Shown here in pieces: positions 1-64,000 of a DNA stretch of 64,000 nucleotides (positions within the stretch are counted from its first letter, which is position 1; every line of letters begins with the position of its first letter). A model generated the notes under the pieces. It was not told the DNA's origin and searched no databases. It was given only the letters and a program-made list of their open reading frames with translations. The stretch comes from Sphaerodactylus townsendi (taxonomy: Eukaryota): NCBI RefSeq assembly GCF_021028975.2, contig NC_059430.1, forward strand, positions 11,036,001 through 11,100,000. The letters run 5' to 3'. The position numbers were made by a program, and so were the translations under genes.

Positions 1-382
1 TCGATCTTGTTGGGTTGCAGAACCAAACCACACAGTTATAGAGGTGCAGATGACAGACTCAATGATTCCTCTGTAGAATGCTCGAAGTGATGCTCGAAGG
101 TATGCTCGAAGGTAGTGATGCTCGAAGGTAGCAGGAGTAACGTTTGTATAAACAAAATGCAAATATTTTTTGTATAATAATAAAATCAGTATCCTGAAGC
201 AGAATGACAGGGTATTGACAGGAAGAAACAACGAAAATTATTAGTGCACGTTGCCAAATAAGAATTGCAGTTCTTTCTGCTAGTTTTGTGGGTCTAATTA
301 ATTTGGGATCTTAGCCTATTTGTAGAAGTGAAATCCTGTTCTGCAGTGTAATCCTGTTATGACACTGTTTGTTCTTTTGAAG

Positions 383-3300
383 CTTAATCTTGGAGACGAT
401 GTGGTGAAAATTAACATTGACTGGAGCAAGTTTCAGCACACTCCGCCACCCCAGCCCATGTTGCTCTTAAGTGTTCTGCAGCAGCATATTTCAGATTTGC
501 AGGTAAACGCTTTGTTCTACACTTTGAAACCCCAGACTTCAAACAAATCCTTCAGTGGCAGCTTGCGTGCTGCAAAATCTCATCTTCTGTGGTGTCATCT
601 CTGGATAAGGAATGGTGTGGTTGTATTGTGCATTTCAGTCTCTCTTGAATTTCGTAAAGCACTTCAACCTGTTATCTAAAGGGGTTATCAGAAGAGCTAC
701 GCGAATTGCATTGTAGGCTTCTGTGAGCGAGTAGAAGAAGAAGAGTTGGATTTATATCCCTCCTTTCTCTCCTGTAGGAGACTCAAAGGGGCTTACAAAC
801 TCCTTTCCCTTCCCCCCTCACAACAAACTCTCTGTGAGGTAGGTGGGGCTGAGAGAGCTCCAAAGAGCTGTGACTAGCCCAGGGTCACCCAGCTGGTGTG
901 TGATGGAGTATACAGGCTAATCTGAATTCCCCAGATAAGCCTCCATAGCTCAGGCGGCAGAGCGGGGAATCAAGTGCAGTCCTGTTCATTTCCACGTTTG
1001 CGTTATAAATGCAGTACATTTCCATGTGTCGTGGCTTATAATTAGGCAATAACATAGCAGGTGGGTGCCATGTTATGATAATGATTACATGCGTTGGGTG
1101 AGTTATGTGTTTTGCAGAGTGCTTTTGGTGGATCAAGAAATGGCATTATCCCACCAGGAAACATCTTGGTATGCCTCTGCAATTAACCAATTTGTAAAAA
1201 ATTAAGTAATTCATTAGACAGTCAATGTTTCATTTTGTCAAACAACCTATAGCTGTGTTGCATCATTTTCAGTGGACTCCTTAAAAGCTTTCTTACCGTC
1301 AAGCTACGCTACTTGCCCACAGTCTCTCTCTGTTTCTCCTTGGGGAGAAATGGGGATTCTTCTCTGGCGGAGGAGCTAAATCACTTTTTTGCCCGCTTTG
1401 AAACAGGTCTATCAGAAGGAGATGACACACAGCCACCAGGTGATTGCAGCTCACACCTCACTGTGGAGGAACATGAGGTGAGGTGCTCTTGAGGGCTGTG
1501 AATCCAAGGAAGGCTGCTGGACCGGATGGTATTCCCGGTCGGGTGTTAAAGGAATGCTTAACCAACTGGCTGGTGCAAGCTTTATTTCGATCTTTAATCG
1601 ATCTTTATCCCAGTCCACCATTCCATCTTGCTTGAAAGCTTCCAGCAGTGTGCCACTACCAAAGAGACTTCCTCCTGACAATCTTCAGGATTATAGACCA
1701 GTGGCACTCACCCCCATCATCATGAATTGTTTTGAAAATCTGGTCCATATAGGCATATTAGTTCTTTGCCTTCCAGATACATTTTGGATAAACATCAGTT
1801 CACATATCGGACCAATAGGATCTAATGGAGGACGCCATTGCCATTAGCCTCCACACAGCTTTGACGCATCTCGAACAGCAGGGGAATTATGTGCGAACGT
1901 TCTTTTGGCGGACTTTAGTTCCAGATTTAATACAATCTCACCACAAAGACTGGTGACAAAACTTGTGGATCTTTGGTTCCTCACATTCAATCTGTTTGTG
2001 GATTAGGGGACTTCCTTGTCTGATCGCTCCCAGAGGGTTAGACTGGGAAATCCAAGCTCTCAGTTCTTACTCTAAATATGGGAACGTTTACAGGGCTGTG
2101 TGTTGAGCCCCTTTTACTGTTCACCCTTTATACATAAGGATTGTAATTCTGTTCATCATAGTAACACCATTATCAAATTTTATTATGACATTAACGGTGG
2201 TGGGGCTCATCTCTGGAGGGGATGAGTCCTGCCTATCGGAATGAAGTGGACCGACTGCTCTCTCATGTGGTGCAGGGAAAACTAACCTGGTTCTGCACAC
2301 TAACAAGACAAAGGAGCCTTATAGTGGACTATAGGAAGGAATAGCTCAGGAAATTCAGCCCTTGACTATAAATGGAGATCAAGTGGAGCTGCGCTAGTTT
2401 TAAATTCCTGGGCTGCTATGGATTAAAGAGGATTTGACCTGGGGAGTACAGACTATCAAGGGTGAGAAAGCCCAGCAGCAGACTGTACTTTCTGAGACTT
2501 TTAAGGAAGCAACAACTAGATCGAAAACTTCTGGTGTCCTTTTATCAAGAAGCTATAGAGAGCGTCCTAACCTACTGCATCTGTGTATGGTTCTCCAGCT
2601 GCACAGTGGCTAACAGGAAGGCCCAAAGGGTGATCAATACTGCACAAAGGATTATCGGCTGCCCTCTCCCCTCCTTGGAAGAAATCTATAATGCCCGAAG
2701 TCTAAATAAAGCCCAAAATATTCTAAGGGACCCGTCTCATCCAGCACACTCTCTTTTTAAACTCAAGTACCATCTGGCAGACGATACAGGGCCCTCAGAA
2801 CTAGGACAAAGAGGCTTAGAGACAGCTTCTACTCTAGAGCTGTGGCTATGCTAAACTCCGCTGCTTCATATTGATGTATTTGGGGCTATGTAGGGATGGG
2901 TGGAGGATGATGATGTATGAGTCTGAAATTGTATGAGTCTGAAATTGTGTGCATCGAGGAATGCTGCTGTAAATTTCGTTGTGCGTGCACAATGACAATA
3001 AAATGCTTATGCTTATGCTTATGCTTATGCCTTAGCTATTTGTAGAAAAACTCCAGTCTTTGATTAAAGAAAAAAACGTCATGCTCACTGAGGATTCTAG
3101 TAAGGCAGAAGGCAAAACGGGGGAGGCTAATTCAAATGTAACAGAGAAAGATGCGCAGATGGAGGTGCAGGAAACAGCCTGTGCGTCTGGAAGCTCCAAA
3201 GAGGCACATGTGGATTTCAACCCAGAAGTGGTCCAGATAAAAGCTAGAAAAGCTGAGGTAAGTGACTCTGGGGCCGTTTTCCCTCCTTGTCCAGCCAATT

Positions 3301-6300
3301 CTCTCACTTTGAATAGCAATCATAAGAACATAAAAACAAGCCAGCTGGATCAGACCAGAGTCCATCTAGTCCAGCACTCTGCTACTCGCAGTGGCCCACC
3401 AGGTGCCTTTGGGAGCTCACGTGAAGGAGGTGAAAGCAATGGCCTGCTGCTGCTGCTGCTCCTGAGCACCTGGACTGTTAAGGCATTTGCAATCTCAGAT
3501 CAAAGAGGATCAAGATTGGTAGCCATAAATCGACTTCTCCTCCATAAATCTGTCCAAGCCCCTTTTAAAGCTATCCAGGTTAGTGGCCATCACCACCTCC
3601 TGTGGCGGTATATTCCAAACACCAATCACACGTTGCATGAAGAAGTGTTTCCTTTTATTAGTCCTAATTCTTCCCCCCAGCATTTTCAATGGATGCCCCC
3701 TGGTTCTAGTATTGTGAGAAAGAGAGAACAATTTCTCTCTGTCAACATTTTCTATCCCATGCATAATTTTATAGACTTCAATCGTGAACATCTCAATGCA
3801 CGTTGTTCCTGTTACTTGCAGATCGACAGACGCATATCAGCCTTCATCGAAAGGAAACAAGCTGAAATAAATGAAAATAACGTCAGAGAATTTTGCAACG
3901 TTATTGACTGTAACCAAGGTAACTACCCAATCAGGATTTGATTTTCGTAGGTCTGCAACTGTGGTTTTTCACCACTTACTTTAGACATCTCTTTAAAAAA
4001 CTTTTTTGTACAAAAGGGAAAGTAGGTTTTGTGGGTGAGTACAAAAGCTATTCGCTAGACATAATGCAGACAAACACCTTACTTTTCACATCCCCCATGA
4101 TCCTATACTAAGCCGATTCCCAGTGGTTCAAGCTAAACTTAAGTAATTTGCTTAAGCTAAATGCTGTATTTATTCTGATACAGTCCCATTGAGATTCATG
4201 GGGTTCAGCTGTAAAACTGATTTGTAAACCAAACTAGCCTCTTAAGTGAGGTAAGAATTGTATTGAAGAAGAGGTATTCAAAAGGCTTTCGTGGCCAGAA
4301 TCACTAGTGTGTGGTGGGTTTTCCAAGTTGTATGGCCATGTTCCAGTAGCATTTTCTCTTGATGTTTCACCTGCATCTGCAGCTGGCATACTCTAGAGAG
4401 ATGCCAGCCACAGATGTAGGCGATACGTCAGGAGAAAATGCTACTGGAACACGACCATACAACCTGGAAAACCCACAACACACTAGATATTGTATTGTCG
4501 AAGGCTTTCATGGCCGGGTTCAACTGGTTCTGGTGGGTTTTCCGGGCTTTATGGCCGTGGTCTAGTAGATCTTGTTCCTAACGTTTCGCCTGCATCTGTA
4601 GCTGGCATCTTCAGAGGTGTATCACAGAGAGAAGTCTGTTACACTGTGTCTGGACACAGCCCAGAAAACCCACCAGAACACTAGATATTGTTTGTTGAGA
4701 AGGCATCCTGAAAATAGAGGGGAGGAATTAACCTTCCTGTCACTTGTTTTGTAATGAATGTTCAAAATAAATCCAGTGTGGGGTTATATTTGTTTGTTTC
4801 CTACTGATCAAGAGCGTTTTCTCTGGATGACTCTTCAAATTAGCCCCAGAATACCCTTTCTTGGAGAAAATGTATATCAGACAACTAATGTTTGATTCAG
4901 ACATATTTTCATGATGCCCCTAGAAGATAAAGGTGCTGTATTCTGGGATGGAGTAACAAAAACCCTCTGTAAACATTAGCAGCGTTGGCTCTTCTGCACA
5001 TTGTCTGTTCCTGGATTTGATTTGTTAGCCTGTTCTGTTCAGTCTCTAGAATGCGTGTTTTAAAAGAAGTGCTAATTACCAATTCTTTGCCCAATTCTTA
5101 GAAAACAGCTGTGCTAGAACTGATGCCGTGTTCACACCTTATCCAGGATTTAAAAGTCATATAAAGGGTAAGCAGTACTGGGTTTCATTGCTGTCAACAT
5201 ATTAAGTGCGGGGTTTTGTTCTGTGAAATTATTTTGTAAACAAACGCTAAACCACACAATTAGTATGAATAAAAAGGCTCGTTGAGTTTTGCTAAAGACT
5301 TTCCTGGGCAGAATCAACTAGCTGTTGTGGCCGTGTTCTGGACTGCGTGGCCGTGTTCTGGTAGATTTTGCTCTTAACATTTCCGTCACATCTGTGGCTG
5401 GCAATTTCAGAGGCCCTGAACTCCACAGTGTGCCATGGAGAGAAACACATCTCACCTTGACTTGCCTGTTCGTGCGTAAAAATTAATCCTATCCTATCTA
5501 ATTTTAGTCTCTCGAGTTGTAAATACCTACGGCCCTCAAACGAGAAATGAAAACGCTCATGGGTCCAGTCATAAAGTAAACACCCTCCGCGATTGTGGGA
5601 ATCAAGCTATAGAAGAGCGGCTGCAAAATATTGAGGCTCATTTGAGGTTGCACACAGGTTAGTAGAGAAGCTTTGTAATTAGTTCGGATTTTTGGCGTTA
5701 TATAATTCCTGTAAAACATTTTCAGGTTATATTCCCAGATGTTGGTATTTGGTGTGTATCTATATATGGTTTTCCAATATCTCTTCCATTCATGTAACGA
5801 TATTATTTTCCCTCTGAGTTTTGCCCATTCATTCATGCAGTTTCTTATCAGGTCTTGCTCTACTCTTTGCTCCAGTAGTATTTTATATATTGTGGTGGTG
5901 GTGGTTGTTTTGATATTCATTGTTAAAACTCTGTCCATTCCATTGATATTTCCCATCTCTCAATGTCATGCATCATATTGTCCTTTATTTGTTGGTATGT
6001 TATCTCATCACAAGGTTCACCATTTATGTGTATTTCCTCTCTTGATTTCAGCTGTAGTCGTCCATTTAATTTCTTTTGTATGTCACAATAGGTTAGCCAA
6101 GTGTATCTCACTTTTCCATTGGATTGTTGTCTTGCTTCCATTCTTGATACCCATTGTGGTATCCTCACATAAAATATCTTCCTGTATTTTCTCCATATCC
6201 CATAAAGTGAGTTTCTGATATAGTGTATTATAATTTCCTTATTAACATCCACATTTCTGGTAAAATTTGGCCACAAATAATGGCTTTTCTGATGCTGCTT

Positions 6301-7531
6301 CTGATTTTTGAAGGTGGACCTGTCCCAAAAGACATTTATCAAAGAATTAAAAAGCTTGAAGATAAAATTCTTGAATTGGAAGGAATGTCACCTGAATATT
6401 TTCAGAGCGCTGTAAGTAACTCTTAAATAAGTTGAACTTATCTGTTGGATGTAGTCGACAAGAAATGATTGTATTTATAACTAATGAAATATAAAAAATA
6501 TGAACAATGATATAAACTCATGTATATAGATAAATGTATCTGAAATATTAGTTATAGCCAGAGTGCAACAGTAGTGGTAGTTCTATTATTGTTAGTTACT
6601 CATAACATATTTCTTAGCTTGATTTTATTGTTATCCTCCTTTGGAGGCTTTTAAAAGTAGAAGTTATTGAATAAAAGGAGACGAGAGAGGATTTCTTATA
6701 TTGTTATAGTGCTTCACTGTTTATGTTGCGACTGCATGTAAAGATCTACTTACATTTCAGTTTTGTTGATGTTTTGTAGAATTTGTCTGGCAAAAGAAGG
6801 AAAGGCCAACCGAATCAAGTAAGTGCATGAATCCTTGGAACTATACACTGGATATTCAAAGAAGCTCTTTCCATTCCCATTCTCTTCCTCTAACCTGTGA
6901 AGATTAAAAAAAAAATTCCCGCCTTAAGCTAGTTTAAATGTTTTGCCCCCACACACAAATCACACACCGGCCAGCCACAGATGCCGGCGAAACGTTAGGA
7001 ACAAGATCTGCCAGACCACGGCCACGCAGCCCGGAAAGCCCACCAACAACCAGTTGAGTCCGGCCGTGAAAGCCTTCGACAATACATCTCACACACACTG
7101 TTTGTCAGGATTCATAGAGTGTCTCTGAGAAAATGCTAATGCTAGCTCTCAAAATCATCTAATTCCACTTGAGATCTCTATCAAAAGACAGCTTTGGTAG
7201 TGTTTGAGTCTGCTTATGCTGTATTGGCTATGGCCATGCTGTATTGGCCATGGCCATGCTGGCAGGGGCTGATGGGAATTGTAGTCCATTAACATCTGGA
7301 GAGCTGCAGGTTGCAGACCCCTGATTTAGAACTTTCAGTGCAGAAATAATCCCACCACCTTCGTAGCCTATGAAAACTACTTGGAGCTCTTACGAATGTT
7401 GTTTGTGTTTCTTTTCTAAATTACAGAACTATTCTTTGGTTGAACTTGACGAGAAGATCAGAGCACTTAAACAAACATTGCTGCAAAAAACAAACGAGGA
7501 AAGGCCCAAGGTGGTTGATGAGCTTCTCTGA
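383..7531 (+). CDS. MBIP: MAP3K12-binding inhibitory protein 1, coding exons 2-9 (exon 1 lies upstream of the window)
   Basis: Exons 383-502, 3036-3257, 3822-3918, 5102-5167, 5508-5657, 6314-6411, 6780-6818, 7427-7531 (TGA). All have AG/GT ends and compatible phases. The spliced peptide includes LNLGDDVVKINIDW, VVQIKARKAEIDRRISAFIERKQAEINENNVREFCNVIDCNQENSCARTDA and GGPVPKDIYQRIKKLEDKILELEG, which match vertebrate MBIP. AATAAA at ~7642 and ~7882. Confidence 0.96.
735..973 (-). mobile_element. tRNA-derived SINE (Squam3-like)
   Basis: Family body and (CTT)n tail; head truncated. Confidence 0.85.
1342..3029 (+). mobile_element. Rex1/Babar non-LTR retrotransposon, 5'-truncated and frameshifted
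   Basis: Peptide remnants [46 protein letters not shown]; ends in AATAAA plus an (ATGCTT)n tail; flanked by CCTT/CCTT. Confidence 0.9.
3321..3784 (-). mobile_element. CR1 LINE 3' fragment in MBIP intron 3
   Basis: IEVYKIMHG...TRTRGHPLKM...[11 protein letters not shown]...LDSFKRGLDRFM; tail ttcttatg repeats. Confidence 0.9.
4282..4680. mobile_element. Two adjacent Penelope-derived palindromic elements in MBIP intron 4
   Basis: Both begin with gaaggctttc...ggcc; the second is flanked by the duplication ACACTAGATATTGT. Confidence 0.7.
5680..6265 (-). mobile_element. Degenerate L1/Tx1-like ORF2 fragment filling MBIP intron 6
   Basis: A-rich minus strand; peptide IYKILL...WKTIYRYT...NLKMFYRNYITP resembles the L1-clade ORF2 region before the Cys-rich domain. 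Confidence 0.6.
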
Positions 7532-8001
7532 GACCAACACGGTTTCACGTTTCCTTGTATGCTTAAGATTGAGCGGTATTTATCTAGGCACCCAACTGAA
7601 GTCTCATAACTTGTCTGACTTGATGCTAGATCCCTAGCAAAAATAAACTTCAGAATGAAGAGGCTCTGGGAATAACGTTGTGACTGTCTCATCCCTTCTG
7701 CCAAAAGCTTGGCAGAGCCGTTCGTCGCCAGTTGAAGGAACGCTTCAGTTTCTCTCTGTGAAAATATTACACGTTAAATGTCATGTTTGTGGATCTGAAG
7801 AGGGTCTTTGTCACTGTTCTGTCCAGAGGCTATGTATAATGTGATATGTTGCTTGTTCGTATAACTTTTATAACTTTGTGAAATAAATGGAAGTGAATGA
7901 TAGAACTTGGGGGAAATCACTGCAGGTATGAAGATAGATTGAATGGGACTGGGGTTACATAATCAGCGCCTCTTTGACTTGTGTCTCTCATGGCTTGGAA
8001 T

Positions 8002-8457
8002 GAAGAAGAGTTTGGATTTATATCCCCCCCTTTCTCTCCTGTAGGAGACTCATAGAATCATAGAGTTGGAAGAGACCCCAAGGGCCATCAAGTCCAACCC
8101 CCTGCAATGCAGGAACACTCAATCAAAGCACTCCCGACATTTGCTGACCCAGCCTTTGTTTAAAAACCTCCAAAGAAGGAGACTCCATCACTCTCGGAGG
8201 CAGTAAATTCCACTGTCGAAGGGGCTGACAAACTCCTTTCCCTTCCCCCCTCACAACACCCTGTGAGGTGGGTAAGGGTGAGAGAGCTCCGAAAAGCTGT
8301 GACTAGCCCAAGGTCACCCAGCTGGCGTGTGTGGGAGTGCACAGGCTAATCTAGTTCACCAGGTAAGCCTCCACAGCTCAAGCGGCAGAGCGGGGAATCA
8401 AACCCGGTTCCTCCAGATTAGAATGCACCTGCTCTTAACCACTACGCCACTGCTGCT
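8002..8457 (-). mobile_element. tRNA-derived SINE, interrupted by CR1 fragment
   Basis: A-box/B-box head (GGTTTGATTCC) and family body. Confidence 0.85.
8051..8218 (-). mobile_element. CR1 3'-end fragment (different subfamily) nested in a SINE
   Basis: catagaatcatagagttggaag is the reverse complement of the CR1 (ATTCTATG)n terminus; it interrupts the SINE at gagactc|aagggg. Confidence 0.75.
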
Positions 8458-8747
8458 CTTGACAACAGCCAAGTCAGCCCAGAAAGGTTGCGTGAGAAGA
8501 CTGCACAATATCTTTATGCCCCTAATGTCCAGTGGGCATATGTCCAACTCTTTAAATTCTAGAATCACTCCTCGTCTGTATGAGTGGGGGGAAAGGGCAA
8601 TAAATATCTTCCCTTAAAAATCTGTGCTTCAATGCCTGAACATCAATGGGGTATTTTGATCTTTGTAGCAGAACAACATGAGCAGGGTAAAACTACAAGA
8701 CAACTACAGATAAGTACAATAAAGGTCTAACCTTTGTAACATACAGT

Positions 8748-9052
8748 GAGATCAGTTTTGATTCCAGAAATTCTCCAGCCAGTCCCTGGAGGTTGGCATC
8801 CTTGAGAAAATGCTCTGAAAATTAAGTGTGCATTCTTAGCTGGGAAACATTGGGTTAAAGCCATTTCTTTGCCCTCCTCAATGAAAGAATGCAAAGGGCT
8901 CGTTTTCCCACTGATCTCTGCAGGGTAAGGATCAGTTTTGATTCTGGGAAATTTCCAGCCAGCCCCTGGAGGTTGGCATCCTTGAGGAAATGCTTTTAAA
9001 ATTAACTGAAGTGGGCAAATTCTTAGCCGGGACACATGTTGGGCTAAAGCCA
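8748..9052. repeat. Local tandem duplication, period ~180 bp
   Basis: gatcagttttgattc...cctggaggttggcatccttgag...ttcttagc...taaagcca occurs twice. Confidence 0.75.
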
Positions 9053-11823
9053 ACAGTATATGGTATTTCTCTCCCCGTAGCTCCCAATAGAATGAAAATG
9101 ACTGAAGAGGGCCCATTTTCCCCAAGGAAGGTAAAGGAGGAAATCTAACATGACATGTGAATAAAACATACCTTTCATTGCCCCTTTATTGATTTGGGTA
9201 GCATCAGGGTCCTCCTCTTCTGATGCATCTAGTTCTTTTGTTTGTGTGTACTGAAGCCTCAACTTTCAATATTAAAATAAAAAGGGAAACGGTTATCCTT
9301 ACCTGCTTTAGTGGGCCCCAGTGGACGCTGGAGCGGTTCAGCCCGGCCTTGTATCAGAAGTTGCCATCTTGACCTCATCAGGGGTGTACCACCCATGGGG
9401 TCATGGGGGAACCCATGTCCCCGGGCGCACGCCATCTGGTCACGTGGGGTGCAAAATCGGCCCCCCACGTGACTAGGAAGAAGACGGCAAGGCAGCAGGA
9501 AGTCCTTCTGTCTTGTTGTCTTTGGGCGCCCTCAACCCTGCCCATGTCATCATTGACATGGGGTCAAGGGCGCCCACCCACCCTACCCCCTTGCCAGGAG
9601 TCCCTCTGCCCTCCCCTCCGAGGAGGCCAGAAAGACTGCAGGTCTTGGCTGCTGGAGAGCTGCTTTTATAGGCACTGAGGTGGGGGTGGGGCTCAGGGGG
9701 GCGTGGCCATTGAGGGGAGGGCAGAGGGACTGCCGGCTGCTGACTGGGAGCTGGCAAGTGGGCAGGGGTGGAGCCCCATGAGTCAGTGGAGTGGCAGAGC
9801 CCCGCCCCACCTCCAGGGGGGCGCCTGGAGACAATTTGTCTCTGGGCGCCTGTCCCCCCCCCCCCCCCCGGTACGGCTCTGTGAGCAGCCAATGAGCTCC
9901 TTTGTACCCAGCCAGCTCTGTTTTGCACTGAGTACAAGAGCACAGCAAGTCAGGGAGGTGTGGGAAAGAAGAGGATTGTTCAAAGAACTGTTTAAACAAA
10001 AAAAACACCATTCCTAAAAGAGGCCAAAACAAAAGCAGAGGGCAGATCTGGGAAAGGACAGAAAAGGTGAGTTTCTTCCTCCCCCGCCCCCAAGATCTAC
10101 CGCAAAGGGCGGAGGAGCAGGGAAGTCCAAAAACCTTTGCACCCGAGTAACTTCCACAACAGTCAACTGAGCCAAGACACAAAAGGCACCAACTTCTGCA
10201 AGTAGCAGTAGGGAAACCGCGCCGAAGGGGGCTCGTGGGTCCCGGGAAATGGAGGAGAGCCTTGGTGGACACCCCACCCCCCTGAGAAGCACTTTTGCAC
10301 CCGTGCGCACACGCCTTCTCCTCCGGCTGAATCTCGCCCCCGACCAGGTCCAGATGCTTCTCCAGTGGGGCAAAACTAAAAGGGCTCCGCCTCCCCCCCC
10401 ATCCCCAGGCGCCTGGCCGAACCCAGGAGACGCCCCCGGCCTGGCCAGCACCTCCCCCCTCGCCCCTCTCTAAATTGTTCCCGTCTGGCTGCCCCCGCAC
10501 CGTGCGTGGCACTCCTCTCGGCCCTTGGTGGGGGCGGCGGCTACAGGGCTGGCAAACAAGCTGCTGCTGTGGCCGCTGGAGGGTCCGGGCCATTAAAGGT
10601 GCTGGGAGGCGGCCGCAAACACAGGAGGAGGTGGGAGTGGAGGGGGAGCAGCAGGAGAAGGGTTGGCGTGGCCAGGGCGAGCTCGCTGGCTCCCATAGGG
10701 AAAGTGGAGCCCAGGCAAGAAACGCGGGGTGGGGACGGCGAGGAGAGCCCCGCTGGTCAGAGGAGCAGGAAGTGGCCGCCGCTGCTGCTGCTTGGCTGTC
10801 TCCCACCTCCGCCCACCCCCTGCTGGGCCATCTGGAGGCCGAAGGGCACAGGCCTCCTCCCGGTCTGTGCGGCACACACATGGTGCTCCGAGGCCGAGCC
10901 GAGCCCCTCCTCTTTCCTGGAAGTGTGGAGGGGATTTTCCCGCCCCCCACGTGACTTGGCAGGGGCGCGCCTGGGAGAAGCTGCCCCAGATGTCCCCATT
11001 GGCGCTACGCCACTGCGTGGCAGTGGCCCCCAGGAAACTTTGGAGACTCTCTCCTGCAGACATGGGAGTAGGGTGCGCCCTGTAAGAACATGGCAGCGGC
11101 AGCTCCCTAATGGAACGCCTACTGTCAGCCCTCAGCGTTCGATGCACATTGCTTCCCACTGTTGTTTGTTCAAGTACCGTAATTAGGTTTGTTGTAGTTA
11201 ACATGGGACTTATTTGTATAGTCAACTCGGGGCGTATTGTGTCTTTCGGTGGCATGTAATTATAGAGTTTAGCCAGATTGTTGATTCCTTTTGTTATAAT
11301 GATGACAATTAGACCCTTTTGGCTGAGTTAGTATATGTAGTAGTAAATTTGTAGTATCGGTAGCGTAGGATTGTCTTTTAGTCTCAGGTATTTGGAATGT
11401 AGAATTTGATAGGAATTCGCCATCTATTTTTCTCTCTGTTATTATCAGGTTAATTTTGATGATTCCTGTTCCCCTTTTATATTATATTACGTTGTATGGT
11501 GATTATGGTATTATGTGATTATTATGTGACTATGTTTCATTATTATGTGATTACTAATAATACTTTTGATGTCCTTATAGGGATTTGTTATAAGACGCTG
11601 TTTATTATTATAGATGTTGTAACGTGGTAGTTCTGTTCCTATATATTGTGGTATTTATCAAATGTTATTATGTTTGGCTATCAAATATTATTATGTTAAT
11701 GAGGTTTATGTTTTTGTTAATCTGACATGGGAATGTTGAATATTTGTTTATCTGGTTGAAATGTTGTTAAGAGTTTGAAATTATTATTATTATTGCTGAG
11801 ACGATTGTTAGTTTTATTGTATT

Positions 11824-12174
11824 CAGAGGTGGGATCCAGCAGGTTCTCACAGGTTCCCGAGAGTAGGTTACTAATTATTTGTGTGTGCCGAGAGGGGGTT
11901 ACTCATTGGTGATTTTGCCACAATGCGGATTTTTTGCCTTTTAGTTACTGCTCTCCTCCCTTTTCAGCAGTATGTACAAGAGAACCTTTGGAAGCCAGTC
12001 TTAGCAGGAGGCTGCTTCCTTGCCATAGCCCCGCCCAGGAATGCCCCGCCTCGGAAATGCCCGGCAGCCACGCCCTCGGTCATGCCCTCTCACCAGGCCC
12101 CATTGGCGCTACGCCACAGTTTGAATCCCACCACCATGGGAACCTGTTACTAAAATGTTTGGATCCCACCACTG
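11824..12174. mobile_element. hAT-type MITE family A (CAGAGGTGGGATCC...GGATCCCACCACTG)
   Basis: TIRs and 8-bp TSD ATTGTATT. Confidence 0.9.
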
Positions 12175-12610
12175 ATTGTATTGTATTATTATGTATTGTT
12201 ATAATGTATTGTATTGCTATGATGTTGTTCACCACCCCGAGCCCTTCAGGGAAGGGCAGCATACAACTTAAATTTCCAAGTTTAAGGAAAAGGAAAGGAA
12301 CTAAGGTAAGTGTGGGAAGGGGAGCACCATGGGGGGGCGGAAAATATAGACTGTGCACCGGACGCAGTTTGACAGCCCCGGGTAGCATTTTCTGTAGGTG
12401 CAGAAAGCCCCTGTTCTTCCTGGTTATCATGACCTTTATTACCTTTCTCCAACCAGCAACCAGGTCAGCCTGGGTCAAAGAACCTTTTCGTGGAGTCTCA
12501 AGCAATCTCAGCTATATGCCTTTCCAACATAGCAAGCTTTTGGTTTAGGATCCTGGTTGCAGGGAGAAACACTTGTTTTGATTTAGCAAAAAGCAGGAAC
12601 CCTCCCCTCA

Positions 12611-13066
12611 GAAATCTATAAAATTATGCATGGGGTAGAAAATGTTGACAGAGAGAAATTTTTCTCTCTTTCTCACAATACTAGAACCAGGGGGCATCCA
12701 TTGAAAATGCTGGGGGGAAGAATTAGGACTAATAAAAGGAAACACTTCTTCACGCAATGTGTGATTGGTGTTTGGAATATGCTGCCACAGGAGGTGGTGA
12801 TGGCCACTCACCTGGATAGCTTTTAAAAGGGCTTGGACAGATTGATGGTGGAGAAGTCGCTCTATGGCTACCAATCTTGATCCTCCTTGATCTCAGATTG
12901 CAAATGCCTTAGCAGACCAGGTGCTCTAGAGCAGCAGCAGCAGCAGAAGGCCATTGCTTTCACCTCCTGCGTGTGAGCTCCCAAAGGCACCTGGTGGGCC
13001 ACTACAAGTAACAGAGTGCTGGACTAGATAGACTCTGGTCTGATCCAGCAGGCCAGTTCTTATGTG
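12611..13066 (+). mobile_element. CR1 LINE 3' fragment
   Basis: Same RT C-terminus and 3' UTR as 3321-3784. Confidence 0.9.
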
Positions 13067-14685
13067 TTAAAGAGAATAAACACCGTCTTCATTCTCATAT
13101 TTTTCCTCTGGCTCCCTATTCACCATCATGTTTTCCATATGGCACTGGATTAACCAAAAGCTGTCATAGGAAACCAGTCGCGCAAGGAATCCTCTGATGG
13201 CATAGGGCTAGGCCAATGGGGGTCACACAGCAATACCTAGTAAAATACATCATACTTAGTCATCCGCTCTCGGCTTAGAACACTATAACTACTATGAATA
13301 AAGGAAAGCACGCCCAGCTTAAAAGTGAACACATTTAATTTTTCCAAGAAACAGATCATAGGTACACATTATAAAGTTATTTCGGTAAAGAAGTGGACAG
13401 TGGAAATCAGTAGTTTCAATACATCTGTTTGATGAATTAAGAGTACAATCAATGCGTATCTGTTGCCCAAACCTGTAAACACTATTATTTTTGCTTTTTA
13501 CCCTGAAGTAGCTTTAAAGAGCACAATGCTATGCTAAGATTGCTATGCTACAGATTCTTGATGTAAAAATATTTCAGTATTTTCTTAACAAAAACAATCT
13601 CATTTGTCACTATAAAATTAGATGAACACACTGACTGGAAACCACTTTTCAATACCAGTCTCTGCTGTTGAAAAAAGGAGTATTTCGCCAACTTCCACAG
13701 ACAGGCTTTTGCTTAAATAAGAGGGGTTTTCGGAGAAAAACCTTAAAATATGTCATGTAAGTAGTTTCCTATAGGAAGTACAACAGTTTCCTGAATTCCA
13801 AAAGAAACAAGGCGTATTGGCAGATAAACACTGCATAGGCTCCACTGTTTTTCAAGGGAAACAGTGCTTAGCATTGAACTGAGCATAAATCCAGCTACAG
13901 ATAAGTATATTTTAACAGAAACTTTAACAAGGTCACTTGTGGCTACCCAAGCCCTTTCCCTCAGCCCAGCCCGACCATACCATAACCCCAAACCCCAAAA
14001 ATAGCATAGAGCAATTCCTAGTAGGCATGTCATTCTGGTTAAATGTGCACAAAAGACTATACTGAAATGCTTCAGGACAATTCTATTCCCAGGACAGCCA
14101 GTTATGATTTGTGCAAATCTCATCACAAAACCAGTTCAAACATGATTATTTCATGGCATAGATTGACAGATGTCAAAGCTACAAATTCAGCAGGGAACTC
14201 AAGAGTCTGAAAACATCCAGCACAACTTTGGACTTTCTTTGAACGATCCACATAATTCTAGCCTAGGGAACACTACCTGAACTAGTAAATTGTTATCGGT
14301 ATAAAAAGCTACCTATTGCTCCCTGGTACCATCTGCTTTGAACCACTGGCATTGTTCTTGTAAGGCACAATTACAAAAATCGTTTTTACTCTACAATGTG
14401 TGTGTGCAATTTTAAGCAGTCCAGTTGTATTAGCCGTCCTCCCCACACCCTCCATGCAGTTATATTTCTGTATGATCACCACGCGGGCATAGCATACAAT
14501 CCCAATTCTCCCTCACAGAAACCTGTGCTCAGATTACATAACTAGATCAGATAAACATAGCTCTATCTTCAGTTCAGTTCTTTCCTCTTGTTGTGACTTC
14601 TAGACGGTTAGCTCCCAAAATCTGTTGTTAAGGCTGTTGGGCCGGGGGGGGGGGGGTAGTATTGGGTTTACTAAAGGTGTGTATG

Positions 14686-15076
14686 CAGTGGTGGGATCCA
14701 AAAATTTTAGTAACAGGTTCCCATGGTGGTGGGATTCAAACTGTGGCGTAGCATCAATGGGGCTGGGCGGGGCACGACGGGGGCGTGGCCGGGCATTCCA
14801 GGGCGGGGCATTCCTGGGCGGAGCTGTGGCAAGGACGCAGTCGCTGTTCTGGTCCTTGGGTGGGAAACGAATGCACGCAGGCGCAGGCTGCCACGCACGC
14901 CGGTGCACCTCCTGCTAGACTGCTTCAAGTTCTGCGCGCTACTGCTGAGAGGAGGGGCATAACTAAGGCAAAAATCACATGGTAAAATCACCAATTAGTA
15001 ACCCCCTCTCGGCACACACAAATAGTTAGTAACCTACTCTTGGGAACCTGTGGGAACCTGCTGGATCCCACCTCTG
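14686..15076. mobile_element. hAT-type MITE family A
   Basis: TIRs and 8-bp TSD TGTGTATG. Confidence 0.9.
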
Positions 15077-15710
15077 TGTGTATGTGGAGGGTTGTTAGTA
15101 AATAAATTACAAGGAATGACAGTTAGAAATACTTGTGAGAAAGCAGCGAAAAACAAGCTGTTTATAAGGCACTCCCCCCCCTTTCCTTGGAAAATCTGAA
15201 AGGCTACCCATTTGTAGTTTCCCAAGCCCAGAGACAGCCGATTTCTTTTCATCGTGTTTTCATGAAGTTTAGTTCGCAGTGGACATTTAGGACTGGGGGA
15301 GGGTGGGAGGGAGAGATGGACAAGAGGAAACATGATAAAAATTTACGCAACTATGTAAGGCGCCAAAAAGAACCCGCCAAAATAATACCGGTCCTGGAAC
15401 GCAGCCTCAAGACTTTTCACGATACAATATACACTGATGGTTTTTAAAGGAGATGAACAAGAAGTTAAAACTACTCCAAACTCATCTTCCTCGATGCATC
15501 CTTGAGTCTGGGAACGACCCACAATTACAAGCAGGAACAACCACAGCGTGAACTGGAAATACTTGTGTACACATCACTGCAGTCATTCCTTTTCTTTAAA
15601 TGTTTTTTTAAACTACATCAACTACAGTCATTCCAACAAGCACAAACACAATGTAGAAGTGTAGCCCAGTCTAAATGTGTGCATGTACTCTTTTGACTAT
15701 TATGCCCTCT

Positions 15711-16003
15711 GTGGCGTAGTCGGGCAAGAGCAGGTGCGTTCTAATCTGGAGGAACCGGGTTTGATTCCCCGCTCTTCCGCCTGAGCTGTGGAGGCTTATC
15801 TGGGGAATTCAGATTAGCCTGTGCACTCCCACACATGCCAGCTGGGTGACCTTGGGCTAGTCACAGCTTCTCGGAGCTCTCTCAGCCCCACCCACTTCAC
15901 AGGGTGTTTGTTGTGAGGGGGGAAGGGCAAGGAGATTGTCAGCTCCTATAAGTCTCCTACAGGAGAGAAAGGGGGGATGTAAATCCAAACTCTTCTTCTT
16001 CTT
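15711..16003 (+). mobile_element. tRNA-derived SINE
   Basis: Full head, body and (CTT)n tail. Confidence 0.88.
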
Positions 16004-16140
16004 TCCAATCAATGACAATCAGAGACATTGGTTACATGAAACCTCCACTGTTCAGAACCAATGCACCTTTGCCAAACAGCTACTACTCAACTGCCAAAGC
16101 TGTCTAGGGGACCCACTATGGAAAACAAAATGCTGGACTA

Positions 16141-16453
16141 GAAGAAGAGGAAGAGGAGGAGGAGGAGGAGGAGTTTGGATTTATATCCCCCCCTTTTCTC
16201 TCCTGCAGGAGACTCAAAGGGGTTTACAATCTCCTTGCCCTTCCCCCCTCACAACAAACACCCTTTGAGGTAGGTGGGGCTGAGAGAGCTCTGAGAAGCT
16301 GTGACTAGCCCAAGGTCATCCAGCTGGCATGTGTGGGAGTGTACAGGCTAATCTGAATTCCCCAGATAAGCCTCCACAGCTCAGGCGGCAGAGCTGGGAA
16401 TCAAACCCGGTTCCTCCAGATTAGATACACATGCTCTTAACCTCCTACGCCAC
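16141..16453 (-). mobile_element. tRNA-derived SINE
   Basis: Full copy, inverted relative to the 15711 copy. Confidence 0.88.
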
Positions 16454-18150
16454 AGATCAACTCCTACCCCTTTAAATATTAAGACATCATTGTGAAACGA
16501 GCATCCCATGGGTAATTAATAATGCACCCCATTTTACTGTCAAAGATTTGGGGGAGGGGGGAATCCTGTTTCTCACCAACCCTATATCTTATTTCCTAGT
16601 AAATGCCAGCTTTCCATTTTTTTTAGAATAGCCGGGAGATCAGGAAAATGACATTGCTTTGAGGAATGTTATAATACAATGCAGGTCCTTTGTACTCACA
16701 GAGCACTCGGTACTGAACACTGAACCATGTTCTTGGGACAGTGTTTACAATGTTTAGTATAGCCACCCTTCATGCCCTCAAAACGGGTGGGTTCTACTGG
16801 GTATTAACACTCCTGCGCCTCTGGATACTATACATTGAAACATACTCACTAGACTCGTTGTGGCGTGCCACGCACTTAGCAAACACATGCCAACCTCAGA
16901 AACTATCAAAAGCGTGCGGTTAGTTTAAAGCAAGCCAGCTGCCTCAGGCCAAGAGCCCTTTGAGAAAAAATGGTGCTTTTCCATTCCAAGGCTTAGTGCA
17001 AAACAGGAATATATTAACCTGAATATAAACCAACAGTGGGAAAAACTGGACACTACTTGAGACACACAGCCCAGCATTTGCGGGGATACTCATGGGGGAG
17101 GGTGGGGCAATAGTCCTTCTGTTATGGAATAACACTTCTAACCCTGGAAGGTAACTGTGTGAAACAGAGACACAGAGCTACCTACAAGAGCTTCCCCTGT
17201 TGGCAGCCACCCGATTTGCATGACACCAATACAGCGTCTGCGTGGCCTTCCTCATTGGAGGGTAGATTATTCAGAAAGAAGATTATTGCCAATGGCAAAG
17301 TTTTCTGAGACTTCACCATTTATATGAGGAAGGATCCTCTGCATAGAGAACGCTCACAAGACCAACGCTCTTAACCACCCAAGATGCAGATGTAGCATCA
17401 AGACATGTTCAACCCAGAAATACAACAAAACCAACTTGGGGCGCGGGGGTGGAGAACGCTGAACATTTCAGTGGTTATGATCTACAACTATAGCCACAAG
17501 TAACTTACAGAGGGGCTGCCTACAGTATACATTAACAAACCACTCACCAAGTACACTACTGAGTAATGGAGAGAAACACATCTTGCTGTGATAGGCCTCT
17601 GAAAGACCACCTGGGCCACGGCCACGCAGCCCCCAAAACCCACAACAACCCAGTCCGTCATTATTCATATATTGTCAAGTCTACCCCACACCCAGAGGCA
17701 ATTGAGGAAAATTAAAGAAGACAACTTTGTGGGATTTCAGACATTGCCTTCTCACTTGTAAGTCTAACAAGCTCCTTTGCGCTTGACGTGGAACCGGGTT
17801 ATCGAAAGCACTCCAAATGCTTTCAAGCGTGGACCACACAGGTTGGCTGTACAGCTTTATCTCTTTTGGAAAGCTACTTCCTGCTCTGGAGCGATTGCAG
17901 CAAACCTACTTGCCAGGCAAATTTGAAACGTCACGGTTAATTGCCACGTTCAAGCAATCTGTGTGTCTGACACGTGCTTGATTTGAGGAATTGCAGCAAC
18001 ACCTTTGCTGAAGACACGTTACAGTTTCCAAATAATTGCTTTAGATTTCAGCAGGGCGGGGCAGAATCGGAATTCTATCCAAGTAAGGCACACCTTAAAG
18101 ATCGCTACTAAACTGCTTCGCTTATTCCCCCCTCCCCCCGCAAAGGTTCT

Positions 18151-18385
18151 CCACCTGAGCTGTGGAGGCTTCTCTGGGGAATTCAGATTAGCCTGTACAC
18201 TCCCACACACGCCAGCTGGGTGACCTTGGGCTAGTCACAGCTTCTCGGAGCTCTCTCAGCCCCACCTACCTCACAGGGTGTTTGTTGTGAGGGGGGAAGG
18301 GCAAGGAGATTGTAAGCCCCTTTGAGTCTCCTGCAGGAGAGAAAGGGGGGATATAAATCCAAACTCTTCTTCTTCTTCTTCTTCT
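18151..18385 (+). mobile_element. tRNA-derived SINE, 5'-truncated
   Basis: Body and tail match the family. Confidence 0.85.
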
Positions 18386-19173
18386 AAAGAGACAGCTTTG
18401 CTAGAGATTATTTGAACAAGTGCTACAGCAGACTTCCTAAGGAGAACAATGACCAATTGCTGACATTCTTTTTAAAAAATACCTGAATTAATATCAGGTC
18501 AAAAGTTTTTGGTACAAGGAAGAAGAGTTTTTCAGGATCTTTCCCCCACCATATAGTGCATCTCTCCTACAACTGCCTTACTGTGACTCCGAATAACCTA
18601 CAAATGCCCTTCCCTTTCAGGACGTCACTGGCAGGTAAAATAAACCTAGGATGTGCCAAACGCAAAGTCACAAAAACCAGAAAAGTGAGCTTAGGTAAGG
18701 CCGATTAAGCCAGTTCTTTAAAAATCATACTCTTCCCAAACTGTCATATGTCTCTTTGTAGGTCAGCACTGAAAAAACACCATCACAAAGCCAAATATCA
18801 TGAATATTCCTTAGAATAGGAAAGGTTTCCTGTGGCTCTGTCAAACGGACAGGATTTGAAATCGTTCCCCTTCGGGTGACATCTTTGCACTTAACATTAA
18901 TAAACATTGAGTTTAACCGAGGCGGTGTAACTTCCACCCCCACTACAAGGCAAATAAGATTGCAAAGGAGCACCTTAATTTAGAATAACAGGCACTTAAA
19001 ACTGGCAAGTTCCAAAATATTTTTAACAAGGCGGGAGGGGGGGAGAATCCCAGTTCACAGCAGTTTTCCAATTAACAATGTATGAAGTTGTTTTAGATCT
19101 GACCAGGCCTAAAACCCATGTCTGTGGGGATGTAAATCCTTCATGAGGAAGGATTCCTGGTTTGCAGGCCTTT

Positions 19174-20925
19174 CTATTTCTCAAACCGCCACACATGATT
19201 TTTATCTGCCGAATTACAGGTCCTCATTTGCACGTCCGGTTTTCCTTCCGGAGTGCGATAGGCGCTGAGGCATTTTCCCGAGCGAGGGTGATAAATCGTC
19301 CCGTCCTCTTTAAAATGCCATACGATGCTGTCTGGGATTGCAGCTCCGTCTTTGGGGCAGTTTCTCATGCCCACAAAGTCGTTCGGCTCTTGAACTTCAG
19401 CGCAGAGTTCCGTCACGGAGTTAAACCGTATTTCTTTGTTGGAAGTGTATTCGAAGAACTGGTTACCTCCTTGGCCGTGGCAGCCGAAGAGGGAAAGGTG
19501 GGCCCCGGTCGGATTGTGCTCAGGTGAGTTGTAGTCTAGACATTCCGAGGAAATGCCCATGCTGCGGATGGCGCCGTGCCAGGCCGGCCGATCCTCTGGC
19601 ACGTGCAGATGAGGAAATATCGTCTCCAAATACCAATCGAAGTTTTTGCACTTCAAGCGCTCCCTCAGGAGTTTCCTCTCGGAAAGGTCTCCGTAGTTTT
19701 CCTTCCGCGCCGGAGGATTTCTGTTGTAGAAATGTTCCTTATAGCCGTCCATCCACACCTCGGCAGCACGGGCGGTGTTTTGGAGGAAGTTTGGCCTGGC
19801 GTATGGCGCCCGCTTAGGAAACACATGGCCCACATGAGAACAAGGATGGATCTCTAAGATGCCTCCGCACTGCCATACCCGAAAAGAGAGTTCCAAATTC
19901 TCTCCTCCCCAGACATCCATGCCCATATCATACGTGCCCAAATACTCGAAATACTCTTTGCTCACTGCAAACAATCCCCCGGCCATTGTAGGGGACCTTA
20001 TTGGATCGATTCTGGATTTCCGCCTTTGCCGCTCATACTCCGGCACGGAGTGCCACTGAAACGTCAGCCGCCAGTCAAACCCCCCAATCATCGGCTCCCC
20101 AGACTGCATATAAAACTCGAATGTATTCCAATCAATGGTGTCAATAACCGGACAAATGATCACACTCTTGTTCTCAGAGATCCGTTGCAGAAGCGGCTCC
20201 AGCCACCCAGGAACGCATTCGCAGTGGCAGTCCAGAAAGGTGAGAACGTCCCCCGTGGCGTAGGTAGCCCCGACCAGGCGGGCCCGAACCAGCCCTTCCC
20301 GCTTGTTGGTTCTTATCAAACGGACCCTCTCCAGGTCGCTGATGTACCGCTCCAACTCCCCCTTGAGGTAGGCCTTGTCGCTCAAATCGTCCACCAGTAT
20401 GATTTCCTTCAGCAGGATGGCGGGCGAAGTCTCCAACACGCTGTGGATGGTCCGCAGCAGCGTGGACCAGGCCTCGTTGTAGAACGCGATGACGACCGAC
20501 GTGGTGGGCAGCTTGCGATAGTCGTAGGCCTTGGCCCTGCACTCTGGCATCCGGCTGTCTTGGATGTGGCGATGCAGAGAGATTTTGTCGCTCAGGTAGA
20601 TGTTGATGGCGTATTTCTCGATCAGCTCCTCTTCTAGCTTCTTCTCCTCGGGGCCCAGCTGCAGGTGGGCCGGCTTGCCCCACTCGCCTAAGCCGTAGGA
20701 ATCCGAGGAAGATTTCTCATAGAGGGGTCGGGCCAGCTCCTCGGGGTTTTCGGCCTGGCCTGAGAAGCGTCTCTCCCACCGCCGGCGGGTGACACCGCTC
20801 CCAGAGGACGTCTCCTGGAAGCCAGAGATGGACAGCTCCAGCATGAAAGCAGCAGCCGTCAAGAGCGCCAGGAAAAGGCATGCTCTGCCAAGCCAGGACC
20901 AGCGCCTGGCCAGCCGCACCCTCAT
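19174..20925 (-). CDS. GALNT4: Polypeptide N-acetylgalactosaminyltransferase 4 (intronless CDS, 583 aa)
   Basis: Uninterrupted ORF with an N-terminal TM segment, GT-A domain with DxH (FLDCHCE), WGGENLELS motif and C-terminal ricin-type lectin domain. An intronless CDS is typical of GALNT4. The ORF-track start at 20940 is TTG; the first ATG is at 20925 (MRVRLARRWSW). Confidence 0.95.
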   Translation of the reverse strand: MRVRLARRWSWLGRACLFLALLTAAAFMLELSISGFQETSSGSGVTRRRWERRFSGQAENPEELARPLYEKSSSDSYGLGEWGKPAHLQLGPEEKKLEEELIEKYAINIYLSDKISLHRHIQDSRMPECRAKAYDYRKLPTTSVVIAFYNEAWSTLLRTIHSVLETSPAILLKEIILVDDLSDKAYLKGELERYISDLERVRLIRTNKREGLVRARLVGATYATGDVLTFLDCHCECVPGWLEPLLQRISENKSVIICPVIDTIDWNTFEFYMQSGEPMIGGFDWRLTFQWHSVPEYERQRRKSRIDPIRSPTMAGGLFAVSKEYFEYLGTYDMGMDVWGGENLELSFRVWQCGGILEIHPCSHVGHVFPKRAPYARPNFLQNTARAAEVWMDGYKEHFYNRNPPARKENYGDLSERKLLRERLKCKNFDWYLETIFPHLHVPEDRPAWHGAIRSMGISSECLDYNSPEHNPTGAHLSLFGCHGQGGNQFFEYTSNKEIRFNSVTELCAEVQEPNDFVGMRNCPKDGAAIPDSIVWHFKEDGTIYHPRSGKCLSAYRTPEGKPDVQMRTCNSADKNHVWRFEK

Positions 20926-21456
20926 GTCCGGCCTAGCCAAGACAGCCCCAGATCTCGGCGGCTGAACTGTTGCTTCTCAGCAGAGCTGGCCAGAAGGAGG
21001 ATTCCTTGGGCTCTCCTCTCCGGGTGCAGAGGTGCAGCAGCCCCAAGGCAAAGCAGCGCACACAAATGCTCTTTTCCCTCCCCCTCTGCCTCCGTTCCTT
21101 CCTCCTCTCTTCTCTGGGACAAAGCCCTCCCCCACGGGCACTTCCTCGTCTGCAGCGGTTTGCTCAAAAAGTTGTCGCTTAAGGAAGGAGGCTGTAACTC
21201 CGGGCGGCCGGAGCATTTCCTTGCCTGCCGTCCTGCGTGGGCCCGTCCCACCCCTCCAGCTGCTTTGCACAAACAAACGGAGCCGGGCTGGCTTTCCCAC
21301 GCCTGGGGGAGCGGAGGCAACTCTCCACGCCGGAATCTTCAGTGAGGCTCAGCTGCAAAAAGGGAGACTTGGGTGCTACAGCACTGGGCGCTTGTGCTAA
21401 AGCTACTGGAGTGGAGCGGGCTTTAAAGAGGCAACAGCACTGCTAAGAAAACAGCG

Positions 21457-21931
21457 NNNNNNNNNNNNNNNNNNNNNNNNNNNNNNNNNNNNNNNNNNNN
21501 NNNNNNNNNNNNNNNNNNNNNNNNNNNNNNNNNNNNNNNNNNNNNNNNNNNNNNNNNNNNNNNNNNNNNNNNNNNNNNNNNNNNNNNNNNNNNNNNNNNN
21601 NNNNNNNNNNNNNNNNNNNNNNNNNNNNNNNNNNNNNNNNNNNNNNNNNNNNNNNNNNNNNNNNNNNNNNNNNNNNNNNNNNNNNNNNNNNNNNNNNNNN
21701 NNNNNNNNNNNNNNNNNNNNNNNNNNNNNNNNNNNNNNNNNNNNNNNNNNNNNNNNNNNNNNNNNNNNNNNNNNNNNNNNNNNNNNNNNNNNNNNNNNNN
21801 NNNNNNNNNNNNNNNNNNNNNNNNNNNNNNNNNNNNNNNNNNNNNNNNNNNNNNNNNNNNNNNNNNNNNNNNNNNNNNNNNNNNNNNNNNNNNNNNNNNN
21901 NNNNNNNNNNNNNNNNNNNNNNNNNNNNNNN
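21457..21931. other. Assembly gap
   Basis: N run. Confidence 1.
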
Positions 21932-22362
21932 TGGATTTATATTGCCCCCTTTCTCTCCTGTAGGAGACTCAAAGGGGCTTACAATCTCCTTGCCCTTCCT
22001 GCCTCACAACAAACACCCTGTGAGGTGGGTGGGGCTGAGAGAGCTCCGAAAAGCTGTGACTAGGCCAAGGTCACCCAGCTGGCGTGTGTGGGAGTGCACA
22101 GGCTAATCTGAATATCAGGGGTCTGCAACCTGTGGCTCTTCAGATGTTCATGGACTACAAATTCCATCAGCCCCTGCCAGCATGACCATTTGGCCATGCT
22201 GGCAGGGGCTGATGGGAACTGTAGTCCATGAACATCTGGAGAGCCGCAGGTTGCAGACCCCTGCCCCAGATAAGCCTCCACAGCTCAGGCGGCAGAGCGG
22301 GGAATCAAACCCGGTTCCTTCAGATTAGAATGCACCTGCTCTTAACCACTACGTCACTGCTG
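21932..22362 (-). mobile_element. tRNA-derived SINE with nested hairpin MITE
   Basis: SINE halves flank the palindrome at 22116-22263. Confidence 0.85.
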
Positions 22363-22759
22363 CTTCTAGAACAAGACACTCCAGAACAATATTTCAAGAA
22401 TTAAAACAGGGAAAGAGTACACATTTATCATCCCTTTCCGGGACAAAACGCCTCTGGAACACTACAGAAGTGCCATTAAACAAATGATAGTATTGCAAAA
22501 AAAAATCAGGGGCATACATTAAAGACACCCCAGAAGAATGTTTTGGAAATCAACATGCAGAAAAAGCGTGCATTTTATCACCCCTTTCCTAGCCAAAATT
22601 CCTCCAGAACAGCCTGGGACAGGCATTAAACAAACAATAGCATGGCTACAAAAAAAAATTGGCGCAAGAAATTCTACTGGCAGATTGTTCAACATTCTTC
22701 TTTCCGTGGAGTCAGTTCTCTCCCTTGCTTCCTTGATAATATGCCAGCAGATTAAGTCT

Positions 22760-23090
22760 AGAAGAAGAAGAAGAAGAGGAAGAAGAGGAGGAGGAGGAGG
22801 AGTAGTTTGGATTTATATCCCCCTTTCTCTCTTGCAGGAGACTCAAAGGGGCTGACAATCTCCTCGCCCTTCCCCCCTCACAACAAACACCCTGTGAGGT
22901 AGGTGGGGCTGAGAGAGCTCCAAGAAGCTGTGACTAGCCCAAGGTCACCCAGCTGGCGTGTGTGGGAGTGTACAGGCTAATCTGAATTCCCCAGATAAGC
23001 CTCCACAGCTCAGGCGGCAGACCTGGGAATCAAACACGGTTCCTCCAGATTAGATACACGAGCTCTTAACCTCCTACGTCGCTGCTGCTC
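22760..23090 (-). mobile_element. tRNA-derived SINE
   Basis: Full copy. Confidence 0.88.
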
Positions 23091-24028
23091 TATTAAAAAA
23101 AATATTGGCATGCATTAAAAACATTCCAGAAAAAAGATTAGGGCTACCTGCACCGATTGGTTTCACTACTAGGTCACTTTGCTGTCAATTCAGTAGATTT
23201 CTCACTGCAGGTTAAACTGAACTGGTTTTATATTTTAGTTAGCTGTGCTTGTATTTCTGCGAACTCTTGAGTTTGCTATGCAATCTTAATACAAAATATC
23301 AAAAATGGCCTTCTGCTAAGAATGAACAGTGGCATCCGTGCGTTAAATTGTAACTTCATTCTTCTTTCTATCAATAGGTGGCTTTGGGGGAGAATGCAAA
23401 TTTATTTCAAAGACTAAGGATTACTCAGGTAACTTGTTCTTCGAACAAGCAACACCTGGAAAACTTAAAGACACTTGAATGAAGAGGGACTTGCGTTTCC
23501 CCACTCACCCCGATCCCCCCAATGCCGCGCGCTGCTCTCAGCACGCGGCATCCCTGGTGCGCGCCCAGGCGTCCCCACGACCCAGTGCTCTGCGTGGGGT
23601 CATCAAAAGGCGCCCTTTACAAGAACGCCAGGGATGCCGTGCGCGGAGGGGGCGGGACAGCAGCAGCGTTGGGGCAGCTGTGCTGTCGCCGCCCCTGTCG
23701 TGTGGAGTGCCCCGGGACCCCGCGCTACTTGAGGAGAGTAGCGCGGGGCTTAAGGTAAGTGGGGAAAGGCCCACTGTTTCTCTCTGTCCCTCGGGGTAAA
23801 GAACTGTGAATGAAAGAAAGATATGGGGATTTTTCTTCTCCTATCAAGGTTTTTTTTTGGATGCAAGCGAATCTCTTACATTATTGCTCCCAGTCTCACT
23901 GACCCACACAGATCTCACCACGTTAAGTGTGCATCCAAAAGAGGGCTTTGGAGGATGCAGACATTAGAAAGTTTTACTACAACTCACTAGTATCTGGGTC
24001 TTATATTGATATCTGCAAGACACTGCTG

Positions 24029-24398
24029 CAGTGGTGGGATCCAAAAATTTTAGTAACAGGTTCCCATGGTGGTGGGATTCAAACTGCTGTCTAGCGCCAA
24101 TGGGGCTGGGCGGGGCACGATGGGGCGGGGCATTCCTGGGCGGGGCTGTGGCAAGGACGCAGCCGCTGCGCCGGTCCTTGGGCGGGAAACGAATGCATGC
24201 AGGCACAGCCTGCCACGCACACCAGTGCACCTCCTGCTAGACTGCTTCAAGTTCTGTGTGCTACTGCTGAGAGGAGGGGCATAACTAAGGCCAAAATCAC
24301 GTGGCAAAAGCACCAATGAGTAACCCCCTCTCGGCACACATAAATAATGAGTAACCTACTCTCGGGAACCTGTGAGAACCTGCTGGATCCCACCTCTG
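24029..24398. mobile_element. hAT-type MITE family A
   Basis: TIRs; TSD CACTGCTG/CACTGCCG. Confidence 0.9.
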
Positions 24399-24981
24399 CA
24401 CTGCCGTTTACATAAAACTGCCAACACTGAGCCTACACACAATTATTAATTCTCCCTACATCTAGAAATCCTATGACTGCCTTTCTGTCATTCAAATCAT
24501 TTGTCCCTCGCTCTGTCAAGGGAGGCAAAGGTGAAGCGCAAACAGCTTTCCCTGCTCCCATATTACCCCATAGGATTGCAAAGACCTGGCGCTTCTTAGA
24601 ACAAGCCTTTCTGGATTTATTATCGGAGGCCTCAAAGTTATGCTGTCTTTAAAATTCTTCTCTCTCTTCTTCCCAAGTGGGAAAGTCTTGTCTTGCAGAT
24701 GCTACACCTATAGACGGTGCTGTAAAAGCACCTTCCAATATTTCATTCTCTGCCGTCCCCCGTCCTCCCACCTTGCATCAAGTCTCTTCCTCAAATCAGT
24801 CAGATTGAACTGTCCTTACTTGACTTCAGCTTGGAGGAAGTTAACTTTGGCTGCCAAATTAAAGCAGTAAGTCTAAACAGGTCTACATCCTTGGGGAAGT
24901 ACATCCCATTCTAGTTAATGGGGCTGAAGCCCAAGAAAGTGTTTTTAGGATTACTGTCAGTGTTTAGTGATGTGTTTCCTC

Positions 24982-25344
24982 CAGGGGTGGGATCCAGCAG
25001 GTTCTCACCAGTTCCCCGAGAGTAGGTTACTAATTATTTGCGTGTGCCGAGAGGGGGTGACTAATTGGGTCTGCTTTTCTGTTAGAAATTCCAATTGGTC
25101 CAAAAATCATAAAGTCCTGTTGTTTCCTATGTGGCTGGTTAGCGAAGGTAGAAAACAGGATAATTCTCCCCATTGGGCTATTTTAAAAACATGTTTGAGA
25201 AATATGGTAAAGTTCCTTGCTTAAGGAAAGAATCCTTCCTTTGATTTCTAGGAACAAAATTAAGTATTTGAAAGTATTAAGTATTTGACAGGCAGTCAAT
25301 TAGAGGAGAAGTAGTTGTTTCTGTTGGCTAGTAGTTGTTTCTGT
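24982..25344. mobile_element. hAT-type MITE family A, long variant, truncated
   Basis: One terminus plus interior matching the 52138 and 54256 copies. Confidence 0.8.
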
Positions 25345-25611
25345 CGTGTATCTAATCTGGAGGAACTGGGTTTGATTCCCCGCTCTGCCGCCTGAGCTGT
25401 GGAGGCTTATCTGGGGAATTCAGATTAGCCTGGGCACTCCCACACACACCAGCTGGGTGACCTTGGGCTAGTCACAGCTTCTCGGAGCTCTCTCAGCCCC
25501 ACTCACCTCACAGGGGGTTTGTTGTGAGAGGGGAAGGGCAAGGAGATTGTCAGCCCCTTTGAGTCTCCTGCGGGAGAGAAAGGGGGGATATAAATCCAAA
25601 TTATTCTTCTT
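25345..25611 (+). mobile_element. tRNA-derived SINE
   Basis: Near-full copy. Confidence 0.85.
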
Positions 25612-25613
25612 CG

Positions 25614-26438
25614 TCAGTGCTATCAGTCACAGACCAGGAAAGGGATTTGGGCGTCTTAGTTGATAGTTCCATGGGAATGTCAACTCAATGCATGGCAGCT
25701 GTGAAAAAGGCAAACTCTATGCTGGGGATAATTAGGAAAGGAGTTGATAATAAAACTGCAAGAATTGTCATGCCCTTATATAAAGCCGTGGTGCGACCGC
25801 ACTTGGAGTACTGTGTTCAGTTCTGGTCGCCACATCTCAAAAAGGATATCGAAGAGATAGAAAAAGTGCAGAGAAGGGTAACGAGGATGATTGAAGGATT
25901 GGAGCACCTTTCTTATGAGGAGAGGCTGCAGCGTTTGGGACTCTTTAGTTTGGAGAGGAGACGTCTGAGGGGGGATATGATTGAAGTCTATAAAATTATG
26001 CATGGGGTAGAAAATGTTGACAGAGAGTAATTTTTCTCTCTTTCTCACAATACTAGAACCAGGGGGCATTCATTGAAAATGCTGGGGGGAAGAATTAGGA
26101 CTAATAAAAGGAAACACTTCTTCTCACAATGTGTGATTGGTGTTTGGAATATGCTGCCTCAGGAGGTGGTGATGGCCACTCACCTGGATAGCTTTCAAAA
26201 GGGCTTGGACAGATTTATGGAGGAGAAGTCGATCTATGGCTACCCATCTTGATCCTCCTTGATCTCAGATTGCAAATCCCTTAGCAGACCAGGTGCTCGG
26301 GAGCAACAGCCACAGAAGGCCCTTGCTTTCACCTCCTGCATGTGAGCTCCCAAAGGCACCTGGTGGGCCACTGCGAGTAGCAGAATGCTGGACTAGATGG
26401 ACTCTGGTCTGATCCAGCAGGCTAGTTCTTATGTTCTT
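25614..26438 (+). mobile_element. CR1 LINE 3' fragment
   Basis: ERDLGVLVD...[24 protein letters not shown]...LERRRLRGD; CR1 3' UTR. Confidence 0.92.
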
Positions 26439-26768
26439 CTAGATTTTTTGGGTCTCCATCATGTATGTGAGAGTTGAAGGCTTTCGGGCCTGACTCACGA
26501 AGCTACACCCTCTGCCTTAATGGTCCTGCAGCTGAAACATAAACACGTAACATCACAAAAGGGTGCAGGCCTTGAAACTGTTTTTGCCAACCGCACCCAG
26601 GAAGAACATCTTTAGCAGTGGCTGCCACCTTTTGTCTCCTGACGGGATCAAACCGATAAGGTCCAAAGCAGGAGCCTTGGGCCACCGATGAGATCACCCA
26701 CAGCAGAAAAGTCCCTGCTCCACAACTGGGCTTGCCTTCCACCAATGAGAAAATAGGACCTTCTATTT

Positions 26769-26850
26769 ATTGTCGAGGGCTTTCACGGCGGGAATCGCTG
26801 GGGTGCTGTGTGGTTTCCGGCCGTACAGCCCGGAAACCACACAGCATCCA
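26769..26850. mobile_element. Minimal (~82 bp) Penelope-derived palindromic element
   Basis: Family termini with the centre deleted; 14-bp duplication AGGACCTTCTATTT. Confidence 0.75.
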
Positions 26851-27140
26851 AGGACCTTCTATTTATCTAACACGCCCCCCTTTGTGTTTGAATTTGTTCC
26901 CTATAAATTGTGTTGCATGTGCCTGGTTGGGGGTTCTTGCTTGAAGCTCACAGTAAAAGTTTTACTTTTAAGATTCTTGTGTCTGCCATGGATCTCCACT
27001 GATAAAATGGTCACACCTTAGCCAGGACCAGGCTAACGCTGCCCCCTGGTGTTTGAGCATGGGTTTGGGACTGATCCCTTGCCTAGGGATCTTTGGCTGT
27101 TACTCAGGAAGGAGTTCATTGGGAGGAGGATGCCATAGAA

Positions 27141-27286
27141 CAGTGGTGGCGAACCTTTGGCACTCCAGATGTTATGGACTACAATTCCCATCAGCCCCTG
27201 CCAGCATGGCCAATTGGCCATGCTGGAAGGGGCTGATGGGAATTGTAGTCCATAACATCTGGAGTGCCAAAGGTTCGCCACCACGG
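27141..27286. mobile_element. Fully palindromic hairpin MITE
   Basis: Near-perfect palindrome centred on GGCCAATTGGCC; 8-bp TSD CCATAGAA. Confidence 0.9.
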
Positions 27287-27326
27287 CCATAGAATCCACT
27301 TTCCAAAGCTGCCATATGCTCTAGGG

Positions 27327-28245
27327 CAGTGATCGCAAACCTTTTCGAGACCGAGTGCCCAAACTGCAACCCAAAACTCACTTATTTATCGCAAAGTGCC
27401 AACACGGCAATTGAACCTGAATACTGAGGTTTTAGTTTAGAAAACACGGTTGGCTCTAAGGTGCGCGTTAGTCGGGAGTAAGCTTGGTGGTCGTCGTTGG
27501 CTTTGCTTTGAAGCAACCGTGCAATGCTTCAAATGGGTGAATCACATCCCTAGGAGGGTTTCCTCAGAAGCAAGCCCCATTGCCAGCAACTGAGCTTGCT
27601 CCCAGGTAAAGGATCACACTTTAGTTCTTCCCACGAAAATCAGTGGGGTTTAACAGCGCTTAACAGGGTTACCTACACTGCTTCCCCAAAACTAGGTCTG
27701 AGTTTAATGCTAATAATCTCCCTGAAATAATTACACTAATTACACTGGGGGCCTGGCGGGGGAAGGGGGAGGAGTGCGGGGGGAGGGGGAAGTAAAACTT
27801 TCACTTTCTAAAACCCAATAACCCCACCACCACAAAATAGAAGTAAAAAGGCAGTCAAGGAAGGCAATCCGAAGCAAGAATGCTGTGCGAGAGGTGGGAT
27901 AACTTCAGGAAAGCTAAATTGGTGGAGCAGCCATCTGATCTGCGGTTTTTCCTTCACGTGTCATCACAGCAGTTGACTTCCCACAAAAATGCAACAGGAA
28001 CAGAAAAATAAAAGCATGGAGAATATTTTGAAACGGACCTCTCTGTTGCACGTTTCCCTCTGTCAGAATGGCCTTCATTCTGACAAGGGGGGTGGGGAAG
28101 GGATGCTCAGGGCAGTAAGGGATGCTCCTCTCCCTTTCCTGTCAGTTGGTTGGGGAAGGGGGAGGGGGAGATGATGGCACGCGTGCCCACAGAAAGGGCT
28201 CTGAGTGCCGCCTCTGGCACCCGTGCCATAAGTTCGCCATCACAG
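27327..28245. mobile_element. hAT-type non-autonomous element family B (CAGTGATGGCGAAC TIR)
   Basis: TIRs and 8-bp TSD CTCTAGGG. Confidence 0.85.
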
Positions 28246-28398
28246 CTCTAGGGAAAGGTGGGAGCTCAGCAGGGAAGTCATGCCATAGAACTCGCCTTCT
28301 AAAGCTGCAGAGTCCTCCAGAGGAACTAATTCTGTAGTTTAGAAATCAGCTGTAACTGAGGGAGAATTCCAAGCCCACCTCAGGCGTGGGAAAGAATA

Positions 28399-28650
28399 AG
28401 AAGAGTTTGGATTTATATCCCCCCTTTCTCTCCTGCAGGAGACTCAAAGGGGCTGACAATCTCCTTGCCCTTCCCCCCTCACAACAAACACCCTGTGAGG
28501 TGGGTGGGGCTGAGAGAGCTCCGAGAAGCTGTGACTAGCCCAAGGTCACCCAGCTGGCGTGTGTGGGAGTGCCCAGGCTAATCTGAATTCCCCAGAGAAG
28601 CCTCCACAGCTCAGGCGGCAGAGCTGGGAATCAAACCCGGTTCCTCCAGA
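28399..28650 (-). mobile_element. tRNA-derived SINE
   Basis: Body and tail match the family. Confidence 0.85.
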
Positions 28651-29132
28651 AAGGCTGGGGATTGCTCTTTGGGACTGTGTTACTTCACTTTCACTTGCTG
28701 CAGAGTACCCATGCAACTTACCTAATTTTAAAAACATTTTTTTAAAGTCAAAAACATCAACAATCATTATGAGATTCCCCAAAAACAGAGAACAATGCAA
28801 AAAAAATAGTATCATGCGAAGAGCAAACGATGCAAACAAACTGGATTAAAAGGAAAACAGAAACAGAATGGAGGGAAACCAAAAAAACGGCGTGATACAT
28901 CTATGCGCTGCCATGAAAATCGCCTTTCAACATTCAACACCCACAACGCTACAACCCTATTCCATATTCCATTCTAACCCTTATACGAAACTTTGGAGTT
29001 CGATTTTTTTTTAATCAACCTTGCTGGGTACGAAGATGACGATCGGATGGGCTCGTGCCGTGGGAGGCCACAATGCTGTAGCAAAGGCAAGGTGAGTCCT
29101 GCACGTCGATTCTACTGCAATGCATGGGAAAG

Positions 29133-29528
29133 TGTGGGATTTGGAAAGTGACAGTCACACAGTCCAGCAATGAAGGAGTTAATTGTTGCATGCTAATTAG
29201 TTAGTGAGGTCAGAAGTCAGTGACCAGGTAATTGATACCTACTGGTCAAGCAGACTGGCATGAGCTACGTGCAGTCCCACATGTAGGCATTAGATATATA
29301 TATATATATATATTCTTTGTTACACTCTGCACATGCTCAGTAGTAGCTTTTGTTAGCCCTGTAATAGTCAACCAACAAGCTCCATGAAGGAGCTTAGCTA
29401 ATCAGATATTTCCTCTTTTGTTATTCCAAGTTACCTTTCCTTAGTTACCTTTTGTAACTGAACCATTTTTCTATAAGCAATTGCCTCTGCCTCTTTATTG
29501 TGCTAAGCCAATTCTATAAACTACGACA
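29133..29528. mobile_element. Solo LTR (copy 1)
   Basis: TG...CA termini and 5-bp TSD GAAAG on both sides. Confidence 0.85.
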
Positions 29529-29603
29529 GAAAGAACTTGAGAAACAGCTACAGGCAGAGAGCGTGGAGGGAGAGAGGAGGCCGCGCCCACTGCGTTGCCA
29601 AAG

Positions 29604-29983
29604 TGATGGGATTTGGCAAGTGCCAGTCACACAATCCAGTAACGAAGGAGTTAATTGTTGCATGCTAATTAGTTAGTGAGGTCAGAAGTCAGTGACCAGG
29701 TAATTGATACCTATTGGTTGGGTGGGCTACATGCAGGTCTGCATGTAGGCTTTAGATATATGTTCTTTGTTGCACTCTGCACGTGGTCTGTAGCTTAGTA
29801 GCCATGTAATAGTCTAAGCAGCAAGCTGGCTGTTGGTGCTAGCTAGTAAGAAAGATGTTTATTGTTTTTCTTCCAAGTTTCCCTTCCCTGTAGTAAGTAA
29901 TCTATATACATTTCAGTAAAGCAACTGGTCTCTGCCTCATTATTTGCATTAACTCTGCTAATTAAGTATTTGTCCACATGACA
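29604..29983. mobile_element. Solo LTR (copy 2, same family)
   Basis: TG...CA termini, 5-bp TSD CAAAG; first ~110 bp closely match copy 1. Confidence 0.85.
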
Positions 29984-30129
29984 CAAAGCCACCCCCGGTC
30001 CCTTCCGCACATGCAGAATAATGCACTTTCAATCCACTTTGCAGCTGTGCGGAAGAGCAAAATCCACTTGCAAACAATTGTGAAAGTGGATTGAAAGTGC
30101 AGTATTCTGTATGTGCGGAAGGGGCCCAC

Positions 30130-30417
30130 CTCTGCTGCCTCCGGCCGGCCGTCCTTTGTGCCATTGGAGCTGCGATGGCGCTGCTGGTTCCAAGGAGTTC
30201 GGCTTTGAGGCATCAGGCAAACCTTCAGACCAGCTGCAGACAGCGCCCCCTTGTGCCATCTGGTCGTCTCCGGGGCTGCAAGGACTCCTGGCTCCACCGC
30301 CTCTTCCAGCTTCTTGGGGCGGGGACAAAGCTGTGGCCTCGGATGACAACTGTGGAGAGGTTGGACTTGTAACCCTGGAAACAAAGCAACAGTCTGACTG
30401 CGATAGGGAAGGTAAGA
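30130..30417 (+). promoter_or_regulatory. DYNLT5: Candidate DYNLT5 promoter / first exon with RFX X-box-like motif
   Basis: GC-rich unique sequence; GTAACC-CT-GGAAAC at 30369-30382 resembles an RFX X-box; strong donor AAG|GTAAGA after 30411. The first coding exon has an acceptor at 32608, so an upstream exon must exist. Confidence 0.45.
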
Positions 30418-30909
30418 TCTTGGTCCTGTTGGGGGGGGGGGCTGATGCTGGAAGGTTTTGGGGGCTATCCTCGTGAAGAAAGGAGTGGAGGTGCAATCTA
30501 GCCTAACTAGTCTTTGGGGACTGGGTCCCTTATAGACCCCCAAAGAAATCTGGAACAGACAAGGGGCAAAATAAAAGGCTGCGTAAGTTTGTCTCTCTTT
30601 TCGCCCCAGTCCCATCCTCCCACCTGCAGGGTCACGCTTTTAACACCTGTGTGACAGACAGCGATGGAGTAAGTAGGGAAAAATGAGTTAATTCTCGAAT
30701 TCTTCTGCAGAGGTTGGCTAAGCCAAAGAAAGCAGTATATTGTGCCGTACGTTTTTGGGAACAAAGGAGAAAAGGATAGCACCGAATACTGGAGAGCAAG
30801 GTAAAGGCAACGCCAAAGCTAGACAAACACAACGGGAAAAAATGTTTCCATAAAAATATTCTTCCAGAAACAGATCCCCAGTTTGATTGTATTCCGGCAC
30901 AGTTGCAAG

Positions 30910-31209
30910 AGCAGTGGCGTAGGAGGTTAAGAGCTCGTGTATCTAATCTGGAGGAACCGGGTTTGATTCTCCGCTCTGCTGCCTGAGCTGTGGAGGCTTC
31001 TCTGGGGAATTCAGATTAGCCTGAGCACTCCCACACACGCCAGCTGGGTGACCTTGGGCTAGTCACAGCTTCTCGGAGCTCTCTCAGCCCCACCTACCTC
31101 ACAGGGTGTTTGTTGTGAGGGGGGAAGGGCAAGGAGATTGTCAGCCCCTTTGAGTCTCCTGCAGGAGAGAAAGGGGGGATATAAATCCAAACTCTTCTTC
31201 TTCTTCTTC
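30910..31209 (+). mobile_element. tRNA-derived SINE
   Basis: Full copy. Confidence 0.88.
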
Positions 31210-31780
31210 AAGGTAATTTAGAGGCCTCGCACGCATATTTTACAAACCGCTGAAGAAAATTTCAGCTGTGGGGGGTTTCAGATGGGAGTTTTATTTCTGA
31301 AATAATGTTTTTATTAAAGAGTTATATTTGTGGAAGCCATTTTGACTTGACCCCAAGTTTTCATGAGCCGAAGTCCTCTTTATATTTGGACGCATACACA
31401 CACACACACCCTTGCCATTGCAGTTTGCTCTATTTGGGGTACCTCTTTGCTGTTCCGGTCCTACTTCGATGTGTTTATGTTACTCGTGTTCAGAGTCTTG
31501 CTTGCAGTGTGGAAACTGTGAGTCTTAATCTATTCGTGCATTTTTATTCCATCCTCTTTTTACAAGGAGCTCGCAGTGGCGTGAATGACTTTTCCCTTCC
31601 CCCATTTTATCTCTGTGCAGTAGAACACATGTGACTGGACCATCCCAAGTAGCCCACTGAGTTTCATGGAAAAGTGAGGATTTGAGCCTGGGTCTTGGTT
31701 CCAGTCCGTCACTGAACATTGAACTAGACTGGCCTTCATGTCGCTAATAAAGGCACACCGCGGTGAGTTTGGGTTGATAT

Positions 31781-32135
31781 CAGAGGTGGGATCCAGCAGG
31801 TTCTCACAGGTTCCCGAGAGTAGGTTACTAATTATTTGTGTGTGCCGAGAGGGGGTTACTCATTGGTGATTTTGCCACATGATTTTTGCCTTAGTTACGC
31901 CCCTCCTCTCAGCAGTAGCACGCAGAACTTGAAGCAGTCTAGCAGGAGGTGCAACAGCGTGCGTGGCAGCCTGCGCCTGCGTGCATTCGTTTCCCGCCCA
32001 AGGACCAGCACAGCGGCTGCGTCCTTGCCACAGCCCTGCCCAGGAATGCCCTGCCCCTGGAATGCCCAGCCATGCCACAGTTTGAATCCCACCACCATGG
32101 GAACCTGTTACTAAAATTTTTGGATCCCACCACTG
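31781..32135. mobile_element. hAT-type MITE family A
   Basis: TIRs and 8-bp TSD GTTGATAT. Confidence 0.9.
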
Positions 32136-32613
32136 GTTGATATGAATAAACAGGCTGACTAAATTTTTTCAGTGTGCCTACAGCTGCTAGCGTGGCTTTC
32201 CAGATGTTATGAACTACAGTTCCCATCATCCCCTGCCAGCATGATGCTGGCAGGGGATGATGGGAACTGTAGTCCACCACATCTGGAGGGCCGCGAGTTT
32301 GACACCTGTGTGCTAGAGCTTATCTTTTGGAGAAGCTCCGTGTGTGTGCATGTCTATGATTTCTTTTAGATGGCTTCACCTTTTAACTGTAACTGTTTTT
32401 CTTAACCCCTGGGGTCCACAAAGTGCCTAGTCAGGATTTTTTTTCCTCAGGGAAGAGCAGGGTAGCTAATATATACTAACTGATCTTGAAATTACTCTCT
32501 CACTTCAGAATATTAAAATGGGCTTGCTGTGGGCACCTAAGGATCCATCTAGTCTGACATTGTTTTCAGGTAATCGCAAGAGTTAAACATGTATTTCCTA
32601 AATTCTAGAAGAC

Positions 32614-35600
32614 ATGTCAGATACCGTGAGGGATAAAGCAGCGCGCTTGTTGAAGAAAAGGGGCAGCATCTCGTCTTTAGGGAGTCATGAAATCAAGGCA
32701 AAAGAATTTCTTGGGAAAACCAAAGAGTAAGTAGCCCTTTTGCTTCTCCTGACATGCTGTTTTCTAACTTGTCATCCTTCTAATTCTTCAGTTGCTTTGT
32801 TGGTCGCCACATCTCAAAAAGGATATCGAAGAGATAGAAAAAGTGCAGAGAAGGGCAACGAGGATGATTGAAGGATTGGAGCACCTTCCTTATGAGGAGA
32901 GGCTGCAGCGTTTGGGACTCTTTAGTTTGGAGAGGAGGCGTCTGAGGGGGGATAGGATTGAAGTCTATAAAATTATGCATGGGGTAGAAAATGTTGACAG
33001 AGAGAAATTTTTCTCTCTTTCTCACAATACCAGAATCAGGGGGCATTCATTGAAAATGCTGGGGGGAAGAATTAGGACTAATAAAAGGAAACACTTCTTC
33101 ACGCAACGTGTGATTGGTGTTTGGAATATGCTGCCACAGGAGGTGGTGATGGCCACTAACCTGGATAGCTTTAAAAAGGGCTTGGACAGATTTATGGAGG
33201 AGAAGTCGATCTATGGCTACCAGTCTTATTCCTCCTTGATCTCAGATTGCAAATGCCTTAGCAGACCAGGTGCTCAGGAGCAGCAGCAGCAGCAGGTCAT
33301 TGCTTTCACATCTTGCCCGTGAGCTCCCAAAGGCACCTGGTGGGCCACTGCGAGTAGCAGAGTGCTGGACTAGATGGACTCTGGTCTGATCCAGCAGGCT
33401 CATTCTTATGTTCTTATGTTCTTATGGACTGTTCTATTTAGCCACTTCAAAAACATTTTCTTTTACATCTGTCAAGGTTATATATTTTTAAATGGCAGCA
33501 GGTCACGATGAATCAGGGCCCACGTGGCGTTAACTCCCTGCCACAGTCTAGGGTTGTCAACAAGTCTGGAGACAAATATCCTGCTGCTTTAATACAAGCT
33601 TAATGTGTGGACATGTGCAGGAAACCGTTCTGGTGATTTGGAGATAATCCTATTAAGCCAATTATTAAAGGAACAGAACGTTTTTCTTCAGGCAGTACAC
33701 AACCTCACAGCCAACTTCTGCCTTCTGTGCAGTGGTGGGATCCAAAAATTTTAGTAACAGGTTCCCATGGTGGTGGGATTCAAACTGTGGCGTAGCGCCA
33801 ATGGGGCTGGGCGGGGCACGACGGGGGCATGGCCGGGCATTCCAGGGGCGGGGCATTCCTGGGCGGGGCTGTGGCAAGGACGCAGCCGCTGCGCCGGTCC
33901 TTGGACGGGAAACAAATGTACGCAGGCGCAGGCTGCCACGCACGCCGGTGCACCTCCTGCTAGACTGCTCCAAGTTCTGTGCGCTGCTGCTGAGAGGAGG
34001 GGCGTAACTAAGGCAAAAATCATGTGGCAAAATCACCAATTAGTAAACCCCCTCTCAGCACACACAAATAATTAGTAACCTACTCTTGGGAACCTGTGAG
34101 AACCTGCTGGATCCCACCTCTGCTTCTGTGGCCTATGATGCTGGGCTCGTGTAAGAACTGTGTGCTTGGCTCTGAACTTTAAAGGATTGGAGGGTGGGAA
34201 GGTTAAAATGCAGCCTCATGGTTTTCTGTTGTTGTTTTTTGGGTCAGTTGTGACCCCATTCTCTTGTGCAGACATGGTTCCTTGACCTACACGAAAAGTT
34301 GAAGACAAACTCAGAGTAAGGGACTTACATGTGCTTTGCAATGTGTGCCTAACTCTATTTTCTCCTAGGAAGACACAGAAATTCAGCCCTTGACTATAAA
34401 TGGAGATCAAGTAGAGCGGGTGGCTAGTTTTAAATTTCTGGCCGTCATGATTAAAGAGGACTTGACCTGGGGCGTACAGACTGCCGCGGTGGTTAAGAAG
34501 GCCCAGCAAAGACTGTATTATCTGAGACTTCTACGGAAACAACAACTGAATGGAGAACTCCAGGTGTCCTTTTCCCACTGTACTATAGAGAGTGTCTTAA
34601 CCTACTGCATCTGTGTGTGGTTCTCCAGTTGCACAGTGGCAGATAGGAAGGCGCTCCAAAGGGTGATCACTACTGCACAGAGGCTTATCGGCTGCCCTCT
34701 CCCCTCCTTGGAAGAACTCGATAATTCCCGAAGCCTAAAGAAAGCCCAAAATATTCTGAGAGGCCCGTCTCATCCAGCACACTCTCTTTTTGAACCGTTA
34801 CCATCCGGCAGACGATACAGGTCTATCAAAACCAGGACAAAGAGGCTGAGAGACAGCTTCTACTCTAGAGCTGTGGCTACGCTGAACTCCACGGCTTTGT
34901 GTTGATGTGTTTGGGGCTGTGTAGGGATGGGTGGAGGAAGGGGAAAGTGAGGGTGGGGCATGAGTCTGGAATTGTGTGCATCGAGGAATGCTGCTGTAAA
35001 TTTCGTTGTGCGTGCACAATGACAATAAAATGCTTATGCTTATGATAGTCTCTTTGAAATAGTGTAGTACATAAAACCATTATAGGCCTTTCATGGGTTT
35101 TTTTGTGTGGTGCTTTGCATCTGATTAGTTTCATGTTGTGTCCGACAAATAGCAATTAACCTATTTATTGTTTGGGATTGTCTTCAGCTCCATGAGTACA
35201 GTGTCTTACATGGATGAGCCGGGACACCATGACGACATTCTTCGTCCTCCTGTTCAGATGGAGAACACATACCAGTTAGGTAAGGATCTCTTACTCTTTG
35301 GCTCATTCCGCACGGGCAGAATAATCCACTTTCAAACTGCTTTCAGTGCTCTTTGAAGCTGTGCGGAATGGCAAAATCCACTTGCAAACAGTTGTGAAAG
35401 TGGGGTGCTGTGTGGTTTCCGGGCTGTATGGCTGTGTTCTAGCAGCATTCTCTCCTGATGAAGATGCCAGCCAGATGGCTACAACGTCAGGAGAGAATGC
35501 TGCTAGAACACGGCCATACAGCCCGGAAACTACACAGCACCCCAGCAATTCCGGCAATTCCCCCCCCCCCCGCTTTTTCCATTTTTATGGAATTAGGGTC

Positions 35601-36709
35601 CATTACCATCTGTTGGACCCACCCTTTCTTTTCTCCTCTCGGGAGGATTTAAGAGGGATATTGCTTGCATTGTTGTGTTATGTATTAATTGCTGCATTTT
35701 AATTTCTATTATTTAGAGATTAACTTAAATTTGATTTTATGTTTATCTGTATTTGAATGTTATGTTGTTCACCTCCCAGAGCCCTTCGGGGGNNNNNNNN
35801 NNNNNNNNNNNNNNNNNNNNNNNNNNNNNNNNNNNNNNNNNNNNNNNNNNNNNNNNNNNNNNNNNNNNNNNNNNNNNNNNNNNNNNNNNNNNNNNNNNNN
35901 NNNNNNNNNNNNNNNNNNNNNNNNNNNNNNNNNNNNNNNNNNNNNNNNNNNNNNNNNNNNNNNNNNNNNNNNNNNNNNNTTAATGGGGAAATAACAAAAG
36001 CCTCTGTGGGGGCATGACAGACTCAATTCTAGGATACCTGATTCAGCACTCCTAAGAGCTGCCAAGCAATGAATTCATTTTTACTGACTAAATTAATTTT
36101 ACTCTCCAGTAAAATTTTACTCTCCAGAAGACAAATCTTCTTGACGGAGGGTATTGTAGCTTAACCTCTGGGAGGATAAGAGGGGAAGGGCCATTTATTC
36201 ACTTGTGGTCTCCTTTATATTGAGCATTCAATCCATTCAGGTTGGATTATTCGTCATGCACGTGTTCCCCCCTCTCTTGAACTCCCCACGCCTCAGATCA
36301 GAGAATCTCTGCAGTTTCTGAAACCTCAGAAACCACTACTTCTACACAGGGAGAGCATCATAGGAAACAACATTTTGTTGTGACCGATCTGGTTCCACAG
36401 TTTTCCCAGTAGACTTTTAACGCCCTTTTTAATGATGACTACCAAGTGTACTTGGAGTTGTTTAGTTTGTTAACATTAGAGCCTTCTGAAACAATACTGT
36501 GAGCTGCTTTTGTATACCAGGTCCTGCAAAATACTTTCCGGTGGCAGCTGTGAATAATATCTTGAAGGACGTGGTAACAAGTTACCTTGAAGAAGAAAAA
36601 TATGAAGCAGAGCTGTGCAGGCAGATGACAAAGACCATCTCAGAGGTATATATTTGTTAATAAAGCAAAGTATTGATCTCTGTAGAAATCCACAACTGAA
36701 GGAAGAGGG

Positions 36710-36780
<71 letters not shown>

Positions 36781-39738
36781 TGCATAGACGAATAGACAGG
36801 CGGACGGATGCAGAACTTAATTTGGTCCATGCATTAGGTCAGGGAATGTTGATTGATGCCAGGCCCTGTCCAGTAATTTACCTTTTCTTCTATACTCTCT
36901 AGGTCTGATTTTGCATTCCAAGTATAATAGCTCTTAGGAATCATGCTTGTTGATGTTACGTTTCTGGTCTATGACAATATGCCAGCGATGGCGAACCTAT
37001 GGCACGAGTGCCAGAGGTGGCACTCAGAGCCCTTGCTGTGGGCACGCGTGCACAGAGTTCATCATGTGGGGGGGCGGAAAATCACACATACCCCACACAC
37101 ACACCCCTAGGCTGGCCTGGGCATGATCCTTTACCTGGGAATAAGCTCAGTTGCTGGCAATGTGGCTTGCTTCTGAGTAAACCCTCCTAGGGTCGTGATT
37201 CACCCATTTGAAGCACTGCACGGTTGCTTCACCAAGCTTACTCCCAAGTAACATGTGCCTCGGAGCCAACTGTTTTTCTAAACTAAAACCTCAGTATTCA
37301 GGTTAAATGGCCATGTTGGCACTTTGCAATAAATAAGTGGGTTTTGGGTTGCAGTTTGGGCACTCCGTCTCGAAAAGGTTCGCCATCACTGCCATATGCT
37401 GTAACAGACTTCTCAACTAAAAGAGAAGCAGAGTTACACCAATGACTTTTTTTTTGTCTGCAACCTGCGGCTCTCCAGATGTACATGGACTACAATACCC
37501 ATCAGCCCCTGCCAGCATGACCATGCTGGCAGGTGCTGATGGGATTTGTAGTCCATGAACATTTGGAGAGCTGCAGGTTGCAGACCCCTAGTTACTTTGC
37601 TAGACCATGTCAGTTTCACAGGGTTTCATTGGCTCCATCGCTCCAGCGACNNNNNNNNNNNNNNNNNNNNNNNNNNNNNNNNNNNNNNNNNNNNNNNNNN
37701 NNNNNNNNNNNNNNNNNNNNNNNNNNNNNNNNNNNNNNNNNNNNNNNNNNNNNNNNNNNNNNNNNNNNNNNNNNNNNNNNNNNNNNNNNNNNNNNNNNNN
37801 NNNNNNNNNNNNNNNNNNNNNNNNNNNNNNNNNNNNNNNNNNNNNNNNNNNNNNNNNNNNNNNNNNNNNNNNNNNNNNNNNNNNNNNNNNNNNNNNNNNN
37901 NNNNNNNNNNNNNNNNNNNNNNNNNNNNNNNNNNNNNNNNNNNNNNNNNNNNNNNNNNNNNNNNNNNNNNNNNNNNNNNNNNNNNNNNNNNNNNNNNNNN
38001 NNNNNNNNNNNNNNNNNNNNNNNNNNNNNNNNNNNNNNNNNNNNNNNNNNNNNNNNNNNNNNNNNNNNNNNNNNNNNNNNNNNNNNNNNNNNNNNNNNNN
38101 NNNNNNNNNNNNNNNNNNNNNNNNNNNNNNNNNNNNNNNNNNNNNNNNNNNNNNNNNNNNNNNNNNNNNNNNNNNNNNNNNNNNNNNNNNNNNNNNNNNN
38201 NNNNNNNNNNNNNNNNNNNNNNNNNNNNNNNNNNNNNNNNNNNTCAGAAATGGTGCATGTTAGAGAGGGAGGAACTACTGTGGTATGCGTGGGGGGAGGG
38301 GGGAGGAGAGAGAAAACCCAAAGAAAGCTTAACACATCTCCTTCATTTCCCCTGTAAAGGGAGAAAAAAATTGCACTTTAGCAGCTTTTGGAAACCACAG
38401 ATTTTCTGATCTGAGGGGAAGGGGTGACTTCTGAAGAGAAGTAAACATGTGCGGAACTGAGGCAATATATGTGAAGGAGACTACACATGCATAAAAGTCC
38501 TATGACGATGAATTTGGGCAGACCCTGAGAGGGAGGGCAGGAAGAGATAAGCCAGTGCTTGGCTTTTGTAGCCTTTTCTTGTAGACCCTGCATAATGGCA
38601 ATTGCCGTTTTGGGATCAGGAAGGAGTTTTCCTTCAGGCCAGACTGGCCCAGGGATTCTGGAAGTTTTTTGTCTTGGGCATAGTGAGGGTCACTGTGAGG
38701 ATTTCCACTGTTGTGAGGCGGGTTGGACTATGATCCTTGGGTCTCTTCCAGCTCTGTATGTTTCCCTGAGTTTACAGTGCTAAACGTTAGATTAAGTGAC
38801 TTCTACATGACAGCTGTTTTCTTATTAAGATCGAACTGCTTTTAAAAAATAGTGCTAATTATGGAAACAAAAAGAAGATACGTGAGCTTGATATATCACT
38901 TGTGTCTTGAGCCTAATGCCTTCTAAAGTTAAGATGCTGAGCCAAAGTTTGCTGAATTATTTGCAGTGCGTTGTAGCACTGATGTGTTGTGTGGATGGGT
39001 TCAGAGGTGGGATCCAGCAGGTTCTCACAGGTTCCCAAGAGTAGGTTACTAATTATTTGTGTGTGCCGAGAGGGGGTTACTAATGGGTGATTTTGCCACG
39101 TGGTTTTTGCCTTCGTGACGCCCCTCCTCTCAGCAGTAGCGTGCAGAACTTGAAGCAGTCTAGCAGGAGGTGCACCGGCGTGCGTGGCAGCCTGTGCCTG
39201 CATGCATTCGTTTCCCGCCCAAGAACCGGCGCAGCAGCTGCGTCTTTGCCACAGCCCCGCCCCAGGAATGCCCCACCCCCGGAATGCTCGGCCACACCCC
39301 TGTCGCGCCCCGCCCAGTCCCATTGGCGCTACGCCACAGTTTGCATCCCACCACCATGAGAACCTGTTACTAAAATTTTTGGATCCCACCACTAGATGGG
39401 TTAGACTGTTATCGCTACAGTAAACTGATTCAATCCTTAACACAGCTCTACACCGGATCAGTAGTTTGCTTGTGTACCTTTAATTTTGCCGTACCAGTTT
39501 GTGCAAACATGTGGATTCTCTTCTTTTCTCTCAGGTAATTAAGGCTCGAGTGAAAGATCTTATGATACCAAGATACAAAATTATCGTGCTTATATATATT
39601 GGACAACTAGGCAAGCAGAGCATGCAAATTGGAAGCAGGTGCCTTTGGGATACTGCAAGTGACACTTTTTCCTCATATGCATTCAAAAATAGATCTTTGT
39701 TCGCGGTTGCAAAGGTCTATGCAGTTTATTTTGAGTAA
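32614..39738 (+). CDS. DYNLT5: Dynein light chain Tctex-type 5 (TCTEX1D1), 177 aa
   Basis: Coding exons 32614-32726, 35188-35279, 36521-36645, 39535-39738 (534 nt, phases consistent). Peptide KKRGSISSL...[11 protein letters not shown]...[10 protein letters not shown]...[27 protein letters not shown]...VYAVYFE matches TCTEX1D1. Confidence 0.95.
32801..33426 (+). mobile_element. CR1 LINE 3' fragment in DYNLT5 intron
   Basis: [23 protein letters not shown]...; (TTCTTATG)n tail. Confidence 0.92.
33730..34122. mobile_element. hAT-type MITE family A
   Basis: TIRs and 8-bp TSD CTTCTGTG. Confidence 0.9.
34377..35044 (+). mobile_element. Rex1/Babar 3' fragment, same family as 1342-3029
   Basis: Open 171-aa RT C-terminal ORF (34390-34905); 3' UTR and ATGCTT tail nearly identical to the first copy. 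Confidence 0.9.
35793..35980. other. Assembly gap
   Basis: N run. Confidence 1.
36710..36780. repeat. (GACA)n microsatellite
   Basis: About 17 perfect units. Confidence 0.95.
36983..37391. mobile_element. hAT-type element family B
   Basis: TIRs; TSD CAATATGC/CCATATGC. Confidence 0.85.
37651..38243. other. Assembly gap
   Basis: N run. Confidence 1.
39002..39394. mobile_element. hAT-type MITE family A
   Basis: TIRs and 8-bp TSD GATGGGTT. Confidence 0.9.
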
Positions 39739-39952
39739 AAAAAAGTTTTTAGTGTGAAATCTGTGAGCCCACAATTTAGAAACTAGGCTTAATATGAGTT
39801 TCCAAACACTGAGTTCTATTCCATGGTAGTAATTAATCTGTTGATTCAGAGGTTAATACTATTGATGCTGGTATGTAAAGATAGTATTCAGTTATGTAAA
39901 CAGACCTGGGGAAAAGAACAAAGCCTTGGGTTAATAACAATTATGTTATAAC

Positions 39953-40474
39953 CAGTGGTGGGATCCAAAAATTTTAGTAAGAGGTTCCCTCGCCAGCCCC
40001 CCCTCAGCAAAGGGGGCAGAGATGTACCTAGGCAAACCTGAGCCCTGGGCAAAACCTGAGTTGGATGCCCCCCCCCCCCATGGGCAGCCACCCCACCACG
40101 ACCCCCAAATTTTTTTTGCACCAGATCATTTCTAAATCATCATCACATTATAGAAAATGCCCCAACTCACAAATCTGAACACAGCAATGGTGAAACACAC
40201 AGGTTCTTTGATAGAGACTGGTGAGATAAAAGGCATGAAAGGCTGAGAATCAATGAAGTGCAGTACCTGAAAGGGATTAACCCAGTTCAGGGAGTTACAT
40301 TATTAGTCGCAGTTGCTATATGGAGCCTTCACGTTCAAAGGCAGGATGCCTCTCGGGGAGGCGAGGGCGTGGAGATGGAAAAGCGGACCCAATTAGTAAC
40401 CCCCTCTCGGCACACACAAATCATTAGTAACCCACTCTCGGGAACTGGTGAGAACCTGCTGGATCCCACCTCTG
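39953..40474. mobile_element. hAT-type MITE family A, distinct interior
   Basis: Same termini; 8-bp TSD GTTATAAC; unrelated middle sequence. Confidence 0.88.
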
Positions 40475-41111
40475 GTTATAACATTTGTGCATATGAGGCC
40501 TACTTAAACATGTTTCTATTCTCGAATAATTATTGAATTGTACAACCAATTTACATTTGTTCATGAGTGCTTGTTGATGGTTCAAAATATGTTCCTCCTA
40601 TCTGAATCCCATTTTAGCCTTTGTTAGACTGTTAATGTGCAATATTCAAACCACATGGCTGTACTGCTTTCTCTTCTTCCCTTTTTAAAGGCTTCATCTG
40701 GCTCCCAGTGTACATGGGAACACTTAATATTCAACAATAAACTTCCCAAGAAGTTGAAAAGAATAGTTTGAAAGCAAAGCATGGAGAAGTCACCTGTCAA
40801 ATTCACCAGGCCATCCCCTTAGCTAAAGACTCAACGAAAAATCTGAAGTCTCAGTCCCTAGTTGACACTGGTAGGCGTCTCCACACTTTGCCTTTTGCTT
40901 TTAAACCATTTCGGCTTATGTGCAGTGGTCCACAAATCAACTGATCTTTTAAAGGATGGAGGACAATTACAAGGCTACTTCCCAAACCTCCTGTTTTCCA
41001 CAGCTGCCCCCTTGAGGTTGGCCACTGGTGTCTGATTTCATGTGAATTCCCTCTTTAGCAGCTGGTCATTGATGTAAGGATAACAATACAGCATGGGTAG
41101 GTGAGTTATGA

Positions 41112-41273
41112 CATAAGAACATAAGAACAAGCCAGCTGGATCAGACCAGAGTCCATCTAGTCCAGCTCTCTGCTACTTGCAGTGGCCCACGAGATGCCAT
41201 TGGGAGCTCACGTGCAGGATGTGAAAGCAATGGCCTTCTGCGGCTGTTGCTCCTGATCACCTGGTCTGTTAAA
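41112..41273 (-). mobile_element. CR1 3' UTR fragment
   Basis: cataagaacataagaac...ggatcagaccagagtccatctag matches the other CR1 3' ends. Confidence 0.8.
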
Positions 41274-43191
41274 GAGTAGTGAGTTGACCCCTTCTAGAGC
41301 TTTTTTTACTCTTTTTGGAAGGACCAGCAACTAGTTTAGATGTGTATCTCTGATACTCAGTTTATCCTTGCTATGGTACACCTCCCTGTGCTCAACTTGA
41401 TTTTTCTGTCCCAGACTCTCTTGGACTGTTACTTATGGTCCTGGTCTTAAAAGCAATGAGACTTAAAAATAAAAATCAGTGTTAACTCCTTACTCTCTCT
41501 TTTTATAATCTTCCAATTATTGCTGATTGTTCTGTTGTTCATTACTTTATTCAGCTTCACAAAATGTAACAAGAAAAAGGTACACGTTCTACATCTGTTG
41601 CCTTCGTCTTTAGTGCCTTTATTATCATATTATTAAATCAGATGTGATTGTTCAGCTTATCTTCTGTTTCACAGTAGCCTAATGCTCCTTGCTAAGTAGG
41701 CATAGTAAGTCTTGGGCCACAATCCTAGCGGATGGGTTTTAGTAGCTTCAGGTCAGAGGCAAAGCTACCAGAGGGCCACAGGGGGCGCGTCGCACCAGGC
41801 GCACGCCTGGGGGCAGAAAATCACCCCCGCCCCCTGTGATGGCCCCCTGTGGCCTCCCCCCCCCCCCACACACTTACTTTAACAAACAGCAGACTGGAGA
41901 AGCAGCCTGCCTGTTCCCTTCCAGGCTGAAAGCTAAGTAAGCGAGTTCCATATATTAGTGATATAGAATAATTTCCTTTAGCTGGTTGGCTAGATAATAA
42001 CTTTCTACAAGTGCAAACAGCTTGTTTATGACTGCAAATGCAAACAACTTAATTATGGATCGTTGATGCACTGAAGGAGACAACGTTGGTCGAAAGCACC
42101 GGTTAGCGCGCAAAGCGTTTTGCTCTGTGCCCCGCGTTCCTGAGCTCAATTTGGAATCACTGCGCTGGTGCTCTTTTCTCCAAGATTACACTGCTGACTC
42201 CTAATTGGATACACCTGGCAGTATGGATGCGCCTGGTATTTCAAACGGTGTTGATTACTAGAGACGCTCTAGTCAGAATTTCTGACCAGCTGATTGGTCT
42301 CTTGTATGAACCATTTTGAACTCCAATGAGGTGCCAGCTTAGGTTTTCAGTATAGATCACAGGTGTCAAACTCGCGGCCCTCCAGATGTTATGGACTACA
42401 TCATGGATGTACGGAAGGGGCCTAAGCCTACTTTTATATTGCCTTTATTTCCCCTTACCCTATTTACACCGCTCTATTGTAAATTCTAACTTTTCCAGAA
42501 TCAAAGCATAAATATTTCTCAATCTTGTTGAGAGAATTTTGGGTATTAGTGGCTTTATGTATTATTTTCTTATGCAATTGCTAGAACAGAACTTTAGCAC
42601 CTGAGGTAGAAAATGCATAGCTGGCAACTATTCTAATTTAGATAGGTAGGCTGCTGCCATTGTGGGATTCCTGCTAGTCATACCTTCAATTGCCCAATTT
42701 ACATGGTATAATTATCTATATAAGTACATGGGAAAGCCCAAGGCACTGCTCACACAGTGTGGTAAAAAGGTATGTGCGAACATTCACATATGGGATTGGT
42801 AGTGTTCATAACGAAGATGAGGATTTGTTAGAAAATGCTTTTGTACTAAAGGGCTAACATAGCTCAGGATTGCAAACGCTCTGAGAATGCAAAATGCTTA
42901 ATGCAAAACCAGAAAAGGAATGCATAAAAAATCCTGCAAACTTCATGCAACAACCCACAGCATATTCATTGACTCAGTACAGAACGCAGGCGTCAAAATG
43001 TGCAGAAGAATACCATTCGTCAGACTCGTATTCTGACAAATGCCAGTGGATTATGACAAAAGTGGGAAAAATCCACTGGGTACCCATCTGAACTGAAGCC
43101 TTAACACAGAAAGTTGCTTTGAAATACTTTGTGCATTTGTTCGTGAGATTTCCTGCAAATATGCCAAATTATCTTCCGCGTTGGAGGAACT

Positions 43192-46100
43192 TTATTTGAC
43201 TGTCTTAGCCCAAAAGCACTCCTTGTTTTCTTTCCAGGAATATTCATCTTCATAGACCTCCTGAAACCAAAGAGTATCAAAGAGAATTATTGTCAAGTGG
43301 ATTACATGGATGTGCACTTTATTACCTGGATGTAAATGAGAAATCCTTTTGTCAGATACCGCAACCAGTGGTATCTGGTTTTAATTAACTGCCTGTTAGA
43401 ACATGCACTCAAACATGCTCCGACAGCCCATGGGTACAGCTAAACAACTAAATGTGGGTCTTTGGGGGAACCAATTGTCCTTCCTTCCACAGCAGTCTGC
43501 TGTTCCTCCCCAAATTGTGCCCACTGAAATCCCCAGAGGGGTCAAAGTGTGGGGGCCGCAATGAGGACTAGGGAAAATCACCCTCCCCATCTTCCAGAAT
43601 CAGAAATGCCTGTCAATGGAAAAGATACTTTGGATCCAAGTCCCAAAACCCCAAATAACACAACAACATGGGCTTTTTTTTTTGTAAACGGATACAAATT
43701 TATAGCATTATATGAAACCTTTTCATTGAGAATGGATGTTCATTGAGCAGTGGCATACTGGTTAAGAGCAGGTGCATTTTAATCTGGAGGAACCGGGTTT
43801 GATTCCCTGCTCTGCCACTTGAGCTGTGGAGGCTTATCTGGGGAATTCAGTTTAGCCTGTGCACTCCCTCACACGCCAGCTGGGTGACCTTGGGCTAGTC
43901 TCAGCTCTACGGACTCTCAGCCCCACCCACCTCACAGGGTGTTTGTTGTGAGGGGGGAAGGGCAAGGAGACTGTAAGCCCCTTCGAGTTTCCTACAGGAG
44001 AGAAAGGGGGATATAAATCCAAACTCCTCCTCCTCCTCCTCCTCTTCTTCTTCTTCTTCTCCTCCTCCTCTCACTATGTGGACATACATTTACGAGAACA
44101 GACAACAAAGCATGTATATTTTTCATCTTGTGGAAAGGTTTCCTATTTTATTTTTTAATGGATCATTATTAGCTAGTACACCCTTGGCAAACAGGCAATT
44201 TGTTGCCCCCTCTGACTACCCTGTTTCCCCGAGTATAAAACATCACCTGAAAATAAGACGTCGTAGAGGTTTTGCTGAAGTGCGAAATATAAGGCATCCC
44301 CCGAAAGTAAGACGTAGCAAAGTTTTTGTTTGGAAGCATGCCCGACGAACAGAACACAGAAAAATAAGACATCCACTGAAAATAAGACATAGCGCATCTT
44401 TGGCAGCAAAAATTAATATAAGACATTGTCTTATTTTCGAGGAAACATAGTAGCTGTCCCTATGTAGCATGGACGATGTACATGGCCCTTACGGTACCAT
44501 TTCAGAAAATAGAGATATTGCAAAACACGTACCTTTTTCCAGATAGGTACTGTTGTTTTTAAAGTATTGATGCAGTACTGAACAGCCTCCAGGGATTCCG
44601 TTCTGTGAGGAGTCGAGATTGCTACAATCACGCTCGCTTCGCTAATGGGAACCGTACTGCAGACAGTGAAAAGAGACATTTGTTGGTTGCTTTTAGCTAC
44701 GTTAGCTTAATCTTCAGACGTCTAAATAAAAAGCCAAGACCTTTTGGCTAAAGGCTACACAGACATACAAAAACAGGCAGGACATGTTCTAGGAATCTTA
44801 AATTAGCCAGGAACTGCGCACCTCACAGTTGTACTTTACAAGGTAGGACTCGACACAAAAACAAATTAAGAAAAGCGGATAATTTGCAACAACCACCACC
44901 TGGAGCAGCAGTGGCATAATGGTTAAGAGCAGGTGCATTCTAATCTGGAGGAACCGGGTTTGATTCCCCGCTCTGCCGCTTGAGTTGTGGAGGCTTATCT
45001 GGGGAATTCAGATTAGCCTGGGCACTCCCACACACGCCAGCTGGGTGACCTTGGGCTAGTCACAGCTTCTCGGAGCTCTCTCGGCCCCACCTACCTCACA
45101 GGGTGTTTGTTGTGAGGGGGGAAGGGCAAGGAGATTGTGAGTCCTTGAGTCTCCTACAGGAGAGAAAGGGGGGATATAAATCCAAACTCCTCTTCCTCTT
45201 CCTGTTATAACGATAAATTAAACTCTGAGCTGGGCAACAGTACCACAGCCAGGAACGTTCAGGCTCCCGAGCAACTTGTCTGAGGAAAGTTAGAAGTGCC
45301 CCCTTGCCCCATCGGTAGAGACCCACACATTTAAAAGATCAAACAGACACACACAGATATATATGCTATTGCTTTTTTTAACGGCTCAGGAGATGTGTAT
45401 GCAATGGCCATACGTACCCAAGTCTGTGGTGTATTGCTATATGTCTAACCGAGGGCCATTTTAATCTTATATTTGTGCATATTTTCTTGATTTCCACTTC
45501 AGCCATGGGTGCGTATGCTTCATATTCTAAGTGCTTGACCTTTTTCCCATCAAAGTTATTCCTGGTAGTGCCTAAAATAGAAGAACACGTTATTTTAACT
45601 GATACTTCATTCATTGAAAATGCTGGGGGGGGGGGGGGGAATTAGGACTAATAAAAGGAAACACTTCTTCACACAACGTGTGATTGGTGTTTGGAATGTG
45701 CTGCCACAGGAGGTGGTGATGGCCACTCACCTGGATAGCTTTATGAGGGGCTTGGGCAGATTTATGGAGGAGAAGTCGATCTATGGCTACCAATCTTGAT
45801 CCTCCTTGATCTCAGATTGCAAATACCTTAGCAGACCAGGTACTCAGATTGCAAATGCCTTAGCAGACCAGGTGCTCAGGAGCAGCAGTTGCTTTCACCT
45901 CCTGCACGTGAGCTCCCAAAGGCACCTGGTGGGCCACTGCGAGTAGCAGAGTGCCGGACTAGATGGACTCTGGTCTGATCCAGCAGGCTAGTTCTTATGT
46001 TCTAAAGGACCAGCTAGCCCTCCACCTCTGGAACAACAGCTTTGATAGTTATGTGCATCAACTACGGCTAATTATGACCAAGAACTTGCCAGGAATTTGA

Positions 46101-48138
46101 GTTGACAGTAGAGTAAGCGGTAAAGCAATTTCTCCCGTCCTTGGTCAGGTAATCCTGTACTTATCTAGATTTGTTGGGAGTTGGTGCTGATTTGGCATGG
46201 GCTACCTTTCAAGGACATTCCCATGACACTATTCCAGATCCCAGACATGAAGATGATATGATCCAAAACTAGCAGCAAAAGCGCATGGGCTGGAGCTCAC
46301 AGCACACACAAGGAAACAGATCTTCCGAATAAGGTTGTGGGCAGGTCTGAACAGCAGTCACACACAGCAGAGCATACCACTGTAGCCACACACAAAAACT
46401 GAGCCCCTTTCCGCACGGGCCGTTTACAGCTTCACAGCCGCGCCGCCCTCGCTCCCCTCCAGCGGTGCAAAGCCGCCATTTTCCCACCTCGCGCCATCCC
46501 CCCCCCCTTTCCCGATTGACTTACCTTCCCTGTGACTTTCCAGCGTGTCGTCGAGGTCGGGGGACACGCCCCCCTGCCCTGCGACTCCGGAGCAGTCGCG
46601 CAGGGCAGGGGGCGTGTCCCCTGGCCTCGGCAACGCGCCGGAAGGTCGCAGGGAAGGTAAGTCGATCGGGTGACGGCGCAGCGCAGTCTTCCCTGTCGTT
46701 ACTGGGACCGTTCGTGCAAACGGTCCCAGGGGGGTTGGGTCGGCGTACATGATCCCCAGCATGGCTGTGCAGAAGTGGCCTGAGTGTGTGATCGTGGTGA
46801 GGTTTCTAGTGGCCTACACATGCCGACAACACCACAGACTATGATGCAACAGGCTTCGGCAAAAATGTTGTAACATATACATGCATGCAGGAAAGTTATG
46901 TTAGGAAGTGGATTAGGGGGAATCATTGCTTGGCAAAGATAACTATCACAACATGTCATTGTGTACTAGTTATTGATATCCATTGGTATTTAGCTATGTA
47001 TATGTCATGATTGTTGTTATTTTGCGGATACTGTTACAGTATATGCCAGTGGTGGCGAACCTATGGCACGGGTTCCAGAGGTGGCACTCAGAGCCTTCTC
47101 TATGGGCACACGTGCATAGAGTTTGTCATGTGATAATAGTGTAATTATTTCAGGGAGATTATTAGCATTAAACCTTAGTTTTGGTGAAGCAGTGTAGGTA
47201 ACCCTGTTAAGCGCTGTTAAACCCTACTGATTTTCATGGGAAGAACGAAAGCGTGATCCTTTGCCTGGGAGTAAGCTCGGTTGCTGGTAATGGGGCTTGC
47301 TTCTGAGTAAACCTTCCTAGGGTCGTGATTCACCCGTTCGAAGAGTTGCACAGTTGCTTCAAAGCAAAGTCACCGACTACCACCAAGCTTACTCCCGACT
47401 AACGCACGCCTCGGAGCCAACCGTTTTTTCTAAACTAAAACCTCAGTATTCAGGTTAAATTGCCATGTTGGCACTTTGCGATAAATAAGTGGGTTTTGGG
47501 TTGCAGGTTGGGCACTCGGTCTCGAAAAGGTTCGCCATCACTGTTATATGCTAATGTGTCATGTTACTGATAATTTTTGTGTGATGGTATACTTTGTAAT
47601 GTACGATATTGTGATTTGTTATTTTGCTGACTTTATTCCCCATATCTATGAATTTTTTGTATATTATGATGCTTATTGATGTTTGCTAGTATTGATATTG
47701 CTGATATTGATATTGTTACTTATACTATTGTTGTGCGCCGCCCTGAGCCCTTCAGGGGAGGGCGAGATATACATTGAATAAACTAAACTAAACATGCATT
47801 GCCATATGAGCTATGGTGACTTTGAAGAACATACTCTGAGCCTCTTGGATTCAGAGTTGTGCTGCATGAATGAAAGTCTCATCCTCTGAAAGAATGTCTC
47901 ATCATCCTTCTGTCCACCCATTTATTTAGCTGCCAAAGATCATTCTACGCATGATATCCTGTCTTGAAATGGTCTACCAGGCAACTCTCTTACTTAACAA
48001 TATGCACTTGAGCCCACCTATGAACAGGGACACAGCCCCACAGCAAGGAGAAACCACCAGGGCGGACACTTCATCGGCTGAGAGCTTGCCTTCACTCAAT
48101 TTAATGAAGTCCTTGGGTTCATCCCCAATTCCATTCAT
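43192..48138 (-). CDS. MOCS2: Molybdopterin synthase catalytic subunit MOCS2B (155 aa)
   Basis: Exons 48138-48018, 45571-45418, 44656-44533, 43260-43192. MoaE motifs [40 protein letters not shown]. The ATG is inferred as the first in-frame ATG after the MOCS2A stop. Confidence 0.93.
43746..44069 (+). mobile_element. tRNA-derived SINE
   Basis: Full copy with (CCT/CTT)n tail. Confidence 0.88.
44217..44451. mobile_element. Tc1/mariner-type MITE
   Basis: TA-flanked TIRs (tgtttccccga...aataagac / gtcttattttcgaggaaaca) with internal AATAAGAC repeats. Confidence 0.75.
44903..45202 (+). mobile_element. tRNA-derived SINE
   Basis: Full copy. Confidence 0.88.
45608..46003 (+). mobile_element. CR1 LINE 3' fragment in MOCS2 intron
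   Basis: Same family; has a short internal tandem duplication at ~45811-45878. Confidence 0.9.
47047..47543. mobile_element. hAT-type element family B
   Basis: TIRs; TSD GTATATGC/TTATATGC. Confidence 0.85.
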
Positions 48139-48479
48139 GATATCTGTAGAAGAAAATAATGACAGAGTTGAATTACTGTTCTGGTTAGCGGAATCACTGT
48201 TACAAAGTCATTTCTGAGCAGCTGAGGTTTACCAAAGAAGCATGCCTCACAACACGCTTCTCAACACAACTCTTTTTGGTGGTTGGGAGGGATTACGCGG
48301 TTTTGCCTGCAGTGCAAACCCATTCAATACCCCTGATTTCTCTCTTGCATGTCTGGAACTTTAACAGCCGTAGCTGTTCACATTCTTCAATATTTCGATC
48401 AACCAACATTTCCTGTAAGCTCCACAAGAGCCCAGCCACGTGGTCGCCACATCGGTCCCGTGTAGATAAGGGGCCCCTC

Positions 48480-48869
48480 CAGTGGTGGGATCCAAAAATT
48501 TTAGTAACAGGTTCCCATGGTGGTGGGATTCAAACTGTGGCGTAGCACCAATGGGGCTGGGCGGGGAATGACGGGGCGTGGCTGGGTAGTCCAGGGGGGG
48601 GCATTCCTGGGCGGGGCTGTGGCAAGGACGCAGCCGCTGCGCCAGTCCTTGGGCGGGAAACAAATGCACGCAGGCGCAGGCTGCCACGCACGCCGGTGCA
48701 CCTCCTGCTAGACTGCTTCCAGTTCTGCGTGCTACTGCTGAGAGGAGGGGAGTAACTAAGGCCAAAATCACGTGGCAAAATCACCCATTAGTAACCCCCT
48801 CTCGGCACACACAAATCATTAGTAACCTACTCTCGGGAACCCGTGAGAACCTGCTGGATCCCACCTCTG
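48480..48869. mobile_element. hAT-type MITE family A
   Basis: TIRs and 8-bp TSD GGCCCCTC. Confidence 0.9.
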
Positions 48870-49026
48870 GGCCCCTCTGAAGGGGAACTCTCCCAGTGGT
48901 GGTTCAGTTGTGTGCAGAATCTGGGAAGTTCTGCACCGCACCAGGGAACAATTAGAGACTATTGTTGTCTACACAATCGCCATTTAGGAAATGCAACTCC
49001 ACACACCTGAAAAGGTCCTCCCAGCG

Positions 49027-52000
49027 TTAACCACCACTGATGGGTGGAATAATGGCAATCTCGTCACCCGTGTGCAGGTCTAGCAGCTGATCCCCAAGGA
49101 GTACGTATTCCTGGCGGACAGCCAAGACCACCTGATCTCGTAGGGCAACCAGGCTGCAGGAACAAAAACCAGGATAAAGATAATGTTTCCTGTGCTCACG
49201 CCCTTTCGCGAGGGTATTACAGGCCCAACGTCAACCAACTCAAGCTAGCTAATGCTAGATATAATACCGCAAGTCAGCTCTTGAGCCTAACAAATGTTTT
49301 CAAGGAAACTACATGCAGGAGCAGCAGTGGCGTAGGAGGTTAAGAGGAGGAGCAGCATTGGCGTAGGAGGTTAAGAGCTCGTGTATTTAATCTGGAGGAA
49401 CCGGGTTTGATTCCCAGCTCTGCCGCCTGAGCTCTGGAGGCTTATCTGGGGAATTCAGATTAACCTGGGCACTCCCACACACGCCAGCTGGGTGACGTTG
49501 GGCTAGTCACAGCTTCTCGGAGCTCTCTCAGCCCCACCTACCTCACAGGGTGTTTGTTGTGAGGGGGGAAGGGCAAGGAGATTGTAAGCCCCTTTGAGTC
49601 TCCTGCAGGAGAGAAAGGGGGGATATAAATCCAAACTCCTCTTCTTCTCTTCTTCTTAATTCCTTTAATTCTGCCATCTCCTCAACTGTGATTTTTAAAA
49701 CCTTTTTTGTCACACATTTCCCTAGAGGAAATGTTCTGAGGGAACAGAAGAGCTCATTTTTATTAGCACTTCTATTAGATTGACAGCAGCTGGGAAATGA
49801 ACAGAGTGGGGAATCAAACACCCTCCTCCAGTTCAGAGTCCATCTGCTCTTAACCACTACGCCATGCTGGCTCTCTATCATGAAGCTACTTAACCTGCCA
49901 TTAGTTTATGACAAAAGGCAAAGAATGTACTTTTATCTGGGCTTTAAATAAATGATAAACTTTCATTGAAATATAACACATACAAAGCTTTAAAGTTCAT
50001 ATAAAAAAACCAAAGTAACTGAAAAGAAAAAAAACCACATACATATTTCACTTCCCACTAACCATATTTAACTTTCTATCACTTTCACCAACTTACATTA
50101 CAAATTCTCAATTCCATATCTTTTTTAAGTTTAACTCATACCAAGTTAGTTCATTCCCATTTACTACGGGCTAGATGTTTTGCATAGTATATACATTCCT
50201 CATCTCAGTGCGTAAGATACGTTGACAGACGCAGAAGTTCTTTTCTATTGCTGGTATATTTCACCAGGGGATTCCAGCCTCTTAGACCGTTCTCCAAACA
50301 TATATTCTTTACTATTGTCGATAGTTTGTCCATGGCCGCGTACTCCTACAATTTATCCACCCAATCTTCTAATATTGGCATGTCTTCCGATTTCCAATAT
50401 CTGGCTATCAAAACTCTTGTCGCTGAGATCATATATGTTAATTTTAATTTTCCTTTCTAATAGAGGTATTTAATATATTTAACTTAAACATCTATTTTTT
50501 ATCTCAAAATCATAACCCAAAATATTTTTTAACACAGACACCATTCCAAAACTTTTTAGCCTTTTTACAGCTCTACCATATATGATACCGTTTCCCCGAA
50601 AATAAGACAACCCCTGAGAATAAGACGTAGTAGAGGTTTTGCTGAAGTGCTAAATATAAAGCGTCCCCCGAAAGTAAGACGTAGCAAAGTTTTTGTTTGG
50701 AAGCATGCCTGTCGAACAGAACACCTGAAAAATAAGACATCCCCTGAAAATAAGACATGGTGCATCTTGGGGAGCAAAAATTAATATAAGACACTGTCTT
50801 ATATTCGGGGAAACACAGTATGCTTACATCTCCAGCCTATGTTGGAAACTTTAGAATAAATTTTAGCAAGTTTTACAGGGTAGAATTTTTTTTAAGGTTG
50901 GCATTACATGTACATTTCATTTTCCCCCCAAATTCTATCCCAAACTTACAACTCAATTTCTGAATCAACCTCTCATGTTAACATGGGCTCATTCCGCACA
51001 TGCAGAATAATGCACTTTCAAACTGCTTTCAGTGCTCTTTGAACCTGTGCGGAATAGCAAAATCCACTTGCAAACAGTTGTGAAAGTGGTTTGAAAACGC
51101 ATCATTTTGCGTGTGCGGAAGGGGCCATACATTCCTTTACTCTCTCAGTTTATGTTTCTCTTAACAATAATACTTTATATATCCTTTTAATCCCAAATTT
51201 TTCATCCTTGCATAGGGCATCCCAAAGTTCACATTTTTTTTCATTTCAAAACCTCCTTTCACATCTTGCTTATATTTTTCTTTAAGCTGATGGTATAATA
51301 GAAACCACTCTTTAGCTCTAATTTTCATGTCATTTCTTTCCTTCAATTTTTGTTCACCTACAGCTCTCTTTAGTATATCCTTATATCCCCCACAGAGGCA
51401 TATCTAGGGAAAATGTAGCCTGGTGCAAAATCTGAGTTTTCTGCCCCCCCACCCCCACCCCCAATATGGGCAGCAGGAAAAAGAAAGGGAAGAGCAGAAG
51501 ATGTAAACCTTAGGACAGTGGTGGTGAACCTTTGGCACTCCAGATGTTATGGACTACAATTCCCTTCAGCCCCTGCCATGCTGGAAGGGGCTGATGGGAA
51601 TTGTAGTCCATAACATCTGGAGTGCCAAAGGTTCGCCACCACGGCCTTAGGATCTTCCATTTTTGCTTATGCAGTGGCAACTTACAGTTACCCATTAAAT
51701 CTGAGCCAAGCCTTAGGCAAAACACACACCTTGAATGTCTCTTCACAATTTCATCCCACAGCTGCAGCGATGTTATCTGCTGAGGCACAGAAATGGTCTC
51801 ACTGCGCACTCCAGCTAAATCAGCACTTCTTGCAAAATACAGCACTTCCACCTATTTTTAAAGAGTCCATCAAACAAAGAATAAAATTCAGCATTTTAAC
51901 CGCAGGGTAATTCCTGACATGGTGCCTGCAGGCGCCACAGTACCTGCCTATATGTTTTCTGGACTACACACTTGCTTTTTTTCTCCAAAGATCTCTGCCC

Positions 52001-53928
52001 TAAAACTGGTCAGTGATGGTTTTCTTCTGCCCCACTGGCATAAGAGGTGCATCATCTCTGGGTCTATAGGGGTGAACCATTCAGAAATAGCTGCCCTGTC
52101 TTTCAGGGGATTTCCCGTGTCTTTCAGGGGGTGAGGCCAGTGGTGGGATCCAAACATTTTAGTAACAGGTTCCCATGGTGGTGGGATTCAAACAGTGGCG
52201 TAGCGCCAATGGGGCTGGGTGGGGCACGACGGGGGCGTGGCCGGGCATTCCGGGGGCGGGGCAATAATAATTTCTCTGTATTGTCGAAGGCTTTCACGGC
52301 CGGAATCACTTGGGTGCTGTGTGGTTTCCGGGCTGTATGGCCGTGTTCTAGCAGCATTCTCTCCTGACGTTTCGCCTGCATCTGAAGATGCCAGCCACAG
52401 ATGCAGGCGAAACGTCAGGAGAGAATGCTGCTAGAACACGGCCATACAGCCCGGAAACCACACAGCACCCAAATAATTTCTCTGTTACTGTAAAAAACTC
52501 TTACTGTAAAAAAAATGTTCCTAATTTCCAGCTGGTATCTTTCTGTCCATAATTTAAACTCATCATAGCAAGTCCTATCGTCTACTGCCAACAGAAACAA
52601 CTACTTCTCCTCTAATTGACTGCCTGTCAAATACTTAATACTTTCAAATAATTTTGTATCTAGAAATCAAAAGAAGGATACTTTCCTTAAACCAGGAACT
52701 TTACCGTATTTCTAAAACATGTTTTTAAAACAGCCCAACAGGGAGAATTATCCCGTTTTCTACCTTCGCTAACCAGCCACAGAGGAAACAACAGGACTTT
52801 ATGATTTTTGGACCTAATGGAATTTGTAACGGAAAAGCAGACCCAATTAGCAACCCCCTCTCGGCACACACAAATAATTAGTAACCCACTCTTGGGGACT
52901 GGTGGGAACCTGCTGGATCCCACCTCTGGGTGAGGCTAGATGACTTTTGAGGTCACTTCCAGCTCTGTGTTTCCATGTTTAAGTGACACCTGTTAAATAA
53001 GTTCTGCAAGCTAGACCAAAGTTATGCAGCGGAAGCAGCAGAAGCAAGAACTAGCTGATTCCCAGCAATGCCATTCCCAGCTATTCCCAGCTGATTCCCA
53101 GCAATGCCATTCCCAGCTAACAGCCAAGTTTGCCTTTGAAACAAGAACGGATTATGCGCCAAACATCTCAGAATAACCATTTTACATCATTTTGTCTCCT
53201 AACTGTATACCCATTAATGAAAGAACGTATTTACCAACTGACTTTCCTTTGTAAACTTGCTGAGTCATTCTTCCTTCCCACCAGCGCACATAACCGAAAA
53301 GGTTATTCAACCCCACAAGTTTCCAGGTCTTCGGCTTTATTTTCAAAACGAACACGGGGGGGGATCCTTGCAAATCTATTCCGTATAGATTGCAGGCAGG
53401 GCTCAGCAGGCAGCTTTGAGATCCCCCACACGGTTAAATTAAGGCCCCTTCCGCACATGCAGAATCATGCACATGCAATCCACTTTCACAATTGCTTGAA
53501 AGTGGATTTTGCCACTCTGCGCAGTAAAATCCAGCTCTGAAGCGCACTGAAAGCGGATAGAAAGTGCATTACTCTGCATGTGTGGAAGGGGCCTTAGATG
53601 CTGGCCTGCAACCTGCGAAACCTAAGCTGGACCGAGGCGCGCGTGGACTACCAGCCCCCCCCCCCCCCAATGCTGCCTGTGCGCCCCCCCCTCTCAAATT
53701 AGGGGTCTCAGGAGTCCCAGATCCGTGGGCCTGGCTTGCAAGCTATAGGCCCAGCGGAGACCCCCGGGGGAGGAGGGGCAAGTTGTGCTAGGAAGGGGAT
53801 GGGAGAAAGGGTGCGAGTCCTTGCAAGCGCTTTCCCACGACTCCAAGGGCAGCCCGCGGCCAGCCTCGCTTTCCCGCGGGCCCGGGGAGGGGAGGGGGGG
53901 GGTGAGCGCTGCATACCTGGCAGGTCAT
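49027..53928 (-). CDS. MOCS2: Molybdopterin synthase sulfur carrier subunit MOCS2A (86 aa)
   Basis: Exons 53928-53917 (MTCQ), 51851-51730 (VEVLYFARSADLAGVRSETISVP...) and 49153-49027 (...GDEIAIIPPISGG-stop). Ends in the MoaD-type C-terminal di-glycine. Confidence 0.95.
49319..49657 (+). mobile_element. tRNA-derived SINE with duplicated 5' head
   Basis: gagcagca(g/t)tggcgtaggaggttaagag occurs twice in tandem. Confidence 0.88.
49940..51390 (-). mobile_element. Degenerate L1-like fragments in MOCS2 intron 2, interrupted by MITEs
   Basis: A-rich minus strand with L1-like remnants (EWFLLYHQLKEKYKQD and similar). Confidence 0.5.
50586..50820. mobile_element. Tc1/mariner-type MITE, same family
   Basis: Near-identical to 44217-44451. 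Confidence 0.75.
51516..51644. mobile_element. Fully palindromic hairpin MITE
   Basis: Palindrome; 8-bp TSD CCTTAGGA. Confidence 0.9.
52138..52928. mobile_element. hAT-type MITE family A, long variant with nested Penelope-derived element
   Basis: TIRs and 8-bp TSD GGTGAGGC. Confidence 0.9.
52277..52470. mobile_element. Penelope-derived palindromic element
   Basis: Same family; flanking duplication AATAATTTCTCTGT. Confidence 0.75.
53442..53594. mobile_element. Palindromic MITE (GGCCCCTTCCGCAC TIR; PIF/Harbinger-like)
   Basis: Inverted termini flanked by TAA/TTA; relatives at ~29997-30126, 35301-35401, 50985-51126. Confidence 0.65.
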
Positions 53929-54250
53929 TGACAGTCCGTCCAGGTGCAGCCGCCGCCGCCGCCGCCGCCGCCGCCTCCGAGCCAGCGATTGGTGCGCCTG
54001 CAGCGTCTGCCCGGGGAGTCCCCGCGCCAGCTGCGGCTCCACCCGGCCGGCCCCTGCGCACCGCCTCCAACCTGCTCCGCCTTCGGGGGGGCTGGCTTGT
54101 CCCAGCAGGAAGAAACCCGAGATCGGAGGGGGAGGAGGACGTTTCGCCCCCGTTGGGTTGGGTGCGGAGGGAGGGTGTGGTAGTTGAGCCGGAGTAGCCT
54201 GCCTGCCTCCCGATAGTCTTTAGGGCAGTATTGGAGAGGCTGTGCGCCCA
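53630..54250 (-). promoter_or_regulatory. MOCS2: CpG island / promoter and first exon of MOCS2
   Basis: CpG-dense stretch around exon 1 ATG (53928); includes a (GCC)9 tract at ~53949-53975 just upstream of the ATG. Confidence 0.8.
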
Positions 54251-54726
54251 CCCCCCAGAGGCGGGATCCAGCAGGTTCCCACCAGTTCCCAAGAGTGGGT
54301 TGCTAATTATTGGTGTGTGCCGAGAGGGGGTTGCTAATCGGGTCCGCTTTTCCGTTAGAAATCCCATTAGGTCCAAAAACCATAAAGTCCTGTTGTTTCC
54401 TATGTGGCTGGTTAGGGAAGGTAGAAAAACGGGATCATTCTCCCCGTTGGGCTGTTTTAAAAACATGTTTTAGAAGTAGGGTCAAGTTCCTTGTTTCAGG
54501 AAAGTATTCCTTCTTTTGATTTCTAGAAACAAAATGAAGTATTTGAAAGTATTAAGTAGTTGACAGGCAGTCGATTGGAGGAGAAGTCGTTGTTTCTGTG
54601 GGCAGCAGACGATAGGACTTGCTAGAATGAGTTTAAATTATGGACAGAAAGATAGTGTAACCCCCATGCCCAGAATGGGTTGGCCCAGAATGGGTTGACC
54701 CAGAAAGGGGTGGAGTCTGAAAAGAA

Positions 54727-55287
54727 GCAGAATAGAATAGAATAGAATCTTCATTGGCCAAGTGTGATTGGACACACAAGGAATTTGTCTCCGGTGCATA
54801 TGCTCTCAGTGTACATAAAAGAAAAATACATTTGTCAAGAATCATAAGGTACAGCACTTAATGATTGTCATATAGGTCTAGTAAGCAATCAGGAAACAAT
54901 CAGTAGTAATGAAAACATAAAATGTAAAATCATAAAATAAAATGTCAGCACAGGCTATAGTCATACAGTCATAAGTGGGAGGAGATGGGTAATAGGAATG
55001 ATGAAAAAAGTAGTGCAGTAATTATATAATAAGTATATAATAAATAGTTTGACATTATCGAGGGAATTATTTGTTTAACAGAGTGATGGCATTCGGGAAA
55101 AAACTGTTCTTATGTCTAGTTGTCTTGGTGTGCAGTGCTCTGTAGCGACGTTTAGAGGGTAAGAGTTGAAACAGTTTATGTCCAGGATGCGAGGGGTCAG
55201 TAAATATTTTCACAGCCCTTTTTTTGACCCGTGCAGTATACAGGTCCTCAATGGAAGGCAGGTTAGCAGCAATTGTTTTTTCTGCAG
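54727..55287 (-). mobile_element. Second Rex1/Babar subfamily 3' fragment with (ATTCT)n tail
   Basis: Minus-strand translation AEKTIAANLPSIEDLYTARVKKRAVKIFTDPSHPGHKLFQLLPSKRRYRALHTKTTRHKNSFFPNAITLLN; tail reads gaatagaatagaat on the + strand. Confidence 0.85.
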
Positions 55288-55450
55288 AATGCTGCAGAAC
55301 TCAGAGCTCTTTGGAGAAGACAAGGCTACCAGACTCGGACCTTGATTTCTATAAGCCCTTAACACCTTGTTAAGGTAATTGCAATATTATTGGGAACTAC
55401 TGGGAAGGTAGTTGTTTATTTTTGCTATGTTGTAAATGTTGGAGTTTATT

Positions 55451-55672
55451 TGGGTGCTGTGTGGTTTCCGGGCTGTATGGCCGTGTTCTAGCAGCATTCT
55501 CTCCTGACGTTTCGCCTGCATCTGTGGCTGGCATCTTCAGAGGATCCTCTGAAGATGCCAGCCACAGATGCAGGCGAAACGTCAGGAGAGAATGCTGCTA
55601 GAACACGGCTATACAGCCCGGAAACCACACAGCACCCAAGTGATTCCGGCCGTGAAAGCCTTCGACAATACA
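55451..55672. mobile_element. Penelope-derived palindromic element with hammerhead-like motifs
   Basis: 188-bp near-perfect palindrome (55451-55638) plus a unique tail; 12-bp duplication TTGGAGTTTATT; CTGAAGA...GAAACGTC core on both strands. Confidence 0.75.
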
Positions 55673-56524
55673 TTGGAGTTTATTGTTTCAGGGTTTCTTT
55701 TTGTGGTTGTAATGGGTGAGAGTTCTCCTGGAAACCTTCATCATGTTGCATCCTGTTCACCAAGCCCTTGGAGTCTTCTTCAGGAGCCAACCTACTTTAC
55801 CAAAGAAGAATTGGACTTGGCAGTAGCAGTAGACTGTAACTAGAAGGACTTGAATGTAACTAGAGCTCTATAGGAATCGCAAGTTTCTCCGATAACTATA
55901 CTTATCAGTTTCACCAGCATGGCCAATTGGCCATGCTGATAGAGGCTGATGGGAATTGTAGTTCCTGAACATCTGGAGAGCCGCAGGTTCCCTACCCCTG
56001 CCCTAGAGGATGGGGCGGTATAAAAGTTTAATAAATAAATAAAAATAAATAAACCTGAACAGGACCTTGAATTGTAATGTTCAATGTTGATGTTTAATGT
56101 TATTTGTAAAGAGAAGTTTTGTTTAAATTTGGTTCTTTGCAACTCCTTCCAAGTACTGCCCCACAGAACCCACAAGCTGAGGTTACAATAGCAGCTGGAA
56201 ATTAGGAACTGTTTTTTACAGTAAGAGTTTTTTACAGTAACAGAGAAATTATTAATGCCCCGCCCCCGGAATGCCCGGCCACGCCCCTGTCATGCCCAGC
56301 CCCATTGGCGCTACGCCACTGTTTGAATCCCACCGCCATGGGAACCTGTTACTAACATTTTTGGATCCCACCACTGCCGACCCCTATCAGTTGCACAGGA
56401 TTTCCTGATCTGCAAACTCAGGGAGGGCTTTAGCTTGGGGTACGCGTGGAAGTCCAGTGATACTCGCTGCCTTTTTTTTTTTTTTTTGTACACAGGATAT
56501 AATGTGGATGCTGTAATTAACCAC

Positions 56525-56950
56525 CACACAACCTTTATTAGGCATTTAAAATAGAGCATTACCAGACATTTATAAGGCACAAATCAAGAGTACATTCGAA
56601 ACGCAGACAGGAAGACTGTATATAGCAGTACACATTACTTAGAAAGTTCTGTCATTTGTAAAAGAAATTTTGCTACTTTTCCCAAGAGCATGACATCTGT
56701 ATTGTTTAACAGAAGTTCCACAACAGAACTGTCAGAGTCTCTTTCAGATTTGTCTAGGGCCAGCCTGGGAGAGAAATTCCTAATGCCCACATATCTCAGA
56801 CAGTCGAGTATAATGTGGGCAAGAGTCTCCACTTGGTTTTTATAGTGTGGACAAACCCGATCCTGGAGAGGGATAGATAAGTAGCCACCCTTTGTAACGG
56901 CAGATGGGAAAGTGTTGGAGATGCTGCAATTGTGTAAATGATATATGGAA
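56525..56950 (-). mobile_element. Non-LTR retrotransposon 3' fragment with C-terminal Cys/His knuckle (RTE-X-like)
   Basis: DRVCPH...ETLAHIILDCLRY...VAKFL; AATAAAGG plus simple-repeat tail. Confidence 0.65.
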
Positions 56951-57202
56951 TAGCGCCACAAATCTCTCTGATTTTTTTTCTCCACTTCATGTATAAAATC
57001 AGACTTGCACCAGATTTCTTTCTTACTGCTGTAAAAGTTTACCTTTGTGATTTTTTTTTGACTGCTTAAAATATGTGTGTGTTACAGTAATATATGTGTA
57101 AATATCTTGGGTTTTTTTCCTGATTGGAATTTTTTTTAAGTGACTTGCCAGGAAAAAGAAGCAGTGCAGCAGCATTCTGAGTTAAGTTGTGAGGCTCTGA
57201 CA

Positions 57203-57889
57203 ATTTCAATTTCAATAAGCCTTTATTGGCATACAGAACATACGATATAAATACAGTTAAAATTACTAGATAAAACTTCACACTGGATCATAAGTTCAGC
57301 TCACAAACCTCAGCCAGAAACTTTGCCACTGTGAGACAACAGTCAAGGTCATTGCAGTTTAAGAGCATATTTACTTTATCAAGCTCTGTCAGGGTTTTCA
57401 TAGAGTCAATGATTTGTACTAATAAGCTGGATCTTGGTTTCTGGCAAAGTGGGCAGTGGAGGAGAATGTGCGCAATGGAATCCAACTGCCCTGGGCTGCA
57501 GGGGCAAAGCCTCTTATCGTTTGGTAGACCCTTGAGTCTTCCTCTATGGAGTGGGGATGGCATAATATTAAACCTAGCCAGCAAGCGCTGCGATATAGTA
57601 GGCTGGGTTTCCCTGCACAAATGGAATTGCCACGTTCATTGGCGAGCAGGATTTGTTGGCCAAGCTCTGCAGTTGTTGATAATCCATTGCTAGTAGCCGC
57701 TCTTTGATGAGGGCAAATGTCTCAGTACTGGTTAGCATGTTCAGAGAGTCACTATCATAGCCCAATTCCCCAATCTTTGTTATAACTGTTGTGCACCATT
57801 TAGAGTGATGGATTTCTCTCAAGGTGAGTTGCGTCAGTGAGTTGTCGGAGCTTTGATAGTGAATATGCAGCCAAAATTTTATGATGTTA
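57203..57889 (-). mobile_element. Non-LTR retrotransposon 3' fragment (RTE-X-like) with TSD
   Basis: LARFNIMPS...RLCPC...HILLHCPL...VAKFL; 13-bp TSD TGAGGCTCTGACA (57190-57202 and 57890-57902). Confidence 0.75.
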
Positions 57890-57949
57890 TGAGGCTCTGA
57901 CATAAAGCAATTTTTCTGAGTATGGATTTTTGCCCTTTGCCTGGCAGCA

Positions 57950-58570
57950 TGCTGCGGAGATGGACCAGAATGTCCATAAATTTGTATTTGATTAAGTTGT
58001 ATGAACCAAAGATTGCTAAGAATCAAAATGTGGTTTCTGTATAAGACACCAGCAGGCCTGCATGTTTAGCAGCAGGTCAAAAGGCATGTCAGAAGCTTGT
58101 CAGTGATTAGGCAGGCAAGCAAAGATTAACATCTTTAAGATCTTGTCACTAAAGGGCCAACGTGACAGCAGACATATACTTTATAACTTTGTTTTTGGTT
58201 AGAACTAGCTATTTGAATAACAGAAGGAATGTGACACGTAGAATAGAGGCTGTCTTACTGTGACAAGGAGACAGAAACTATCCAATGGGATTTTAAGGTT
58301 CATGTTTATACCACATGAAAGGGGTATGGATGATGTACATGGATCTTAAGGGGATGAACTGTATGACGTATGTATTCTTTGTATCTATAAAGACTGAGGT
58401 CTTTCCTATGGTGGGTGTGCCTCTTACTTAAGGGGACACCCTGGTCAGATACTTATGCTGTCCAGTAAACTTATCTTCTGTTTCAAACCTGCTTCTTGGG
58501 TATTTTCTAACTTAGTCTTAAACTAATTCAGCTGTGTAGGACCAGAGACGCGGTCCTGGCCCCACAGCGC
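57950..58570 (+). mobile_element. Possible solo LTR
   Basis: LTR-like layout with TATAAA (~58387) and AGTAAA (~58464); termini and TSD not resolved. Confidence 0.35.
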
Positions 58571-59244
58571 CTTTGTAAGGATTCCTGTTATGTATTTTAG
58601 ACCCTATTTTTGACTGTTTTTAGCGCCTATTTGTAGCTGCAATCTTGTGAATGCTTTCTCACTTTCTGGGAGACTGAGATCTCTCAGACTGACCTACCTT
58701 GGAGGGTTGTTGACAAAATAGGGAAAGGAGATTCATGCATAATACTGTTAAGCTTTTGAAGGAGTGGTGAGATTTTAAAAATGGCAGATAGGAGTAAATA
58801 TCACTGGATTTGATGATGCTTGCTTCTGAGTAAATCTACAGAGCATTGGATTGCAACTGCCACAGCATCTTCTGGGATTGTAGTTTTGTGAGGGTGCTAA
58901 AAATTCTTAGTTGAAGATCCTAGCCTCTCTTGCCCCGCACCCTGTTGCCGTTGTGCTCAGCTAGTGCCCTTGTGTCTAAAGAGATAAGATGGGATGTAAT
59001 ATATTACATACATGTAAAGATCTTGAGAACACTTCCTTAGGAGTAAGCCCCACTGACATACTTTGGATGTCACTGCTGATTTCAAGAGACTTAGAACAAT
59101 GTAACTGTTTTTAAGATTGTCATATAAAGAATATGAGTTTGATTTATACATATTGAAAAGTAAAGGCAAGCACAGAAAGGCAAAGATTTTTTTTTCTGCT
59201 TGTAACGTGAGAAATCAGGACAGAGGGAAGTCTGATACACCCAC

Positions 59245-59413
59245 AGAGGTGTATCACTGTGTGTAACAGACTGCCCTCTGTGATACACCTCTGAAGATTT
59301 TAGCCACAGATGCAGGCGAAACGTTAGGAACAAGATCCACCAGACCATGGTCACACAGCCCGGAAAACCCACCAGACCTAGTTGAATCCGGCCGTGAAAG
59401 CCTTCGACAATAC
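59245..59413. mobile_element. Penelope-derived element
   Basis: cctctgaaga...gcaggcgaaacgttagg...gccgtgaaagccttcgacaataca; further remnants at ~5295-5412, 6968-7086, 35402-35553. Confidence 0.7.
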
Positions 59414-60139
59414 AAAGAAACAGAAGTTTGAAAACTTGAAATGGGGGCAGTGGTTAGAGTTTTAGAATGTTCTGGAGAGACCCAGGTACTCTGCTTACCA
59501 CAAACTTCATCATTTTCTCTCAACCTAGCCTACCTCACAAGATTGTTGGAAGGTTAAGGGGGAAGAATCATGTCTATCATCCCAAACTCCTTCAACTAAG
59601 TTGTGATAAAAGTGTACTATATTATAGATGCTCGGCTGCAATTTGGTTCTTATTGCTGATAATGTAAGAGACACAAAGATGGAAGCAGACTCTGTGAGTC
59701 TTTTACACACTACACATCACCCTGCTTTTCATTCCTGACTTCTTGTTTATTCTTAAGCCATATATTTTATTATCTTTTCATTGCAATGAATGATGGAAGC
59801 AAAACGTACCTGAGCACAGTGGCAAAAACGCCCCCCGTGCATGGGCAGGGAAACCCCCTCTGTCCCAGGGAGCAGGCTCCTTTGGGCAGAGGGGGAATGG
59901 CGGTGCCACCGAGCAGGGAACCCCTTCTGCCCCATGGGGAAGGCCTTCTCCCTGGGGCAGAGAGGGGGATGGTGGCCTCCGTGTTTTCTGCACCCCCATG
60001 GGTTCCTGCAGCACAGGGTCCATGGGAGTGGGGGAAATGCGGAGGCTGAACCGGGTGCAACTTTGCCCAGCTAAGCCTCTGGCCAACCTGGAACGGGCGC
60101 CATCGAAAGCTACCCTGAAGACACTTAACAGTGTATTTA

Positions 60140-60453
60140 GGAGCAGCAGTGGCATAGCGGTTAAGAGCAGGTGCATTCTGATCTGGAGGAACTGGGTTTG
60201 ATTCCCCGCTTTGCCGCTTGAGTTGTGGAGGCTTATCTGGGGAACTAGATTAGCCTGTGCACTCCAACACTCGCCAGCTGGGTGACCTTGGGCTAGTCAC
60301 AGCTTCTCAGAGCTCTCAGCCCCACCCACCTCACAGGGTGTTTGTTGTGGGGGGGGGGAGGGAAAGGACCCTTTGAGTCTCCTTACTGGAGAGAAAGGGG
60401 GGATAGGAATCCAAACTCCTCCTCCTCTTCTTCCTCTTCTTCTTCCTCTTCTT
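60140..60453 (+). mobile_element. tRNA-derived SINE
   Basis: Full copy. Confidence 0.88.
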
Positions 60454-60559
60454 AACGCCACATTATTTTCAACCACAAACATGTAACTGGGGATTAATTT
60501 ACTTCCTTAGCACTTCTCCGCAATTCCTACAAACAGCATTCCATTGTAGAACTGCCATC

Positions 60560-60830
60560 ACAGAAGCAGCGGCCATCTTGGGTAAGGGCAAACGCCGGCT
60601 TCAGTAGAGTCCCGGCCGTATGACCAGCCTCCCGGAAGAAGGACCGTTCCAAGTCTCGCGAGACCCACAGCTGCTTGGCCGGAGCGATTTCTGCAAACGC
60701 TGTTAGAAGCTCGCATTGGGGGTGTCTGCAGAACCTCCGCGGACCGTGGCTCGTCCTGCCGCGTTATTGTCACTGCTCGGCCCTTGCCCGTTGAGTCCCT
60801 GCTGCGGGTCTTTGCCGTGTCGGTGATGGG
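60560..60830 (+). promoter_or_regulatory. CZIB: CpG-rich housekeeping-type promoter of CZIB
   Basis: YY1-like GCGGCCATCTT (~60569), ETS-like CCGGAAG (~60631) and palindrome TCTCGCGAGA (~60654) directly upstream of the ATG exon. Confidence 0.75.
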
Positions 60831-61418
60831 GGTGAGCGGAGCCGCTGCCTCTGTGCAGAGGGATTGAAGCACTTGGGGGGGCTCAGACAGAGGCGCAGCT
60901 GGGCAAAGCTGCGGCAGGGGCGGCCTCTGCGTCCCCCCCCCCCCATGGCCCCGTGCCGCAGGGATCCATGGGGGGTGCAGAAAGCACGGGTGGGGCAGAG
61001 GGGGTTCCCTGCTCGGTGCCACCGCCATTCCCCCTCTTCCCAATGGAGCCTCCTCCCTGGGACCGAGGGGGTTTCCCTGCCCATGCAATGGGGGGGCGGG
61101 GGGCGTTTTTGCCACTGTGCTCAGCTACGTTCTGCTTCCAGCATTCATTGCAATTAAAAGACAATAAAATACGCGGCTTATGAATAAACAGCAAGTCAGG
61201 AATGAAAAGGTGGGTGGCGTCTGCTTACGTTATCTTGCATTATCAGCAATAATGCCTGGGGGGCATCTTTGCCACTGTGCTGAGGTACGTCTGGGGTCAT
61301 CTCCCGCACCTGATACGCTCACCTCTCTTTGCAGAAGATCGGGTTGCAGCTGAAAGCCACGTTAGAAAATATTACCAATCTCAGACCGGTGGGGGAGGAT
61401 TTTCGGTGGTACCTGAAG
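60826..61418 (+). CDS. CZIB: CXXC motif-containing zinc-binding protein (C1orf123), exons 1-2; gene continues beyond the window
   Basis: ATG GGG|gtgagc (60826-60831) spliced to 61335-61418 gives MGKIGLQLKATLENITNLRPVGEDFRWYLK, nearly identical to the N-terminus of vertebrate CZIB. Confidence 0.93.
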
Positions 61419-61593
61419 GTATGTGTGAAGGGCATTACTGCATTTACACAGAGTACATTGATAGGTCACGATGCAAATTGCAGTTATTATACCTTGTTCC
61501 TAGGTAAGGGTGGTTCCCCCCCCCCTTTAGTGTCAAATAATGGAGCAGCTGTCAGTTGGCACTGCGTGAACTAGCAGGTGCAGAGTGGCTTAG

Positions 61594-61888
61594 GTGGCGT
61601 AGGAGGTTAAGAGCTCGTGTATCTAATCTGGAGGAACCGGGTTTGATTCCCAGCTCTGCCGCCTGAGCTGTGGAGGCTCCTCTGGGGAATTCAGATTCGC
61701 CTGGGCACTCCCACACACGCCAGCTGGGTGACCTTGGGCTAGTCACAGCTTCTCGGAGCTCTCTCAGCCCCACCTACTTCACAGGGTGTTTGTTGTGAGG
61801 GGGGAAGGGCAAGGAGATTGTCAGCCCCTTTGAGTCTCCTACAGGAGAGAAAGGGGGGACATAAATCCAAACTCTTCTTCTTCTTCTT
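61594..61888 (+). mobile_element. tRNA-derived SINE
   Basis: Full copy. Confidence 0.88.
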
Positions 61889-62072
61889 TTCTCCACCTCA
61901 GCCAGCTGACATTTGAGATTAATGACCACATTTCCCAAATCGGGAAGTATTTATAGGACATTAGCCTTTTTTTTTGCTTTGAAATGTATCAATTCAGTGA
62001 TCATCAAGGACATAGTATTGTTTCCAGCTGAGCAGGCTTCAGATGCTAGTTTTCAGGCTTACTGGTATAGAC

Positions 62073-62220
62073 CAGGGGTAGGGAACCTGCGGCTCTCCAG
62101 ATGTTCAGGAACTACAATTCCCATCAGCCCCTACCAGCATGGCCAATTGGCCATGCTGACAGAGGCTGATGGGAATTGTAGTTCCTGAACATCTGGAGAG
62201 CCGCAGGTTCCCTACCCCTG
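62073..62220. mobile_element. Fully palindromic hairpin MITE
   Basis: Palindrome; 8-bp TSD GTATAGAC. Related full or half copies at ~7245-7323, 22116-22263, 32195-32309, 37455-37590, 55912-56000. Confidence 0.9.
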
Positions 62221-62521
62221 GTATAGACTTTTCACGAATGCATTAAAATAAAGTTGCAGAAATATGGTGAGATGTATTGCTATTTGTTCTTCAAATGAAT
62301 CACTATTTGCTATTCAAAAATAGTATATGTGAAAGAGTGAAACAGTAAAAATGAACACTATGAGAGAGCAGCATAAAACCTCATCCTGAAATCCGGTAGG
62401 AGCTCATCAGCTGCTACTACTCTTCATCCCTAGTTCAGTTTTGGAAAAGCTGGAGCGCTAAAAGGAAATCAGATTTTTAAACTTCTCTGACTTGTCTGAA
62501 AGAAAACACCTGGAACTACAA

Positions 62522-63528
62522 CACAGCCCAGTCCCGTTTCTTCCACAAAATTATGGGCTTACCAAATTGTGCTTCATATGCAGCCCCATGTTTAGAACTC
62601 GGGCAAATATCATATGCCACGATGGCCTGGCTGAGAACTGTCAGATACTGGCTACGTATCCACTATTTGCAGGATCACTCCAGTTTGTTACACCTCATGC
62701 TTTCCGACTATGCAAATTCTAGGTGGCTGAAACTAGTTGAGGGAAAAATCAACACTCTTGGCTTTTCATTAGAGTCGTTAGTCCCTCTTTCCCTATCAGA
62801 AGCATATAGCTGCTTGAAAACTAAGCTATTAGAACAAGAGTATCGGGATATGATAACAGCTGCGAGGAAAACGTGTTCCCCCCTGACCCTGCTTATTCCA
62901 GATTGAACAAGGACACATGGCCAATTATTTACAGTGGATCACCAACCCTAAATTAAGAAGAGCTTTAACACTGGCCAGATTCAATCTTAATGCCTTCTAT
63001 GCTGCTCTTATGGCAGATATCAAAACTAAATTGATAAACAGAGGAGGCTATGTGTCCATTGCAATATGGGTCAGGTGGAGACACTTTCGATCATACCACC
63101 TCTTTCATTGTGTAAGGTTTGCAAAAAATCAGAATGTCACAATCTGCACTTATCCCATTTCTGTATAACAATCTAACTGATGCTCTTAAGATACCTATGC
63201 TTTTGAACAACATGGATCCCACAGTGTGTGAGAATGTAGCAAATTTCTGCTAACAATAATAGACGTAAGTCTAGATGAATACCAACCAATGTCTATGTAT
63301 TATGACCACATATAGCCAGCAGTAATTTTGCTAGCTTCTGTCAGTATCCGATGACGTTTAAGTGAGTTAACTTAGCTGAAGGAATGTCCTATAGTTACAG
63401 AAAGACCATGTATATATTTTAGTATTTAGTATTTTAGTACCAGTGTCTATAATTGTGAGCAATAATGGGCAAATTTTGTATGCTGATTTTGTATGTTTAT
63501 TTTATGCCAATAAAGGCTTGTGATGATG
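62522..63528 (+). mobile_element. Non-LTR retrotransposon 3' fragment (RTE-X-like) in CZIB intron 2
   Basis: GLPNCASYAA..LELG, RRALTLARFN; AATAAAGG-(TGA)n tail; 14-bp TSD ACCTGGAACTACAA. Confidence 0.78.
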
Positions 63529-63900
63529 ACCTGGAACTACAAGAAGTCTCTGGGGGAGGGGGTTGTGTTGCAAACAGGGGGCCACCAAGAAACGTCTCCA
63601 CCCACCTAAAGTAGGTCTGTATGTGAACTGAAAATACATAAAATGTATATAAAACTGCCCTAAGTGCCTAACTGATGCTTCTTTGTCACCTTGCTGTTTG
63701 TTTGTCTTTTTAAAATGTACTCTGCATTGAATTTTAGTTTAATTTATTGTTTTTAGATGGTTATGTGTTCTATTAATTGAATTGAATTGTTATGGGGTTG
63801 TTTGGGGTTGTTGTGAGCTGCCTAGAGCCCTTTGGCTGAGAGATCTCCGAGATTCAACATGCACTAAGAATATAAGACCATAAGAACAAACCTGCTGGAT

Positions 63901-64000
63901 CAGGGGCGTAACTAAGGCAAAAATCACATGGCAAAATCACCAATTAGTAACCCCCTCTCGGCACACACAAATAATTAGTAACCCACTCTCGGGAACCTGT
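63901..64000. mobile_element. Partial MITE family A
   Basis: ggggcgtaactaaggcaaaaatcac...gggaacctgt matches family A; runs off the window. Confidence 0.75.

Follow-up and report, generated by a model that had tools for sequence, protein, structure and literature searches.

A Rex1-like LINE inserted within the exon 3 splice acceptor of MBIP in Sphaerodactylus townsendi, with a repeat tail predicted to act as a substitute splice signal

Introduction

Splice acceptors disturbed by retroelements have been described in dogs. In canine merle, a SINEC_Cf element lies in the acceptor at the intron 10/exon 11 boundary of PMEL, and an effect on splicing is shown in the parts of the reports drawn on here (PMC6091007, PMC7349775). 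In canine FAM161A (PRA3), the part of the source used here describes a SINE of ~238 nt near an acceptor that leads to exon skipping and a frameshift (PMC3976383). Rex1/Babar elements are frequently truncated at the 5′ end and carry a conserved 3′ untranslated region (UTR) followed by an oligonucleotide repeat tail, according to the sections of PMC6274825 available to us. Squamate genomes contain Rex LINEs, and in those sampled AATAG loci are enriched at the 3′ ends of these elements, as stated in the accessible part of PMC6050309; the portion of PMC5381603 at hand contained nothing on Rex1 in lizards.

A literature search that covered subscription journals thinly and excluded supplements returned no paper on a transposable-element insertion affecting MBIP splicing, nor one on a LINE in an acceptor that matches the case described here. 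We analyzed a 64,000-nucleotide stretch of the Sphaerodactylus townsendi genome (the window) that contains most of MBIP, which we take to encode an ATAC subunit. A sequence-only reading of the window had proposed that a LINE interrupts the exon 3 acceptor of this gene, with four possible outcomes: co-option of the element's tail as a splice signal, skipping of exon 3, premature polyadenylation, or a polymorphic hypomorphic allele.

Results

MBIP exon 3 and the split acceptor

Exons 2 to 9 of MBIP model P0002 were located intact by tblastn at 371-7528 of the window, exon 1 lying outside it. The exons that concern the insertion are as follows, the acceptor and donor of exon 2 having been read directly.

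383-502, plus strand: MBIP exon 2, placed by tblastn with P0002, donor at 503
3036-3257, plus strand: MBIP exon 3, 222 nt, 74 codons, residues 87-160 of P0002
3822-3918, plus strand: MBIP exon 4, the in-frame target of a skip from exon 2

Exons 2 and 3 join in phase 0, and the exon 3 donor (GAG/GTAAGT) agrees with the consensus at 8/9 positions. Translated exon 3 shows 100% identity with the named S. townsendi MBIP models P0002 (344 aa, XP_048358306.1, the only RefSeq model returned) and P0001, both of which join exon 2 to position 3036; these models are predictions that may rest on homology or on RNA from a non-carrier. MBIP intron 3 contains, at 3321-3783, a minus-strand 3′ fragment of a high-copy LINE (frame 3510-3836; high contig depth), and a near-identical plus-strand fragment lies at 32830-33420 (frame 32768-33322) in an intron of a gene described below; we assume both to be CR1-like.

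The acceptor of exon 3 is split by an insertion: the element lies in sense orientation between copies of a CCTT duplication, and the AG and the exon are intact.

1322-1341, plus strand: orphan polypyrimidine tract of the exon 3 acceptor, 18/20 pyrimidines, host sequence to at least 1337 (X1 and X5 contigs, see below)
1338-1341, plus strand: CCTT, 5′ copy of a 4-nt target-site duplication, from the sequence
1342-3029, plus strand, sense to MBIP: 5′-truncated Rex1-like non-LTR retrotransposon, from reverse transcriptase (RT)/PF09004 similarity and a second copy that is 85% identical
3030-3035, plus strand: 3′ copy of CCTT (3030-3033) and the original acceptor AG (3034-3035)

Every coordinate given earlier for an element between the exon 3 tract and its AG was verified by direct reading. 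The reconstruction of the original site also held, as excision of the element and one CCTT (1342-3033) joins the tract to the AG and regains a strong acceptor, with 85% pyrimidines over the 20 nt before −3 and a longest pyrimidine run of 9. A 4-nt duplication is weak by itself (by arithmetic, ~1 in 256 per placement), and it is backed by the X1 and X5 contigs, which cease to fit the window at 1337, the base preceding the first CCTT. Such a short duplication agrees with the ~5-bp offset reported for ZfL2-1 in the part of PMC4760211 consulted.

The first codon of exon 3 (3036-3038) encodes Leu at a position occupied almost invariably by Pro among 46 amniote MBIPs. This may be a real change or a border error, as the codon lies 3 nt from the 3′ end of the insertion and is covered by no contig among those listed.

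Identity and structure of the element

The frame at 2438-2851 matched PF09004 (E=9.8e-10) as well as 133 proteins, and most of the 120 listed carry RT plus PF09004. Across the element, identity to RT plus PF09004 proteins, many from fish where named, was 62-64% over ~490 aa. Because the alignment begins only at residue 493 of the 992-aa protein P0132, the element is a 5′-truncated sense LINE; Rex1/Babar elements often lose their endonuclease region in this way. Summed contig depth increased ~20- to 120-fold from its 5′ to its 3′ end, depending on the run. The parts of the element and its second copy are as follows.

1349-2862, plus strand: remaining RT plus PF09004 frame, 62-64% identical to P0132 and P0172 across 19-21 frameshifts, with 0 stops
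2976-2995, plus strand: 8-bp stem-loop at the element 3′ end, identical in the second copy, from a fold of 2960-3045 whose overall z of −0.53 is not significant
2997-3002, plus strand: AATAAA at the element 3′ end, in both copies
3003-3029, plus strand: (ATGCTT)n tail, within a repeat stretch at 3003-3030 of 4.7 copies with 100% match
34367-35044, plus strand: second, shorter copy of the same LINE family, 85% identical to the MBIP copy

The last 73 nt before the end of the tail, with (ATGCTT)n following the 3′ UTR, are identical in both copies, so the 3′ letters fit the LINE family. The MBIP copy has another AATAAA at 2705. Its 3′ UTR also contains a perfect 16-nt tandem duplication (2914-2948) where the second copy is purine-rich; this may be a subfamily variant or an assembly error. 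The element 3′ end had 0 matches in metagenome contigs.

The proposed LINE identity was supported by the similarity to RT plus PF09004 (formerly DUF1891), a combination that we take to be of the Rex1/Babar type. No Pfam RT domain was matched by three short frameshifted pieces of the element, and no named Rex1 protein was among the database matches to its RT frame. We call the element Rex1-like, a name that draws on the RT, the 5′ truncation, the 3′ UTR and the tail features rather than on a tree.

The element interior is noisy. The MBIP copy showed 21 frameshifts relative to P0132 and 19 relative to P0172, mostly extra letters, and 0 stops in 1.5 kb, with the proviso that the aligner can exchange stops for paired frameshifts. 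The second copy had 0 frameshifts in 0.52 kb, and only 4/21 of the MBIP-copy frameshifts fall in the stretch common to both. They are unevenly distributed, with 0 in 1342-1480, 15 in 1750-2350, 1 after 2650 and none in 2767-2862. At 10 listed places, most of them beside short runs, contigs of the family are without 1-2 letters that the window has. As a young allele is not expected to decay by frameshifts without stops, the middle of the element is probably unpolished, error-laden long-read sequence with corrected ends. An old insertion, which the many frameshifts might suggest, was rejected given the lack of stops and the clean ends. The noisy interior calls for less trust in interior cryptic sites, with little effect on trust in the junctions.

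Filled and empty sites in sequenced DNA

Five DNA runs contain the stretch, and contigs of four (X1, X2, X4 and X5) were compared; X3 is from the same sample as X1 and was omitted. X1 carries the same organism label as X2 and comes from a different sample; X2 may be the window's source sample; X5 is from a relative. A contig of X2 (record 10) fitted 944-1353 with 0 differences, crossing the 5′ junction and extending 12 letters past CCTT, short of the 31 letters of our junction-bridging rule. Contigs of X1 (record 3) and X5 (record 26) fitted to 1337 and continued with 30 and 44 nonfitting letters, respectively. Position 1337 is where an empty-site joint to 3030 would be placed; the joint 1337 to 3030 was not among the 15 joints listed, with 1831 more beyond those. 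From the contigs that leave the window sequence after 1337 we infer an empty allele in X1 and X5. The 44 letters of X5 are likewise compatible with an acceptor shorter by 3 nt than the one reconstructed, and the exactly 30 letters (k−1) of X1 would fit two alleles that meet at 3030, i.e., a heterozygote.

None of the 32 contig pieces listed covers the 3′ junction, a lack of cover that we did not take as evidence, and no piece of X4 lies at the junction among those listed. In all four runs the exon 3 contigs begin at 3044-3048, their first 30 letters ending in or just past an A run at 3070-3076. At position 517, X1 has G, as do both relatives, and X2 has the window letter, a pattern that fits two haplotypes. 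These data support the polymorphic allele proposed earlier: the insert is probably genuine and polymorphic, and likely a recent insertion that only some individuals carry.

A putative acceptor made by the LINE tail

We described splice-site strength by simple measures (pyrimidine and T fractions, pyrimidine run, branch motif and consensus matches). The acceptor now formed by the tail and the retained AG has a pyrimidine fraction of 0.70 and a T fraction of 0.50, within the ranges seen at the gene's seven other acceptors in the window (0.65-0.75 and 0.40-0.60). It ends in TAG and is preceded by 75 AG-free nt, the last upstream AG being at 2957-2958. Branch-like A's in yTnAy motifs occur in the tail at 3009 (−27), 3015 (−21) and 3021 (−15), the tail motif being without the purine of the nnyTrAy consensus. 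Most branch points are situated 18-37 nt upstream, and splicing uses the first AG that follows them, as reported in the part of PMC8531310 consulted. The features of a U2-type 3′ splice site are present in the tail-made acceptor, namely, YAG, a pyrimidine-rich tract and a branch motif at 18-37 nt with no AG between. The longest pyrimidine run is only 3, the lowest of the gene's eight acceptors (others, 4-10; original, 9). By these measures the tail-made acceptor is predicted to be weaker than the original (pyrimidine fraction 0.85, run 9).

Among the four outcomes proposed earlier, tail co-option appears the most likely from these features. In the model that we favor, target-primed reverse transcription would have begun at a nick next to CCTTA, a sequence that agrees with GCTTA of the tail at 4/5 letters, and would have left the 4-nt duplication, as expected from known LINE biology. 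The filled junction in X2 and the nonfilled ones in X1 and X5 would mean that only some individuals carry the insertion. On the filled allele, U2 is predicted to use A3009 or A3015, and U2AF to bind the T-rich tail and the retained AG. The strong exon 3 donor 222 nt downstream would aid exon definition, so that mostly normal inclusion at lower efficiency is expected. In a minority of transcripts, exon 3 would be skipped or the orphan tract would bring in a cryptic exon with a stop, and the allele would therefore be a mild hypomorph able to segregate.

Predicted consequences of skipping and of cryptic splicing

Exon 3 was missing in 0/128 MBIP homologues and exon 2 in 6/128; these homologues are top scorers, including the best 120 of 696 matches, a sample biased against exon-lacking forms. 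No S. townsendi MBIP protein without exon 3 was found among the best 120 of 696 matches. Isoforms without exon 2, with exon 1 joined to the exon 3 acceptor, occur in lacertid lizards and Elgaria (P0003, P0009-P0011, P0013 and P0060); variable splicing around this acceptor already exists in squamates.

Conservation is high at both ends of exon 3 (median identity, 0.67 and 0.64) and low in its middle (0.28), and 8 columns within the exon are invariant in a 46-protein alignment. An AlphaFold model of low confidence (mean pLDDT 52.7, pTM 0.18), used for helix positions only, has helices at 70-107 and 149-191 that take in the two ends of the exon. No solved MBIP structure was found by sequence search, and P0002 was assigned no Pfam family. 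Because exon 3 contributes 8 invariant residues and portions of both predicted helices, an in-frame skip would probably damage the protein. Neutral skipping was rejected on the basis of the homologue survey, the invariant residues and the predicted helices.

A fifth outcome had been overlooked, in which the orphan tract would feed a cryptic exon that carries a stop. The candidate sites are as follows.

1321-1322, plus strand: candidate cryptic acceptor CAG immediately 5′ of the orphan tract, predicted from sequence
1346-1347, plus strand: candidate cryptic acceptor GAG, its AG being the first one past the orphan tract, predicted from sequence inside the exact X2 match
1440-1479, plus strand: the two best donor-like sites of the element, CAG/GTGATT at 1440 (8/9) and GAG/GTGAGG at 1478 (7/9)

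All four combinations of these acceptors and donors meet a stop at codon 18 or 19.

The second copy and its surroundings

The second LINE copy (34347-35050 with its flanks) has an open frame of 178 aa with PF09004. Its host intron belongs to a Tctex-1-family gene (PF03645; 32614-36645, plus strand) that we presume to be DYNLT5/TCTEX1D1-like, and a coding acceptor of that gene follows ~145 nt downstream. Its 5′ flank is acceptor-like (CTAAC, a pyrimidine tract and TAG), its tail is followed by ATAG, and no clear target-site duplication was seen. The possibility that it sits in a real acceptor of its host gene was rejected, as the acceptor precedes 35189/35190, ~145 nt past the tail. In both copies TAG occurs within 6 nt after the tail; the share of window positions that lie no more than 6 nt upstream of a pyrimidine-rich AG is 0.44%. 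The 5′ flanks of the two copies have TTTCTCCT in common; 8 letters shared with the flank of the first copy occur in 0.28% of 20-nt windows, in a post hoc comparison with n=2.

At 34250-34368 in the same Tctex-1 gene intron, an exon-like stretch of 44 nt (acceptor 34271, GTAAG donor 34317) is followed by 50 intron-like nt, with an early stop in the expected phase. A frame of 600 codons without introns occupies 19174-20976 on the minus strand; it has Glycos_transf_2 and ricin-type lectin domains and is a GalNAc-transferase that we assume to be GALNT4-like. An N gap at 21457-21931 parts the Tctex-1-family gene from MBIP and the GALNT4-like gene. As we understand it, human MBIP, GALNT4 and DYNLT5 are on different chromosomes; a rearrangement or a scaffold join between these genes is possible.

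Discussion

The explanation that we prefer, whose chances we judge to be evenly balanced, is that a recent, polymorphic Rex1-like insertion split the exon 3 acceptor and that its tail would supply a branch point and a weaker tract, exon 3 still being mostly spliced in, less efficiently. It is favored by the intactness of exons 2-9, by the join of exon 2 to 3036 in both S. townsendi models and by the contrast between 0/128 homologues without exon 3 and 6 without exon 2. Against it stand the pyrimidine run of 3, the lowest in the gene, and the chance that the gene models were forced by homology or drawn from non-carrier RNA; moreover, a SINE 15-16 nt upstream of the FAM161A exon 5 acceptor in dogs caused skipping, according to the part of the report used here (PMC3976383). 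A strong hypomorph is possible, with clearly lower probability. Here the tail would be too weak, and most transcripts would either lose exon 3 (in frame, −74 aa) or include the cryptic exon fed by the orphan tract; the stop in that exon is predicted to lead to nonsense-mediated decay, and the allele would persist mainly in heterozygotes. The short run of the tail-made tract speaks for this severe outcome, as do the orphan site, which retains a pyrimidine fraction of 0.80 and a run of 9, the donor matches of 8/9 and 7/9 with four candidate exons that all have early stops, and the 30 letters of X1 past 1337, which would fit a heterozygote. Merle likewise shows cryptic acceptor use after insertion into an acceptor, in the portions of the reports cited (PMC6091007, PMC7349775). 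However, no yTnAy motif lies 15-45 nt upstream of the AG at 1346, and a G at −3 after a G run, as at this AG, makes a disfavored acceptor. Most family contigs have T, not C, at 1437, so that the window's context for the 1440 donor may be wrong. The X2 contig runs unbranched through 1341 at a depth of 30.4 (neighbors, 33.4 and 35.2), which would fit a living homozygous carrier, though contig cleanup can hide a second allele.

Three further readings are improbable, to differing degrees. Transcripts of the filled allele might end at the AATAAA at 2997-3002 and yield a truncated MBIP RNA, which we regard as very improbable. The sense AATAAA is followed by a T-rich stretch, and there is the second one at 2705, but AATAAA occurs 7 times in window positions 1-7600, once inside exon 4 and otherwise in places that include introns that are read through. 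The signal also shares positions with the predicted branch region, and a strong donor follows it; a strong downstream donor tends to suppress intronic cleavage (U1 telescripting). It is improbable that faulty assembly or gap filling produced the insert or its 3′ junction and that the real gene has an ordinary acceptor. An artefact would account for the 19-21 frameshifts, mostly extra letters with 0 stops in 1.5 kb, for the 1-2 window letters missing from family contigs at 10 listed places, for the lack of cover of 3030-3043 among the contig pieces listed and for the Leu in place of a near-invariant Pro at 3036, which could be a border error. Against this, the X2 short-read contig is exact over 944-1353, through the 5′ junction; the first 140 nt and 2767-2862 are without frameshifts and the final 73 nt are the same as in the second copy, so that the ends look polished and the middle unpolished; and CCTT at both ends with a complete tail is unexpected from a misjoin. 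Similarly doubtful is the broader idea that this LINE family carries a portable 3′ splice signal, prefers acceptor-like, pyrimidine-rich targets, and so would land in acceptors and repair them. This idea rests on the occurrence of TTTCTCCT in both 5′ flanks, where the junction of the second copy is ill defined; if it were true, many gecko acceptors would be LINE tails, with tail length tuning splicing.

If our preferred explanation, rescue by the tail, is true, MBIP offers a natural case of a sense-strand LINE tail that takes the place of both the pyrimidine tract and the branch point at a constitutive coding exon, in contrast to the dog cases, whose outcome is skipping or cryptic splicing. 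One species seems to harbor both the filled and the empty allele, making a direct comparison of alleles possible. The haplotype behind the reference MBIP gene model may be a minor one that bears the insertion and includes many erroneous letters. Being a single allele with a predicted effect only, the case leaves general views unchanged.

Among known systems, the element resembles Rex1/Babar and squamate Rex elements in its RT frame, 5′ truncation, conserved 3′ UTR and repeat tail. It differs in the ATGCTT tail of the MBIP copy, which has no AG and is 50% pyrimidine per unit; a tail of the AATAG type would not be expected to rescue an acceptor, because it carries AGs. As in FAM161A, a retroelement within ~16 nt of an acceptor parts it from its upstream signals, whereas in the dog gene skipping was demonstrated and the accessible part of that report mentions no rescue by a tail. 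The likeness to merle goes further: a retroelement within an acceptor, a target-site duplication, a displaced original branch point and a tail that acts, or in MBIP is predicted to act, as pyrimidine tract. In merle, original and cryptic acceptors compete, the allele is polymorphic and tail length could tune the outcome; for MBIP the competition and tuning are predicted, and segregation is probable from X2 versus X1. Merle, however, involves an antisense SINE with an upstream oligo(dT) that feeds a cryptic AG and a 15-bp duplication; in MBIP, a 1.7-kb sense LINE with a 4-nt duplication has a hexamer tail adjoining the original AG, with rescue predicted. As the antisense oligo(dT) feature is absent, the MBIP insertion is not of the merle type. 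The kind of event is already known from merle, and the twist is the sense-strand tail.

Follow-up and report, generated by a model that had tools for sequence, protein, structure and literature searches.

How did five small genes that other reptiles keep, with a single exception among the pairs compared, on separate contigs come to stand side by side in the gecko Sphaerodactylus townsendi? A first-pass annotation of a 64,000-nucleotide stretch of its genome (the window) had placed MBIP, GALNT4, DYNLT5, MOCS2, and CZIB next to each other, and gene models together with protein identities confirm this: all five lie within 61 kb, in the order MBIP (+), GALNT4 (-), DYNLT5 (+), MOCS2 (-), and CZIB (+) (Table 1). 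MBIP matches S. townsendi XP_048358306.1 at 298/298 residues (100% identical); the exact GALNT4 sequence is present in the protein collection, in the GALNT4 cluster, on a 133,801,376-bp contig on which MBIP and MOCS2 are recorded as well; DYNLT5 carries the Pfam Tctex-1 domain and shares 96% identity with its Paroedura picta counterpart; and CZIB is identical to PDB 5zlq_A (human C1orf123) at 27/28 residues, with a match to Pfam PF05907 (E 2e-4) just below the curated cut-off. A hexamer scan places AATAAA/ATTAAA-type signals for GALNT4 at 13339 and 12440 only, so that its 3' UTR is likely long. An Rfam search of the window gave no matches, and RNA runs with window sequence were absent from the matches listed.

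Table 1 Genes, gaps, and repeat features of the window, numbered from its first nucleotide
Feature	Position	Strand	Remarks
MBIP, exons 2-9	383..7531	+	298 codons and stop; exon 1 (first 45 residues) upstream of window
MBIP exons	383-502, 3036-3257, 3822-3918, 5102-5167	+	GT-AG
MBIP exons, continued	5508-5657, 6314-6411, 6780-6818, 7427-7531	+	GT-AG
GALNT4, one exon	19174..20925	-	583 aa; Pfam Glycos_transf_2 and lectin domain
N gap	21457..21931		475 N; sole intergenic gap, GALNT4-DYNLT5 join
Fusion of truncated hAT MITE (15-bp internal repeat) and 5'-truncated SINE	24982..25615	+	candidate scar; repeat-bearing part 24982-25344
DYNLT5 (TCTEX1D1), 4 coding exons	32614-32726, 35188-35279, 36521-36645, 39535-39738	+	177 aa
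N runs inside DYNLT5 introns	35793-35979, 37651-38243
hAT MITE	39953..40474	+	8-bp target-site duplication matches; organism C shares both flank-element boundaries
hAT MITE truncated after 43 bp and abutting apparent end of another element	42358..42425	+	candidate scar
MOCS2 poly(A) signal	42449
MOCS2, 7 exons, bicistronic	43192..53928	-	Pfam MoaE
MOCS2A exons	53928-53917, 51851-51730, 49153-49027	-	86 aa
MOCS2B exons	48138-48018, 45571-45418, 44656-44533, 43260-43192	-	155 aa, identical to XP_048357214.1
MOCS2 CpG island	53601-54400
Nested stack: hAT MITE enclosing solo LTR	54256..56376	+	MITE flanks match 6/8
Solo LTR inside hAT MITE	54656-56187		TG...CA ends, 4-bp duplication
CZIB CpG island	60501-61000
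CZIB (C1orf123), exons 1-2	60826..61418	+	30 codons in window; remainder beyond window end

In models built from the coordinates, every internal junction has GT-AG splice sites and no internal stop occurs; the earlier statement that the frames are intact holds to this extent, the CZIB frame being judged over 30 codons only and that of MBIP without exon 1. MBIP, DYNLT5, MOCS2, and CZIB retain their introns, which excludes retroposition for these four and, as had been claimed at first pass, disposes of a retrogene cluster; contigs from a distant organism (run X14) also fit exon by exon. The intron state of GALNT4 is undiagnostic in this respect because the human gene, too, presumably has a single coding exon.

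Nor is the gene order inherited. As chromosome tag we took the contig recorded with each protein, and we tallied the reptiles with tags for at least two of the five genes, a sample that leaves out birds, mammals, amphibians, fish, and species with one tag or none, in which scaffolds serve as tags in some cases (Gekko, Varanus, crocodilians), and in which a pooled entry may carry the tag of another assembly. Different contig tags were found in 57 of 58 gene pairs from 30 other reptiles, ruling out an ancestral arrangement; the same order, which the first-pass annotation had proposed to look for in outgroups, was not seen. Other geckos follow this pattern (6/6 pairs with different tags in four species, GALNT4 being compared in no gecko other than S. 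townsendi): MBIP, DYNLT5, and MOCS2 occupy three chromosomes in Paroedura picta, and MBIP and MOCS2 lie on separate contigs in Eublepharis and Heteronotia. Lacerta agilis and Thamnophis elegans each distribute MBIP, GALNT4, DYNLT5, and MOCS2 over four chromosomes. The sole shared tag, which also provides the one placement of CZIB outside S. townsendi, is that of DYNLT5 and CZIB in the turtle Eretmochelys; a protein search found no gecko CZIB record. The order is thus non-ancestral, as first proposed, but because of this shared tag we count four donor chromosomes rather than five separate neighbourhoods.

Accession numbers extend the comparison to Euleptes, a member of the same family, in which DYNLT5 is 16,000-19,000 accession numbers away from MBIP and MOCS2 and the latter two are only 2,880 apart. 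This spacing suggests different chromosomes, weakly so for the MBIP-MOCS2 pair. We kept accession closeness for the chromosome scale only and rejected it as a measure of fine-scale synteny, given that MBIP and MOCS2 are 35 kb apart in the window, yet separated by 1,092 accession numbers.

No trace of old neighbours was seen either. We take the human genes to lie at 14q13 near BRMS1L/NKX2-1 (MBIP), at 12q21 inside POC1B (GALNT4), at 1p31 by SGIP1/INSL5 (DYNLT5), at 5q11 by ITGA2/FST (MOCS2), and at 1p32 between CPT2 and MAGOH (CZIB), with ITGA2, SGIP1, and MAGOH presumably ~1-10 kb from MOCS2, DYNLT5, and CZIB. Fused gene models in outgroups show two of these as old neighbours directly: in an owl model (P0090), SGIP1-type domains are joined to DYNLT5, and in a Chelonia model (P0362), MAGOH is joined to CZIB. 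In agreement with the initial reading, which recognised no such neighbour, the SGIP1 and MAGOH parts of these models match nothing anywhere in the window, and motifs for the integrin-alpha tail, the MAGOH end, and the relaxin A chain gave no matches in it.

Which of the genes have moved depends on the chromosome that carries the window. By chicken synteny, we presume that the home of GALNT4 is LG06. The accessible text of a chromosome comparison gives the pairs Lac01-Sph02, Lac06-Sph05, and Lac11-Sph07, with XP_048354324 assigned to Sph05 and XP_048358536 to Sph07 (PMC9774356); because the accessions 048357214 and 048358306 of the window fall between these Sph05 and Sph07 markers, we infer that the window lies on LG06 or LG07. 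MBIP, DYNLT5, and CZIB would then be away from their home chromosomes, while one gene may still be at home, namely MOCS2 if the chromosome is LG07 or GALNT4 if it is LG06. The accession of Lacerta GALNT4 falls between Lac11 and Lac13 markers, and this gene may have moved once earlier within squamates. LG06 of S. townsendi matches two crested-gecko chromosomes according to the available part of another report (PMC11797025), making a fusion site on LG06 a possible setting for the cluster.

In phylogenetic trees, MBIP (91/90) and MOCS2B (93/88) are sister to their Euleptes counterparts and DYNLT5 falls within the gecko clade (100/98), while the position of GALNT4 among lizards is unresolved. Judged by these trees and by their translations, MBIP, MOCS2, and DYNLT5 are gecko-clade orthologues with open frames. 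The five could alternatively be extra copies, whether segmental duplicates in a mosaic like those of primate pericentromeres or a B-chromosome-like block, with the donors unassembled or unannotated. Support for this idea comes from the 7.8% of tetrapod BUSCO genes reported missing from the assembly in the accessible text of its description (10.1101/2021.08.13.456260), from low-copy, paralogue-like contigs at 42421-42746 and 58571-59098, and from an MBIP branch ~3x that of Euleptes (0.14 vs 0.049). The short branches of DYNLT5 (0.013) and MOCS2B (0.019) argue against it, as do the RefSeq entries of S. townsendi, of which MBIP and MOCS2B have one each, accompanied in either case by another annotation of that gene, and the depth at MOCS2 exon 6, where run X2 contains two alleles at ~31x each. 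Retained donor copies, which a duplicon mosaic would have, were thus not found for MBIP and MOCS2, and we regard extra copies as very improbable.

The site also appears clean of gene debris. In a scan for pseudogenes and gene fragments, none of 228 stop-free ORFs of at least 48 aa from intergenic sequence and from CZIB intron 2 reached the Pfam cut-off (226 without a Pfam family, two with sub-threshold matches), by a scan that is insensitive, especially to short exons, two of six true gene controls having given nothing.

Clean single copies are, at the same time, the result expected of misplacement, and the lack of gene fragments fits it likewise. The joins might be assembly artefacts if barcode scaffolding had joined short contigs of different chromosomes, sparse nanopore gap closure had sealed them via shared repeats, and Hi-C had placed the product. 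Joins made by 3D-DNA typically carry round 500-N gaps, and the S. townsendi genome spans ~1.8 Gb. According to the accessible part of its description, the assembly was built from linked reads, 6.57 Gb of nanopore reads for gap-filling, and Hi-C with a SuperNova-Tigmint-ARCS-TGS-GapCloser-NextPolish-3D-DNA pipeline (10.1101/2021.08.13.456260). Because gaps were filled in this manner, the absence of N is no proof of contiguity, and nanopore depth comes to ~3.6x for a genome of that size. As first noted, the MBIP-GALNT4 and DYNLT5-MOCS2-CZIB junctions contain no assembly gap, the N runs lying elsewhere; three of the four joins are N-free, the one exception being GALNT4-DYNLT5. No gap in the window has the round 500-N size, which speaks against a chimera. 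A LINE copy in MBIP intron 2 contains a concentration of small indels, and many indels are also found in the MITE at 11824-12174; both may mark nanopore-derived sequence, although for the majority of intergenic repeats the indel count is not elevated. An order found in no other species of the tally is also what a chimera would give. A comparison with Lister's gecko describes, in its available text, many rearrangements where chromosome ends are presumed to lie, which may stem from mapping issues (PMC12142722).

Contigs from four of the 22 sequencing runs listed were aligned at 85% to 39450-59449; all were short and repeats swamped the tables, and among the matches listed no contig spans two genes, which again is compatible with a chimera. 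Contigs of a relative (organism C, run X6) are colinear with the window over 39455-39972, 40455-40953, and 42828-43362, and run X2, possibly not independent of the assembly, matches 41858-42378 exactly; the uncovered remainder of the DYNLT5-MOCS2 join amounts to ~1.9 kb and contains three repeats of at most 162 bp. At 42421-42746, the only X2 contig among the matches listed differs at ~8% of sites, as a paralogue would, and one X2 contig departs from the window at 58571, leaving 438 bases unplaced.

Repeats between the genes bear on the joins as well. Of the non-N sequence, 32% is duplicated elsewhere within the window (10-45% in intergenic stretches), compared with 44.47% masked genome-wide in the accessible text of the assembly report (10.1101/2021.08.13.456260), a different measure; these figures do not show the region to be rich in transposable elements, as first proposed. 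Matching 8-bp target-site duplications flank 15 distinct hAT elements, seven of them intergenic; wherever both ends of an intergenic element were located (within 1 kb; seven of seven), the duplications are intact, so that no misjoin passes through them. The nested stack at 54256-56376 is coherent, which excludes a misjoin through it likewise. Together, the target-site duplications and the colinear contigs of the relative narrow the room for misjoins without closing it. The strongest case for real joins comes from the genes themselves: a chimera needs four misjoins in 61 kb, and none of the four joins cuts a gene or brings along a neighbour's exon. Such gene-sparing joins are expected from selection on real moves and rarely from random misjoins, and therefore favour a real arrangement. 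We consider it likely that the five-gene arrangement is real, and a chimera rather unlikely.

If the joins are real, what carried the genes? In compound or alternative transposition, the ends of neighbouring hAT MITEs would have excised whole genes and pasted them here without duplication. Young hAT MITEs are abundant in the window, and cut-and-paste would account for the single copies. However, complete elements bear their own duplications, and among 440 pairs of termini that face inward across more than 3 kb, none shares a duplication at 7 of 8 positions. The same count led us to reject a compound hAT transposon or Pack-TIR carrying the genes, and transposition of this type is the least probable of the explanations weighed here. 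SINE and CR1 copies gave no target-site duplication signal above chance. A 4-bp match at 57589-58566 had suggested an LTR, but we discounted it as probable coincidence because a LINE-like frame crosses this interval.

Fused truncated elements occur in two of the joins (24982..25615 and 42358..42425), and these might be breakpoint scars of an end-joining type. The family of the second piece at 42358..42425 was read by eye, and the site is found immediately past the poly(A) signal of MOCS2. One catastrophic event, either chained templated insertions or chromothripsis-like repair, could have stitched together fragments from four chromosomes and then become fixed, and such an event would be consistent with the fused elements, with the similar sizes of the gene blocks, and with their tight packing. 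Truncated elements, however, occur in introns too (in an MBIP intron, a MITE end at 7312-7322 is without a partner), the two genes from a common donor chromosome, DYNLT5 and CZIB, are separated by MOCS2, and the event would require that chance put a whole gene into every piece and that all donors were lost later. A single event is accordingly improbable.

Altogether, we favour, at somewhat better than even, a model whereby small whole genes moved repeatedly, at the DNA level, into one site in the Sphaerodactylus lineage with loss of the donor copies. The blocks measure ~8-12 kb between promoter (or first exon) and poly(A) signal, a size that suggests a limit. In our model, a tract of ~8-15 kb with its promoter and poly(A) site would be copied in during double-strand-break repair, or an excised circle would be reinserted, and three or four such events would have occurred at one break-prone site later than the split from Euleptes. 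Tract length would have capped the cargo at small genes, and purifying selection would have retained only those events that brought a complete gene, and that gene would later have been left as the only copy. The part of the hAT MITEs and SINEs would have been that of bystanders, or of substrates for breakage, and not of carriers. A copy-then-lose route would be expected to leave fragments, and the lack of debris therefore counts for excision and reinsertion or for an artefact. Going further, we suggest tentatively, as a possible but doubtful extension, that whole small single-copy genes from across the genome were repeatedly taken in at an acceptor site, possibly where chromosomes fused or at an acrocentric end, which became their only home; on the same tentative reading, the gene-collecting region would extend well beyond the window, in a vertebrate whose synteny is conserved elsewhere.

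Parallels for parts of this model exist in other systems. Primate pericentromeric and subtelomeric duplicon mosaics are multi-chromosome patchworks with introns kept and repeats at the joins, and the gecko patchwork resembles them in all three respects; these mosaics consist mostly of fragments and pseudogenes with the donors kept, whereas the gecko genes look whole and, where tested (MBIP and MOCS2), single. Cattle KIT Cs29 and tilapia vasa reportedly transposed via circular DNA intermediates, and there, too, whole intron-bearing gene segments changed chromosome without a transposon frame; these cases are single loci and circularly permuted, while in the gecko genes no exon permutation was seen. 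DNA-based gene transposition or relocation, by copying followed by donor loss, is described in the available text of studies on Drosophila, grasses, and Brassicaceae (PMC2817413, PMC4563886, PMC6379040). As in flies and plants, intron-bearing genes stand at non-syntenic sites here while large-scale synteny is retained, but the gecko case involves three to four interchromosomal moves onto one 61-kb site, and in a reptile. Defined regions that accept DNA-copied genes have been described, in the accessible parts of two reports, for autosome-to-W gene gain in songbirds and for pericentromeric gene gain on willow sex chromosomes (PMC7692361, PMC11580687), and the acceptor site proposed here would be similar. 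The sex chromosome of S. townsendi is given as LG3 in the available text of the assembly report (10.1101/2021.08.13.456260). Unlike the songbird and willow regions, the gecko window would lie on an autosome, LG06 or LG07.

Gene order in reptiles is strongly conserved, and moves of single intron-bearing genes are usually scattered. We found no published report of this five-gene cluster in the literature searched, which was mostly without subscription papers, and it goes unmentioned in the accessible parts of three studies (10.1101/2023.01.20.524006, 10.1101/2024.07.29.605683, PMC12549870). Collinear pairs amount to 70.19% between Teratoscincus and Sphaerodactylus vs 73% between Teratoscincus and Euleptes in the available text of the last of these (PMC12549870).

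If the arrangement is false, it reveals that a reference genome in wide use contains N-free misjoins, and this is relevant to synteny work built on S. townsendi. If it is real, complete genes, including the molybdenum-cofactor gene MOCS2, left their old neighbourhoods and converged in one gecko lineage, and the ~100 species of Sphaerodactylus would offer a datable system for learning how whole genes move and how much flank they need. Finally, if the acceptor-site reading is true, the cluster would show which genes can quit neighbourhoods that have been held for 300 million years.

At the join between DYNLT5 and MOCS2, a contig from X14, the sequencing run of a distant organism, aligns to the last exon of DYNLT5 but, at 85%, does not align to the sequence 3' of the stop codon. 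X14 also matches 220 bp of a MOCS2 intron, and the DYNLT5 breakpoint may lie close to its stop codon. A diverged, paralogue-like contig begins near the MOCS2 poly(A) site; its paired TG/CA changes are common to the runs X2, X5, and X6 (the last from a relative colinear with parts of the join), and it may have arisen as a retrocopy that was truncated, belong to a low-copy repeat, or be what remains of a donor. Within MOCS2, the MOCS2B product has the same length as in other lizards. Human MOCS2B has an upstream start that overlaps MOCS2A; such a start is absent from the minus-strand segment listed in the table.

Positions of features in and between the five genes
Feature	Position (strand)	Detail
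MBIP intron	3258-3821 (+)	564 nt; exons 3036-3257 and 3822-3918
MBIP-GALNT4 ORFs	9300-11100	longest 473 aa
DYNLT5 3' of stop	39743 onwards	
Paralogue-like contig	42421-42746	diverged ~8%
MOCS2B start	48138 (-)	155 aa
Upstream MOCS2B start, absent	49003-49153 (-)	
Solo LTR segment	55373-55690 (+)	ends GT...AG
X2 record 16	58571-59098	
Inverted pair	59718-60081 / 60888-61216	~88% identity

Between MOCS2 and CZIB, a segment of the solo LTR is missing from the contigs of all four runs aligned and probably represents an LTR-family intron that has been spliced out in other genomic copies. Further along, record 16 of run X2 aligns to a single stretch, with its initial 438 bases unplaced among the matches listed, and could be a polymorphic insertion, a paralogue, or a junction. 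CZIB exon 1, together with its CpG island, lies between the two arms of the inverted pair.

One MBIP intron is stop-free and keeps the frame, and its retention would add 188 residues. Only 2 of 20,000 shuffles of this intron were stop-free, which makes chance less likely, though it may still account for this one among about 15 introns. In the MBIP-GALNT4 interval, a GC-rich segment carries long overlapping ORFs, for which a Pfam scan gave no match; self-comparison of the window found no second copy of it.

In Eublepharis, MBIP is present under two accessions with identical proteins (P0124 and P0242; XP_054828703/4 and XP_054828982/3 'like'), a sign of either recent gene duplication or duplication in the assembly. 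GALNT4 of Lacerta (P0261), Thamnophis (P0258), and Rhineura (P0252) lies on mid-sized chromosomes, in contrast to the largest chromosome of turtle; its departure from the amniote site may have occurred early in squamates.
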